Shown here: positions 1-64,000 of the stretch, piece by piece
Layout of the letters: each line of letters starts with the position of its first letter
Numbering within the stretch: the stretch's first letter is position 1
Assembly (NCBI RefSeq): GCF_031769215.1
Contig: NW_026782259.1
Location: forward strand, 434,001 to 498,000
Source: Ylistrum balloti
Lineage: Eukaryota
Length of the DNA: 64,000 nucleotides
Direction of reading: 5' to 3'
The notes under the pieces: model-generated
What the model saw: only the letters and a program-made list of their open reading frames with translations
Told to the model about the DNA's origin: nothing
Database searches by the model: none
Made by a program: the position numbers and the translations under genes

Positions 1-339
1 TCATATATAAAGGGGAAAAGCAAATTAAAATAAATTTCAATTCCTTACAATTTTGTTTATTATTTCTTGGAAATTCTTTTGTTACTTCGTCTCTTTGTTC
101 AGCAAAAATGGTCACTACTACTGTGTCCTGATCACATGCTGATCTGTATTTGCCAACAATTCACACTTCCAAAACCATAGAAGCAGACACTTTGACGAGT
201 ATGGTGCTTTTTGTGAAATATTGACACCCAACTTGGATGCAGGGCAATATAATATATATGAAAAGAAGGTGTCCAGTCAGGACAAGGCATGGATATCACC
301 ACTTTTGATTTTATCTTTATTTTTTGTGATAAGTTACAA

Positions 340-573
340 AAAAAAAATGACACCTTGAAAGGTGATATTTATAGAGAAAAGAGAATCCATTGTTCATTTT
401 ATGACGTTTGAAAAAATATTCAATTCTTTTTACATCCCAGCAATCCACAGGCTAAATATTATGACATTTGGTCGGCTGGTTATTGAGAAGTTGTTTAAAT
501 GGAAAAGGTGACGCCTGACGGACACTGCGCTACGGCATAAGCTCACTTGGTCCATCAGGTCAGGTGAGCTAAT
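340..573 (-). mobile_element. Truncated HINE/Pearl-like non-autonomous element (5' end)
   Basis: The reverse complement begins TTAGCTCACCTGACCTGATGGACCAAGTGAGCTTATGCC...GTCCGTC: subterminal inverted repeat plus hairpin and a GTCC-type microsatellite start. Same architecture as the elements at 7843 and 35504. Confidence 0.6.
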
Positions 574-721
574 CATGGTATATAAAGGAAAGAAATATAG
601 CCAAATTGAAGAAATTGAAAGTGAAAAATTGACACAATCATGTCTTGAGGTGAAATTTTGTACTATTCATATCTTCACTTTGAGTGTGATTTCCTTACTG
701 AATATACAATGTTATAGCACA

Positions 722-1795
722 TGGCTGAGATATAGAGATACCTTACTGAATGTAATAACCCTTGACTGAGATATAGAGATTCCTTACTGAATGTAATAAC
801 CCTTGACTGAGATATAGAGATTCCTTACTGAATGTAATAACCCTTGACTGAGATATAGAGATTCCTTACTGAATGTAATAACCCTTGACTGAGATATAGA
901 GATTCCTTACTGAATGTAATAACCCTTGACTGAGGTATAGAGATTCCTTACTGAATGTAATAACCCTTGACTGAGATATAGATATTCTTATTGAATGTAA
1001 TAACCCTTGACTGAGGTATAGAGATTCTTACTGAATGTAATAACCCTTGACTGAGGTATAGAGATTCCTTACTGAATGTAATAACCCTTGACTGAGATAT
1101 AGAGATTCCTTACTGAATGTAATAACCCTTGACTGAGATATAGAGATTCCTTACTGAATGTAATAACCCTTGACTGAGATATAGAGATTCCTTACTGAAT
1201 GTAATAACCCTTGACTGAGGTATAGAGATTCCTTACTGAATGTAATAACCCTTGACTGAGGTATAGAGATTCCTTACTGAATGTAATAACCCTTGACTGA
1301 GATATAGAGATTCCTTACTGAATGTAATAACCCTTGACTGAGATATAGAGATTCCTTACTGAATGTAATAACCCTTGACTGAGATATAAAGATTCCTTAC
1401 TGAATGTAATAACCCTTGACTGAGATATAGAGATTCCTTACTGAATATAATAACCCTTGACTGAGGTATAGAGATTCCTTACTGAATGTAATAACCCTTG
1501 ACTGAGATATAGAGATTCTTACTGAATGTAATAACCCTTGACTGAGGTATAGAGATTCCTTACTGAATATAATAACCCTTGACTGAGGTATAGAGATTCC
1601 TTACTGAATGTAATAACCCTTGACTGAGATATAGATATTCTTATTGAATGTAATAACCCTTGACTGAGATATAGAGATTCCTTACTGAATATAATAACCC
1701 TTGACTGAGGTATAGAGATTCCTTACTGAATGTAATAACCCTTGACTGAGATATAGATATTCTTATTGAATGTAATAACCCTTGACTGAGGTATA
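722..1795. repeat. Minisatellite, 41-bp unit, about 26 copies
   Basis: Unit GAGATTCCTTACTGAATGTAATAACCCTTGACTGAGATATA, period read directly (776->817). Confidence 0.95.
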
Positions 1796-2209
1796 TCATC
1801 AGTCTGGAACCTTACTGACATCTGCTTCAATAATTAAAACAAAAATTAAGTTATTAAGATCTTGTTTTATTAAATTGAACATTCATACAACTAACATTCC
1901 ATGTAAAACAGCTTAAATTTAAAGACAAATATGATTTTATAAATGTGATCATGTATGGACAAAGTGAATCCACAGTTTCCTAAAGTCACGGAAGAAATGA
2001 GCTGGAAACACCCACTCTGATTTGGACATGAAATAATTATTTTCAAACTTAAATAATGAGCTAACAACATCTTAATAAAAATACAAATGACACTATCTTC
2101 ATTACAAAGACAAAAATGGACAAGATCTCTTATGAAAACGAGGGCGACTGACAATACATCTATTACAGAGACATGAACTAACAATATATCTCTGTGCGTA
2201 GAATACCAG

Positions 2210-2440
2210 ACTTACCAACCTCAGGGGCAGATATAATATTTGTGGTCTGATCCTTACCCAGGGTGGGTTATCTTTTCCTGGATTGTCCTGTGATGTTGTG
2301 ATTGTAACCTTGGGTAGGATACATTATATACAATTGATTCTTTTTAGGAACAATGGGCCTTCCTATGGATATTCCCTAAGGTAACCAACAAGAGACCTTT
2401 CCTCAACATGGCCCTGGCTGTTGATGGGGTGAGAAACAAA
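2210..2440 (+). mobile_element. Degenerate SINE relic (CORE-like domain and mollusc SINE/LINE-type 3' tail)
   Basis: GTAACCTTGGGTAGGATACATT resembles the CORE consensus GTGACCTTGGGCAAGTCACTT. The tail CTCAACATGGCCCTGGCTGTTGATGGG resembles mollusc SINE tails (from memory). Confidence 0.4.
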
Positions 2441-2442
2441 TG

Positions 2443-3095
2443 AGATATCTATCAGAAAGATATATTGACAACATCTCCGTCACAAAGACATATTGACAAC
2501 ATCTTTATCAGAAAGATATATTGACAACATCTCCGTCACAAAGACATATTGACAACATCTTTATCAGAAAGATATATTGACAACATCTTTATCAGAAAGA
2601 TATATTGACAACATCTTTATCAGAAAGATATATTGACAACATCTTTATCAGAAAGACATATTGACAACATCTTTATCAGAAAGACATATTGACAACATCT
2701 CTATCAGAAAGATATACTGACAACATCTTTATCAGAAAGACATATTGACAACATCTCTATCAGAAAGATATATTGACAACATCTTTATCAGAAAGACATA
2801 TTGACAACATCTCTATCAGAAAGACATATTGACAACATCTTTATCAGAAAGACATATTGACAACATCTCTATCAGAAAGACATATTGACAACATCTCTAT
2901 CAGAAAGACATATTGACAACATCTCCGTCACAAAGACATATTGACAACATCTCTATCAGAAAGACATCTTGACAACATCTCCGTCACAAAGACATATTGA
3001 CAACATCTCTATCAGAAAGACATCTTGACAACATCTCTATCAGAAAGACATCTTGACAACATCTCTATCAGAAAGACATCTTGACAACATCTCTT
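2443..3095. repeat. Minisatellite, 28-bp unit, about 23 copies
   Basis: Unit TATTGACAACATCTTTATCAGAAAGATA with the variant ...CTCCGTCACAAAGACA. Confidence 0.95.
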
Positions 3096-3989
3096 ATCAA
3101 AATTGATAGGATTTAACATTATTGCCAATAGAAAGCTATCAACAGCCAAATTACAAGTCCAATTAAAAAATTCTCAATATTAACAACAATTAAAGTATTT
3201 CTCTTAAGACATTTAAAGAACAATGCCTTGAAAATAAATATTAATATTCCTACATTTTAAAGCATCTACCGATAAAAGTTGATCAACTGATAAACAAAAA
3301 GATTTATCTCAAATACATTTATTCACCTTCCCAACAAATGTCATCACCAAATGTTTCTGTAAAATTACAATTATTGTTGTTTAAAATTTGCAATTATTTA
3401 CCAAAAGCTTATAGCAAAATAGATGTATTTTTAAAAGAAGTCATAAAATGGACTGCAATTTGTTTTCTTTTTTCCCTGTGTACATTTTTTTTTTTTTTTT
3501 TTTGGGGGGGGGGGTTGCACAATTCTATTCCAACCATGAAAAGAGTGACAAACAGAACAAACAGAATCCCTCAAAATCAACTAGTTTAACAGTTACTCAA
3601 TCATCCAAGTCCACTGTAAAGTGTTCTTTGTTTTTAAGTATTCCGCTATTATTAGAATATTAGTAGAAGTTTTAAGCAACAAATCACAGCATCCAGCACA
3701 CAGATGTAGTTAAATCCATGATTTATAAACCAGGTACAGTTTTCAGTGTAATGGAGGCTATCTTCGGAGTACAGATAGTTGATATTTACAATCAAGAAAG
3801 TGTTTTACTAATATTACATGTAGGTTTGATAGACATATTTCTTAGATTTATACAAAAATCACGTTTCAACAAATTGTTAAATAAATAACACCATATTCTA
3901 TCTGACGTCTCACACATTAATCATGAAGGATTTCAGTCTCATTATCAATAACAATGCCATTATTGGCATACAGAAATATCAGGTTACAC

Positions 3990-4290
3990 AACACACTCCA
4001 GTTTAAAGTCTTAAAGTGTTAACATCACTTCAGCAACACACTCCAGTTTAAAGTCTTAAAGTGTTAACATCATTTCAGCAACATACCCCAACTTAAGGTC
4101 TTAAAGTGTTAACATCATTTCAGCAACACACTCCAGTTTAAGGTCTTAAAGTGTTCACATCATTTCAGCAACACACCTCAGCTTAAGGTCTTAAAGTGTT
4201 CACATCATTTCAGCAACACACCTCAGCTTAAGATCTTGATGTGTTGACATCAGTTCAGCAACACACTTCTAGTTAAGGTCTTAATGGATT
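3990..4290. repeat. Minisatellite, 45-bp unit, about 6.5 copies (probable JARID2 3' UTR)
   Basis: Unit CAACACACTCCAGTTTAAAGTCTTAAAGTGTTAACATCACTTCAG, degenerating toward 4290. Confidence 0.85.
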
Positions 4291-4516
4291 AGCATTGGTT
4301 CATTAACAAAATTCAAGAGAAAAAAAAGTAAAATAGGAAACAGTTTTTGGTATCAATGCGGTAACTTAACTTTTTAACACTATTAAACCTCTTTAGTTGT
4401 GATGAGTTTTAACTTTGCATCCAGACTGGATGTTTCACTGTACACAAGGTCGATGATAACAATGCTGAACTAATCATAACAAACAAAAATTATTTTTTTC
4501 TGTCATTCTGTTTGTA

Positions 4517-4651
4517 TCAGCTCTTGTGCTCCACTTTGCGGGGCTGTTTCCTGCGTGGTGAGCTTCCCTCTGCAGATTCGTTCAAGCCAGTACTGATGTG
4601 TTGAGTATTGAGTCGTTCCTTCACATCTCTTAATAGTTTCTTAAGTTCCTC
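4517..4651 (-). CDS. JARID2: JARID2 last coding exon (EELKKLL...VEHKS*)
   Basis: ttttgtag acceptor, phase 0, TGA at 4519-4517. Confidence 0.88.
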   Translation of the reverse strand, partial: EELKKLLRDVKERLNTQHISTGLNESAEGSSPRRKQPRKVEHKS

Positions 4652-7600
4652 CTACAAAACAGGCACAGAACTGAACTAAAGCATAACAGCATTTACAAGT
4701 GTCATAATTTGCATTCAGTTAAACTGTGTGTTGGACCTTTCCCCTAACCTGTTTCTTACCAATGAACAGCCATTACTGCAAACAACAAGTAAAAACTCTT
4801 GTTAACACTAAAAGTTAAGTATTAGTTTGTACAAGATTAGAGTTTTTGGATAACATAGAAATAACTTTGTATGAGAACTGTGATAAAGTTGTGAGTTTGC
4901 GTAGCTCCTAGTGAGTGCCAACAATGATAACAAGCACAAAGGAGAACTATGTTATGAAGACGATACTTACCTCTGTATGTCGGTACATCAGTTTACACGA
5001 CCTTATGTTGCGTTTTTTCTGCACATGAGATAATCCATGTTCTAATGAGAAAGCCAGGTCATCAACTTCATTCAAAACCTAACAAAAATAAAGGTAAGAT
5101 TATATAGGACAGAGAATCTGTTCCTCTGACAAATGTCTATCTAATATTGTTATGTTACCTTTGTAAGAAAAAAAGCTTGAAAAATGTTCAAAACAAATAT
5201 CAGCAAACATTTTTGTTCTAATTCACACAGAGCTCTGTTAAGTGATATTCACCAATGACAGGTAGCAGATCTTCTTTGACACGTCACATGTTGTTATGAT
5301 TTCCTCCACCTGACATGCCCCCCTTGAAGAGGCGTGCGGTAGATTTCCGCTGGTACACATACGCTTGGATGACTTAAGTCCTGCATCAAACAACTGCTGT
5401 CGGTTATTAAGCTCTCGATCACTGTGAAAATAATACAATAACATTTTAGTTTTACATGGTGTTCATTTGTATAAGATGCATATACCTTCGTCATCATCTG
5501 TACCTACTCCCATCCGTCAACTGTGTCAGCTTTCTAACTATGTAAAAATACAACAGGTGATTCCCCTGATAGGGTACCTGTACTTTATCTATTATGTAGC
5601 AGAAAGCCTGCAAACAATGTAATTTAGTGGGCTATCTGCAAACTTTAATTGATAAAACAACCATTTTGGCTTGTGCACAACACAGTTCAACAATGATTTC
5701 TGCATTAAACTTATCTTAAATGTGAAATTCCAGATCTTCATTTGTCTGATTTCATTCTCAGAAGATTATTAAGTATGTTTTGGCATCTCAGAAATAGACA
5801 GCGAAGTCAAGAAAGCAAACCGACTTACATGACTTTCTGTAACCATGGTAACATTGATGCCAGGACACCAACAGGAGTTGTCGGATCTTCTGCTATCCTT
5901 GTCAACAACTCGTCCATGGAAAACATTTCAGTTTCAAAACTATCATTCAATGCCTGTAAAATATGTAACAATATTGAACAGCCATTATTACTTTCTATTA
6001 GTTAACATAAAGTAAATTTATCAAGAACATGAAAGCTTCAAGTTCTCAGATGAAAGAAAAAATACCACTAATCCATGCACTGCCATTTATTATAGTGAAA
6101 ACTACTTAGTATCATGTTCCATTTGTAAGGAAAAAATGTGGTAATAACAGGAATGTGACATTAATGACTGACATAACTTTTCGGACATCTAAACTTGGAA
6201 AAAAACTTTCTAACTTGTTTCTTACAGAAATTGTTCACAAACAAAATTTGCAATTTGTTTTACAGCATACAAACAACCAATACTGTAACTTTTGATTATC
6301 CACTATCAACAATATCTATACAGACTTGTTATTCTGTTATGGTTGACATAAGGTAAACAACATTTACAAGCACACATAATTCCTATTTAAAACACATCAG
6401 ATTTATTGATGTACCTTTGTGGCTCTATGCCCAGCCTCTAACCAACTTGGTGTTGCATAGTGGACGGACTCAGCCAGGGAATAGCCACAGCTGATTGTTG
6501 ATGTGTAACAGCGTGGGAACACTATGACAAACTGACCAGGTCTCTGGATACACCTACTGACCGCTACACCATTAGCTGTGAGATCATCTGGATCCACCTA
6601 AATAAGATGTCTCATATTCAGAAATACTAACAATCTGTTTTATTTAATGTACCTGAACCTCAAAACATATGTATCCTGTTTTGGTTTTAAATAATTATTA
6701 AAATATTGAAGATTAAAATTCTATCAATTTGTTAAGATATTAATCAGTGGTTTGGGGGTAAAAACTTTGACAGATTCAATATCATCAAATCTGGTCAGGT
6801 AGGACAGGTTTGAAATAATACACATATCACAAGAGTCTTGAATTAATGACAGTTTAGTACTGTTAATATGGGCAAAAGAAATCAATCCAGTTTTTTTAAC
6901 GAATTTTTTCATGATTTGATAATCTTTAAATCTCTGTGATTTTATTTTTTGTTGATTTCTTGGGTACTCTTAATCAACGAATCTATATGTATGTGAAATG
7001 ATAAACAGTAAACAAACAAAATCTTATTTTAACACAAGTGAATTTAGAAGAACTACATATCTCCAAAATATTTTAGAAAAGCAATGATACCTATTTTCAT
7101 CGAAAATCGAAACATTTCAGACCCACAAAAATACATGATTTACAGTATAGTGAGGGAAGTTTAGTTTTAAATATTAACCTAAATCAAAATGCTCTTCATG
7201 TGAGGATGCCAGGTATTTCTAATGATCTTACCATGACTGTGTCCTCCCGCAGCCAGTGAGGGTCATCATTCACCAATGTAGGTACAAGACTTCTCATAGC
7301 AGATTTAAAGGTCTCTTCTATCTGTCCAGGCACAGCATACCTGGCAAGACAAAACATATCAATAAAACATTATACAAACATTAGAATCCCAAAGTGAAGA
7401 ACTTTACAAAAATATTAAATTTAAAAGGTGTGAAAGAAAAGCACTTCATGTGTCAGTGCTTCACTCTGTTCATTTGTCTGATGACAGTGAAGTCATAGAA
7501 ATGTCTCCGTCTTCTACTGGTTGTGTGATAAGAATGTCTATTCTAGTATAGGAGATGTGACCAAACTGTGTGTATACATATAGTTGTCTGTGAATGTCAG

Positions 7601-10600
7601 TATAAGGTAGTTTACTCACCAGATCGTGTCTGCCTCTGTGTGTAGATACTGGACATAAGGCAGTCTATGAATGTCAGTTGACCAGCAGGAGGTAGTGAAG
7701 GCCATCCCCATGTGAAGTGTAGGTACAGTCACTCCTAGTAACATATGACAGTGGCTACTATTACATTGCAGCTTTAATCATACTAACAAAACAGTTTGTT
7801 TCGTTGAGATAGTTTTCCAGTTTTTATTCCTTAAAACTTCTTAAACAAGAGATCCCAAACGGATCTTGGTGCCCACCATTGTTTGATCTTTATTTGCTCT
7901 TTGAACGCTTGATTTTTTCCCTTTTTTTCTTATTTCTTCACTGTTTTTGCTCTTAATGATAAGAAATTTGAACATTCATTTGCAGAAGTAGCAATGATAA
8001 TATTTTCCTGCTAAATCCAAAATGGTCGCCTGGAAGACATTTTGTTTTTTTCCTGATCAGTCAAGAAATCAAATTGGCATAAGTAGAGACCAAAGGGAAC
8101 ATACGTATGAAATTTGAGAGAGATCCATTTAGTACTTCTTAAGAAAAAGAGATTGAGGAGAAATCTAAGATGGCTGTCTGTCAGCCATTTCGTTTTTCTG
8201 ATCAGACCTAAAATCAAATGGACACAACTGAGACCAAGGGGAACTTACATATGAAATCTGAGAGAGATCCATCAAGTACTTTTCAAGAAATAGCGATATC
8301 AAACTTCACTGAAAAAATCAAAGACGGTCATTTCTCAGCCATTTTGTTTCTCTGATCTGTTCAAAAATCTTACAGGTACAACTAAAAGCCAGGGGGAACC
8401 TATATGTGAAATTTGAGAAAGATCCATCCAGTACACCTCAAGAAATAACAATAACAAACATTGTTTGCAGACAGAGGGATAACAGACCACGGATGTAGGG
8501 CAATTTGAACAGCCTACCATCTGATGATGGTGAGCTTAAAATAATGGATTTTCCTATTATTAGGTAATACAAATTACAAAACAATTACATTTATATGTAT
8601 TCATACAAAATAACTAGAGCACAGAATGTGTACAGACACCTACCAGACACATGTCCAAGATAACGCAGCAGAGAGCCAGGACTGTGGGGGAGGTTGTTGA
8701 GATTCCATGGATGGCTGAATTGAGAACAGAATCATTCTTAAATTTTCATTCTAGTCAATTATTGCTTGATTCTTCTAACTGTATTCCTCCCATGTTGCAG
8801 GATAAGTCACCCTATAATTGTACTTACACCCTCTTACCCAGTAGTAGTGATCCCCATCCCATCCCTTGTAAATATCCCCCCTTCTTTTTTACCTGTATTT
8901 TAATTCCATATCTATACCTCTAATAGTGGCCCCAACTCCTACATGTAGAAGTCACATATTCCTCTCCACCTTTAGTTAACTCTGCAACTTTTATCCATAT
9001 TAATAGTGACACCACACCATTAATCTGTTCTTATAATCCCAGCCCCTTCATCTGTACTAGTAACCCCACCCGTTTAAGTGTGCTAGTGTCTTTGAACCCT
9101 TTACCTGTACTAGTGGCTCCACCCATTCACCTGTGCTATTGACCATGCAAACTCCCTCAGCTATACCAGTGACTCCATCCCCTTTACCCATACTAATAAC
9201 CCTTCCCCTTTACTTGAAGTGACCCTACCTCTTAATCTGTACAAGTGACCATATCCCCTTTACCTGTACTGTAGACCCTACCCCCTTAACTTGTACAAGT
9301 GACTATATCCCCTTTACCTGTACTGTAGACCCTACCCCCTTAACTTGTACAAGTGACTATATCCCCTTTACCTGTACTGTAGACCCTACCCCCTTAACTT
9401 GTACAGGTGACCTTTCCCCTTTACTGGTACCAATGACCCCACCTCTTAACATTTACAAGTGGTCCCATCACCTTTACCTGTACCAGAGACCCCATTACCT
9501 TTACCTGTACTAGTGGCTCCACCCATTCACCTGTGCTATTGACCATGCAAACTCCCTCAGCTATACCAGTGACTCCATCCCCTTTACCCATACTAATAAC
9601 CCTTCCCCTTTACTTGAAGTGACCCTACCTCTTAATCTGTACAAGTGACCATATCCCCTTTACCTGTACTGTAGACCCTACCCCCTTAACTTGTACAAGT
9701 GACTATATCCCCTTTACCTGTACTGTAGACCCTACCCCCTTAACTTGTACAAGTGACTATATCCCCTTTACCTGTACTGTAGACCCTACCCCCTTAACTT
9801 GTACAAGTGACTATATCCCCTTTACCTGTACTGTAGACCCTACCCCCTTAACTTGTACAGGTGACCTTTCCCCTTTACTGGTACCAATGACCCCACCTCT
9901 TAACATTTACAAGTGGTCCCATCACCTTTACCTGTACCAGAGACCCCATTACCTTTACCTGTACTAGAGACCCATCACCTTTACCATTACAAGAGACCCA
10001 TCACCTTTACCATTACAAGAGACCCCACGCCCTTTACCATTACAAGAGACCCATCACCTTTACCATTACAAGAGACCCTTCACCTTTACCATTACAAGAG
10101 ACCCATCACCTTTACCATTACAAGAGACCCATCACCTTTACCATTACAAGAGACCCCACCCCCTTTACCATTTCAAGAGACCCACCCCCTTTACCATTAC
10201 AAGAGACCCATCACCTTTACCATTACAAGAGACCCCACCCCCTTTACCATTACAAGAGACCCCACCCCCTTTACCATTACAAGAGACCCACCCCCTTACC
10301 AGTACTTTTGATACTGACCCTTTAACCTGTAGGAGGTACCTTACCTGCAGTGGTGATTATCCTTTTTGGAAGAGAATGTGTTACAGCTGTGAGCCTGAGT
10401 ATCTATATGACCACCATGTACAACAACATGGGATTTCCTGCCTTTCACTATATTCCAGTACTCTTTCTGAAATTCAATATAAGACTATCATTGACTGTAG
10501 CTGATGATGAACAAGAAAGTTCAAATTGCAAGTCCCATCACAAAATGGTAAAAAAATTAACACTATATATAAAAAATCCTTAACAGCATGTTTGTACTGC

Positions 10601-13600
10601 AACAAAGCCAAAAGTTAATGTTCTGTAAATTTTCAAAGTCATTTTTTAAAAACTTTAAATCATTACGTGTTTCATGAACATTTCCATCTGTGGGAGTAGT
10701 ATATCACAGTGTATGCACAAGCAAATGTAGTCTATGAAGTTGTTCTCCATCAACTCTGATATCTTCCTGGTAGAGATTAAAACAAATGCCAGCAAAGATT
10801 TTGGACAGTAGAACAGAAATGTCCTATGGTTGATAAATTTTAATATTCTCCTGCATTGACCTTGAACACAAACCTCTACATTGTCAGTGGAGTTGGAAGA
10901 AGAGTCTCGCAGCCATGCCCCACCGATGTTCCGTGCAGCTCTGTTGAACATTACCAAGGACATGTTTTTTCCCTGTAGAGGAAGGAGGGCATCATTGTGA
11001 CATCAGCAGAGAGAAACTGAACAATTTACATACAATTACGTTTGCTTACACTGCCTCATGTTTAACACACATGTTTGAGATCTAGACCAATGTCAGTAAT
11101 ACACAAAGTGTAAAGTATATTGTTTCGGAGTAAAAACAGTTTTTGGAAGATAAAAACATTTTCCTGACTACTTCAGTCCTTGTCTAGATAAAGCTACTCT
11201 TACTGAGACTTCTTTGGATTTGGTTAAGAAATTAAAAAAAAACAACATCCAGTTCTTCTCCAGAAATTGCAATAATAAATCGTTACTATCAAAATCCAAG
11301 AGGGCCATCGATCAGACATATTACTTTTCAGGTCAGTCCCAAAATCAGCCAATGCACAACTAGCAACCAAGAGGAACCTGCATATGGGGATGATTGAAGG
11401 CTAAAAACATATCAAATGAGAAGAGTTGTAGTGGCCTTGACCCCGATTCAGTTACCTTCATCACACACTCCTCTTCCGTCTTATCTTTTCTAGTTTTCCT
11501 CATTTCTGTTACCTCCTCCTCAAGTTTACGCTTCTTGTCTGCAGACAACATATCATAAGAGACAAGGAACTTACAGTAAGCATCGTAAAGTTTAGTTCCC
11601 CTATCTTGTGCCTGTAACAATATAAACATTAGAGATGTGTTAAATCAGGAGTTTACAGTAATGATCGTAAATCTCCTATCCTTTTTCTATAAGAAGAAAA
11701 CATTGATTCATGCTATATCAGGAATTTATAGTAAGCTTCTAAAGTTAAATTCCCCCAACCTGTGCCTATAAGAATGAAACAATGCTTCATGAATTTATAG
11801 TAAGCTTCAAAAGTTAAATTCCCCAAATCTGTGCCTATAAGAATGAAACAATGCTTTATGAATTTATAGTAAGCTTCAAAAGTTAAATTCCCCAAACCTG
11901 TGCCTATAAGAATGAAACAATGCTTCATGAATTTATAGTAAGCTTCAAAAGTTAAATTCCCCAAACCTGTGCCTATAAGAATGAAACAATGCTTCATGAA
12001 TTTATAGTAAGCTTCAAAAGTTAAATTCCCCAAACCTGTGCCTATAAGAATGAAACAATGCTTCAGGAACTTACAGTAAGCTTTAAAAGTTTAATTCCCC
12101 TATCTTTCGCCTACAGCATTCACACATCTAAAGCACACCAGGAATAGATGATTGAGTCACCGGACTAAGTAATTTTATGTCATACATAAGTAGTCTGACA
12201 TGCAGTATTACAATCCAGACAGCTTAATCAAATGTATTAAAGATGTCGACCTATGAAACAGAAATGAACCATTGGTTTTTGAGAGAACTTATAGTCTCTT
12301 ACTGATTTAGGAATTCCTATGATGTCTGCAACTTTCAATAATTTCTTCTTTTCAATAACACTCTGCATGCCTCCCAAGTGTTGAATAACAGCTGAAAATT
12401 TACAGATGTCCACCTCTACACCTCCAATCTGAACAGAGCAAACATAGCATACAATGAAATTTTCCCGTCCATGAAAACCATAACTATTGAGGGAGATTTC
12501 TTTTGAAACAATTGCAATTTCTCAAAGTCAACATTTTCACTTTCTTTTTTCCATCATTTTTCATCATAATAACAGTTAAATTGCTGAAAACTGTACTTGT
12601 TTGAACATTTTTTCACAAATTTCATGTTAATGCCGTTATCATTTTAATACACATTGCAGTACTATCAGAGATTGTTACATGGATTTTTTGTCCTTAAGGG
12701 GTTCCATACTTTCACTTTATTTGATAATGCCATGTATAATTGACACTAGATAATTTATTCTCCATAGTTTCACATGGTGATTTGTTGATTGAAGGCTTGG
12801 TAATGTTTCTTTAATTGAATGACTTACGACTGGAAATGGCTCTGACACACCATGAGAGTCAAGATGCTTCTGTATAGCTTTAAGTTGACACACATTGGGT
12901 CCAAACCTGTAGACAGACAACAAATCCACTTGTCTTCAGTTCTATATTTTTTAAACATAGCAGGCTTATTCTGATTAAGTGCCTTTTATAACAAAAGAAG
13001 TGCCTTGAATGCTGAATTGGGTTCATTAAGAACTTCGATCAGGGTATGACTTTTCTGTTTATTGATACTGTGAATGAAATCTTAAATCGAAAGACTGAGA
13101 TTTCCTTGCTAGACAAGCTTGGCTGAGCTCCCTTCCTTAGGTAAAATATGTAACTTGTCACAGCCAATCAGTTGACAGTAAGGGGTGACAGATAGTTATT
13201 TCTATATGTGTCTTTCTCCCAATATCCTATACATACACATCATACAAGTGGTTGATGGAGAGAGGTGTTTATATACATACCTATCATACAACTTGTGAAT
13301 ATACTGCTTTTGTGTGGTGAACCGCAATTCTTCACTGATCTTACTATCGGACTGAAAAAGATGAAATTTTTTATTAAGCACAAGACTGCATAACTACATA
13401 CCAGTAAAACATTAGAATTGTTTTCAAATAATGTTTCACTATTTAATAAACTAAGACACTGTGAAACGCTGTAGACCGGACACACACAAACACTGTAGAT
13501 CAGACACACGAAAACACTGTAAATCAGACACACGCAAACACTGTAGACCTGACACACACAAACACTGTAGATCAGACACACACAAACACTGTAGATCAGA

Positions 13601-16600
13601 CACACACGAACACTGTAGACCTGACACACACAAACACTGTAGACCTGACACACACAAACACTGTAGATCAGACACACACAAACACTGTAGACCTGACACA
13701 CACAAACACTGTAGACCTGACACACACAAACACTGTAGACCTGACACACACAAACACTGTAGATCAGACACACACAAACACTGTAGACCTGACACACACA
13801 AACACTGTAGACCTGACACACACAAACACTGTAGATCAGACACACACAAACACTGTAGACCTGACACACACAAACACTGTAGATCAGACACACACAAACA
13901 CTGTAGACCTGACACACACAAACACTGTAGATCAGACACACACAAACACTGTAGATCAGACACACACGAACACTGTAGACCTGACACACACAAACACTGT
14001 AGATCAGACACACACAAACACTGTAGACCAGACACACACAAACACTGTAGACCAGACACACACAAACAATGTAGACCTGACACACACAAACACTGTAGAC
14101 CTGACACACACAAACACTGTAGACCTGACACACACAAACACTGTAGATCAGACACACGCAAACACTGTAGACCTGACACACGCAAACACTGTAGATCAGA
14201 CACACACAAACACTGTAGACCTGACACACACAAACACTGTAGATCAGACACACACAAACACTGTAGACCTGACACACACAAACACTGTAGATCAGACACA
14301 CACAAACACTGTAGACCTGACACACACAAACACTGTAGACCTGACACACACAAACACTGTAGATCAGACACACACAAACACTGTAGACCTGACACACACA
14401 AACACTGTAGACCAGACACAAACACTGTAGACCTGACACACACAAACACTGTAGACCAGACACAAACAAACACTGTAGACCTGACACACACAAACACTGT
14501 AGACCTGACACACACAAACACTGTAGACCTGACACACACAAACACTGTAGACCTGACACACACAAACACTGTAGACCAGACACACACAAACACTGTAGAT
14601 CAGACAAACACTGTAGACCTGACACACACAAACACTGTAGACCTGACACACACAAACACTGTAGACCTGACACACACAAACACTGTAGATCAGACACACG
14701 CAAACACTGTAGTCCTGAAACTTGGAAACACTGTAGTAGACCTGAAAGTTGGAAACACTGTAGGCCTAAAACATGGAAACACAGTGGACCTCACAGCTGA
14801 TTCACGATACATCACATGTATAGAACACTAGGATTATATAGATAGATGCAAATACTCCTCAATACCAGGTAGACATATCATTCAAATTGAATAAAAGCAG
14901 CTACAATGAAGCATCACCAGCTTATGTCTGATCCATTGATAATTAATAAGCTGCAAAGTAAACTTTACAAATTTTATTGTATCATTACATCCTCATATTA
15001 GGGAGTTATACAGCTCCAAACTGAGGGTACTTAGTTGAAATCGATCAGAAAAACTGTATTTTGTAAAGATGATGAACACAGTCTAATAGCAACTATACAA
15101 TACACACACCTTCCAACTTTGTGGTGGGACGATCTTGCACATTCCATACGGTTCTGCTACCATTGTGACAGACTGTATGTACTTGATAGGATCAGAGAAT
15201 TCTTCCTCATTAGGGTAAAATGTAGGAGCCTCAACAAGTCTGGCAGGCTGCCCTGGCCCAGGAAAAGGCTCTTGTTTCACTTCCTTGTCAACCGACAGGT
15301 TGTCTTTCAGCCTTTTCTTCACTGTAGTGTCCATAAAAATAACAATTGTAGGTTCTATAATACCATTATAAATTAACTATTGTGGTTGTGTGAATTTATC
15401 AATGTGCTAAAGTGATAATGCGCTAAAATTGGATTGCACCACATTAGATATGTTTGCAGTAAAACTGTAGATTTGAATTATAAATATATAAATATATATA
15501 AAATATAAACCTTATTTATTTTACAACAATTGCGAAACAAGTTATGTCAACTTATACTAATCACTCTTGTTGGCCCGGATGTAAGCGCGCGAGGGGTCTT
15601 ATTGTGGGAGGAAACCGGAGTACCCGGGGAAAACCCACGTGGTCGGGTAGGTGACCCCTTACCTTTTCACGTCCGTTCCGGGAATCGAACCCCGGTCGGC
15701 TAGGTGAAAGGCGAGTGCGTTACCACTGCGCCACCCGACCACCCTAGATTTGAATTGACAGTCATACATGTTTTATATAACTTATGGAACTTCAACTTTC
15801 AATTTCTACATATTTTGTTCACTTTAAAACATTATTAGCTAAAATAAGATACTGTACAAGTTTTCTTAGAAACATTTTTGCCAGATATAGTACAAATGAG
15901 ATATTAAAGCTCATATGATGAAGACTGATATTTCTATAAATCATAAATACTTCTTCATACTGGTCTTACCTGAGGGTTTCCGCTTTTGTTTCACAGAATC
16001 AGACCCTGAATTTCGAGATCCTTGCTTGACTGAATCTGACATCAAAATGTCTGTTTTAGAGTCCTTTTCTCCTTTCACTAAAAGTTTTCTCCGTTTCTCA
16101 GTTGGAGATAATGATTCAAATTTCTTTTTCTGATCTATTTTATATTTCACATCATCCTTTATATTTTTCTGTTTGATTTGAGATCGTTTCTTGCTGGATT
16201 CAATAACTCCTTTATTGTTCCCAGCAGTAGCTGGACTGACGGCTGGGATAGTAGACTCCTCCACACACCCCTCTGCTCTCAACACAATTCCTGATCGTGT
16301 ATGAACCCCAGATGAACTATCACATTCTACTTGAGTATTCTTTTGTCCTAAAACTTTTGTATTCTCTGTCTTCTCTGTTTTCACTTTTCTCTTCACTTGA
16401 CGTAATTGAATTTTTCCATGAGTTTTGGCCTTTTGAGATTTTTTTTCCACCTTCTGCAGTCTAGTTTTCTTTAAAGGTGCACTACTGGAAGGGCCTTCAG
16501 AGTCTAGCTCTGATTTACGTTTCCTATTTGTATACGATTCTGGGGATTGTTTAAACACAAAGCTGACCTCATGATCAAATTCATCATCTTCAAGGTAACA

Positions 16601-19600
16601 ACTGTTCCAACGTAGTTTTGCTTTTCTCTGAGGAAGTCTGTGTGCAATAAATTTAGTAGCTGGTTTAAATTTCTTCTTTTTCTTTACAATATTAGCGTTA
16701 CTGAGTTGCCTCCCCTTTTGAATGATTTTTTCTGGAGTTGGTTTTGTTGTTCGTCTGTTCTTTTCTCGTTGTCCTTTAGTTTTCATCTGTTGTCAAAATA
16801 AAACATTGAATAGAATAATTTCACCATAAGGATTACATATATGTAATGGTCTTCACTTATAGCAAAGTTAAGAAGAGTGTACTTTTTATAACATAATTGG
16901 AACAAATCAAATTTTAAATAATTTTCTAAATTATATATGCAACAACATTGAAGTTTCTAAAACAGACATTTGAATTTAATCAATTTCACTGGACAAATTT
17001 CTTTACAATTTTTCTGAATGCAACATATTATGTGTTTTATGTTATTTCTCATAGATAATAAGTATATTAGTAACATATCAAACAGTAAACAAAAAGACTT
17101 TTGTTTGTAAAATTAACATTGAAATAAACAAAAGAAACCTGGTTGGTAAAGTTAACAGTAGCGTTAATGATAAAATAAATTTGAAATTTCAAACCATGCA
17201 ATAAACATAGAGAAAGTTTGTGAGACATGCGAAGGCAATCCTCTCAAGTTTTATATAACAGGGTATCCCAAGAGATGAGTTAAGGGGAATTCCCCAGGTT
17301 TGGTCAATGAAAAATAAGACCATATATACCTGGTAGCCTTTTAGTTTATCAGTAGGTAATACCTTGACTTTAAACTGTAAAAAAATTGTTAGTTCTACAA
17401 AACAAAGTAACTTGTTTTAACATGTAACAAATTTAATATACAAATATGTTTTGCATGCCAACTCAACTGAACTCAAGATGAAATATAACCCACTTACGTT
17501 TTGCGTGGAGCTCTTTTTTAAACAATATCATTATCTCAGCTTCGTAAGTTAACAATAGACAAATCCTTCAGAACTGGCTGGACAAGTCTGGCATACCGCT
17601 CATCATTGGTTACAAAATAATTCTCAACAATACTTCAATTATCATGAACAATACAAGAAATAATCAGGTGTCTTCGCTTGCAAATGAAGTTGTAAGAAGT
17701 AAAAACATTGTCTTTTTATTTGGCAGTTGCAGCTATGGACAACATGCTTGCTGTGTTGTTTAAAACCTGTTGCTAAAGGCAACATGTATGTTGTGTTGTT
17801 TGACAGTTGTTGCCAAAGGTAATACACCTGTTTTCTTGTGTGTGATAGTTGTAGCTGTAAACAACATGTCTGTTGTGTGTGATAGTTGTAGCTGTAAACA
17901 ACATGTTTGTTGTGTTGTTTAAAACCTGTTGCTAAAGGCAACACATCTGTCATGGTTTTTGACAGTTTTAGCTGTAAACAACATGTCTATTGAGTTGTTT
18001 GACAGTTGTAGCTGTAAACAACATGTCTGTTGAGTTGTATGACAGTTGTAGCTGTAAACAACATGTCTGTTGAGTTGTATGACAGTTGTAGCTGTAAACA
18101 ACATGTCTTTTGTGTTGTTTGACAGTTGTAGCTGTAAACAACATGTCTGTTGAGTTGTATGACAGTTGTAGCTGTAAACAACATGTCTTTTGAATTGTTT
18201 GACAGTTGTAGCTGTAAACAACATGTCTGTTGAGTTGTATGACAGTTGTAGCTGTAAACAACATGGCTGTTGAGTTGTATGACAGTTGTAGCTGTAAACA
18301 ACATGTCTGTTGTGTTGTTTGACAGTTGTTGCTGTAAACAACATGTCTGTTGTATTGTTTGACAGTTGTTGCTGTAAATAACATGTCTGTTGAGTTGTAT
18401 GACAGTTGTAGCTGTAAATAACATGTCTGTTGTGTTGTTTGACAGTTGTAGCTGTAAACAACATGTCTGTTGAGTTGTATGACAGTTGTAGCTGTAAACA
18501 ACATGTCTGTTGAGTTGTATGACAGTTGTAGCTGTAAACAACATGTCTGTTGAGTTGCATGACAGTTGTAGCTGTAAACAACATGTCTGTTGAGTTGTAT
18601 GACAGTTGTAGCTGTAAATAACATGTCTGTTGTGTTGTTTGACAGTTGTAGCTGTAAACAACATGTCTGTTGTGTTGTTTGACAGTTGTTGCTGTTAACA
18701 ACATGTCTGTTGTGTTGTTTGACAGTTGTAGCAGTAAACAACATCAATGTTGTGTTGTCTGACAGTTGTAGCTGTAAACAACATGTCTGTTGAGTTGTAT
18801 GACAGTTGTAGCTGTAAATAACATGTCTGTTGTGTTGTTTGACAGTTGTAGCTGTTAACAACAAGTCTGTTGTGTTGTTTGACAGTTGTAGCTGTTAACA
18901 ACAAGTCTGTTGTGTTGTTTGACAGTTGTAGCAGTAAACACCACCATCAATGTTGTGTTGTCTGACAGTTGTAGCTGTAAACAACATGTCTATTGAGATG
19001 TATGACAGTTGTAGCTGTAAACAACATGTCTGTTGTGTTGTTTGACAGTTGTAGCAGTAAACAACATCAATGTTGTGTTGTATGACAGTTGTAGCTGTAG
19101 ACAACATCAATGTTGTGTTGTATGACAGTTGTAGCTGTAGACAACATCAATGTTGTGTTGTCTGACAATTGTAGCTTACTTTCCTTACAAAATTAAATAA
19201 ATCTCATCGAGTAAATTACATCTAATCTGACAAGAACATTTTTCTCTTCACACAATACTGCTAAAAACATTCATCTGATCTCAACATTTATTACAAAAAC
19301 TAAATTCCAAAAGTGGTAAGAAAATGAAAAGTATCTATACAAAGTTTACCCTTTTTATAACTAAGAAGATTGGGCAACAAGAAAAAAATATCATAGTTAA
19401 TTCCTAGGAAAAAGAGAAATACTGGCGTTAAGTAACAATCATGGGATTGGAGAGTCTGTACATCAAAGCACTTACAGTAACATAACAACACTATACACTG
19501 TATATACCCCTGGTATCTAGATATATCAGAAAATAAAAAGATTTCAAACCTAAATATTTGTTAGATAACAGTGAAGAGCCACTTGGGCTGGTAAACTGAT

Positions 19601-22600
19601 AGAGGGGGAAAGTATTAGATAAACTAACACATACAGTATAACAGAGACATACAATTGTAGGGGGATTATTAGGTAAACTCACACACATGATGATAGTGAC
19701 ACTACAACTGTAGGGGGGATTATTAGGTAAACTAACACCCATGATGATAGTGACACTACAACTGTAGGGGGATTATTAGATAAACTCACACACATGATGA
19801 TAGTGACACTACAACTGTAGGGGGATTATTAGGTAAACTAACACACATGATGATAGTGACACTACAACTGTAGGGGGATTATTAGGTAAACTCACACACA
19901 TGATGATAGTGACACTACAACTGTAGGAGGATTATTAGGTAAACTCACACACATGATGATAGTGACACTACAACTGTAGGGGGATTATTAGGTAAACTCA
20001 CACACATGATGATAGTGACACTACAACTGTAGGGGGGGATTATTAGGTAAACTAACACCCATGATGATAGTGACACTACAACTGTAGGGGGGATTATTAG
20101 GTAAACTAACACACATGATGATAGTGACACTACAACTGTAGGGGGGGATTATTAGGTAAACTAACACACATGATGATAGTGACACTACAACTGTAGGGGG
20201 GATTATTAGGTAAACTAACACACATGATGATAGTGACACTACAACTGTAGGGGGATTATTAGGTAAACTAACACACATGATGATAGTGACACTACAACTG
20301 TAGGGGGGGATTATTAGGTAAACTCACACACATGATAATAGTAACACTACAACTGTAGGGGGATTATTAGGTAAACTAACACACATGATAATAGTAACAC
20401 TACAACTGTAGGGGGATTATTAGGTAAACTAACACACATGATAATAGTAACACTACAACTGTAGGGGGATTATTAGGTAAACTAACACACATGATAATAG
20501 TAACACTACAACTGTAGGGGGATTATTAGGTAAACTAACACACATGATGATAGTAACACTACAACTGTAGGGGGGAATATTAGGTAAACTAACACACATG
20601 ATAATAGTGACACTACAACTGTAGGGGGATTATTAGGTAAACTAACACACATGATAATAGTAACACTACAACTGTAGGGGGGATTATTAGGTAAACTAAC
20701 ACACATGATGATAGTGACACTGCAACTGTAGGGGGATTATTAGGTAAACTAACACACATGATAATAGTAACACTACAACTGTAGGGGGATTATTAGGTAA
20801 ACTAACACACATGATGATAGTAACACTACAACTGTAGGGGGATTATTAGGTAAACTCACACACATGGTGATAGTGACACTACAACTGTAGGGGGATTATT
20901 AGGTAAACTAACACACATGATAATAGTAACACTACAACTGTAGGGGGGATTATTAGGTAAACTCACACACATGATGATAGTGACACTACAACTGTAGGGG
21001 GATTATTAGATAAACTCACACACATAATGATAGTGACACTACAACTGTAGGAGGATTATTAGGTAAACTAACACACATGATGATTGTAACACTACAACTG
21101 TAGGGGGATTATCAGGTAAACTCACACACATGGTGATAGTGACACTACAACTGTAGGGGGATTATTAGGTAAACTAACACACATGATGATAGTAACACTA
21201 CAACTGTAGGGGGAATATTAGATAAACTCACACACATGATGATAGTAACACTACAACTGTAGGGGGATTATTAGGTAAACTCACACACATGGTGATAGTG
21301 ACACTACAACTGTAGGGGGATTATTAGGTAAACTAACACACATGGTGATAGTGACACTACAACTGTAGGAGGATTATTAGGTAAACTAACACACATGGTG
21401 ATAGTAACACTACAACTGTAGGGGGATTATTAGATAAACTCACACACATGATGATAGTGACACTACAACTGTAGGGGGATTATTAGGTAAACTAACACAC
21501 ATGATGATAGTAACACTACAACTGTAGGGGGATTATTAGGTAAACTCACACACATGGTGATAGTGACACTACAACTGTAGGGGGATTATTAGGTAAACTC
21601 ACACACATGATGATAGTGACACTACAACTGTAGGAGGATTATTAGGTAAACTAACACACATGGTGATAGTAACACTACAACTGTAGGGGGATTATTAGAT
21701 AAACTCACACACATGATGATAGTGACACTACAACTGTAGGGGGATTATTAGGTAAACTAACACACATGATGATAGTAACACTACAACTGTAGGGGGATTA
21801 TTAGGTAAACTCACACACATGGTGATAGTGACACTACAACTGTAGGGGGATTATTAGGTAAACTCACACACATGATGATAGTGACACTACAACTGTAGGG
21901 GGATTATTAGATAAACTCACACACATGATGATAGTGACACTACAACTGTAGGGGGATTATTAGGTAAACTCACACACATGATGATAGTGACACTACAACT
22001 GTAGGGGGGGGATTATTAGGTAAACTCACACACATGATGATAGTAACACTAGAACTGGAGGGGGATTATTAATTATAACATGCTATCAAAGCACATGTAT
22101 TGTCAGTGGCATGTCTTATCACAAGGGTAGTAACAATACAGGCAGACACTTCCTCATAGTTCTAATAATACCAACACTCACATTTGATTTACATTAGAAA
22201 GAGCAAAAGAATAAACATACAACCCATAGTACATTAATCACATGATGTGTTTGGTCTAATGAATGTTAGACAACATTATGTAATTTTGTTATAAATTCTG
22301 TAATATTACCATGTTTTGATCAGAGCAATTACTCTGCATCTTAGGGACCCTGTCAGATAAAATTAAAATCTAATATATATCCTATGTAAGCTGCTATATT
22401 TAATCTTGATAACAAAGTTTCATTGATGTATCTAAAATGGTTACAAGCTTTATGACAAGAAAATGAGAAATCAACAAAGAAAAATAACTTTCTTCAACTG
22501 ACTGTATAGCATCAACAAGAGACCCAAAGACCCTAACATGTCACCTGAGTTCAATAACTTGTTCTTGTGTCATATGTCATATGAAAATCTTGTAAACAAA

Positions 22601-25600
22601 GTAAGATAACTTTTACTACATGTTGCATATAATGCAAGTGTAAACTGTACAAAATTAACTGCCATCCCCTGTTTAGGATTCTAAGTAAACTTAAATTACT
22701 TTGGGGTCATCAAATCAACTGGTATGTCTTAAAACAGTTGAGAGTGTATCAAAAGTACTACAGAATAGTTATAATCCTACAAACCATGCCAAAAAATCAG
22801 CTATCAGCAAATAGAAAAAGGTACAAAACAGCTATAAGTCAAATACAACCATGCAAATTAGCAATAACCTTATTCTTAATCCTTTCCAAATAGTGCAACA
22901 TAGTGGACATCACAACAATAATGACAAGAGAATATAAAGGTCACATGATGCAGTACAAGTAAGTTACAAGACTGAAACCAGTCCAATGGACCTAAACCAC
23001 CACTGTAGTTCTAATGTTTAGGATTTTCATTTCCGCATGCAATTGATTGGTGATAATGTAAATAAAGCACAGTTAGGGGGAATAACTCTAATAGTATTGT
23101 TAAGGGTTCAAATACTAATATGGTATCAGTTTGATTTTGATAAAGCATGACTAACAGCTACCTGTCCCTTATTTTAATCCTGGAAACAATCCAAATTGTA
23201 ACTCTATCTTTAAGCAAGGGTTCATACAATACCTCAGACCCTTTCTATCCACAAAAAATATTTGTAACAAATTCAAATTAGACTTGTTTTTGTTCATCCC
23301 TTCAGCGCCTTGGAATAGGGACAATATAGCTCAACCTTTAAAAGGTCCTGCACATACCAGTGAAATCAGTTATGGTGTGTTAGACACAGTCACAGTTACA
23401 TAGCACATCATGTGCAAAAAATAGTAACAGACAAATGGGATCTGACACTGTAAAGATGTTTTTATGTCTTTACAGTACGTCTCAGGTGATCCTCAAATAC
23501 TGTAAACATAACACAGATAAACACTATATGGAGCAAAAGCAAAACAACCATATAACCAAACATTACGTAAAAGTACATAAGCATACAAAATGAAAAGCAC
23601 TTTCAACTATAGCACAAGAAAATTCAAAGTTAGAATCAAAACAAAATATGCATTGCAGTCGGGTACCTTGTAAATAACTTAACACAAAGTTTCAATCCAA
23701 TCCATCAGAGGGTGGGAGGGGCAGGGTAGAGTGTTACACTGTATACACAAAGTAAGTCTGTTTAGTGAGGTAACTCTAAAACAGAGGGTGGGAGGGGCAG
23801 GGTAGAGTGTTACACAGTATACACAAAGTAAATCTGTTTAGTGAGGTATCTCTCTAAAACAGAGGGTGGGAGGGGCAGGGTAGAGTGTTACACTGTATAC
23901 ACAAAGTAAGTTTGTTTAGTGAGGTATCTCTCTAAAACAGAGGGTGGGAGGGTAGAGTGTTACCCTGTATACACAAAGTAAGTCTGTTTAGTGAGGTATC
24001 TCTCTAAAACAGAGGGTGGGAGGGTAGAGTGTTACACTGTATACACAAAGTAAGTTTGTTTAGTGAGGTATCTCTCTAAAACAGAAGGTGGGAGGGTAGA
24101 GTGTTACCCTGTATACACAAAGTTAGTCTGTTTAGTGAGGTATCTCTCTATAACAGAGGGTGGGAGGGGCAGGGTAGAGTGTTTTACCAGGAGGTGACCT
24201 GTTATCCTGCTGTATTTCACTATCACTTGCTTTAACAGAGGTAGCATCAAGAGACTTCATCTCCAGTTTGCGTTCTCGAATGGACGTCAGAACAGAGTAA
24301 GGTGGAGCAGGATGAGGCAAAATGGAGGCACTTGCCCTGATTGGACAATTAGCCACCTTTGCATGAACAACAGACTTGGCAAGAGGTGGATATTCATGGT
24401 CTAGTGAAGATGTGGGTGAAGCTATAAGGTGACATGCAGGTGGATCTATGACATGTGACATGGGTGGATCTATACGAACAATTTTGGATGAGGAAGAAGC
24501 TTCCGTGTGAGGTATTGGTGGAGATATTTGAGATCGAGGATTAAGTGCTGACACAGGAGGTAGGAGAAATGAAACAAAAGCTTTTTTTCTAGCTCTTGGC
24601 TTTGAAGAAGGTGTTGAAGTTTTACACTTATACCTTGCAAGAATTCCCTTGTGTTTTGACAGGGTTTTAGGGGAGGGTGACGTCAATGTTGGGGATTCTA
24701 AACTATCTATGAATCCACTGTCGTCAATATTGACAGCACAACCTACAGATAAGGGTGTGGTCGATTTTACAGTTTGCTGAGGCAAAGTTTTTGTAATCTT
24801 ATCTACAGGGTGATGGTCTTCTTCAACACATTTTAAGACTGTGTCTTCAACACATCTTGAGACTTTGTCTTCAACACATCTTGAGACCGTGTCTTCAACA
24901 CATTTTAAAGCTGTGTCTTCAACACATCTTGAGACCGTGTCTTCAACACATCTTGAGACCGTGTCTTCAACACATCTTGAGACTTTGTCAGACTCAATTT
25001 GTTGACTGGTAATTTTTGGTGGTGTTGTTTTGTATCTCTTTCCAACAGTGAGTTCTGAATAAGATGTGCTTGTATCAGATAAAACAGACTCTAGGGGAAA
25101 TGTCCATTGAGAAGGGCTGGAAAATATTGGGTCTTCTGACTCATTGGTTAATATTTCTCCAACATCAACATTAGGGGAATTAGCAGGTGCAGTGTCTGGA
25201 TGGCAGGAAATAACAGGAGGTGGGGCATTGTTTGTAACCTCAATATCTAAGTAACGAGATTGGCACATTTTCATCATAGACTCATGTTCCATACTGAATC
25301 TATCTTTATTCAAAGAATTGAATTGTGAGAAAAGGGGGACAAATACTTCTGGAGGTTTCTCAAAGGCAACGGCAACACTTGTATCTGGTAACTGGGAAGA
25401 TCTTAAAGTATCATTCCCAGACAAAGAAAGGGATTGTGTACAGCAGGATATGACATCACAGCAAACAACATCTTGCAGGGACACTGTTTGGATAGGACAG
25501 GAAATTTCTTCCTCATTGGATATGAAATCACAGGAAACAGAATCTTGAAAAGACAAAGTTTGTGTAGGGCAGGCTATAACATCACCCTCAGTAGAAACCA

Positions 25601-28600
25601 AAGGGATTTGTGTTTGACAGGAAAAGACATCACTGGAAATGACATTTTCAGTGGAAAGAGAATGCATTTGTGTTGGACAGGAAATGACATTCTCAGTAGA
25701 AAGAGAAGGCATTTGTGTTGGACAGGAAATGACATTCTCAGTAGAAAGAGAAGGCATTTGTGTTGGACAGGAAATGACATTCTCAGTAGAAAGAGAAGGC
25801 ATTTGTGTTGGACAGGAAATGACATTCTCAGTAGAAAGAGAAGGCATTTGTGTTGGACAGGAAATGACATTCTCACTAGAAAGAGAAGGCATTTGTGTTG
25901 GACAGGAAATGACATTCTCAGTAGAAAGAGAAGGCATTTGTGTTGGACAGGAAATGACATTCTCAGTAGAAAGAGAAGGCATTTGTGTTGGACAGGAAAT
26001 GACATTCTCAGTAGAAAGAGAAGGCATTTGTGTTGGACAGGAAATGACATTCTCAGTAGAAAGAGAAGGCATTTGTGTTGGACAGGAAATGATGTCACTG
26101 GAAATGGTATCCTCAGTGGAAACGGAAGGGATTTCAGAAGGACAGGATATGACATCATAGGAGATGGCATCCTCAGTAGATCTAGAAGTGGTTTGAGTAG
26201 GAGAGTGGGTGGGGCCCTCACTGGATGAAAGGGTTTGGGTAGAGCAGGGAACATCATTCTCTGTAGATCCAGAAATGGTTTGAGTAGGAGAGTGGATGGG
26301 TTCCTCACTGGATGTAAGGGTTTGGGTAGACCAGGGAACATCATTCTTTGTAGATACAGAAGTGGCCTTAGTAGGAGAGTGGATGGGGCCCTCACTGGAT
26401 GTAAGGGTTTGGGTAAAGCAGGGAACATCATTCTTTGTAGATACAGAAGTGGCCTGAGTAGGAGAGTGGATGGGGCCCTCACTGGATGTAAGGGTTTTGG
26501 TAGACCAGGGAACATCATTCTTTGTAGATACAGAAGTGGCCTGAGTAGGGGAGTTGATGGGGCCCTCACTGGATGTAAGGGTTTTGGTAGAGCAGGGAAC
26601 ATCATTCTCTGTAGATACAGAAGTGGTTTGAGTAGGGGAGTGGATGGGGCCCTCACTGGATGTAAGGGTTTGGGTAGAGCAGGGAATATCATTCTCTGTA
26701 GATCCAGAAGTGGCTTGAAAAGGGGAGTTGATGGGGCCCTCGCTGGATGTAAGGGTTTGGGTAGAGCAGGGAATATCATTCTTTGTAGATACAGAAGTGG
26801 CCTGAGTAGGAGAGTGGATGGGGCCCTCACTGGATGTAAGGGTTTGGGTAGAGCAGGGAATATCATTCTTTGTAGATACAGAAGTGGCCTGAGTAGGGGA
26901 GTGGATGGGGCCCTCACTGGATGTAAGGGTTTGGGTAGAGCAGGGAACATCATTCTCTGTAGATCTAGACGTGGTTTGAGTAGGGGAGTGGATGGGGCCC
27001 TCACTGGATGTATGGGTTTGAGTAGACCTAGTCTCAGTAGATTTAGATGATGTTTGTAATGAGAAAGAAACATCATGAGGGGTGGATACAGTAGAGGTTT
27101 TGATAGGGAAGGAAATATCATCCAAGGTATAAGATGAAGGGGTTTGGGTTATACTGGAACAAGATTGATCTATAAGATCACACTTCAGGCATGCAGGTAG
27201 CACTACACCAGAGAAACCCTGCTTTGGTGACATATCATTATTATCTGAACAGGCAGTACTAGGGTTAGAAGTGCTACACACAGGAGTAGAGTTAACAGTG
27301 ATATCAGCAGTACATATAGGCATTGCATTGGCTATATAGGGTAGATCTCCTACACTACTAGATCTACTAACCCCTTCACCATCTCTCGATTCTTCACCAC
27401 AGCTGTTAGTACCAGTCACTACACTACTCGAGTCCCAAACATCAGTTACCTTGGTCTGTCGTTGATTTCCTGGTTTGTCGTCCACTCCTGACTGATCTAT
27501 AAACAGTGACTTACGCCTGTTTTTTTGGTTTGGTGAAAGTTTTGAAGAGGTCAAAGTTGCAATGGCCTTTCTCTTGATACACAGACGCTCTGCATCAGTC
27601 ATCTTGCCAGGACTTGCTTTACCTCGTGTCCCCTTCACAGGGGAAGGTGTTCCATTTCTATAGGATCGAGTACACTTTGCAGGGGTGACTGCAGGTGATG
27701 CATTTCTTCTCTTCGAAGTTGCCCGTGACCTTTGACCTTGTCGGGTTGGAAAACTTGCCAATCCCCTGGCAGTCTCTGGAGTGCCTGCACATGCACGTGC
27801 AGCTTTCCTGCTTGGGGTGACACGACCACTTGGTGGCATAACCTGTCAAGGAGAAATTATCAAATTCAAATCTCCATACAGCATATCACAGAATCCATGA
27901 AATATCAAGCAGTACTCTATCCAAACTTTGCTGAAAGTAAAGAACATCTTTCATGTCCTAAAATATCTTGCATGAAAAAGTCACATTGCAAGCACAATAA
28001 CTACAGTAATTCCACTCTCCTTGTGAAAACCACAGTACAAGTTCATTTTAAATGATAAATTGTGAAGTTCTCAAGGTGGTATACAGTTTGAGGAACAAAC
28101 AATTAATTTCTCTCCCAGCTTCTAAAATATTTAGGCAAACTATTTGTCAAAAGATTATCTGACAGACAAAATCTAAAAGTTTCAAAGCTTTTAAGACAAG
28201 AATGTATAAGGTTTGATGGACATTTCTAAACTAACTAGAATTACAAGAAACAACTTGACAAGTTAAGGGAAATTAAGAACAGCCTGTAAATGTCATTAAA
28301 AACCTGGACATGTTAGGCAAAATGCCAACATAACATGACAAATGCAATGAGATTTCAGTATTATACACAGAATGAAAGCCAGTATGTACCAGTGGTGCTG
28401 GAGAGTCTGCCACATCATCGGGTACATTACTACAACTAGTACTGCTGGAAGAAGGAGAACTCTCACGCACAAAAGCTCGACCTCGATTAGGTGGTGTTGG
28501 TGGCAGGCTAGTGTCACCCTCGTCTCGGGAGAAATTGAAAAAGTCCAGGTGCGGAGGAAGGGCCTGTGTTCCTATCAACAATAACAATCAATAAGGTATC

Positions 28601-31386
28601 AATTATTTGAAACTGAATGATAAAATATTCATTTATCAAAGCAAAAATACTCTTTCCAAAATTGTACCAGAATCAGCATCATGGTAAATGCTCTATACAA
28701 CTACAACTTAATAAAACTATGAAAAGTACATAAATTATTTCTGAAAATTAGACAATATTGCCATATAACCAAAATGTTTTGCCACAATGTAATTGGTAAC
28801 AGAAGAATGAGACAAACAACAAACATCATTCAATTGTATAGGAGGAATTTGGGGAGAAAACATAAAAACATTATGCTGTGTACAGTAAACAGTATTGGCT
28901 AAATGTTGGGCTTTTACACTCATCAATGTAATACAGGTACATATGCATCTATGAATAGTTTGAATATGGAAATAGAGGTGTACAATAACTACCTCTCAGA
29001 CAGAGGAAAGTGAGGAAATCTTCAGTCTTGGCTCGCTTCGGGAAGACTTTGATGGGTGAGGAGGTCTTGCTGGTGTGTTTAACAGGTGTGTGCTGTGATG
29101 GGACCATAGTGTTACCATAGGCATGCATCTGGGCAAATTTTCTTTGAGCTCTCACTTTTGTCCTGCTGCAAGGAACAAAGTCATCTCATAGAAAAACTAG
29201 TAAGGTTAAAGTGTATGTATACAAATTAATATTTTTTTCATATTCTTTTTTCATCGCCGCTTTCACTTTCACATAATGTTAAATTTGTCTAAAATACAAA
29301 AAATATATACATTTTTGTATCTTATCTATAACATCAAACATCATCCTATTTTTTATTTTCATCTTATTTCCAGCAGGGTGAAACCAACAAAATTTAACCT
29401 GGTATTAATTCATGGGTTCACAGGTGTAATTAACAATATGTTAATTAGGTGTAATTAATGACAGTACCAAACTGGATAAAACTATTATTGTAAAATTATC
29501 AAAACTGTTTTAGTTTGGAACAGCTGACTATGATCTAATTTATCCCACTTAAAAACCTCCATTTCCATTATAAATACCCAAATCTGGGTCCTAACATCTC
29601 ATCCCATCAAAATAAATAATAGCTTACTTACACATGAAGTGTTTATCATGTCTATTATTCAGAACTTATAACAGTTCTTCCTGCACTTGAATGCTCCATA
29701 ATTTATACAAGTACACCTTCTCAAGATGCTTTTGAAAGCTTGTATGGTTTCTATTGTCTCATTCTCATCATATTGTTCAAAAGCATAATGTACTGAAGAT
29801 ATATCAACTTTTAATTTGAATGCACATGTATTCTCAAAAATTAAAAAAAATCAAAGATCATACTATAGAATTTGTTTCTGAAATGTTATAGAAAGTTTTT
29901 GGAAAACCTTATAATGTGACTTCCAGGGAAATACAAGAATTTATTGTATGTGTATTGGCTGCTTGTGTCAGTCCTACCCTTTGGAATCATCGTTAGAACA
30001 ACTGGTGGTTGATGATCGCATGGAGTCCTGACTACTCTCATCTCCTGCAATGCTGTGGTGAGACTTGAGCTTTTTGTCCGCTGGAGGAGGAAGAGATGGA
30101 CTCTGCATTGTTGCTGCACTTGACTTTGAAGGTGCAGCAGGTTTACTGGCTCTGGGAGACTGACGTCTTGGCAACACTCTGTTCAAGAGGTTTCGTCTTG
30201 GGATACTGTTTGCAGGTACCAATGGGGGATCTGACTCTAGCTCAGATTTGATGGCAAGTTTTTTAGTCTCTTGTAAGGAGGCATATAATGCTTTATTCAA
30301 CTCCCTCTCCTCACGCCATGATAGGCCTGCAGTTAAATCCTAAAGAAAAAATAAGCAATTTTTAACTGATGTACTTGCAAATGTTTAAGAAGAAACATTT
30401 TGTATTGTATAAAGACAAAGGCATTTCTGTCAAGAAAGCTTACAACAGAAAGTTTGGTATGAAATGTTGCTGTTACAAAATGGCCACTCACAGCCATCTG
30501 GAATCTTTAATGAATCTCAAAATGTAACCAATTACCTATACTGAGATGATATCCAAGGTTTTAAGATCAAGATAATGCTTCATTACATTTTCCAAAAAAG
30601 CAGTAAAAAAACTTTTGATATAAATATGACTACTTGTGGCAATCTTGAATTTTCAATGAAGCTCAACATATGACATTCACAACCAGGTACATACTGAACA
30701 TATTCTTCAGAATCAGATTAAAACTGTATTCTTTAAAAATCAAAAATAAAGTTTTCAGAATTGCAACCCCAGTGGAATAAATGTAAAACTCAAATGATGA
30801 CAATATCAATAAATACAGAACAGATAATAAAAAGAATTATTGTTCTTGTGTTTTACAATGCATGATCATTTTCATTCTACAGTGCTACAACATGAATACA
30901 AATATACAATTTTTTACAAGAAATCGCCTATCTTGAAATCAGAGAACATTGACATTTCCATCAAGTTTTACCATGTGAAAAGAAGTCTAAATTTTACTTC
31001 AATACGACAAAGTAAAACAGACATAAAATTTCAGAGGAAAATCAACACCAACAATTCTATATGAGAAACATTTGTAGGAAGTCTTTTATCCCAATAATAA
31101 GATACTGATATCCTTAATAACACAATGAAGTGATTTACTATTACTACACCAACAATTCTTTACGAGAAACATTTGTAGGAAATCTTTTATCCCAATAATA
31201 AGATACTGGTACAATGAAGCGATTTACTATGAGAGTTCTTACCAGAAACTACTCTCACATTTAAAAATATACTGCCCATACCAAATTTTTGGGTGATATG
31301 TTCCTTCGCAGTCTCTGAGCCAAGGCAGGTTCTCCAGGAGATTTCCTTGAGGAATAAGCAGGTGTGGATGGCTTCTTCCCAACCAT
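4517..31386 (-). CDS. JARID2: Protein Jumonji / JARID2 (PRC2 accessory subunit), whole gene span
   Basis: Phase-consistent GT-AG exons: 31386-31282, 30339-29978, 29165-28993, 28571-28390, 27842-27450 (or -24188), 16786-15970, 15321-15110, 13351-13281, 12906-12828, 12428-12303, 11611-11456, 10972-10874, 10466-10345, 8714-8644, 7734-7620, 7340-7232, 6597-6415, 5953-5829, 5421-5253, 5078-4971, 4651-4517. Diagnostic motifs: WREERELNKALYASLQE, RAQRKFAQ, KTEDFLTFLCLRG, then JmjN, ARID, JmjC and C5HC2-like domains. About 1303 aa with the short exon 5. Confidence 0.95.
4971..5078 (-). CDS. JARID2: JARID2 exon, C5HC2-like finger, second half
   Basis: VLNEVDDLAFSLEHG...CKLMYRHTE; ttgttag / gtaagt. Confidence 0.92.
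5253..5421 (-). CDS. JARID2: JARID2 exon, C5HC2-like finger, first half
   Basis: DRELNNRQQLFDAGLKSS...CDVSKKICYLSL; ttcacag / gtgaat. Confidence 0.92.
5829..5953 (-). CDS. JARID2: JARID2 exon (post-JmjC helices)
   Basis: ALNDSFETEMFSMDELL...WLQKV; ttttacag / gtaagt; phase 0->2. Confidence 0.9.
6415..6597 (-). CDS. JARID2: JARID2 exon, JmjC C-terminal part
   Basis: VSRCIQRPGQFVIVFPRCYTSTISCGYSLAESVHYA. Confidence 0.95.
7232..7340 (-). CDS. JARID2: JARID2 exon, JmjC
   Basis: WYAVPGQIEETFKSAMRSLVP...; ttgccag / gtaaga. Confidence 0.93.
7620..7734 (-). CDS. JARID2: JARID2 exon, JmjC core (no HxD/E iron ligands)
   Basis: [39 protein letters not shown]. The catalytic His position is replaced, as expected for JARID2. 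Confidence 0.95.
7843..8541 (-). mobile_element. Full-length HINE/DTC84/Pearl-like MITE with three internal ~150-bp repeats
   Basis: Minus strand: 5' TTTTAAGCTCACCATCATCAGATGGTAGGCT hairpin, GTCT/GTCC microsatellite, three diverged ~146-155-bp units (GAGATCC at about 8119, 8265, 8420), 3' subTIR plus palindrome AGATCC-GTTT-GGGATCT. Confidence 0.75.
8644..8714 (-). CDS. JARID2: JARID2 exon, JmjC start
   Basis: HPWNLNNLPHSPGSLLRYLGHVSG; caattcag / gtaggt. Confidence 0.95.
8930..10300. repeat. Hierarchical minisatellite: 26-27-bp monomer, 54-bp dimer, 400/454-bp block duplication
   Basis: CCATCACCTTTACCATTACAAGAGAC (9960-10300) and a 54-bp unit (9240-9860). Block 9101-9500 is repeated at 9501-9954 with one extra 54-mer. 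Confidence 0.9.
10345..10466 (-). CDS. JARID2: JARID2 exon (KEYWNIV...HIDTQ)
   Basis: EYW and V-H-G-x-I-D pre-JmjC motifs; tttcag / gtaagg. Confidence 0.93.
10874..10972 (-). CDS. JARID2: JARID2 exon (GKNMSLVMFNRAARN)
   Basis: G-x-x-x-SL-x-x-F-x-R-x-A motif; ctctacag / gtttgt. Confidence 0.9.
11456..11611 (-). CDS. JARID2: JARID2 exon, ARID C-terminal helix
   Basis: AQDRGTKLYDAYCKFLVSYDMLS; ttgttacag / gtaact. Confidence 0.95.
11641..12120 (-). repeat. 69-bp tandem array derived from the adjacent 3' splice site and exon start (7 copies)
   Basis: Unit ttcttatagGCACAGGTTTGGGGAATTTAACTTTTGAAGCTTACTATAAATTC aligns with the true junction ttgttacagGCACAAGATAGGGGAACTAAACTTTACGATGCTTACTGTAAGTTC. 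Confidence 0.92.
12303..12428 (-). CDS. JARID2: JARID2 exon, ARID core
   Basis: IGGVEVDICKFSAVIQHLGGMQSVIEKKKLLKVADIIGIPKS. Confidence 0.95.
12828..12906 (-). CDS. JARID2: JARID2 exon, ARID N-terminal part
   Basis: RFGPNVCQLKAIQKHLDSHGVSEPFPV; ctacag / gtaagt. Confidence 0.93.
13281..13351 (-). CDS. JARID2: JARID2 exon (JmjN-ARID linker)
   Basis: SDSKISEELRFTTQKQYIHKLYDR; tttttcag / gtatgt. Confidence 0.93.
13461..14790. repeat. Minisatellite, 24-bp unit, about 52 copies
   Basis: AACACTGTAGACCTGACACACACA and the ...ATCAGAC variant; diverged units at 14700-14790. Confidence 0.95.
15110..15321 (-). CDS. JARID2: JARID2 exon, JmjN domain
   Basis: APTFYPNEEEFSDPIKYIQSV...YGMCKIVPPQSWK; phase 1->0. 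Confidence 0.97.
15480..15744 (-). mobile_element. Young tRNA-derived SINE with V-type central domain and 12-bp TSD
   Basis: Minus strand: A box TGGCGCAGTGG, B box GGTTCGATTCC, central GGGTTTTCCCCGGGTACTCCGGTTTCCTCCCACA, AT-rich tail. TAGATTTGAATT flanks both ends (15468-15479 and 15745-15756). Confidence 0.88.
15970..16786 (-). CDS. JARID2: JARID2 817-nt K/R-rich linker exon (phase 0->1)
   Basis: 281-aa ORF; acag|ATG acceptor and tcag|gtaaga donor; in phase with the JmjN exon. Confidence 0.85.
17720..19175. repeat. Minisatellite, 40-bp unit, about 36 copies
   Basis: GACAGTTGTAGCTGTAAACAACATGTCTGTTGAGTTGTAT; degenerate at 17720-17960. Confidence 0.95.
19650..22070. repeat. Minisatellite, 53-57-bp unit (variable G-run), about 45 copies
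   Basis: GTAGGGGGATTATTAGGTAAACTCACACACATGATGATAGTGACACTACAACT. Confidence 0.95.
23706..24187. repeat. 72/78-bp tandem array starting at the giant-exon donor, about 6.4 copies
   Basis: ACAGAGGGTGGGAGGGGCAGGGTAGAGTGTTACACTGTATACACAAAGTAAGT...; on the minus strand the first unit begins at GTAAAACAC (24187). Confidence 0.9.
24188..27842 (-). CDS. JARID2: JARID2 giant low-complexity exon (3655 nt, phase 0->1; internal phase-0 donor at 27449)
   Basis: Stop-free 1235-codon ORF preceded by a ccttgacag acceptor in phase with exon 4. Donor cctg|gtaaaa at 24187. All internal repeats have periods divisible by 3. Confidence 0.78.
24820..24990 (-). repeat. Coding 24-bp repeat (RCVEDTVS), 7 copies
   Basis: CVED/CVEE counted 7 times in the ORF translation. 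Confidence 0.9.
25636..26095 (-). repeat. Coding 45-bp repeat (CPTQMPSLSTENVIS), 10 copies
   Basis: Near-identical 45-bp units; CPTQM counted 10 times. Confidence 0.93.
26160..27025 (-). repeat. Coding 87-bp repeat (STQTLTSSEGPIHSPTQATSVSTKNDVPC), 10 copies
   Basis: 29-aa units counted in the ORF translation. Confidence 0.93.
28390..28571 (-). CDS. JARID2: JARID2 coding exon 4 (GTQALPPHLDFF...)
   Basis: Continues the LCLRG motif; tgatag / gtacat; phase 1->0. Confidence 0.88.
28993..29165 (-). CDS. JARID2: JARID2 coding exon 3 (K116-like methyl site and PRC2-binding TR motif)
   Basis: VRAQRKFAQ ... KRAKTEDFLTFLCLRG. Confidence 0.97.
29978..30339 (-). CDS. JARID2: JARID2 coding exon 2 (UIM-like motif)
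   Basis: DLTAGLSWREERELNKALYASLQE; ttctttag / gtagga. Confidence 0.93.
31045..31235. repeat. Two-copy ~101-bp tandem duplication
   Basis: ACACCAACAATTCT...GAGAAACATTTGTAGGAA...CCCAATAATAAGATACTG at 31045 and 31146. Confidence 0.85.
31282..31386 (-). CDS. JARID2: JARID2 first coding exon (MVGKKPSTPAYSSRKSPGEPALAQRLRRNISPKNL)
   Basis: ATG in an exon with acceptor ttgcag at 31455 and phase-0 donor gtatgg. QRLRRNI resembles the vertebrate exon-1 RPKRNII. Confidence 0.78.
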
Positions 31387-32449
31387 GATGGATTTCAGTG
31401 TACACACCAAGTCACACTGGTGTCAGGGTTAGCCAAAGCCTAGGATGTGTGATTCTGCAACATAAACATTCACACTTTGGATATCCTCTACTGTTCTGTT
31501 TATAACTGTCTCACTGCAACAGTGTGATTTATTTTATTTCATTGATTGGAGATATATCCATAAATCTATATTTCAAGTTGAGCACAACCCCTCAAAATGG
31601 ACAATATTCCTGAATTTGCGGGATAGTTATTAATTACCATTTTGAGTACCCAGTTACTTACTGAAATGTAATGTCATTTGAAATAGAAACACATAAAAGT
31701 CTTTTTTGAAACATTTGCAACAAAAAAGTGGGTGATATTTTTACATGGCATAATAACAAATGCAAACTTGTACATTTTTTGTACAAACAGTTGTGAAATA
31801 AATTGTCTCACTTTTTGAAAAGAAAAAAAAACTTGATCACATACATTGTTTATCAACTGCTTTTAGTGTGGCTAAAAACACAGGTAGGTTGGTTGACAAG
31901 TTTTCTGTCTCCGTGATTCCTTCTTGTCAGTGTTATGGCAACTTGTGCAAAACACAGGTAAATTCATTCTCAACTATATATAACATTTGCTCTAAATACT
32001 GCCACTGGCTATAGACTGTAGTCAATGGAGAACAAAGGCAGTGATATATTGCCATTTCAACACAAAGTTATATAATAGAAATGAATGTTTCCTATGCAGT
32101 TATATACATTGTCATATTTGCTATTGGGTTGTGTGTGACAAGATAACACTATTTTTTGTTGCAAACAAAAACTTTGAGTGCTTCTATTTGAGAATGACCA
32201 TGCATGTAAGTAACTACTTATTCAAAGTAGTAACTAAAACCCTCAAATGCATGATTATTACCCATATGCATGGTTGTGCCCAATCTGCATTTGACCGTTT
32301 TACTTTCAAAGAAAAATAAACAAAAAATGTTGCAAATCTTTAAAAGAATTTCACGTGTTTCTCTTACAAATATCCTGTATTCGAATAAAAATATATATAA
32401 TTCACTCAAAACAGCAACTGTCACTCAAATGCAGGACTATATGCAAACA

Positions 32450-33070
32450 TACTGTATGTCTGCGGGTGAACGTAGACGGGTGTCTAGCATGTTCCCCGAC
32501 ATACCAGCTGCATATTATCCGAGTTTTAACAGCCCCCGTATGTTTGAGTTAAACAATTACAAAAATATGTGTTAATGTTTTCACAGAAGTAAGTAAAATG
32601 TACGGCCCAAAATACCAGGTACGCAGGAAGATAATTGGGAAGTCAATCACGCTTATCACGCTAAACGTCACAACACCCCCTACCGGTGTTCACGTTCTCA
32701 AAACTCTAATGAAAATTGCGAAAACGGACGCACCTTCGAAACAACCGTATAACATTGTATCTACATAAGTAAATAAATGTCTATATGGCGATTTTACAAG
32801 TTCGTGCATTAGAGAATACAAGAGCAGTGAAATGTAAAACTTACCATCGACACCCTTTGTTCCAGTGTTTACAATTTGCATGTGTTTCCGGTTTTAAGAA
32901 GCGAATAATAAAGCAAACAAATAAAAAAATCTGAGTCTTAGAATATTTTTTGTGTATTGATTCTTTCTTAAAAAATATTTTAGTGTCCTGTATTCACAAA
33001 AATATCTCCATTTAAAGGTAAATCATATTTTCGTTTGGTTAACAGCGTCTCATCTGCTGCACTATCCAAG
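32450..33070. promoter_or_regulatory. Putative bidirectional promoter JARID2/PIGT with candidate JARID2 5' UTR exon (donor at 32844)
   Basis: Head-to-head genes; locally elevated CpG; minus-strand ATG|GTAAGT donor at 32844; ETS-like CCGGAA at 32886-32891; YY1-like AAGATGG at about 33068. Confidence 0.6.
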
Positions 33071-33275
33071 ATGGTGGAAAGCAGTCGATCGATGCCGGTA
33101 TCGCGGAAGATGATGTGGATATTTTGGTTACCATTGCTCGGATACATCGTACACGCTAAACTTAATGACGAATTTAACGAGGAATTGTTCATTAAACCTT
33201 TTGGTAGTGGACATGTCATGTTTCATTTCCAATTTACAACTAAATGGAACGTCAGCATCGCAGATGAAACAGCGT
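33071..33275 (+). CDS. PIGT: PIGT exon 1 (signal peptide)
   Basis: [29 protein letters not shown]; donor gtatgt. Confidence 0.9.
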
Positions 33276-36200
33276 GTATGTAACTGTCTTACTGTTATGA
33301 CGTGGGGAGCGGGGAATGTAAGACCGCTTTCGCGTAACTAGGTTGAAACGTCCACTGAACATATCATTATTTCGCGATATTGCCAATAAACTGGTGCACC
33401 AGACATGCACTGGATGATGACAATTATATTGTTTCATAATTTAATTAAACAGGAACTAGTAATGAAATAGTTATTTTTTTACCCTTTGCCGAATAACACA
33501 GCATTTCCGAAAATATGTACTTGGAACGGTCATGTTTTATGTATAAAGTCCGAAAACTAGTGACTCTCTCCCAGATAGTTTTGGACAGGTACAGCTTGAT
33601 TACTCAAATTGCATATGCTGAGATCAATCCTTGCATTGCATTCTATTTTACAGATTCAGTCAATCCAACCGTTTCAACCTCTTACACACAAAGGCATTCT
33701 ATGAGAGTTGTCACCCTTAGCACATTTCACACCAGTACTTTTCTGATCCATATCCAATGGTTTGCCCCAATTCTCCAGCATGTCCTTAAGAAAGAAACAA
33801 AGATGAAGGATTAACAAGTTGATTATCTCTGATAAAGGCAAAAACAAAAATTGAAAAGGAAGAGCTTAGTATTAAGAAGTATGTCAGGGGGTAGAAATAG
33901 ATCTTAATGTTGAATGTTTTGTATTTTTTGGGTACACATTTGCATATTTAAACCTGTTACTGATCTGCTATACTTCAGATTGTTTTAATTTTGCAATGAT
34001 GACAGAAATACAATGTTAGATTTCCCTGAGAATTTACATCATGAATGAATGAATGAATGAATGAATGAATGGCAGCTTATTTTTGTTATGCAATGAGATA
34101 ACAAAAAGTTTACAATTGGCACAAATCTATGAAAGCAAACAAATTTATTTGCCACATGAGAGTCACATCCGAAAAATTTTTGTTTGTTTAACCCTTCAAG
34201 CATTTATATTGGATATGTTGTAATAATAAAAAAAAAATGCATGAAATGACAGGAGAGAGAGATACTTATCTCTATACACTCTGTACAGACTACACATCAT
34301 CCAGTTTATTCCATTTCTAATGCAGTTTTCACAAAGAATGATTTCCTATTTGTGATGTATGGTTCAGCGTTATTGAAAATCATTCTGTTGACTATTATCA
34401 TTACATTGATTAACACTTCAAAATGTTTCTTCTTACATCTCTGGTATGGTAGAATCCAATACTCTCCTGGAGTGGGAAGGTCTTAAGATGCATAATTAAT
34501 TTTGTGAATTTCATGAGTTGATTATAATTGTTCATATATAAGAAAATGACTTCTTCAAGCATAGTTTGTGTAATTTACTTTGGAGATGATTTTAAATTAA
34601 TTAGATTAACATGGGATGTTTCTTTAATCTTATGCACATTCTACAATGTATATGGTGTGTATTAAAACACCCTGTAGGTATTGTATGATATAATACACCC
34701 TGTTTGTGTTTTATGAGTTAATAAGTCCTGTATGTATTATGTGAGTTATTACCCACTATCATATGAGTGAATTCATCATGTATACATCATATGAGTTAAT
34801 ACAGCCCATTTACATTCAACAGACTCCCACTACCGTCTATTCCCTAAGTCTCTGGGAGAGGTGATGTCCACATATGGGGTTCAGGAACTGCACCTTAGTC
34901 AGACACAGGGTCTGTGGAGGTACAGACAATGGGGTTACCCTCCAGAGGATGCACCACCAGGAGCTGAACTTTGGACCTGGTTCCAGTCTAACAGAAACAA
35001 GTGAGCTATAATTTAGTATTGTATATCAGGTAATCTGTTCACAATGTTTAATTCAGCCTTTGAATTCATTATTTTTCATTTCCAGAGCCTTGAAGTCATA
35101 TTGTTGACTCAGATACAATGATTTCAAAGTCGCTTCTTAATTGTCTGGTATAACGAATAGAAATTCCTACTTAAACAACTTGGCAGAAGAAATCTTTAAC
35201 AGTTGTAATGGTTGTAAGAGGTAGACAGTTCAGTGTTGGTGTTAAGGCTATGATGTATGGGCAAACTATTGCCTTACTCTGAAAGGGCTCCTGAAACAAG
35301 CCACCCACTCTAATGTCTTGTCATCTGATCACAGTCTACAGTGTTTCCTGCTGCTTTTCTTACATCACTAGTATCAACTGTGAGCGTTGTGAACTGCTTT
35401 TTCTATAATCTGTCCACCCATCAGACAAGTCAGATAACTTTTTTCATTGTTGTTTCATCAGGACTATCCTAAATAGTATTGCAGTAAATTACTTTTTCAT
35501 CACTTTTTTATGCTCCTGAAAAATTTCCAGGGGGCATATAGTTGCCACCTTGTCCATCCATCCATGCGTTCTTTTGTGTCTGAAGCATAACTTTGCCATA
35601 CTTAACCAAGGATCATGAAACTTGATGTATATGTTGATCATACCAAGACGATGTGCAGTGTACAAAATCCAGAACTCGCAACCCTTAATTACAAGTGTAG
35701 CCCTTTGTTAAAAATTTCTTGTCTAGAGTATAACTTTGCCCATAGCTTAGCAAGGATAATGAAACTTAGAGTATACTTTGATCATACTTTGACAATGTGC
35801 TGTGTGCCAAATTCAGGGCCCTCAACCCCTCAGTTACAAAATTACTGCCCTTTGTTAAAATTGTCATGTTCAGAGCATAACTTTGCTTGTATTTAAGGTA
35901 AAATTATGAAACTTTGTGTATACAGTGATCATATAAAGACAATGTGCAGTATACCAGTGTTAGAACCTGCAACGCCTTAATTTTAGAGTTATTACCCTTT
36001 GTTAAAATTTTTGTCCTGAGCATAACTTTGCTTGCATTAAAACGAAGATAATGAAATTTGGTGTATACATTAATTGGTCATATTAAGAGAATGTGCAGTA
36101 TATCAAAATCAGGGCCTGCAACCCCTTGATTACAGAATTATGGCCCTTTGTTAAAATTTTATAACCAATGTAGTCGTTTTTGGGGAGCATTCATCAGTTT

Positions 36201-39200
36201 CTCTGATATTCTTTTATTTAACAGGTCAGATCAAGCTGTCCGAGATAAGTTGTGGTCAAATTACGTAAATGCTTTGTCAGGACTCTTTTGTTCTTCCCTC
36301 AACTTCATGGACAGCAAAGCTACAGTCAGTCCACGGTGGACATTTCGGCCACAGGGATTAGCATCAGAATATTATTCCATGGACTGGCGAAACCTGAAGT
36401 ACTCGGCTCTGCCTAGAGAGGTCGTTTGTACCGAGAACCTTACACCATGGAAGAAACTTCTGCCATGTGATTCAAAGGTAACAATGTCTTATTAGTAACT
36501 ACCTGTTGATGTTGTGAATTATATTGCAATTCCATAGTCTAGTGCCAGGAATTTTTCACTTGCATTGACAGTTTTTATGGTATTTTGTATTACCTTACAA
36601 TTAGTAGCCATCCAGCATGTGCTTCAGGAACCTGTGACACGATAATAAATCCATAGATATGTGAAACTTCTCTGCATGAAAAACTACACCTCATGAAACA
36701 CCACTGTGTATCAAAAATGACTAGATTGGTGTTGAGAAATTGAGAATGACATCTTGATTCATTAATGTCAAAAATCTTCAAATAACAAAGGAAATATTGC
36801 AAACCACTTCTGTTTGAGTACAATTTGTTTACACCATGGGAACTATAAGCAAAAATTTATCAATATTGATATGAATTATTACTATTTATAAAGAGAGGGA
36901 GTACAGATAAAACACAGTAAAAGTCTTATGTGTGAAAGTTAATCACAGCAAATTTTTACTGGTGCAGAGATCATGAAAAGATGGCTTACTGTATCAAAAA
37001 TTATATTTTAATTTTTTACAAAAAATTTATAATGAATGATTTTAAGGAACAAATACCCAATACTAGTACATTTGTGTGTCAATGTTTGGAGGAGATTATG
37101 TGTTGTTCATGGACCAGGATTAAGGATACGTTATTGGTAACAAAAGCCTAACAAAAGTACCTAATAAGCAACTACAGGGACTGCTTGGTAACCTGGCTTC
37201 AGGATTTCCTACTCGTCATTGTAGATGAGATATTTGACTCGGAATTGTAAGGCATTTTGTAATGCTGGTAATTCACTTTGTTTATTTTGTTTGTAGGTGG
37301 GATTATCTACATTGTTCAATGCCATCAAGTTACATGACTCATCATACCAGTCCATAGGGCTACATGTGAGGCCTATCTGTCGGGTAAGTAAATCCTTCTA
37401 CCAGTCCATAGGGCTACATGTGAGGCCTATCTGTCAGGTAAGTAAATCATTCTACCAGTCCATAGGGCTACATGTGAGGCCTATCTGTCAGGTAAGTAAA
37501 TCATTCTACCAGTCCATAGGGCTACATGTGAGGCCTATCTGTCAGGTAAGTAAATCATTCTAACAGTCCATAGGGCTACAGGTGAGGCCTATCTGTCGGG
37601 TAAGTGAATCATTCTTCCAGTCCATAGAGCTACATGTGAGGCCTATCTGTCGGGTAAGTAAATCCTTCTACCAGTCCATAGGGCTACATGTGAGGAATAT
37701 CTTTCAGGTAAGTAAATCATTCTACCAGTCCATAGGGCTACATGTGAGGCCTATCTGTCAGGTAAGTAAATCATTCTACCAGTCCATAGGGCTACATGTG
37801 AGGCCTATCTGTCAGGTAAGTAAATCATTCTACCAGTCCATAGGGCTACAGGTGAGGCCTATCTGTCGGGTAAGTGAATCATTCTACCAGTCCATAGGGC
37901 TACATGTGAGGCCTATCTGTCGGGTAAGTAAATCCTTCTACCAGTCCATAGGGCTACATGTGAGGCCTATCTGTCGGGTAAGTGAATCATTCTACCAGTC
38001 CATAGGGCTATATGTGAGGCCTATCTGTCAGGTAAGTAAATCATTCTACCAGTCCATAGGGCTACATGTGAGGCCTATCTGTCAGGTAAGTAAATCATTC
38101 TACCAGTCCATAGGGCTACAGGTGAGGCCTATCTGTCGGGTAAGTGAATCATTCTTCCAGTCCATAGAGCTACATGTGAGGCTTATCTGTCAGGTAAGTA
38201 AATCATTCTACCAGTCCATAGGGCTACATGTGAAGCCTATCTGTCAGGTAAGTCAATCATTCTACCAGTCCATAGGGCTACAGGTGAGGCCTATCTGTCG
38301 GGTAAGTGAATGAAGGAGTTAAGGACACTTTAGTTGGATCAGTGCTGTTTTTAAGAGTGCTATTTTATACAATTTCACATTTACAGGATTCCTTAGTGCA
38401 TTTGTTGATGAGATTGCTTTGTAAAAGAACTTATTGAGTTGTTTTGTACAAGTGTTAGTGGTGCTCACAAAATAAAGAGTTTTGTTATACTAAGTTGTCC
38501 ATTAAATCATAACAGGATGCAGCGTGTACCAAGTCATCTGTGGAGCTAAAGCAGACACTGACAGTGGTGTTCGATCCCACTACAAGTAGATTTGGACGAC
38601 AGAGTAAGTATCTTAACATCATTTATGTTGGCTTGAATTCAAAGTGAAATATTTCACATATTTTTATAATCTACAGCACAGAATGTGAGTATGTTTGGTC
38701 ACTCTTTATGTTCCAAGTAAAATTTATGATGTGTTTTATAATCTACAGCGTGGAGCTTTAGCAGTATGTTTGGTAAACCTTTACGTTCCCAGTGCCCTCT
38801 AGCCTCCAGGAGCAATGTCTATGTAGACATCACAGATAAAGATGTAAGTCATACCTTTAGTGTGTTATCTCAGTAAGTCATACATTTAGTGTTTTATCTC
38901 AGTAAGTCATACCTTTAGTGTGTTATCTCAGTAAGTCATACCTTTAGTGTGTTATCTCAGTAAGTCATACCTTTAGTGTGTTATCTAAGTAAGTCATACC
39001 TTTAGTGTGTTATCTCAGTAAGTCATACCTTTAGTGTGTTATCTCAGTAAGTTATACCTTTAGTGTGTTATCTCACAAATAAGTCACTGACAAATGACAA
39101 TTTAAAAAATTGAATGTTTTATTTCTGTCAGTGAAAAGCAGATTTATGTCTTATGGGGATTTTCTCCATATCATATGTTTGCTATGGCTATGCCTTGATA

Positions 39201-41755
39201 AGTTGGAGCAGTATCATCATTTTTTTTTTTTCAAAATCGTGGTCAGTGTTACTGAAATCAAAATGATACTGTAAATGGCTTCCATGGTCAACGTCACTGA
39301 TAATGAAATATGACTATGTAGAAATTGGCTATTATGTCTTTCCATAGTCTGGTGGAGGAAGATGGACGAGGAGCAATAGAAATGATTATTGTTATTAGGG
39401 GATTTTATGTACTTAACATAAGGATATGCTAGTTGTAGTGTATGACTGGTTTCTTGTAACTGATCATGTGAATCCATCAATGCTGTAATCTTTCAGTATC
39501 ATTATCACTTATAATGTTTAAATGTTTATATAGAGTTTTGTGAACTTCACTGATCAAACAGTACTTTACTTTGATACAGATTCCAGAGTTGAGGTTCACA
39601 CTGCAACAAGAGCCAACAGAGGTCTTACAATTCACTAGAGGCAGTGACAGGAGAACTTATGCAGTTTTTGATGTCGGTGAATTTCTGGAGCAGGATGGAT
39701 TCTTAGATCTCTCTGCTGACTATGAACAGAAGGCAGCTTACAAACAAGGATTGGAACCTTCGTTATATGCTCACCGATTTGTCACAGGTACAGTCACACT
39801 AATGTCTTAGATTAGTCCTTTGTTATATGTGTATTAAAATGTAAAGTAAGCATTAACAGAAAATATAAAGGAATGTGAAAATAGTTGAACTCACATATGT
39901 ATGGAACCAGGTATTCAAAATAAAAATGGTGTGCTATTTGATGGTAGATTTCAAAGTTTTCATTACATACACTTGTCATCCAATAGTGATTCTGATATTT
40001 TCCTATTAACATTACAATTGTTTGTGGTTATACATACCAGGTAATATGGCACAAAATTGCTTTTTCTCACAAGAGTTATTTGCCCTTTACCAGTTTTACA
40101 ATGAAAGGCATGTAAATAGAACAGATGAAGTAAAGTTACTACATACTATGGAATTTGGATATGAGAAATAACCCTGAAAATGATATATCTAATTTAATAG
40201 TTTATGTACCTGTGACCTATTCTTGCTATATATTTGTATGTGTTGGCTAGAATTAGGCTCACATTTCATGGCTACATGTACTGATGTTTGTTGTCCAGGA
40301 TTTGGCCTAGAGAGGGGAGGTATCACTTGTCAGATCTACAACAACCTGGATCAGAACCTCACACTGATATACATGGAGACTATACCCTGGTACTTCAGAG
40401 TCTACTACAACTCTCTTAGTATACGTAACAAGGGCAAGGACATCAAACCTTGTAAGTCACTGTTTATCATAGACCATAGGAAATTTGCATTCTGTAACCT
40501 ATAATACAACAAAGGTGAAAACAAAGTGACATATTTTCAACAAACTTTTAGCACATACAAAGGATGAAATGATTGATTTGTTCCTGTATATTGGAACTGC
40601 TGTTTTATGGTATAAATACACCCCACCTGGTCACACCTGCCTATTGTTAGTATGATGTGGCTGATTGAGGTGTCATGCTGTTGTGTCTACGGTACAACAT
40701 TTCATTGCAATGGCATTTAAAAAGTGCTTGTTGGTGGTTCTATCATCAATGGAAGCCAAGCCAAGCGAGTATAAACTACAAACAAAACATTCATATCCAA
40801 TTTTCTGTCTTTTTACTTGTTTTGAATGTTTCACAATTGTTTTTATACACTAGTTATACCCTACATGCATTGGTACCTAGTTCTGTAATCTCTCTTGTGT
40901 CTGACAGTCAAGGTCCATTTTGTGCTGGGGAAGGACAGATTGCGACCATACCATCTTGAAGTTGTGTTCCGACTACGTGCAAACTCTGTAACACGGATCA
41001 ATCTGGTGTTTGACCGTGCTTTCCTCAAATGGACAGAGTATCCTCCAGATGCTAACCATGGCTTCTATGCCAATGCTGCTGTGCTTACTACAATGTTGCC
41101 ATATGCTCATTCCTACTTAGCTGTCCAACAGAATGCCTCCTTGTTTCTAGAAAGGTACTTATAGCTTCAAAAGAAAATCCAGAATTTCTGGTTAACTTTG
41201 ATAGATATGTTGTTTTTTTGTATTGTTGTTAATCATTACACAGGGACATTGCATGTATTAATATGATTTAATGTTACAGTTTGTTAAATGCAATATATTT
41301 TATTTTTATCTTGTCAGACATTGTAGATTTTAGTTCCAGTGAACTATTGATATCCTTTTTTTTTTAAATATAACTTTAAAAATATATCTTACTGTTTCAT
41401 ATTCAACAGTTTCAGTGATGTCTCCAACCAGTTTTTCCTGCGAGTCCATACAGAGAGTTTACTGATCTCCCTACCCACTCCTGACTTCAGCATGCCCTAC
41501 AATGTCATCTGTCTAGCTTGTACTGTCGTGGCTATTGCATTTGGATCCATTCATAACCTCACAACTCGAATATTCAAGACAGTTGACCCAAAGAAGTCCA
41601 AAGGATTAAGAGAAAAAGTGAAAGCTTTTTTCAACAGGAAGAAAGTCACTTCAGAAGTAAAAGAAGCAGATGGAAAGAAATTGGAGGGAAATGATACAGA
41701 TGCTGAATTTCATAACAAAACATCAAAGACTGAGAGTCCTGAGAAACAATCATAG
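33071..41755 (+). CDS. PIGT: GPI transamidase component PIG-T (Gpi16), whole gene span
   Basis: Exons 33071-33275, 34823-35000, 36225-36477, 37297-37383, 38516-38603, 38749-38843, 39580-39787, 40299-40451, 40908-41154, 41410-41755 (1860 nt, about 619 aa). Motifs: signal peptide, [60 protein letters not shown] plus TM. The start could also be 33110 or 33113. Confidence 0.97.
34040..34070. repeat. (TGAA)n microsatellite
   Basis: About 7 copies of TGAA. Confidence 0.9.
34823..35000 (+). CDS. PIGT: PIGT exon 2
   Basis: [33 protein letters not shown]...GAELWTWF; not in the ORF track. Confidence 0.95.
35504..36215 (+). mobile_element. Full-length HINE/Pearl-like MITE with four ~146-bp internal repeats
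   Basis: 5' TTTTTATGCTCCTG...CAGGGGGCAT hairpin, GTCC/ATCC microsatellite, GCATAACTTTGC at about 35584, 35728, 35874 and 36020, 3' subTIR GGAGCAT plus ATCAG-TTTCT-CTGAT hairpin. Confidence 0.8.
36225..36477 (+). CDS. PIGT: PIGT exon 3
   Basis: [11 protein letters not shown]...[23 protein letters not shown]. Confidence 0.97.
37297..37383 (+). CDS. PIGT: PIGT exon 4
   Basis: [29 protein letters not shown]; ttgtag / gtaagt. Confidence 0.93.
37345..38310 (+). repeat. 54-bp tandem array of the exon-4 3' end plus donor, 18 copies
   Basis: Unit TACCAGTCCATAGGGCTACATGTGAGGCCTATCTGTCRG|GTAAGTAAATCMTTC: 39 exonic and 15 intronic nt. Confidence 0.97.
38516..38603 (+). CDS. PIGT: PIGT exon 5
   Basis: [21 protein letters not shown]... 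Confidence 0.93.
38749..38843 (+). CDS. PIGT: PIGT exon 6
   Basis: [28 protein letters not shown]. Confidence 0.93.
38844..39075 (+). repeat. 29-bp tandem array starting exactly at the exon-6 donor, 8 copies
   Basis: Unit GTAAGTCATACCTTTAGTGTGTTATCTCA. Confidence 0.95.
39580..39787 (+). CDS. PIGT: PIGT exon 7
   Basis: [12 protein letters not shown]...RTYAVFD...LYAHRFVTG. Confidence 0.92.
40299..40451 (+). CDS. PIGT: PIGT exon 8
   Basis: GFGLERGGI...[12 protein letters not shown]. Confidence 0.95.
40600..40790 (+). mobile_element. Possible degenerate Nin/RUDI-type SINE relic
   Basis: GTTAGTATGATGTGGCTGATTGAGGTGTCATG...AAACTACAAACAAAACA resembles mollusc Nin-SINE body and tail (from memory only). 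Confidence 0.3.
40908..41154 (+). CDS. PIGT: PIGT exon 9
   Basis: [11 protein letters not shown]...[16 protein letters not shown]. Confidence 0.96.
41410..41755 (+). CDS. PIGT: PIGT exon 10 (TM helix and cytosolic tail)
   Basis: [42 protein letters not shown]; TAG at 41753-41755. Confidence 0.96.
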
Positions 41756-42004
41756 AGTTTGTACAATCTGATACAAGATCATGTGCTTTTGCAGATACTG
41801 TTTTGGGTTGATTTCTTGTTGCAGTTCACACAGAAATTAAAAGTCCTATAATGTGACAATCAGTTGTAACAGTACATAAAAAAAAACAGACAATCCTTGG
41901 AATTACCTGAAATTTTGCTAGTTCATATCTGTACAAACAATATCTTGCTGTTCAAGTAGCGATCTGTGTTTTCTAAAGTGGGGTTCGGATCCCTTTATTG
42001 AGGT

Positions 42005-42445
42005 GTAAGGTAAAGGGGAAAGGGTTGGACAGTAGGGAGGATGGGTGTGATAGGTAAGGGAATAGGGTTAGACAGAAGAAGGATAGGTATGAAGTTTAAG
42101 GGGAAACGGTTGGACAATAGGAGTATATATGTGGAGGGTAGGGAGAAAGCGTTAAAGAGTAGGATGATGGAATGAAAGGAAGTGGAAGAGGGTTGAACAG
42201 TAGGAGTATGAATGTGTAGGGTAGAAGGATAGGGTTGAATGGTATGGGGGTGTGAAGGGTAGGGGGATAGGAGTATGGATTTGGAGGTAAAGAAATAGAG
42301 GAAATTAGAGGATAGGAGGACAAGTGTGAAGGTAAGAGGGAATAGGGTTGGAGGGTAGGAGGATAGGTGAAAAGAGTAGGGGGAATAGGGTTGGAGGGTA
42401 GTATGATAAGTGTAGAGGGTAGGAGGATGGGTGGAAAGAAAAGGG
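42005..42445 (+). repeat. Degenerate purine/G-rich ~42-bp repeat
   Basis: Recurrent GGGAATAGGGTTGGAGGGTAGGAGGATAGG-like units. Confidence 0.7.
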
Positions 42446-42789
42446 GTTAAAATCTGTGGCTATCCTATCTGGCATAAGAAAAATTCTAGAATTATATAAA
42501 CTTCCTCATAGAAACTGCATTGAGAATTGTGATATATTCTTCCTTACCATACAAAGGCAATCTTGTATTTTGGAACTGCTTCAGAATGTTCAAAGGATGA
42601 CAATTTATTTCATAAATGCTTTCAAATCTAAAAAGAAGCAAACTTATTTTGAACTCTCAGATGATAAGGATATAGAGAACAAATATTTCCCGCTAAGCTA
42701 AGTCTGTTTTTCTAAGCAGCCAAAACCAAGGTTACGATTTGGTTATTAGTAGAGGCTTTTGAGATTTCTCACTTTATGAGAGGATTGTT

Positions 42790-43275
42790 GCTGTGAAGTA
42801 AAGCACTAGATCTTGTGTTAGTTTGTTATTCTGTGATATCATGTTAATTTTGTATGTGTGTATATTTTGGGGAGTCTGTAGTATAGTCAGAATTTGTTGT
42901 CACATTTTGTATGAATGTATGTTTTTGAGAGTCTATAGTTTAGTCAGATTTTGTCATCACATTTTGTATGTTGTGAAGTAAAGCACTAGATCTTGTGTTA
43001 GTTTGTTATTCTGTGATGTCATGTTAATTTTGTATGTGTGTATATTTTGGGGAGTCTATAGTATAGTCAGATTTTGTCATCACATTTTGTATGAATGTAT
43101 GTTTTTGAGAGTCCCTAAATTAGTCAGAATTTGTTGTCACATTTTGTATGAGTGTATGTTTTTGAGAGTCTATAGTTTAGTCGGATTTTGTAGTCACATT
43201 TTGTATGAGTGTATGTTTTTGGGTGTCTATGAATTAGTCAAATTTTCATACCGCATTTTGTATTGATGTACATTG
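42790..43275. repeat. 57-bp degenerate repeat with a 180-bp higher-order duplication
   Basis: CACATTTTGTATG at 57-bp spacing; TGTGAAGTAAAGCAC at 42792 and 42972. Confidence 0.85.
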
Positions 43276-43619
43276 TTGGTAGTCTGTAGATTACTCCTAT
43301 TTTTTTTTATCTCATTCTCGAATCCCATGGTATCAAAAATTACCCTTCGCTGATTAACAAGTTTTGTTTTACCCATTTTTTCTTTGCAATATAAAATGAA
43401 AAAAACTCAAAATCACACTCCCATGAAATAAAAATTCTGTTGGAGAATAGTTGGAAACCAGCCTATAATAGCAGCAAAGGAATTATATATCGTAGGACCT
43501 GGCACTTCTATAGAAAATCAACTGTACATGTTAGAAGCATGAGAAACTATTAAGTTGTTGCTGAAGGAAGAAAAGATATTGACTGAAGTTCAGATTCCTA
43601 CATCTGTTACACAGTGACA

Positions 43620-44885
43620 GCAGTACTCAGTGACAGTAGGTAATCAGTGACAGTAGGTAATCAGTGACAGTAGGTAATCAGTGACAGTAGGTAATCAGTG
43701 ACAGTAGGTAATAGTGACAGTAGGTAATCAGTGACAGTAACAGTAGGTAATCAATGACAGTAGGTAATCAGTGACAGTAGGTAATCAGTGACAGTAGGTA
43801 ATCAATGACAGTAGGTAATCAGTAACAGTAGGTAATCAATGACAGTAGGTAATCAGTGACAGTAACAGTAGGTAATCAGTGACAGTAACAGTAGGTAATC
43901 AATGACAGTAGGTAATCAGTAACAGTAGGTAATCAGTGACAGTAGGTAATCAATGACAGTAGGTAATCAGTGACAGTAACAGTAGGTAATCAATGACAGT
44001 AGGTAATCAGTGACAGTAACAGTAGGTAATCAATGACAGTAGGTAATCAGTGACAGTAACAGTAGGTAATCAATGACAGTAGGTAATCAGTAACAGTAGG
44101 CAATCCATGACAGTAGGTAATCAGTGACAGTAACAGTAGGTAATCAATGACAGTAGGTAATCAATGACATTAGGTAATCAGTGACAGTAGGTAATCAGTG
44201 ACAGTAGGTAATCAGTTACAGTAACAGTAGGTAATCAGTGACAGTAGGTAATCAGTGACAGTGACAGTAGGTGATCAATGACAGTAGGTAATCAATGGCA
44301 GTAGGTAATCAGTGACAGTAGGTAATCAATGACAGTAGGTAATCAGTGACAGTAGGTAATCAGTGACAGTAACAGTAGGTAATCAGTGACAGTAGGTAAT
44401 CAGTGACAGTGACAGTAGGTAATCAATGACAGTAGGTAATCAGTGACAGTAGGTAATCAGTGACAGTAGGTAATCAGTGACAGTAGGTAATCAATGACAG
44501 TAGGTAATCAGTGACAGTAGGTAATCAGTGACAGTAGGTAATCAGTGACAGTAGGTAATCAGTGACAGTAACAGTAGGTAATCAATGACAGTAGGTAATC
44601 AGTGACAGTAGGTAATCAGTGACAGTAGGTAATAGTGACTGTAGGTAATCAGTGACAGTAACAGTAGGTAATCAATGGCAGTAGGTAATCAATGACAGTA
44701 GGTAATCAGTGACAGTAGGTAATCAGTGACAGTAGGTAATAGTGACTGTAGGTAATCAGTGACAGTAACAGTAGGTAATCAATGACAGTAGGTAATCAGT
44801 GACAGTAGGTAATCAATGACAGTAGGTAATCAGTGACAGTAGGTAATCAATGACAGTAGGTAATCAGTGACAGTAGGTAATCAGG
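43620..44885. repeat. 17-bp minisatellite (CAGTGACAGTAGGTAAT) with 6-bp insert variants, about 70 copies
   Basis: Read directly from the sequence. Confidence 0.95.
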
Positions 44886-45439
44886 AGCAGATTCTTACTT
44901 TCTCTTTAATGCCCAAATTTTTTACCCTGAGATATCTTTACGATTTCACTTCAGTTTTGAAAACTTGTTTGATTGAAGAATCATGTCACAAATATTTGTT
45001 TATTTGCATTAATATGGGATTGTTTGCTTCTCATTATAGTCAGAATTTTTTACACTTTGATCACTTTGTAATTTATATTTTCATACTTAATATTATATCT
45101 GTTATTATTATGAAAAACAATGTTAATGATATTTAACTTGAGGGATGACATGACACGAGATATCATGTAAAATAACATTTTATGTGTGTGTGTTGATACC
45201 TTTGTCTTTCGAATGGTGGAAGTAACAGTTTGATTTTTATGGATATAATACCAATTCAAACAAGAAGATATTAACTTTTAAGTATAATCTATATGATTAT
45301 ACCGATGGTCAACAAACATGTATTCCATTCCTCAGTTTTCAGGTTGACCAAACCAAATGGGAGTTACGAACAATTTAATTTCAGTTTTTACCTGAGGTAA
45401 GGTAAGCTAACAATCTACTGACTTATCTATATAGAAGGA

Positions 45440-45985
45440 TTTCAGTGAGATACTACACAACATTATTGTAGGGAATTATTGGATTTTGCACCAATTTGGT
45501 CTGAAACATTCTTTGGTGAAGGGGAATCAATTTTGTATAAACTCTGGGTCTTGACTCCCTGGAGTGGCAGAAATGGGGCCCATTAGGGGAAATAGAGCAA
45601 TTCTTAAAAATTCTACTCTTTCTGTAGGAATGTTTGGACTTTGCACATACAACTGTACATGTATTTGATTTGAAGCATCCTTCGATGAAGAGGAATCAGT
45701 TTTGTAGAAACGTTGGGTTTCGGCTCTTTAGGACCGGAGGGGTAAGGCCTAATGGGTGAACAGAGCAAATTCTAGAAAAGTCTTCTCCAGTAGGAATATC
45801 ATGATGTTGCCCTGATTTGGCCCAAAGCATTTTTTAGCTGAAAAAGAAATAAACTTTGTGTAAATGGTGAATCTCAGCACCCTAGGGCAGGAGGGATGGG
45901 GCAAATTCTTCAAAATTATTGTTCTTTTGTAGGAATGTCAGGGTTCTGTCCCAGTTTGGTGTAAGGCATGCTTGATTTCTGTGTT
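45440..45985. mobile_element. Degenerate HINE-type internal repeats (3-4 units of ~135-170 bp)
   Basis: Recurrent GCAAATTCT...GTAGGAAT...TTTGG...AAGCAT...GGGGAATCA blocks. Confidence 0.5.
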
Positions 45986-47395
45986 GGCTGCCTCGGAATG
46001 TTTCATAATGTATGTCACCACAGTCTTATTTCCATCTTTTTCAATTTGTGATCACACCAGGGGAAAACGAAACGTGTACTATATATAACATATTGTATTG
46101 TTTTTGTGGTGCATAGTTTTTATGTCCTGTTGGGTTCATTATGTGTTTTACTTTATTATCATCATTCCCCAATGTAAACCAATTGTACTAGGTAAACAAC
46201 ACCTTTTTATATCAGTCATACCAGCAAAAACACCAATTCGTTTACAAGTTATCTTGTCAAGTCTGATTAAGATGAGATGATTTTGTGGCTTATGAACACA
46301 AATACTGACTGTTGTATAAAAGTAGATGTTTATATTTTATGCTGTTGTTGATTACATGGACTTGTGCAATTTGGAAAGATGCATGCTGATTTCCAATCTA
46401 TGGAAACTTACACCATATTTTCTCTTTTTTGATTTTTTTTTAACAAACTATTAATTCATCATCATATTTATCAAAAAGTTCTGAGAAAGGTAGCACCAAA
46501 GAGGCTAAGAATCAAATTCTGCTTACTGGGTGATGTTCCTTCTGGTCAGACATTTTATGAAAGTCACTTTGATATTTTAATGAGCCTTATAAAGAAAAGG
46601 GTGTATATCATTAGAAAACTATTGCCATGAAAGTAAAACTTTGATATATAGGAAAATGTAAGCTAAAACAATATTATCATTTGATTTCTAGTAATCTTAA
46701 GATCCCACGCTGAAAATAAATACTGGAATGTTTATCACTCCTAGGGATTGATTATATACAACATGTGTGATGTGTAACACTGTGTTTCACTTTGATTTCT
46801 AGAATTAATGTTCACTTCATCATTTCTTTCTCAAAAGTTACTATTGGTTGATGACAGATGAAGTGGGTATTAAGTATTTGAAATGAATTAATTGATTTTA
46901 TTTAATGAAATAATAATGTTTCAATAAAGCCAGTTTAGAACTATCTTAATACATTTGATATGCTAGTAAAAGTTTCAAAGTCCATACAATAATACAAAAT
47001 AACATTAGTATAAAGGAACAAACTGGAGCTTATATATATATGTATGTAGACATTTAGATACACAAGATATTAGGAGATTCAATAAATATGTTCACAACAT
47101 TTTGTAGACATTAAAATCAGGTATAAAGTGATCGACGTCAATGAAGAAAAGCGGGTGATTAGTAAAGTATCGTTATTGCCTAGGTAACACCATTTTTCAT
47201 GATAGCATTGTACAACCTCACTGGGTGTTTTCCTAATATCAAATATGCAATTTAATTAATCCTTTTTTTTGTTATATTTTGTATTGTATTTTGCACATTT
47301 TGAATAGAACGTTGAGAACATTTTCTTGTAACTGTGTATATTAAATTATGATCTGATCTTCTTGTTATTAGTGAGTTTTTCCAAGTTTTTGATAC

Positions 47396-48440
47396 CACAA
47401 TACATTGATGTCTTTTTAGACACATGGTCCATTAAAGCTTATACCACAATACATTGATGTCTTTTTAGACACATGGTCCATTCAAGCTTATACCACAATA
47501 CATTGATGTCTTTTTAGACACAAGCTTATACCACAATACATTGATGTCTTTTTAGACACATGGTCCATTCAAGCTTATACCACAATACATTGATGTCTTT
47601 TTAGACACATGGTCCATTCAAGCTTATACCACAATACATTGATGTCTTTTTCAAGCTTATACCACAATACAAAGACACAGTCCATTCAAGCTTATACCAC
47701 AATACATTGATGTCTTTTTAGACACATGGTCCATTCAAGCTTATACCACAATACATTGATGTCTTTTTAGACACATGGTCCATTCAAGCTTATACCACAA
47801 TACATTGATGTCTTTTTAGACACATGGTCCATTCAAGCTTATACCACAATACATTGATGTCTTTTTAGACACATGGTCCATTCAAGCTTATACCACAATA
47901 CATTGATGTCTTTTTAGACACATGGTCCATTCAAGCTTATACCACAATACATTGATGTCTTTTTAGACACATGGTCCATTCAAGCTTATACCACAATACA
48001 TTGATGTCTTTTTAGACAAAGAGTCCATTCAAGCTTATACCACAATACATTGATGTCTTTTTAGACACATGGTCCATTCAAGCTTATACAACAATACATT
48101 GATGTCTTTTTAGACACATGGTCCATTCAAGCTTATACCACAATACATTGATGTCTTTTTAGACAAAAAGTCCATTCAAGCTTATACCACAATACATTGA
48201 TGTCTTTTTAGACACATGGTCCATTCAAGCTTATACCACAATACATTGATGTCTTTTTAGACAAAAAGTCCATTCAAGCTTATACAACAATACATCAATG
48301 TCTTTTTAGACAAAGAGTCCATTAAAGCTTATACCACAATACATTGATGTCTTTTTAGACACATGGTCCATTCAAGCTTATACCACAATACATTGATGTC
48401 TTTTTAGACACATGGTCCATTCAAGCTTATACCACAATCT
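47396..48440. repeat. 49-bp minisatellite, about 21 copies with internal deletions
   Basis: TTATACCACAATACATTGATGTCTTTTTAGACACATGGTCCATTCAAGC. Confidence 0.95.
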
Positions 48441-51203
48441 CTCCGTTTGAAATGTCAAGGTCAAAAACATTATGTTAACACTTCCTGTAATAAAGTCTGA
48501 CCATGGATTAAATATAAACTGATATACATTGTTGGTTGCAGTGATAGAGAAATGTAAACATGTGTTTCAGTAAAATGACATTTTACACATATTTAAACCC
48601 CTTTAGCTTTATTCGTCTGTCCTCAACCCATGGTGTGCTGTTTAGGTAAAGGGCCTTTTATAAGAGAAAGTGTCTCCAGCTCACTTGAATGTACCTCGCA
48701 TATATGTGATCTTACCTTGGATCTGAATCAGAATTCACTACCATACCATTCAGTATCAGCATTAGTTTTGTAAGATTCTGTCCCAAGTTTTGATCATTGT
48801 GTAACAGGTGTCATTATTTATTCCAATGCCACCGCTAGGATTAAAACTATGAATTGCGGTTGGACTATAATGATATTGATAAACATTATTTGACACAATA
48901 TGTTACAAAAGAAAATCAATAGATAAATGAAAATACAAACAAATAAATACCTTGATACATCTTGGCCCTTCAGCTTACAAGATCCTAACCCAAAAGCAGC
49001 CTTGTCAAGATGAAAGCTAGGTTAAGAGCTGTCAATGATAGTCCTGATTGTGCTGTTTTATCAATAGGACATCTAATTTTCAGAGTTTTTCCCTATTGGA
49101 CATGAAGTCAGGTCACTTAGTCTTTAATTACGTGCATGCATATTTTTGCTGTAGCCAAGGTCTTACAATTGCAGCCTTTGAGAAGAAGTTCTTTATTCAA
49201 GGGTGTGGTCAGAAAGAGAAATGGACACTACAGTAGCTTCTTGAAATGATTTCTATGTTTTAATTAGCAGTGAGAAATCCGCTTTGAAAAAATTGCCGGC
49301 GGTCATGAAGTTCTGTCAGCTGGAACTTTTGTTTGTCTGCTAATTTTCTTGTCAGGAAGGGTATTCTGCAGGGAAAGGCCCACAAAGAATTGCGGCGGGG
49401 GAGTACTTTTCTGGAAGGTTTTGTGTTGATCTATAGTAACGAAAAGATTGAGAATTATTGTTTAAAAAGGATAGTGATTTTACTACAATCTTTCTTCTTA
49501 ATCACGAAGGCAAAGTCCACTTTAATACAAAATTGTTAATTTAAATATGCTTTTATGCTATGGAATGTGAGCTGCTAGTGCTCAACAGCTTTTCACTTCT
49601 TGAAGCTGAAGATGGGGTTTGGTCTACTGAAAGTATATTTAGAGATGAAAGAGGAACACATAGACAAAGAATGATCAAAGATACGTAGTGTAGTCTTGAT
49701 TAAACTTTACAATTTCCCATATTTCGTTGGTATTTTAACATTGTCGTGCTTTTTCACTATTTTAGATTTGGCCTTAGATTTATGAAGAAAGGACGCGAGT
49801 TTCTCCCTGAAAAAATGTTGACGTGTTGACTAAATCTTAATTCAAGCACAAAATTGACAAATTGAGTACATATATGATGATTAAAAATACACGGAGACAT
49901 TTGAGAAAAAACACACGGGGAATAAGACCAAGTGTTTCATAACGCCAAGCGTCTTCTGCATCATTGCAAACTCCCGCCATGTAAATGTTGGTCCGTTACA
50001 CACCCACAGCTTAATACAATAGCATAACGATTATTGTGACCTCAATATCTGACATGACTTTAACCATTGAATTCACAAAAGTCAATATATCTTTTCTCCA
50101 TACACAGGTCTTCGGGATTATAATTTACTACTGAGTACAAGGATTGCCTGGATAGAAGGCATCCTAACTTTAACTGTGGCTATATCGTTTGTGAGTTATA
50201 TTAAAGGTGTATGGCACACAAGGACCTCTGAGGAGCTAATACTATTACCCGCAGGTAAACCTGTTATCGGGAAGTTCATGCTTAAAACAGAATAGGAGAG
50301 TGATGACTGTGATATGTTTACTTTTGCCTACTCTTTTTTACTACCAGAACAGGAACAACTACAAAACTCTAGCCATTTGAGCAAGATTTGTATGATAAAC
50401 AAATGTAGATACATTGTACAGGCTGCAAGACATAGACGCAAATTGTGATCATGTCAGTTCCGGATTCTCAACATATTGTCATGTCGTAAGATTCCGAATG
50501 AATTTTGAACAACGTAGAGACAAAAATCAAGAACTGTATCTAATGAATGATTACGGTTCGGAAAAGCAGCTCCAGGCGTCGTTCTTGACAAACTTTCTGA
50601 TGGTCTTAATTTCATATCTTAAAATTTTGATCTACTCGAATACAAGTTATGGGACCAAATATTTGGTCTTATTCGAGTTTTCAATGTTTGGATATTAGCG
50701 TTTTGTCTGACGATGAAAAATAAGGTTATGTGCTGTATTAAACTCACAGCTGAAGTAGGCAAAATCCTGATGACATGATTGTGCGGTTCATGGTAGCAAA
50801 TTTAACGACAAACCAATAGATGTATCGTATCAAAGATATTTCCGTAATGAAAATTAATAGAAACTTACTTCAATTTCGGTTTCCAAATTTGCAGAAATTG
50901 AAAAAATAAACCCAAAGATTCATTCACGCCAAATTCAGGTCTTACGCCCGATATCTCCTTGACGACGAGACAGGTGAAACCATATTGTGTCTTTGCCTTT
51001 AAGATGGATCTCCGAAGATCTACAGCTGACTTAACGATCTATCCTTGTATATTACTAATTGGCATTGTTATCACCGAAGATAAAAAAAAGTAACATCATA
51101 TTGTACATATTTTTTTTCTTTTGGAAGACATATACAGGCAGATTAATGATATTTTATTGACGAAATTAAAGACACGGGATTGGATTTTTTTACGAAGATA
51201 AAG

Positions 51204-51604
51204 TTAAATGAACGCCAAGTCATTATCTCCCGATGTCTCTAGATCTGTAACCACGGGATCCGCCGTTGCTATGGTCGATGATCCATTCCGACGCTGGTCT
51301 GGTGTTGGTGTGAGTAGAGTGAATCCACGAGGTTCCGGTGTTGGTTCGGACAACACGGAGAGTTGTGATCCCGACAAATCTATGGGTGAAACACACCCGC
51401 TAGCACGTGAGGCATATGGCGGGGGCGGGGACGTGGGTAAGTGTGACTGGTCGGTGTTGTACGCTTCTGAAGGAAGGTGTTGTGACGTTCTTCTGTGACT
51501 AATAGCTCCAGGTATTACCAGTGACGGCCGTTGTTGCCAGGCCCTGGACGGAGAATACACTGGACATGTCCTTACCGCCTGTGAGTAGTCAGGTGGTTTC
51601 GGTT
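51204..51604 (-). CDS. Shisa-like gene exon 3 (Pro-rich cytosolic tail)
   Basis: ccaacag acceptor; PKPPDYSQAV...SPPPPYASR...; TAA at 51204. Confidence 0.85.
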
Positions 51605-54600
51605 CTGTTGGATTCAGAAAGTGAAATCAGAGTTAAAACAGTTAAAACGCTGATATACTCTTAATGATAGATACGGTTGTCGAGATCAAAAGTAGATCTT
51701 AACCTACAGCCCCAACCCTCATACACGCTCTAATCCCTGAAAGAATCCAGCCACTACAGCGACTGAAAGGTTTCTGAAAATAGTAACAATGACCTTGACC
51801 TTCACCCTACATCCATAAATCCTGGACTCTGACTCACATACTTATTATTGATCAGAATTATTCCAAGAATGAAACCATTACAACCTTAGCAAGGAGCTTC
51901 TCAAAATAGTGACGATAACCCACAACTATAATTCTTTCCTTAAAATAGTAACTGTGACCTTGAACTTCACCCTACGACCATAAATCTTGGACTCGTACTC
52001 AACATATCCTTTGTAAATTTTTGTTATTGATCAGAATCTTTCCTGTACTGAAACCACTTGCACGCTAACAAGGAGCTTCTCAAAATAGTGATGATAACCC
52101 ACAACTACAATTCTTTTATTAAAATAGTAACGATGACCTTGACATTGACCATATGGCTGAAACTCCAAGTCACATGAGATATGAGAATTGTTATTGAATG
52201 AATTTTGATGAACTTCCCTCAAGGAGAAGGGCTGTTACATCTTTGATATTGATATTTGGCATTGAGTAAGTCAGTAGACCTACGTCATACGATGATATAC
52301 CTATATCCCCCGCGACTTCTAAACCCGAGGAAATTACCAATGACGTTCCGATACACCACTGAGCAGACGGCCAGGCCAAATGTTGATAGAAGTATGATTG
52401 ATGACATGACACGTGTTACACAATGAATCCTGGCTTAACGACTATGTAAATTACAAACAGGCTTTCTAAAACAATATCAAATTCAGAATATCAAAGCATG
52501 CAGGTTGAACGTTAAAAGGATAAATTATTTAACGTGTCATCCCTTCCACCATTCAGTTCTATAAATGTTTTGTCTAAATCACTCGTATCAACATTTTACT
52601 ACGTTTAGCAATATGGCGTTTTGGTGTACTTACGGAATTGTGGTAGATGGTTCTCGGTGTCCGAGAGTGCGGTCAGTGATGTCTGCTTGCGATTTTTAAC
52701 ACATGTTTTAATGATGATAACGAGACAGATGCCGGTGAGAATAAAGATAGGAAGACCAACAAATACACCAATGAGAATGACGACAAGAAAATTGACGCAA
52801 CACAGGTCCGAGTCTTTTGTCAACCTCTGCATGTTATTGGGGATACAACACCCACCAACCTCACAGTACTGGGTAATCGTTGAACTTTGTGACGTCGCTT
52901 CACAATTCTCCCCACCAATTGCATCTGGAACGAGAGACAAAAGTGCTTTCTAATTGAAAATGTCCAATTTTTATATTTCTTATGGTAACATAGAATGTAG
53001 TGACAATTTTTACACAGTATGACTTTCTGTACGAGTTTGGTCTAGTGTTAAACATAAAGTGTTTTTACTAAGCATTTCCCGTAATTGTTCAACTACACCG
53101 GGTAATCAGGTGGTGAACTGTCAATGGCGGAGGTTGGCTGTTACTTTGTGGGTAGTGATATATCAGCCCCTGAGACTGGCCCCAAACTTCCAGCTGGTGT
53201 GTTCTATCGGTCCCTAAAGTTGGCTGTTACGTTGTAGGTGGTAGAGCTAACCTGTAGTCTTGAATCTAATGTAATGCTGAAGTTTACCAAAACATAACAG
53301 CTCACCCTCAGGATGGTCTTGAAGTTATCCCTGATGATGTAGTTGATGGAATATTTCAGAAGGGTTATCAGTCCCTGATATTGGTTGGTACCTTTCAGCA
53401 GGGTTATCAGTCCCTGAAGTTGGTGGAATATTTCAGAAGGGTTATCAGTCCCTGATGTTGACCGCAACCTTGTCTGCGGCGTGCCTCTCTGACAAGACTT
53501 TCCTAAAATACCACTTTAGGAACAGATGCAGTGTCAACTGTAAATTCGTTCTGTTATAGGTGGAAAGCGCCCAGTTTTGCTTTATTCACACAATCTTTAG
53601 AAACAATATGATTCCTAGACAGAAGAATTCACCAGTAAATCCAGTGAAAAATGTTACCACTCGACTCTGATGTTTTTGAATAATTTTACAATGATTCCTC
53701 ATAAAACGATTATTTAAAGTAATTTGATTGGTTAAAATCAACATCGGTCAGATGTCGCATCAATTGATAATTTATTTACAAGTTACTGGTATGTCTCTGA
53801 ATGAATTCCGATTTATTACGGTGGGGGCAAATATTCAGATATTGAATACAAAACTTCACGTAACTGGTATTGCGAATTCGAAATAAATCTCAATATCATC
53901 TCGAGTAGCTTCTGATAACACAAATATCACATTTCCGTCAATGAAATGTGGAGACATGAGTGTATTGGATGTCATTTTACATCCAGATCGCAAAACCTTA
54001 ATTTGTTAAAATAGAATTCGATCGTTTTAAAAGGAAATGGGGGGAAATTTGACCCGTGAAAATAATCAGTTGTACAATAATCTCATCACAGATAGCTTCT
54101 CACACAACAAAGATGGTCTTACGATCTGAAAATACCGTTAAGTCGCTTATTTTCGAGAGAATGATATTTTCGCTATTTCACGGTACATTTACATAAACGC
54201 TAAAACTTAATCCGTGAAAAAGTGTGACACATGTGTGTATTAGATGCCATTTTACAGCCAGATCGCGAAAATCTTAATTTGTTACAGTTTTATTTCCAAG
54301 TTTTTAAGAAAATCGCGAAAAAATTGAACGCGTGAAAATGAACAGATCTACGATAATCTCATCTCAGGTAGCTTCTGACACAACAAAGATGGTCTTACAA
54401 TCAGAAAATAACTTCATTTGGAGTAGCATCTGACAACACAAAGATGGTATTGAGTTTTTTTAGATGGGAATACGATCAACAACAACGGATACAACAGGTA
54501 TATTAATGAGCATCTCAAACTTCATATAAAAAAAAATATTTCCCAACCAGATCACTGTAACGACCGTAAAACATCCAAACCATTTTCATCAACCTGCATA

Positions 54601-55404
54601 GATCGCTCTACTGAGTCTGTCTATCAGTTGGTGTCATCGAGCAGGAAAACCACGATATTGAGAACAGGACTTTGAATATCGAATGAACTGATACGGTTTC
54701 CACCTAAAACAATCATTATGACCTCAAGAGTATTACTTCTTAGTGTTTAACTAGTAATTGCTTCGTCCTTAGTTCATAAAGTTATTCATACATAGAGACA
54801 TGTTCAAGCATTTTTACCACGAAACCAGATTAAACGGAACGAAATCTTAGAAGGGCACTGTGGATTTCAAATTTCAGTAACGAGATATTGTGGTCAATCA
54901 TTTGGATTCCTTTGTCTCCGGTTCCAAAGGGGAAACACGTGATTACACACCGTAATGACGTCATTGTAAATGCTTTCCTTTCATCTGGTTCTGGAGGAGA
55001 GGACTTTGACAACTAATAAGAGATCACTATGGATTAGACTAGTAGCGTGTAGTGTCAGAACTAATGAGTTCTCTTCAGAATACAAACGTAATACATACAG
55101 GATATATCAAGAGCGTGAAAATAAAGTTTGCTTTGATTTTGTAGACATTGTTTGGAAATGAAAGATATAAATATTGTAATTTTTACTATGTTTATGGATT
55201 TTTTTTGTATTGAAATGATTGCGATATTTGTAACCTCAAAGTATATAATTTGAAATATTACTGATCAAATCGTCTTAGACATGCTAACAGAACATACACT
55301 AAAACAGCAGAAAAAAACAAATGAAGATTATAAAATATAATATAAATAGACTTACCATGTATAAAATTCGACAGTAAAACAACATAAAGTAAAATATTCT
55401 CCAT
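51204..55404 (-). CDS. Single-pass membrane protein with 6-Cys ectodomain and PPxY motifs (Shisa-like / WBP1-VOPP1-TMEM92-CYYR1 type), 246 aa
   Basis: Exons 55404-55356 (MENILLYVVLLSNFIH signal peptide, phase-1 gtaagt), 52924-52634 (C-x12-C-x4-CC-x14-CC, then TM FLVVILIGVFVGLPIFILTGICLVIII and basic stop-transfer), 51604-51204 (PPDY, PPPPY). All phases match; 741 nt. Confidence 0.85.
51680..52230. mobile_element. HINE-type relic with three ~166-180-bp repeats in the Shisa-like intron
   Basis: AAAATAGTAAC..TGACCTTGA at about 51778, 51944 and 52124. Confidence 0.6.
52634..52924 (-). CDS. Shisa-like gene exon 2 (Cys domain and TM)
   Basis: ttccag / gtaagt; phase 1->1. Confidence 0.9.
53900..54450. 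repeat. Two-copy ~275-bp diverged duplication (possible MITE relic)
   Basis: TTTTACA.CCAGATCGC at 53975 and 54250; GCTTCT..CACAACAAAGATGGTCTTAC occurs in both copies. Confidence 0.7.
55356..55404 (-). CDS. Shisa-like gene first coding exon (signal peptide)
   Basis: ATG, hydrophobic run and catg|gtaagt donor in phase with exon 2. Confidence 0.72.
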
Positions 55405-56449
55405 ACGATAGTATTCACAAGTCAAATCTATGTTGTTCACACTAACAGCAACGTATATATAAAGCTTAGTGTATATGTTCTAACGCTATACATTGAATCT
55501 CTACTGCAATACAAGATATCAAAATTCTCACTAATCCCCGTCTGCACTAAACAAGGTTGTATACAAGCTGTTTTGAATGGGGTGTAAGGTTGACTGACCC
55601 TATGACGTAAAAAATCCCGGTCTCAGTAGAGAAATATAACAGATTTGATTAACATAACTCGTAAATCCCGGACAGGGTTTTAATTCTGTAATAGGTTCGT
55701 ACCAGAATGTATTCAATAGATATCTGATACATATGAAAATTCACTACTCTGTCATTGTGTACTGTAGTGTAATTCCATTATAAACTCAGAAATGGAAAAA
55801 CAACTTAAACATACACATCAATCAACTTCTGTATCATACTCCTTCACATCTCGGACGAGTCCTAGAGGGACGTAACAACTGTAGGATGTGGTTTAATTCA
55901 TTGTTTGACTCTATCTTATGTCGCTATTTACGGTCTCTTTTTCAGTCTTTAAAGATGTCAGTATTAACTTTATGAAGCATATGTATATAATTACATGTGT
56001 TTACTGTTTGTAAATAATATGTGATGCCTGATCCTATCTGGATCGTAGATATGCATGTTTACCTCTAATTATCTAATGTATCTAAATGTATACAGAATAT
56101 CACTTTAAGGTACACCCACGTCAAGTAGCATGTGTCTGGTCATTGTATAATGGTATATATACAGCTTATTCATTCATTTCGCGGACTTAATGCCCCGGCT
56201 TCCGGGCTTCCAACATATGTGAAAATGCACCGAGAAAAGTGATTCACTTGAGAATGGGAAAAATGAATGTATATAGCTACATACAGGTATCACATCATAG
56301 TATTGAACATCAAGTGATTCATTATTATAGATGATTTCAGTTAGGGAAAGCTCGCTGGATTAAAGAACATGTTTGAATAGAAATTGGCTGTTTATTTTAT
56401 TCATCGACTATTGAAATTTGCCTTCAAATATGAACATATTCCAAACCAA

Positions 56450-57425
56450 ATATTTGGTCCTAGGTCCAAGGTGGGTATGAAAACGCCCACTCCACAGATA
56501 TCTTTTGTCCTTGGTGGGTATAAGAGCGCCAATTCCACAGATATCTTTGGTCCTAGGTTAGGTATAAAAACGCCAACCCTATTTATATCTTTGGTCCTAG
56601 GTTAGGTATAAAAACGCCAACCCTATTTATATCTTTGGTCCTAGGTTAGGTATAAAAACGCCAACCCTATTTATATCTTTGGTCCTAGGTTAGGTATAAA
56701 AACGCCAACCCTATTTATATCTTTGGTCCTAGGTTAGGTATAAAAACGCCAACCCTATTTATATCTTTGGTCCTAGGTTAGGTATAAAAACGCCAACCCT
56801 ATTTATATCTTTGGTCCTAGGTTAGGTATAAAAACGCCAACCCTATTTATATCTTTGGTCCTAGGTTAGGTATAAAAACGCCAACCCTATTTATATCTTT
56901 GGTCCTAGGTTAGGTATAAAAACGCCAGCCCTAATTATATCTTTGGTCCTAGGTTAGGTATAAAAACGCCAACCCTATTTATATCTTTGGGTTAGGTATA
57001 AAAACGCCAACCCTATTTATATCTTTGGTCCTCCTAGGTAGGTATAGTCCTAGGTATAAAAACGCCTATTTAACCCTATTTATATCTTAGGTCCTAGGTT
57101 AGGTATAAAAACGCCAACCCTATATTATATCTAGGTTAGGTATAAAAACGCCAACCCTATTTATATCTTTGGTCCTAGGTTAGGTATAAAAACGCCAACC
57201 CTATTTATATCTTTGGTCCTAGGTTAGGTATAAAAACGCCAACCCTATTTATATCTTTGGTCATAGGTTAGGTATAAAAACGCCAACCCTATTTATATCT
57301 TCGGTCCTAGGTTAGGTATAAAAACGCCAACCCTATTTATATCTTTGGTCATAGGTTAGGTATAAAAACGCCAACCCTATTTATATCTTCGGTCCTAGGT
57401 TAGGTATAAGAAAGCCCACCCCACA
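56450..57425. repeat. 44-bp minisatellite, about 20 copies, with a scrambled segment at 56985-57135
   Basis: ATATCTTTGGTCCTAGGTTAGGTATAAAAACGCCAACCCTATTT. Confidence 0.95.
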
Positions 57426-59789
57426 AATATAACAACTATTATTGGCCGAAGAATCTTGCATAATTCAAAATACAAAATAAAAACACTACTGCATGTAAAC
57501 AATAAGTTGAGACTGCATTGCACTGGTGCTGTCTGCTTGGTTACTGTCGTCATACAGAAATTAATAAGGTTAACATTGAGGAAGAGGTGAAGCGCGGACC
57601 CTGTCAACTCTCTACTTTTTATGTTGTCCGAGAGAACCTAACGAAATAACCTCATTTAGCCTTTTAGATAAGCTTTTATAACATTATTTACATATTATCG
57701 GAAACTGTTCTCATCGTCATGATTGATTGATTTTGTTTTTGTTTTTTTAGTATGGTTCATTGGTAATACCAGATATAACACTGCAGAAGTCGCTTCATGG
57801 TGACCCATTGAACAACAAGAATTTTGACAAATACAAATAGTAACGTTACAAGATTGAACTGTCTGTTTAAGACACGCTCAGAATCTCAAAGAACGAGTAC
57901 GACAGGCATATTGCTGTCTATTAACCTACAATTAAAATGAGATGGTCACCACGTGACGTCAGTAACTATTGAATGGGAAGATTAATTTTTTTTCGAGGTG
58001 ATGATAATAACACGTCAGTTATATTTTAGCGTCTATTAACATGATTGCCTTTCTTGCTTAACTTTTTTACACCATAAATAGAGTATGGAACACTCCATTG
58101 TTTGTGCACCATTACGTAATTCCCCCGTAATAAATTGCTATTTAAGTTGACACCCGACATAAAAAACAAATGCCTGACTGTATGTATGTTTTCAAGATTG
58201 TGAGTTTTCCATCTCTGTGTAGTAACAAACTGCTTCCCACTGTGTTTAGTTGATTTAGTAATGTACGAGTTGTTCCGAATATCACGCTTTTCATTATAAA
58301 TGCCGAGACCTGATGGTATTCGAGAGATCAGTTTGATGAAGACTATGGAGAAGTTTTATGGTTGTCATCCTGATTTGACTTGAAAATATTTCCTCGTTCT
58401 GTATGTAATTGGGTGTGCTCAATGTCACTGTGTATGCCTTGTTATTACATATATTAATACTGTTTTACAAAAAGCTAAACCACTAGGACTGACCAAGATT
58501 TGCGAGGCAAATGTCGTTGATAAAGCAAAGAACGCTTAAGCGTACGAGACACCTGGTCTTCAATTCTCCGTCTAGTTTTTACAAGTGTTTTCGTAGTTAC
58601 CTATCATTTGTTCTTATTTTCAATTTGATTTATCGAGTGGTTGCACACCAGTAAAGTTTGTACGATGCAAACTCGAAAGCTTGTACAAAAGACATGTAAG
58701 GAATAAGAAATTCTGATACTCAACTCCGTGATCTTTCGTAAATGGTACTTATTATCATGAGAGCAAATAATTTGCACTGATGTTTAGTATGATACCCTAG
58801 AGGGCTTTTATGCCAATGACTTACAACCGAGTTTTTATTTGACAATGATATCACCGAAGGGAAGCTTCAGGGGACCATCGCTTGATATTAACGGTGTAAC
58901 AACGTATTTATCAAATATCTATAAAAAGTGATAAAAATACAATTACTATTGTAAAGATATAGCCATACAATGATATACATGACGCAATGGTATTTCCTCG
59001 GGAGTTAGTGTAATGGAAATGTTACAGGAAATACCTTCGGCAGTTCTCTATTTTTAGCAGTCCCGGCATGGTACGTGAACTTCACGGCACATGCAGACAA
59101 TTGCAATTTGTCCTCGGGTGAAGATGTTTCGTACATAAATCACACTTCATCGCACTTTAAGAATTACATAAATTAGCCTTAACGAATCAAATTTAAGGAA
59201 AAATCGTACTAATTAACATATGTGTTAACCATCTGTCATTTTATAGAAGATAGGATATGGTGAGTTACTACTGATACACAGAATACCGGGTGAGGTGAGT
59301 TGACATTTCTGTAGTCCACTTGACCAGAACATACCTTGTGTTTAATTCATTATTTACCTCTACTATTTCTTATTCATCTTTTTTATTTAAAAAGTGTTAT
59401 TCATTTGTGTATGTAATGTGTGACCCAAACACTCTGAATAAAATGAATATTGTACCGTTTTGTCTGGCATTCTTTAAGTTTGATTCATTATTTGGCTTTA
59501 CATTTTCTGTTTCTAAATCGGTATTGAAAAGAAGGTACCAATTATTTGTGTGTCGATCGTACAACCCTTTAACACGTCTTTTGTGTGATACTATATACTC
59601 GAGTACCAATTCTTCCTGTTCGGAACTTGTACGTGGGAAAATTGTGTGATTACTTTTCCAATAACAATATTAGAAGACAAAATATAACACGCCGAATATA
59701 TAGTTTGAAATTACATGCATTTAAATGTGTGTAGAATTCAGCTAAATATCCGTCCTTATTAATTTTAAAGTATTGGATAGAGATTAACA

Positions 59790-61005
59790 CACGCTGAAAT
59801 TAAACCAACGCTCGACATACATCTCATCATCTCTTAACCAACGCTCGACATACATCTCATCATCTCTTAACCAACGCTCGACATACATCTCATCATCTCT
59901 TAACCAACGCTCGACATACATCTCATCATCTCTTAACCATCGTTTGACATACATCTCATCATCTCTTAACCAACGCTCGACATACATCTCATCATCTCTT
60001 AACCATCGTTTGATATACATCTCATCATCTCTTAACCATCGTTTGACATACATCTCATCATCTCTTAACCATCGTTTGACATACATCTCATCATCTCTTA
60101 ACCAACGCTCGACATACATCTCATCATCTCTTAACCATCGTTTGACATACATCTCATCATCTCTTAACCATCGTTTGATATACATCTCATCATCTCTTAA
60201 CCATCGTTTGACATACATCTCATCATCTCTTAACCAACGCTCGACATACATCTCATCATCTCTTAACCATCGTTTGACATACATCTCATCATCTCTTAAC
60301 CATCGTTTGACATACATCTCATCATCTCTTAACCAACGCTCGACATACATCTCATCATCTCTTAACCATCGTTTGACATACATCTCATCATCTCTTAACC
60401 ATCGTTTGACATACATCTCATCATCTCTTAACCAACGCTCGACATACATCTCATCATCTCTTAACCAACGCTCGACATACATCTCATCATCTCTTAACCA
60501 TCGTTTGACATACATCTCATCATCTCTTAACCAACGCTCGACATACATCTCATCATCTCTTAACCATCGTTTGACATACATCTCATCATCTCTTAACCAA
60601 CGCTCGACATACATCTCATCTCTTAACCATCGTTTGACATACATCTCATCATCTCTTAACCATCGTTTGACATACATCTCATCATCTCTTAACCAACGCT
60701 CGACATACATCTCATCATCTCTTAACCATCGTTTGACATACATCTCATCATCTCTTAACCATCGTTTGACATACATCTCATCATCTCTTAACCAACGCTC
60801 GACATACATCTCATCATCTCTTAACCATCGTTTGATATACATCTCATCATCTCTTAACCAACGCTCGACATACATCTCATCATCTCTTAACCATCGTTTG
60901 ACATACATCTCATCATCTCTTAACCAACGCTCGACATACATCTCATCATCTCTTAACCAACGCTCGACATACATCTCATCATCTCTTAACCATCGTTTGA
61001 CATAC
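59790..61005. repeat. 33-bp minisatellite with two interspersed variants, about 37 copies
   Basis: CCATCGTTTGAC / CCAACGCTCGAC plus ATACATCTCATCATCTCTTAA. Confidence 0.95.
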
Positions 61006-61444
61006 ACCCCATCATTTTAAAGTTCGAGGAATACAGAGGTGTGCTAAAGATTTGTTTCATTTTAGCTATATTGTGATGTTCAATATTTTAATGGAATTCA
61101 GTTATGGAACTTTATACTGCCGCGTTGTGGAATTTAATCAGAAAGAACAGCCCCGACGCCAGATACTGTCAGGGGATTCATTATCGGCAACATTAAAGCC
61201 AAATATCGTGTTATGCCATTGAGTATAATGCAAAATCTCTGATGATAAAAGTCAAATAAGCAGCTGAACCGGCTTGAACTTGTCCCCGACGGTTAGGAAA
61301 CCACATAAGTTTGAAGTTCGAGCGTCCGAATCTGATCATTGCAATGGAACAGTTAATCAACACTGAAGCGTTTAGATGAAGTATTTATCAAACAGGTTTA
61401 CTATAGAGAAGTTTCCCCGATATATCAGGCGCTTGGGTTTACAT

Positions 61445-63015
61445 CAGATCACCAAGCCTTACTAGTCCTACATCAAAGCGACTGGATCAACAAGCCTTAC
61501 TAGTCCTACATCAAAGTGACTTGATCACCAAGTCTTACTAGTCCTACATCAAAGTGACTGGATCACCAAGTCTTACTAGTCCTACATCAAAGTGACTGGA
61601 TCACCAAGCCTTACCGGTCCTACATCAAAGTGACTGGATCACCAAGTCTTACTAGTCCTACATCAAAGTGACTGGATCACCAAGCCTTACCGGTCCTACA
61701 TCAAAGTGACTTGATCACCAAACCTTACCGGTCCTACATCAAAGTGACTTGATCACCAAACCTTATCACCAAGTCTTACTAGTCCTACATCAAAGTGACT
61801 GGATCACCAAGTCTTACTAGTCCTACATCAAAGTGACTGGATCACCAAGCCTTACCGGTCCTACATCAAAGTGACTGGATCACCAAGCCTTACTAGTCCT
61901 ACATCAAAGTGACTGGATCACCAAGCCTTACCGGTCCTACATCAAAGTGACTGGATCACCAAACCTTACTAGTCCTACATCAAAGTGACTGGATCACCAA
62001 GTCTTACCAGTCCTACATCAAAGTGACTAAGTCACCAAGCCTTGTTAGTCCTACATCAAAGTGACATGATCACCAAGCCTTACCGGTCCTACATCAAAGT
62101 GACTGGATCACCAAGTCTTACTAGTCCTACATCAAAGTGACTGGATCACCAAGTCTTACTAGTCCTACATCAAAGTGACTGGATCACCAAGCCTTACCGG
62201 TCCTACATCAAAGTGACTGGATCACCAAGTCTTACTAGTCCTACATCAAAGTGACTGGATCACCAAGTCTTGCAAGTCCTACATCAAAGTGACATGATCA
62301 CCAAGCCTTACCGGTCCTACATCAAAGTGACTGGATCACCAAGCCTTACCGGTCCTACATCAAAGTGACTGGATCACCAAGTCTTACTAGTCCTACATCA
62401 AAGTGACTGGGTCACCAAGCCTTGTTAGTCCTACATCAAAGTGACATGATCACCAAGCCTTACCGGTCCTACATCAAAGTGACTGGATTACCAAGTCTTA
62501 CTAGTCCTACATCAAAGTGACTGGATCACCAAGCCTTACCGGTCCTACATCAAAGTGACTGGATCACCAAGTCTTACTAGTCCTACATCAAAGTGACTGG
62601 ATCACCAAGCCTTACCGGTCCTACATCAAAGTGACTGGATCACCAAGTCTTACTAGTCCTACATCAATGTGACTGGATCACCAAGCCTTACCGGTCCTAC
62701 ATCAAAGTGACTGGATCACCAAGTCTTACTAGTCCTACATCAAAGTGACTGGATCACCAAGCCTTACCGGTCCTACATCAAAGTGACTGGATCACCAAAT
62801 CTTACTAGTCCTACATCAAAGTGACTGGATCACCAAGCCTTACCGGTCCTACATCAAAGTGACTGGATCACCAAGTCTTACCAGTCCTACATCAAAGTGA
62901 CTGGATCACCAAGTCTTACCAGTCCTACATCAAAGTGACTGGATCACCAAGCCTTACCGGTCCTACATCAAAGTGACTGGATCATCAAGTCTTACTAGTC
63001 CTACATCAAAGTGAC
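61445..63015. repeat. 38-bp minisatellite, about 41 copies
   Basis: GACTGGATCACCAAGCCTTACCGGTCCTACATCAAAGT and the ...GTCTTACTAGT variant. Confidence 0.95.
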
Positions 63016-63841
63016 CTGTATACTTATGGACCTCTCAGTATAACAAAGAATTACCAAAACATCTGTTCCTTGATGAAAGTAATCATGTATTCTGTCGTTT
63101 TGTCAATACACTATTTCGGTGAACGTACGTAACCAGACATTAACTGCTTATTTGTTCTGAGATATTTCCTTAAGTCTACCTCAATTAACTGGTATCGAGG
63201 CATCACACCAGCGTCACTCTTATTGCTTATTTTGCGTTCATTTTTGCTATAGACTATATTTCGTTATAATGTATATAAATAAAATATTTATTTCGACATA
63301 TCAGGATTGTATTTTGGGGTTAGATCATATCTCTGTAATTAAATGAAATATTAAGACCCTATTTAACTTTGTAACCCATCGCGAGATCTGCTGTGATTAT
63401 CACTTGAGAAGGCTTGGTATTGTGATGTACAACGAGTGTACCTTTAAAGTTTAGCCACCGCTGGACGGATTTAGATGGCTTCTCCAGATATTACACATAC
63501 ATTGGATATCAGATATTGGAGCGTGGAAGTACTAGTACACCACACTATTTAACCGACGCAAGTTGACTTTTAACAAATATGGATTCCACCAGTGTACGTA
63601 AGTTGACCATAACTCGCTTTTTTTTTTTTTTTTAAAATGTCGTATCCTGCATGTCATGTTTTATTTCATTCTAATCACGACACAGAAAATTACAGATGTA
63701 TCCTACCTGACATCATCTGATATATGAAAATTACGAAATTTATTGAACCATGGAGCTAGTATACCTCTCCATCTTGATATTTACATTTCTTTTGATCAAT
63801 TTTTCCCCATATCAACTCCAAGGTACAAAATTGTAGGCCTT

Positions 63842-64000
63842 TAGCATCACTGAAGAGTCCTAGCAGGACAAACGGCTGTATCATGTAGCATCACTGACGA
63901 GTCCTAGAAGGACAAACAGCTGTATGATGAAGCATCACTGACGAGTCCTAGAAGGACAAACAGCTGTATGATATAGAATCACTGACGAGTCCTAGAAGGA
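63842..64000. repeat. 44-bp tandem repeat running off the window end
   Basis: TAGCATCACTGACGAGTCCTAGAAGGACAAACAGCTGTATGATG at 63842, 63886, 63930 and 63974. Confidence 0.88.

Follow-up and report, generated by a model that had tools for sequence, protein, structure and literature searches.

Tandem arrays seeded on exon boundaries are a real and old feature of two genes, PIGT and JARID2, in a 64,000-nucleotide stretch of the genome of the saucer scallop Ylistrum balloti (the whole stretch is called the window here), and they occur at about twice the frequency expected by chance. Four of the arrays are true copies of a splice junction: each unit carries sequence from the exon margin, the splice site or both, and the authentic junction forms the terminal copy, which is the arrangement known as a "mirage" minisatellite. 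The arrays probably arose as minisatellites of this type, from frequent short duplications that happened to span boundaries and were kept by a selective filter.

The annotated Jumonji-like protein (P0002) is matched exactly by 21 spliced exons in the window. For PIGT, a 10-exon model gave an open frame of 619 amino acids when the first donor of exon 4 was used, compared with 612-620 amino acids in the orthologues, and the exon peptides were 96-100% identical to those of Argopecten, Pecten and Mizuhopecten PIGT. These peptides were compared singly with the loci of the other scallops, and the joined model served only as a check of the open frame. The exon series is identical in all four genera (21 exons in JARID2 and 10 in PIGT). 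TRF found about 26 tandem arrays in the 64 kb of the window. When all 58 annotated junctions were scanned against the adjoining intron for echoes of junction sequence, exactly four stood out, namely the PIGT exon-4 donor, the PIGT exon-6 acceptor and donor, and the acceptor of JARID2 exon 11 (Table 1). The repeats are head-to-tail, with units of minisatellite size (TRF periods of 54, 29, 69, 72 and 27 nt, matches of 92-98%), and the real splice site is the outermost copy at every junction array.

A sequence-only reading of this DNA had claimed six arrays at or near exon boundaries. All of its positions were confirmed by TRF and direct reading, and its copy numbers hold (18 for the PIGT exon-4 donor, 8 and 2 for the exon-6 donor and acceptor, 8 for the JARID2 ARID-exon acceptor), but only four of the six are true junction copies; the "donor" of a giant JARID2 exon is not one, and the array after exon 13 scored a z of only 1.9. 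That reading had also taken the absence of a sequence common to the units as the sign of a process rather than a repeat family. This is borne out, since comparison of unit against unit found them mutually unrelated and the arrays are independent and seeded on exon boundaries. A 24-nt array in JARID2 intron 7, checked for junction origin, and weak 28-nt repeats directly upstream of the PIGT exon-2 acceptor had no detectable junction homology.

Table 1. Exons, arrays and related features in the window.
Feature	Coordinates	Strand	Basis or remark
JARID2 exon-15 donor relic	7540..7619	-	By eye; echo score not significant
JARID2 exon-13 27-nt array	9175..10305	-	TRF, direct reading; about 42 copies
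JARID2 exon 11 (ARID domain end)	11456..11611	-	Exact spliced mapping of annotated protein
JARID2 exon-11 acceptor decoys	11647..12127	-	TRF, direct reading, echo scan z 10
ORF-end array	23706..24183	-	72-78-nt unit, 6.4 copies
Giant S/T-rich ORF	24135..27842	-	
PIGT exon 4 (model)	37297..37383	+	Ends ...HVRPICR
PIGT exon-4 donor array	37345..38311	+	TRF, direct reading, echo scan z 33
PIGT exon-6 acceptor copy	38662..38748	+	Direct reading, echo scan z 8.5
PIGT exon 6 (model)	38749..38843	+	
PIGT exon-6 donor array	38844..39075	+	TRF, direct reading, echo scan z 7.6

The array at the PIGT exon-4 donor consists of 18 units of exactly 54 nt, each made of the last 39 nt of exon 4 and the first 15 nt of intron 4, and it accounts for 0.9 kb of an intron of about 1.1 kb. 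Unit 1 is the real junction (CGG/GTAAGT, the slash marking the splice site), and the decoys read CAG/GTAAGT in ten cases and CGG/GTAAGT in seven. In ten of the decoys the donor matches the consensus more closely than that of the real junction. The unit is in frame, and 16 of the 17 decoys are open. Ten units carry a recursive-type motif, in which a pyrimidine-rich tract and CAG/GTAAGT place a 3' and a 5' splice site side by side, and form formally complete 54-nt GT..AG mini-introns. At exon 6 of the same gene, the donor array has 8 units of 29 nt that begin with the donor GT (intron base +1) and contain no exon sequence. The acceptor of exon 6 has a single decoy, 72 nt upstream of the real site, which carries the acceptor and about 45 nt of the exon start and has decayed to about 80% identity with three small indels.

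In JARID2, the exon-11 acceptor array has a 69-nt period and consists of seven decoys and the real site, with a unit made of the acceptor and about 48 nt of the exon start. The decoys are 78-82% identical to the real junction, and five young copies are about 96% alike. The array that follows exon 13 had been described as starting about 45 nt after its donor. It begins 39 nt past that donor (10345) and its echo score is not significant within the window, but the orthologous array in Pecten, with a 26-nt unit, starts at the donor. The comparison with Pecten suggests that this is probably an old donor-derived array whose origin is visible only through that species. At the exon-15 donor, one or two decayed copies of a 78-nt unit remain, and the same array is expanded in Argopecten (33 copies) and Pecten (5 copies).

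The array that had been assigned to the donor of a giant JARID2 exon proved to be of a different kind. The first 471 nt of the giant ORF (27842-27372) serve the Jumonji isoforms as exon 5, and the ORF as a whole most likely forms an alternative terminal exon, as it does in Mizuhopecten in isoforms X1/X2 ("FLO11-like") of this gene. The proposed donor, GGTAAAAC, corresponds to codons G-K-T within a C-terminus whose conservation in Mizuhopecten and Argopecten extends to the stop, so the array copies the end of the ORF rather than a donor. In its first unit, the final 16 codons of the giant ORF are followed by their stop codon (24134-24132) and by the initial bases of the 3'UTR. Three further arrays lie in the coding sequence of this ORF, with periods of 24, 45 and 87, all divisible by 3. 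Among units that contain exon sequence, many have lengths divisible by 3, but over the arrays of all four species, which are not independent, this excess was not significant.

One caveat is that copy number rests on the assembly, as short-read contigs are unable to bridge the arrays. However, mis-assembly, whether by collapse or by expansion, is almost certainly not the source of the arrays. The contigs of three independent short-read runs stop and restart exactly at array edges (stopping at 37374 and resuming at 38224/38255 for the PIGT exon-4 array, and at 38873 and 39015/39035 for the exon-6 donor array), and contigs of unit length have 2-8 times the local depth. Runs X1, X3 and X5 each have the 72-bp copy at the exon-6 acceptor within one contig. 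Additionally, the assemblies of Pecten, Mizuhopecten and Argopecten carry arrays at the same junctions.

Comparison of the genera also bears on age. Breakpoints are identical for the exon-4 donor array in Ylistrum and Pecten (39+15 nt), for the exon-15 donor array in Argopecten, Pecten and the Ylistrum relic, and for the exon-13 array in Ylistrum and Pecten. In contrast, the exon-4 donor array of Mizuhopecten has breakpoints of 24+21 nt, and at the JARID2 exon-11 acceptor Ylistrum and Mizuhopecten share a breakpoint at +48 whereas that of Argopecten is at +55. Unit period and sequence differ between genera (54/53/45 and 69/67/80), copy numbers at the exon-4 donor are 18, 52, 37 and 0, Argopecten being without the array and with an intact PIGT gene, and one intron array in Pecten JARID2 reaches 208 copies and 8 kb. 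Arrays at the same junctions, some with identical breakpoints, indicate on sequence comparison that they are old, turn over by concerted evolution and can outlive genus-level splits. The breakpoint differences at two junctions suggest at least two separate births.

In the model favored here, short tandem duplications of about 25-90 bp would arise at a very high rate in scallop genomes, and some of the duplicated pieces would by chance span an exon-intron junction or a stop codon, with the copies landing on the intron or 3'UTR side. The exon body would then be joined only to the outermost site (the first in an array of donors or stops, the last in an array of acceptors), and because it keeps that site normal mRNA would still be made and the duplication would survive. 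Duplications within an exon would survive only when in frame. The array could then expand, contract and homogenize through unequal exchange, and may last very long. We infer both the duplication mechanism and the selective filter.

How far chance alone accounts for the arrays depends on their number at junctions. Random tandem duplication would strike a junction 5-20% of the time in these genes because their introns are short and their junctions many. Under uniform seeding, the 4 junction arrays of the window compare with 1.1-1.9 expected (P 0.02-0.09), and inclusion of the ORF-end and exon-13 arrays gives 6 boundary arrays where 1.8 would be expected. When the four genera, which are not independent, were pooled, 15 of 60 arrays were at junctions compared with 7.8 expected (P 0.005), an excess of about twofold. 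This remaining excess counts against the favored model, as does the better consensus fit of ten decoy donors, and the two junctions with repeated array gain and differing breakpoints seem to be poorly predicted by pure chance. These breakpoint differences, the excess and the precise start of the 29-nt array at intron base +1 are what would be expected if exon-intron boundaries were favored starting points of duplication, for instance because of DNA damage linked to transcription or splicing, which would make some junctions true hot spots. This is unlikely, however, as the excess is small and not significant in 3 of 4 loci taken alone, no motif is common to the array units, and an equal excess would arise without any mutational bias if arrays lasted longer beside exons. 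Common descent, as indicated by the identical breakpoints, explains most of the sharing between genera. A GGTAAG-like hot-spot motif was suspected on either strand of most arrays and rejected: donor-like 9-mers occurred in 7 of the 26 window arrays compared with 5.6 expected from random non-repeat segments (P 0.32), and with a stricter cut in 2 compared with 0.9. Of the proposal that a mutational bias amplifies junction sequence, the excess stands, but it is modest and comes with no enrichment of donor motifs in the arrays. It is more doubtful that pectinids possess a junction-directed process in which arrays have been born repeatedly at particular splice junctions and kept since before the Pectininae radiation, through splicing-linked damage or as selected splicing buffers; if this were true, scallops would be a natural system for the choice among identical sites and for junction-seeded intron growth.

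The decoys might also be kept because they are used, as decoy or enhancer pads for U1/U2AF, as sources of in-frame isoforms or as recursive sites. The persistence of arrays at shared junctions in several genera, the in-frame and nearly always open exon-4 unit, and the ten exon-4 units that hold the acceptor-donor motif and form mini-introns all agree with such use. However, it is very improbable that selection maintains the arrays in this way: PIGT is intact in Argopecten, which lacks the exon-4 array, neither period nor unit sequence is conserved between genera, the 29-nt unit would break the frame, recursive splicing is not needed in an intron of this size, and comparable decoys are silent in lancelets and in the human F7 gene. 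The annotated proteins are also of canonical length. It had been proposed that the spliceosome must choose one site among many near-identical ones and that the decoys might be tolerated or used. The choice is real, with up to 17 decoys; use of the decoys is not seen in the protein annotation, where JARID2 employs the authentic 3'-most acceptor 11611 and donor 10345 (exact spliced mapping) and the PIGT orthologues are of canonical length. One small run (X6) that behaves as RNA confirms three PIGT junctions, with coverage of exons 2-3 and 8-10. The first exon-4 donor of PIGT would be the one chosen, and its choice probably rests on exon definition and a 5'-to-3' bias toward the donor lying furthest upstream.

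The reading as chance duplications kept by a filter is in line with known systems. In lancelets, tandem duplications spanning intron-exon boundaries without aberrant mRNA have been described in Adh3, troponin C, globin (BflGb6/BflGb9) and PGBD5; they affect both 5' and 3' boundaries, many of their units keep AG/GT, and they undergo concerted evolution (PMC3087553; PMC3902484). The scallop arrays resemble them in minisatellite size and in having a boundary-spanning unit, but the host is a mollusc, copy numbers reach 18, or 208 in Pecten JARID2, and one array spans a stop codon rather than a splice site. Several scallop arrays are shared between genera, which to our knowledge has not been shown for lancelets. 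In human F7, the first element of the 37-bp VNTR of intron 7 spans the exon-intron boundary and only the most upstream of the identical donors is used (PMC1557585). As in PIGT, the authentic donor has identical pseudo-donors downstream of it, which in F7 stay silent. However, F7 is a single locus in an array-poor genome, the test of its scanning rule used cells of mammals and not of molluscs, and in PIGT ten decoys match the consensus more closely than the real donor.

Two other likenesses are more limited. The Rogers model, in which introns arise when sequence with AGGT is tandemly duplicated, had been invoked for these arrays, and the PIGT exon-4 unit does hold AG/GT, with ten units being formal 54-nt introns. 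However, the duplicates sit within an existing intron, and no new intron at a position where the relatives have a continuous exon was seen in Ylistrum, Argopecten, Pecten or Mizuhopecten. The juxtaposed acceptor-donor motif of ten PIGT units is shared with the recursive splice sites of long insect and vertebrate introns, but the PIGT intron is short and the motif is out of register in Mizuhopecten (TAGG/GTAAGT). This motif is a side effect of duplicating a junction with (C/A)GG at its exon end. No report of mirage minisatellites in bivalves was found in the literature. The scallop arrays nevertheless belong to the type already known from lancelets and human F7, and do not in themselves demonstrate a new mechanism.

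The data presented here mean that mirage minisatellites, so far described in lancelets and single human genes, are frequent in one family of molluscs. They also carry a warning for the prediction of bivalve genes, as decoy exon edges yield spurious protein matches and the end of a giant ORF was misread as a donor. The genes concerned are natural test cases of how a spliceosome settles on one site when as many as 17 decoys are identical to it or stronger. The arrays also make up much of the growth of scallop introns, as in PIGT intron 4 and in the 8 kb of one Pecten JARID2 intron.

The protein annotated as 'protein Jumonji-like isoform X2 [Ylistrum balloti]' (P0002) was placed on the window by spliced mapping with a unique solution, in which 20/20 introns are GT-AG and the spliced translation is identical to P0002 across 1328/1328 residues, which identifies the window as Y. 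balloti. The JARID2 gene defined in this way lies head-to-head with PIGT. The exon peptides of the PIGT model match three other scallops, and three of its junctions are confirmed by spliced contigs from run X6. This run is recorded as 'DNA?', but because its contigs are spliced, with GT..AG joints and also an exon 2-exon 3 join, it is transcript-derived.

Coordinates of genes, arrays and other features (window positions unless a fetched locus, L001 to L003, is named)
Feature	Position	Strand	Description
JARID2	31386 to 4520	minus	21 exons, P0002 mapping
PIGT	33071-41755	plus	10-exon model, 619-aa open frame
Run X6 joints	40451>40908, 41154>41410		GT..AG
Giant S/T-rich ORF	24135-27842	minus	holds three coding minisatellites, all in frame: 24 nt x7, 45 nt x10, 87 nt x10
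Stop-spanning array	23706-24183		unit copies last 16 codons, stop and first 3'UTR bases of giant ORF
PIGT intron 3 segment	36782-37062		281 bp
Repeats of 147-155-nt period	35615-36159, 8181-8459; L001 4659-5519, 33250-34382
Further large arrays, examples	43612-44884		17 nt x71
	59803-61015		33 nt x37
	61447-63015		38 nt x41
Further ORFs	51207-51626, 52608-52949	minus	coding-looking
Pecten maximus JARID2 exon-9 donor array	L002 26790-34863		39 nt, ~208 tandem copies, 8 kb
Mizuhopecten PIGT exon-5 donor duplication	L003 1698-2033		173 nt x1.9
Argopecten irradians JARID2 duplication	L001 34687-35404, 35616-36344		~930 bp, tandem

Minisatellites are very abundant, with ~26 distinct arrays in the 64-kb window. 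All 58 junctions were scanned for self-copies by comparing 25 nt of exon plus 20 nt of intron with the adjoining intron, using shuffled queries as the control. Four outliers were found, all of which the sequence-only reading had described as anchored on exon boundaries: the PIGT exon-4 donor (z 33), the JARID2 exon-11 acceptor (z 10), the PIGT exon-6 acceptor (z 8.5) and the PIGT exon-6 donor (z 7.6). Its claim that the units share no sequence was also borne out, as unit-to-unit comparison found the four arrays unrelated. The exon-4 array consists of 18 units of exactly 54 nt (39 nt exon and 15 nt intron), in which unit 1 carries the authentic junction CGG|GTAAGT and the decoys, or extra copies of the splice site, carry CAG|GTAAGT (x10) or CGG|GTAAGT (x7). 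Units 1 and 11 are identical, and only one decoy contains an in-frame stop. The exon-6 donor array (29 nt x8) begins precisely with the donor GT, the exon-6 acceptor has a single decayed copy 72 nt upstream, and the exon-11 acceptor has seven decoys with 78-82% identity to the authentic junction.

A further array had been assigned to a donor of the giant JARID2 exon, and this assignment fails. Jumonji isoforms of four scallops exit the giant ORF through an internal donor at 27372 that is joined to exon 6, while Mizuhopecten isoforms X1/X2 of the Jumonji gene ('flocculation protein FLO11-like'), the counterpart of the ORF, read it in full through to the stop. The C-terminal ...PPTLCYREIPH-stop is kept in Mizuhopecten and Argopecten. 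The proposed donor GGTAAAAC is therefore coding (codons Gly-Lys-Thr within the conserved ORF end), and the array spans a stop codon instead. As a query, the 1237-aa ORF matched scallop proteins only, and conservation among scallops covers its C-terminal ~190 aa. It looks like an alternative terminal exon, whose product would join a short N-terminal part of JARID2 to a long repeat tail.

An assembly artefact was rejected using three short-read DNA runs from two organisms. Contigs stop at 37374 and resume at 38224/38255, then stop at 38873 and resume at 39015/39035, which are the edges of the PIGT arrays; unit-length contigs have raised depth, and the exon-6 acceptor copy lies within a single contig in 3/3 runs. 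Copy numbers are those of the assembly. All three DNA runs lack the segment in PIGT intron 3 and have CAGATT instead; this is an insertion/deletion polymorphism and perhaps a small mobile element. The 147-155-nt repeats belong to a dispersed element and did not arise as local minisatellites: their k-mer depth is ~2,600 vs 15 in flanking DNA, and Argopecten introns contain the same 155-nt unit. About ten further large arrays lie outside any assigned gene model at 42000-64000, as do two ORFs that look coding, are PPxY-rich and have one apparent transmembrane stretch.

It had also been claimed that arrays are anchored on junctions rather than placed at random. In the null model each array was collapsed to one unit and seeds were uniform across the gene, leaving out those entirely within exons. 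Because 58 junctions fall in ~27 kb of collapsed sequence, a 24-75 nt array catches a junction with a probability of 5-21%. Four of 12 arrays in the window were at junctions (1.9 expected, P 0.09), or four of 10 when long-period transposon-like repeats were excluded (1.1 expected, P 0.018). By genus, the counts were 4 of 12 in Ylistrum (1.84 expected, P 0.089), 6 of 25 in Pecten (2.40, P 0.025), 2 of 12 in Argopecten (1.99, P 0.64) and 3 of 11 in Mizuhopecten (1.61, P 0.17), giving 15 of 60 when pooled (7.8, P 0.005), although the species are not independent. The excess is thus modest, approximately twofold, and does not amount to strong anchoring. Donor-like motifs showed no overall enrichment in array units. 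Offered as a sixth case, the 27-nt array that follows the 10345 donor does not match this junction significantly within the window (z 1.9). However, the orthologous Pecten array (26 nt) starts directly at the donor, and the Argopecten intron, which has no array, opens with GTAAAG, the first bases of the unit. On this comparison, the 27-nt array is probably donor-derived.

The same gene pair was fetched by synteny from Argopecten irradians (L001), Pecten maximus (L002) and Mizuhopecten yessoensis (L003), and junction arrays are also frequent there.

Junction arrays in four scallop genera
Junction	Ylistrum	Pecten	Mizuhopecten	Argopecten
PIGT exon-4 donor	54 nt x18 (39+15)	53 nt x52, breakpoints also 39+15	45 nt x37 (24+21)	none
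JARID2 exon-11 acceptor	69 nt	none	80 nt, exon-side breakpoint +48 as Ylistrum	67 nt, +55
JARID2 exon-15 donor	decayed relic	78 nt x5	outside locus	78 nt x33
PIGT exon-6 donor	29 nt x8	outside locus	intron outside locus	one echo
Further arrays		JARID2 exon-2, exon-9, exon-10 donors; PIGT exon-2 acceptor

The genera are related as (Mizuhopecten,(Ylistrum,(Argopecten,Pecten))) (PMC11354973). On this tree several arrays are older than the radiation of the Pectininae, with later losses in single lineages, and the high identity within arrays therefore reflects concerted evolution and not youth. Since breakpoints differ between genera at the PIGT exon-4 donor and the JARID2 exon-11 acceptor, at least two births are suggested at each. 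Among the loci compared, no junction array is larger than the one at the Pecten JARID2 exon-9 donor, whose unit consists of the exon end and GTAAGT; Ylistrum lacks an array there, as it does at the PIGT exon-5 donor duplicated in Mizuhopecten. In Argopecten, each copy of the JARID2 duplication holds two whole exons with 100% protein identity between copies, and the gene is annotated 'LOW QUALITY PROTEIN'; the exon pair has either genuinely been duplicated or been misassembled.

The proposed model is that short tandem duplications arise at a high rate and are filtered by selection. When a duplication spans a donor the exon would stay attached to the first donor only, when it spans an acceptor to the last acceptor only, and when it spans a stop the first stop would remain decisive, so that in each case the normal product is still possible. 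Arrays inside exons would persist only when in frame, which matches the periods of 24, 45 and 87 nt in the giant ORF. The annotated JARID2 protein uses the authentic sites. For PIGT, choice of the authentic donor is inferred from exon definition and by analogy with human F7 intron 7, where the most upstream of identical donors was experimentally shown to be preferred (PMC1557585). In Ylistrum and Mizuhopecten, the exon-11 decoys that have expanded carry ATAAAT at the site of a cryptic GTAAGT in the real Ylistrum exon. Ten of the exon-4 units form complete GT..AG mini-introns, through which many wrong pairings would still reduce to the normal mRNA. Both features are consistent with a filter against exonisation. 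The arrays themselves give no sign of function.

Minisatellites whose unit spans an intron-exon boundary are known as 'mirage' minisatellites in the lancelet Adh3, troponin C, globin and PGBD5 genes (PMC3087553; PMC3902484), and the scallop junction arrays are of the same kind as these and as the human F7 VNTR. A literature search found no report of mirage-type arrays in bivalves; a paper on abalone reports a minisatellite within an intron but does not tie it to a junction. The structures are real and striking, and they represent a known kind of array in a new host lineage.

Follow-up and report, generated by a model that had tools for sequence, protein, structure and literature searches.

The JARID2 gene and its annotated proteins

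The window analysed, a 64,000-nucleotide stretch of the genome of the saucer scallop Ylistrum balloti, carries on its minus strand the gene for JARID2 (protein Jumonji). RefSeq protein XP_060074204.1 is encoded exactly by the window, running through exons 1-5 with the last of these in a short form, then a basic exon and the JmjN exon, and onward to the last exon. Exon-by-exon mapping on the window was done with RefSeq protein P0009 (1328 aa), which has the domain order of a JARID2 orthologue, JmjN, ARID, and JmjC (PF02375, PF01388, and PF02373). In a phmmer search of PDB with residues 1-430 of P0009, the part encoded by exons 1-4 matched human JARID2 (E = 7e-11) as it appears in structures of PRC2 complexes, among them 8VNV and the cryo-EM entries 6WKR, 6C23, and 7KSO. 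The PRC2-interacting N-terminal motifs AQRKFAQ and KTEDFLTFLCLRG were both aligned within this match, and the N-terminal PRC2-interacting segment was recognized from the alignment to human JARID2 of AQRKFAQ, which lies around the methylated lysine, together with TEDFLTFLCLRG.

Coding exon 4 (28390..28571, minus strand, as are all features described here; approximately residues 213-273 of P0009) ends in phase 0 at the donor CTG|GTACAT (cca ctg|gtacat). Exon 5 starts at 27842 (gacag|gtt atg cca) and contains two internal phase-0 donors, giving a shortest form of 131 codons (27450..27842, donor AAG|GTAACT) and a form of 157 codons used by RefSeq for this genome (27372..27842, donor GGG|GTTAGT), in which P0009 reads ...SRDGEG|MKTKGQ.... 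The basic linker exon (15970..16786, 26% K+R) runs from acag|atg aaa to tca g|gtaaga, phase 0 to 1, and is followed by the JmjN exon (15110..15321), which has a phase-1 acceptor at 15321 and is recognized by Pfam as JmjN (E = 9e-17). A sequence-only reading of this DNA had placed the end of exon 4 at 28390, a giant exon at 27842-24188, the basic exon at 16786-15970, and the JmjN exon at 15321, and these coordinates and their phases all proved correct.

The two RefSeq models of this genome, XP_060074203/4 (1329/1328 aa), join short exon 5 (donor 27372) to the basic exon, and the same combination is present in Pecten maximus X1-X3, in Mizuhopecten (M.) yessoensis X3/X4, and in one model of Argopecten irradians, so that the short isoform proposed in the sequence-only reading is found in the RefSeq models of four scallops. 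Seven Jmj-containing RefSeq proteins from these four species were inspected directly, and each consists of one of the two internal donors followed by the basic exon. The basic exon is present in every Jmj-containing model and its splice sites are conserved in relatives; going by these models, it appears to be the regular linker and not one of two alternatives.

Both internal donors are conserved, being identical together with their flanks in the three species aligned (Y. balloti, M. yessoensis, and P. maximus), and the 157-codon form of exon 5 has a dN/dS of 0.09-0.10. With a crude 5′ splice-site matrix, donor 27450, which the sequence-only reading had rightly called good, ranks at the top of the 200 GT sites in the giant ORF, and P. 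maximus X3 (P0007) and M. yessoensis X4 (P0010) splice at exactly AAG|GTAAC, its counterpart. The conserved donor 27372, the one used by RefSeq for Y. balloti, had been overlooked.

Coding constraint on the exon-5 extension

Past the internal donors, which serve the main isoform in the RefSeq models of four species, the reading frame of exon 5 continues to a stop, the arrangement of a composite terminal exon. The giant ORF opened at 27842 comprises about 1236-1237 codons and closes with TAA at 24134-24132; its portion beyond the internal donors, hereafter the extension (24132..27371), amounts to 1079 in-frame codons plus the TAA. Orthologous ORFs lie at 13555-17043 of locus L001, at 6311-10186 of L003, and, in two pieces, in L002 (P. 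maximus). In M. yessoensis the frame stays open over 1171 codons and in A. irradians over 1292, compared with about 1237 in Y. balloti. That of P. maximus consists of 352 and 823 codons split by a single 1-nt frameshift in the repeats, near L002 8150-8180, which could be either a genuine lesion or a fault of the assembly.

Within the extension are S/T-rich coding tandem repeats (25635..27026), with a unit of 87 nt present 9.9 times (26168-27026) and one of 45 nt present 10.2 times (25635-26092). The repeat units vary among species, being mostly of 15 aa in M. yessoensis and of 29 and 15 aa in Y. balloti. The repeat part has 37% S+T, 3% K+R, and 9% D+E, so that "acidic" in the "large acidic, phosphorylatable spacer" of the sequence-only reading was an overstatement. 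The repeats are followed by a conserved, non-repeat C-terminal part of 421 aa (24135..25397; alignment A1), with the motifs KHKGIL, FVSFLLPP, RIDPP, CHLIASPTS, and NCPI.A.ASILP.PAPPYSVL..IRE.KL, the conserved C-terminal motif NCPIRASASILPHPAPPYSVLTSIRERKL, and the tail TL.P.PP.LC[YF]R. Pfam assigned no family to the scallop extension sequence, with only Extensin_1 and DUF7386 appearing below threshold. An AlphaFold model of the last 200 aa had a mean pLDDT of 53, a pTM of 0.15, and one helix, suggesting that the C-terminal part is probably disordered.

The extension and its tail are under purifying selection. In a comparison of scallops (the sequence-only reading had proposed one of both exons in related bivalves), dN/dS is 0.31-0.56 for the extension overall (0.31-0.42 in the C-terminal part) and 0.19-0.23 for the basic exon. 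In the stretch directly after the internal donors, dN/dS is 0.33-0.56, with every upper bound below 1. In an alignment made from nucleotides alone, the gap lengths are divisible by three in 80 of 82 pairwise gaps and the third is the least conserved codon position in the extension. The stop codon is aligned in three species and is found two codons later in A. irradians. From these comparisons, we judge that the giant ORF is genuine coding sequence.

The end of the ORF is embedded in a 72-nt tandem repeat present 6.4 times (23706..24183), whose units duplicate the final codons of the ORF, its stop, and some 25 nt of flanking sequence. The assembly around position 24188 was confirmed, with no indel, by a contig (24154-24849) of run X1 of Y. 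balloti, the sole run found with this sequence; the run is genomic DNA, its contigs traversing introns and containing no joints, and a search for sequencing runs of the species turned up none of RNA. An in-frame 6-nt indel at 25365 was also present in this run, as were five nonsynonymous and three synonymous polymorphisms, a number too small for inference.

A proposed donor choice at exon 5 and competing explanations

In the sequence-only reading, the linker before JmjN was taken to be either the basic exon or the giant exon (27842-24188), the latter being spliced at a candidate phase-1 donor, CTG|GTAAAA (24186..24190, last exon base 24188), directly to 15321, so that the protein would retain every Jumonji domain and reach about 2118 aa. 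Its arithmetic was sound: it predicted isoforms of about 1303, 1510, and 2118 aa, which is correct and consistent with the 1328-aa RefSeq protein, and joining 24188 to 16786 in series reproduces the frameshift into a stop (g|at gaa aac taa), so that each exon alone is in frame and both together break it. This is the frame behaviour expected of mutually exclusive exons, whereas conservation of the splice sites of both exons does not extend to 24188. The donor is missing from the aligned position in two relatives, where the sequence reads tct gtc aga (M. yessoensis) or gcc atc aca (P. maximus). The site ranks 19th among the 200 GTs in the ORF, and its fit in phase is unremarkable, since 15 other phase-1 GTs score as well or better (16 with 24188 included). 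The 18 tail codons past 24188 have a dN/dS of 0.08-0.53, indicating that they are under coding constraint, and coding conservation reaches up to and includes the stop. Among RefSeq proteins of 670-2131 aa, no model from the four scallops combines the extension with JmjN, ARID, or JmjC. Besides the compatible splice phases, what speaks for mutually exclusive linkers is that each of the four scallops has a phase-1 GT no more than about 80 nt away from the stop, at an aligned codon in M. yessoensis (A|GTGATG), P. maximus (A|GTAAGG), and A. irradians (A|GTAACA) and seven codons downstream in Y. balloti (G|GTAAAA). These sites may allow occasional splicing onward to JmjN, but AGT is an ordinary serine codon within a serine-rich region, and we consider the linker swap improbable.

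A different explanation, which we rate as equally improbable, is that the extension is translated apart from JARID2, from a nested gene or an internal-promoter transcript within intron 5 that has its own start codon. This would fit the 823-codon downstream ORF of P. maximus, open in a frame other than that of exon 5, and the pearl oyster Pinctada imbricata, in which a 927-codon ORF (L004, 3770-6550) stands on its own in the interval from exon 5 to the basic exon. Against it, the ORF is continuous and in the exon-5 frame in three scallops, coding constraint in that frame is found directly past the donors, the M. yessoensis read-through models described below begin at the JARID2 start codon, and even the Pinctada ORF opens at a phase-0 acceptor (ctgcag|TGC) that fits the phase-0 donor of exon 5. 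Far less probable still is that both regions are constitutive, bridged by a small unseen phase 1-to-0 exon between 24188 and 16786, the very finding that the sequence-only reading had named as evidence against itself. The 7.3-kb intron is mostly minisatellite and has room for a very short species-specific exon, yet none was found, as blastn and tblastx comparisons with three orthologous introns revealed no conserved coding block; the sole conserved block (17557-17454) varies in length and is interrupted by stops in all frames. The Jmj-containing RefSeq models of four species also skip the extension altogether.

Given the constraint on the extension and the models of four species, the reading we prefer, with a probability of about 0.62, is that the "giant exon" is exon 5 read past its two internal donors to become a terminal exon, making this a choice of donor and not a swap of linker exons. 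In the standard mRNA, exon 4 would be joined to short exon 5 (donor 27372 or 27450), then to the basic exon (16786-15970) and to JmjN at 15321, giving a protein of about 1303-1329 aa. When neither internal donor is used, translation would proceed through 1079 further codons, comprising the S/T-rich repeats and the conserved C-terminal region, to the stop at 24134-24132, with the transcript presumably ending inside intron 5 as a composite alternative terminal exon (coding-region alternative polyadenylation). The product, of about 1509 aa, would keep the PRC2-docking N-terminal part and lose the basic linker, JmjN, ARID, and JmjC. Such a truncated JARID2 might compete as a PRC2 partner or be targeted differently.

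A counterpart of this read-through isoform, which the sequence-only reading had also proposed, is annotated in M. yessoensis as XP_021342980.1/XP_021342981.1 (isoforms X1/X2, 1439/1436 aa), and its existence fits the coding constraint on the tail. These automated predictions (Gnomon) take in exons 1-4 of JARID2 and the exon-5 ORF in full, with the same tail and stop; they share their start position, the JARID2 start codon, with the Jumonji-like X3 and are numbered in one X1-X4 series with X3/X4. Identity with Y. balloti is 84% in the 157 residues that open exon 5 and 48% in the non-repeat C-terminal part. Both are misnamed "flocculation protein FLO11-like isoform X1/X2" after their S/T-rich repeats. 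Over the length range searched (670-2131 aa), RefSeq has no read-through model for Y. balloti, P. maximus, or A. irradians. When the 314 N-terminal residues of the exon-5 ORF of M. yessoensis were used in a word search for transcript-derived fragments, there was no match, and a contig look-up for protein P0001 gave none either. No canonical AATAAA or ATTAAA is present within 950 nt downstream of the Y. balloti stop, the first ATTAAA being at +956; an AATAAA overlaps the stop in M. yessoensis only, and Y. balloti has ACTAAA at the corresponding place. For Y. balloti, we infer that the extension is expressed, where its mRNA would end, and what the truncated protein may do. Overall, the observations of the sequence-only reading were partly confirmed and its interpretation was partly supported.

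Relation to known isoforms and to Polycomb function

JARID2 is the PRC2.2 cofactor that links the reading of H2A ubiquitin, allosteric activation, and chromatin targeting. If the read-through isoform is real, nature would have supplied, in a conserved form that has just the PRC2-binding head and a long tail of repeats, a test of what that head does without the Jumonji/ARID body, and it would show how the choice between a splice site and a 3′ end tunes Polycomb function in molluscs. About 1080 conserved codons have been missed by three scallop annotations, that of Y. balloti included, and the fourth names them "flocculation protein FLO11-like". A broader and more tentative proposal, to which we give somewhat less than even odds, is that scallops, and perhaps pteriomorph bivalves broadly, maintain by purifying selection a Jumonji-less JARID2 in which the PRC2-docking N-terminus is followed by about 1100 aa of fast-evolving S/T-rich repeats that end in conserved linear motifs, produced by a choice between two 5′ splice sites and terminal read-through, and possibly acting as a decoy or an alternative PRC2.2 targeting subunit. 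Under this proposal, the pearl oyster unit may be a separate terminal exon, in which case the scallop lineage would have lost or exonised an intron. The Pinctada intronic ORF shares with the scallop extension a 28-residue motif only (hhalign probability 39%, E = 3e-4), and Pfam finds in it only NLRC4_HD2, below threshold; its homology is a lead, not a result.

The predicted architecture resembles that of the immunoglobulin mu gene, in which the C-terminus, secreted or membrane-bound, is set by an internal 5′ splice site versus a downstream poly(A) site. Scallop exon 5 can be likened to this composite terminal exon, with the qualification that its poly(A) site is a presumed one. JARID2 is also known in forms in which the PRC2-binding N-terminus and the Jumonji/ARID part are uncoupled, as in mammalian Delta-N JARID2. 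That form is without the N-terminus, whereas the proposed scallop form would be the reverse, with the N-terminus kept and the Jumonji/ARID part absent. A further parallel is hPCL3S, the short isoform of human PHF19/hPCL3, a PRC2.1 accessory subunit, which is produced when a 5′ splice site is read through and an intronic polyadenylation site is used; N-terminal modules are retained, C-terminal domains are lost, and a specific C-terminal tail is added (PMC7105160). In both cases, read-through past a 5′ splice site yields a truncated PRC2 partner, putatively so for the scallop. The human example concerns another gene and another PRC2 subcomplex, and its tail is about 50 aa, compared with about 1080 aa in the scallop.

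Exon phases and annotated isoforms

Reading of four junction regions on the minus strand of JARID2 bore out all coordinates and phases of the sequence-only reading. Exon 4 ends at 28390 on a complete codon, and the acceptor gacag|gtt atg cca sets 27842 as phase 0, from which a giant open-reading frame runs for 1236 codons to a TAA at 24134-24132. An exon ending at 24188 (CTG|GTAAAA) would be phase 1, the basic exon spans 16786 (acag|atg aaa) to 15970 (tca g|gtaaga) in phase 0 to 1, and the JmjN exon at 15321 (Pfam JmjN, E 9e-17) requires one base carried over. The serial join of 24188 to 16786 reads g|at gaa aac taa, the frameshift that had been claimed for the giant and basic exons in series. 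An assembly error does not account for this clash of phases, since a run of genomic DNA from this species spans 24154-24849 with no indel. Exons 1-4 align with the parts of human JARID2 that are resolved in cryo-EM structures of PRC2 (E 7e-11), and the segments AQRKFAQ and TEDFLTFLCLRG fall within the match.

The first 157 residues encoded from 27842, used in a word search, were 100% identical to RefSeq XP_060074204.1, annotated in Ylistrum balloti as "protein Jumonji-like isoform X2" (1328 aa; isoform X1 is 1329 aa), and this protein could be placed on the window one exon after another between 31386 and 4520. Across the junctions it reads ...SRDGEG|MKTKGQREKNRR...KQKRKPS|VKKRLKD, indicating that exon 5 ends at 27372 at a phase-0 donor, GGG|GTTAGT, that was absent from the sequence-only list; the RefSeq order is exon 5 to 27372, basic exon, JmjN. 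The GGG|GT donor is also used in Pecten maximus X1 and X2 and in the single Argopecten irradians model, and the previously proposed AAG|GTAAC donor is used in P. maximus X3 (1305 aa; ...QRQTK|KKAKIQ) and Mizuhopecten yessoensis X4 (1332 aa; ...RQRQTK|IKPRVQ). M. yessoensis X3 (1358 aa) most likely uses GGG|GT, because its 26-residue excess over X4 equals the distance between the two donors. Both internal donors and their flanks are identical in all three species aligned (Y. balloti, M. yessoensis and P. maximus). The RefSeq models in Y. balloti and its relatives support the isoform joining a short exon 5 to the basic exon, and, as the basic exon is present in every Jmj-containing model examined in the four scallops, it looks, on present evidence, like the standard linker.

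Coding constraint on the exon-5 extension

The order of exon 4, giant ORF, basic exon and JmjN exon is the same at the orthologous loci compared in M. yessoensis (L001), P. maximus (L002) and A. irradians (L003). PIGT (Pfam Gpi16) is the opposite-strand upstream neighbour in M. yessoensis (L001 1-6861) and P. maximus (L002 1-53). M. yessoensis keeps the giant ORF open over 1171 codons and A. irradians over 1292; in P. maximus it lies in two open pieces of 352 and 823 codons in different frames, the break being a single base that a sister copy of the repeat has and this one lacks (tcttgttct vs tcttttct, L002 about 8150-8180), which may be an assembly error in the repeat or a real frameshift allele. 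Values of dN/dS were 0.09-0.10 for the short exon 5, 0.19-0.23 for the basic exon, 0.31-0.42 for the C-terminal non-repeat 350-360 codons of the extension (the ORF beyond the internal donors, 27371-24132), and 0.33-0.56 for the roughly 70 codons directly past the second internal donor, with all bootstrap upper bounds below 1. A nucleotide-only alignment, which is free of protein-alignment bias, agrees on purifying selection: 80 of 82 pairwise gaps were multiples of three and conservation was lowest at third codon positions. Taken together, dN/dS, gaps in threes and weak third-position conservation indicate, from comparative sequence, that the extension is translated in the exon-5 frame. Compared with the window, the genomic DNA run has a 6-nt deletion within the extension, at 25365, that keeps the frame; it also has eight substitutions (five nonsynonymous, three synonymous), with no frameshift or stop.

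The short exon 5 is basic (20% K+R), as is the basic exon (26% K+R); in its repeat part the extension has 37% S+T, 9% D+E and 3% K+R. The conserved C-terminal 200 residues matched no Pfam family and are predicted to be mainly disordered with one helix (pLDDT 53, shallow alignment), so this end seems to hold conserved linear motifs, not a domain.

The end of the extension and the 24188 donor

The extension stops at an aligned position in three species and two codons later in A. irradians, the last 18 codons being GKTLYPAPPTLCYREIPH in Y. balloti, VRTLFPPPPTLCYRGIPQ in M. yessoensis, AITTLYPPPPALCFRDTP in P. maximus and TTTLGPSPPVLCFRDIPQ in A. irradians. Changes among them are mainly synonymous (dN/dS 0.08-0.53), and, as these constrained codons sit downstream of 24188, a product reading through that donor is under selection. 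M. yessoensis RefSeq XP_021342980/1 (1439/1436 aa) is this read-through product; it starts where the 1358-aa X3 starts and is named "flocculation protein FLO11-like isoform X1/X2", in one numbering series with Jumonji-like X3/X4. The read-through isoform of the sequence-only reading is thus supported by these models and by the constrained tail. A 72-nt tandem repeat (6.4 copies, 23706-24183) begins right after the last ORF codons, its units being degenerate copies of the coding tail, stop and flank, with ACTAAA in each.

The proposed swap, in which the giant exon would replace the basic exon before JmjN, was not supported. The 24188 donor is not conserved, the aligned place being tct gtc aga in M. 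yessoensis and gcc atc aca in P. maximus, and protein searches spanning 670-2131 aa found no protein joining the extension to Jmj domains. Among the 200 GTs of the ORF, 24188 came 19th on a crude splice-site matrix, its score being equalled or exceeded by 15 other phase-1 sites. Onward splicing to JmjN from some phase-1 GT near the ORF end is still conceivable, given that each of the four scallops has one, at 24188 in Y. balloti and at a common A|GT seven codons upstream of that place in the other three; however, AGT is an ordinary serine codon and the stretch is serine-rich. Many potential cryptic donors also lie within the coding repeat, where nine copies of an 87-nt unit (26222-27005) carry a phase-1 CCA|GTGAGG scoring above 24188. 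The earlier interpretation was half right, in its short-exon-5/basic-exon and read-through forms; what remains of interest is that JARID2 has a conserved extension of 1080 codons, most of it unannotated.

A putative composite terminal exon

The proposed mechanism is a choice at the internal donors and not one between two cassette exons, so that exon 5 would behave as a composite terminal exon. Use of 27372 or 27450 would lead to the basic exon and full JARID2, and use of neither would let translation continue to the conserved stop, with the mRNA 3′ end presumably in intron 5. We infer expression of the extension, 3′ ends and isoform ratios in Y. balloti from comparative data and automated models in relatives. 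AATAAA overlaps the stop in M. yessoensis; Y. balloti has ACTAAA at that place and its first ATTAAA 956 nt past the stop.

The 7.3-kb intron from the stop to the basic exon is mostly minisatellite. Three large intronic minisatellites of JARID2, at 13464-14736 (24 nt x 53), 17719-19176 (40 nt x 36) and 19613-22071 (53 nt x 46), generate long spurious ORFs on both strands. Comparison with the three orthologous introns revealed no common coding block, and no small exon bridging 24188 and 16786, the case named as refuting the sequence-only reading, was seen there. Only one block is conserved (17557-17454, minus strand; 70-78% identity to P. maximus and A. irradians), and its end, some 700 nt before the basic exon, resembles a perfect donor, AAAAC|GTAAGTGGG (17489-17502; GTAAGT). 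Because its length varies and every frame contains stops, it cannot serve as a coding exon of phase 1 to 0; an internal promoter might use it as a non-coding alternative 5′ exon, which would produce an N-terminally truncated JARID2.

Exon 5 of the pearl oyster Pinctada imbricata (L004) closes with a phase-0 donor, AAG|GTAAGT, and an unannotated, repeat-rich ORF of 927 codons (L004 3770-6550) lies about 1.1 kb downstream of exon 5 and upstream of the basic exon, beginning at a phase-0 acceptor, ctgcag|TGC, and ending in TAA. A 28-residue motif common to this ORF and the scallop C-terminus (CPLRARTSVVPKPAPPLS against NCPIRASASILPHPAPPYS; hhalign probability 39%, E 3e-4) tentatively suggests homology, in which case the alternative terminal unit would be older than the scallop/pearl-oyster split and would have become fused to exon 5 in scallops. 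A documented parallel to the proposed scallop read-through is found in another PRC2 accessory subunit, human PHF19, whose short isoform results from read-through and from polyadenylation at a site within an intron (PMC7105160).
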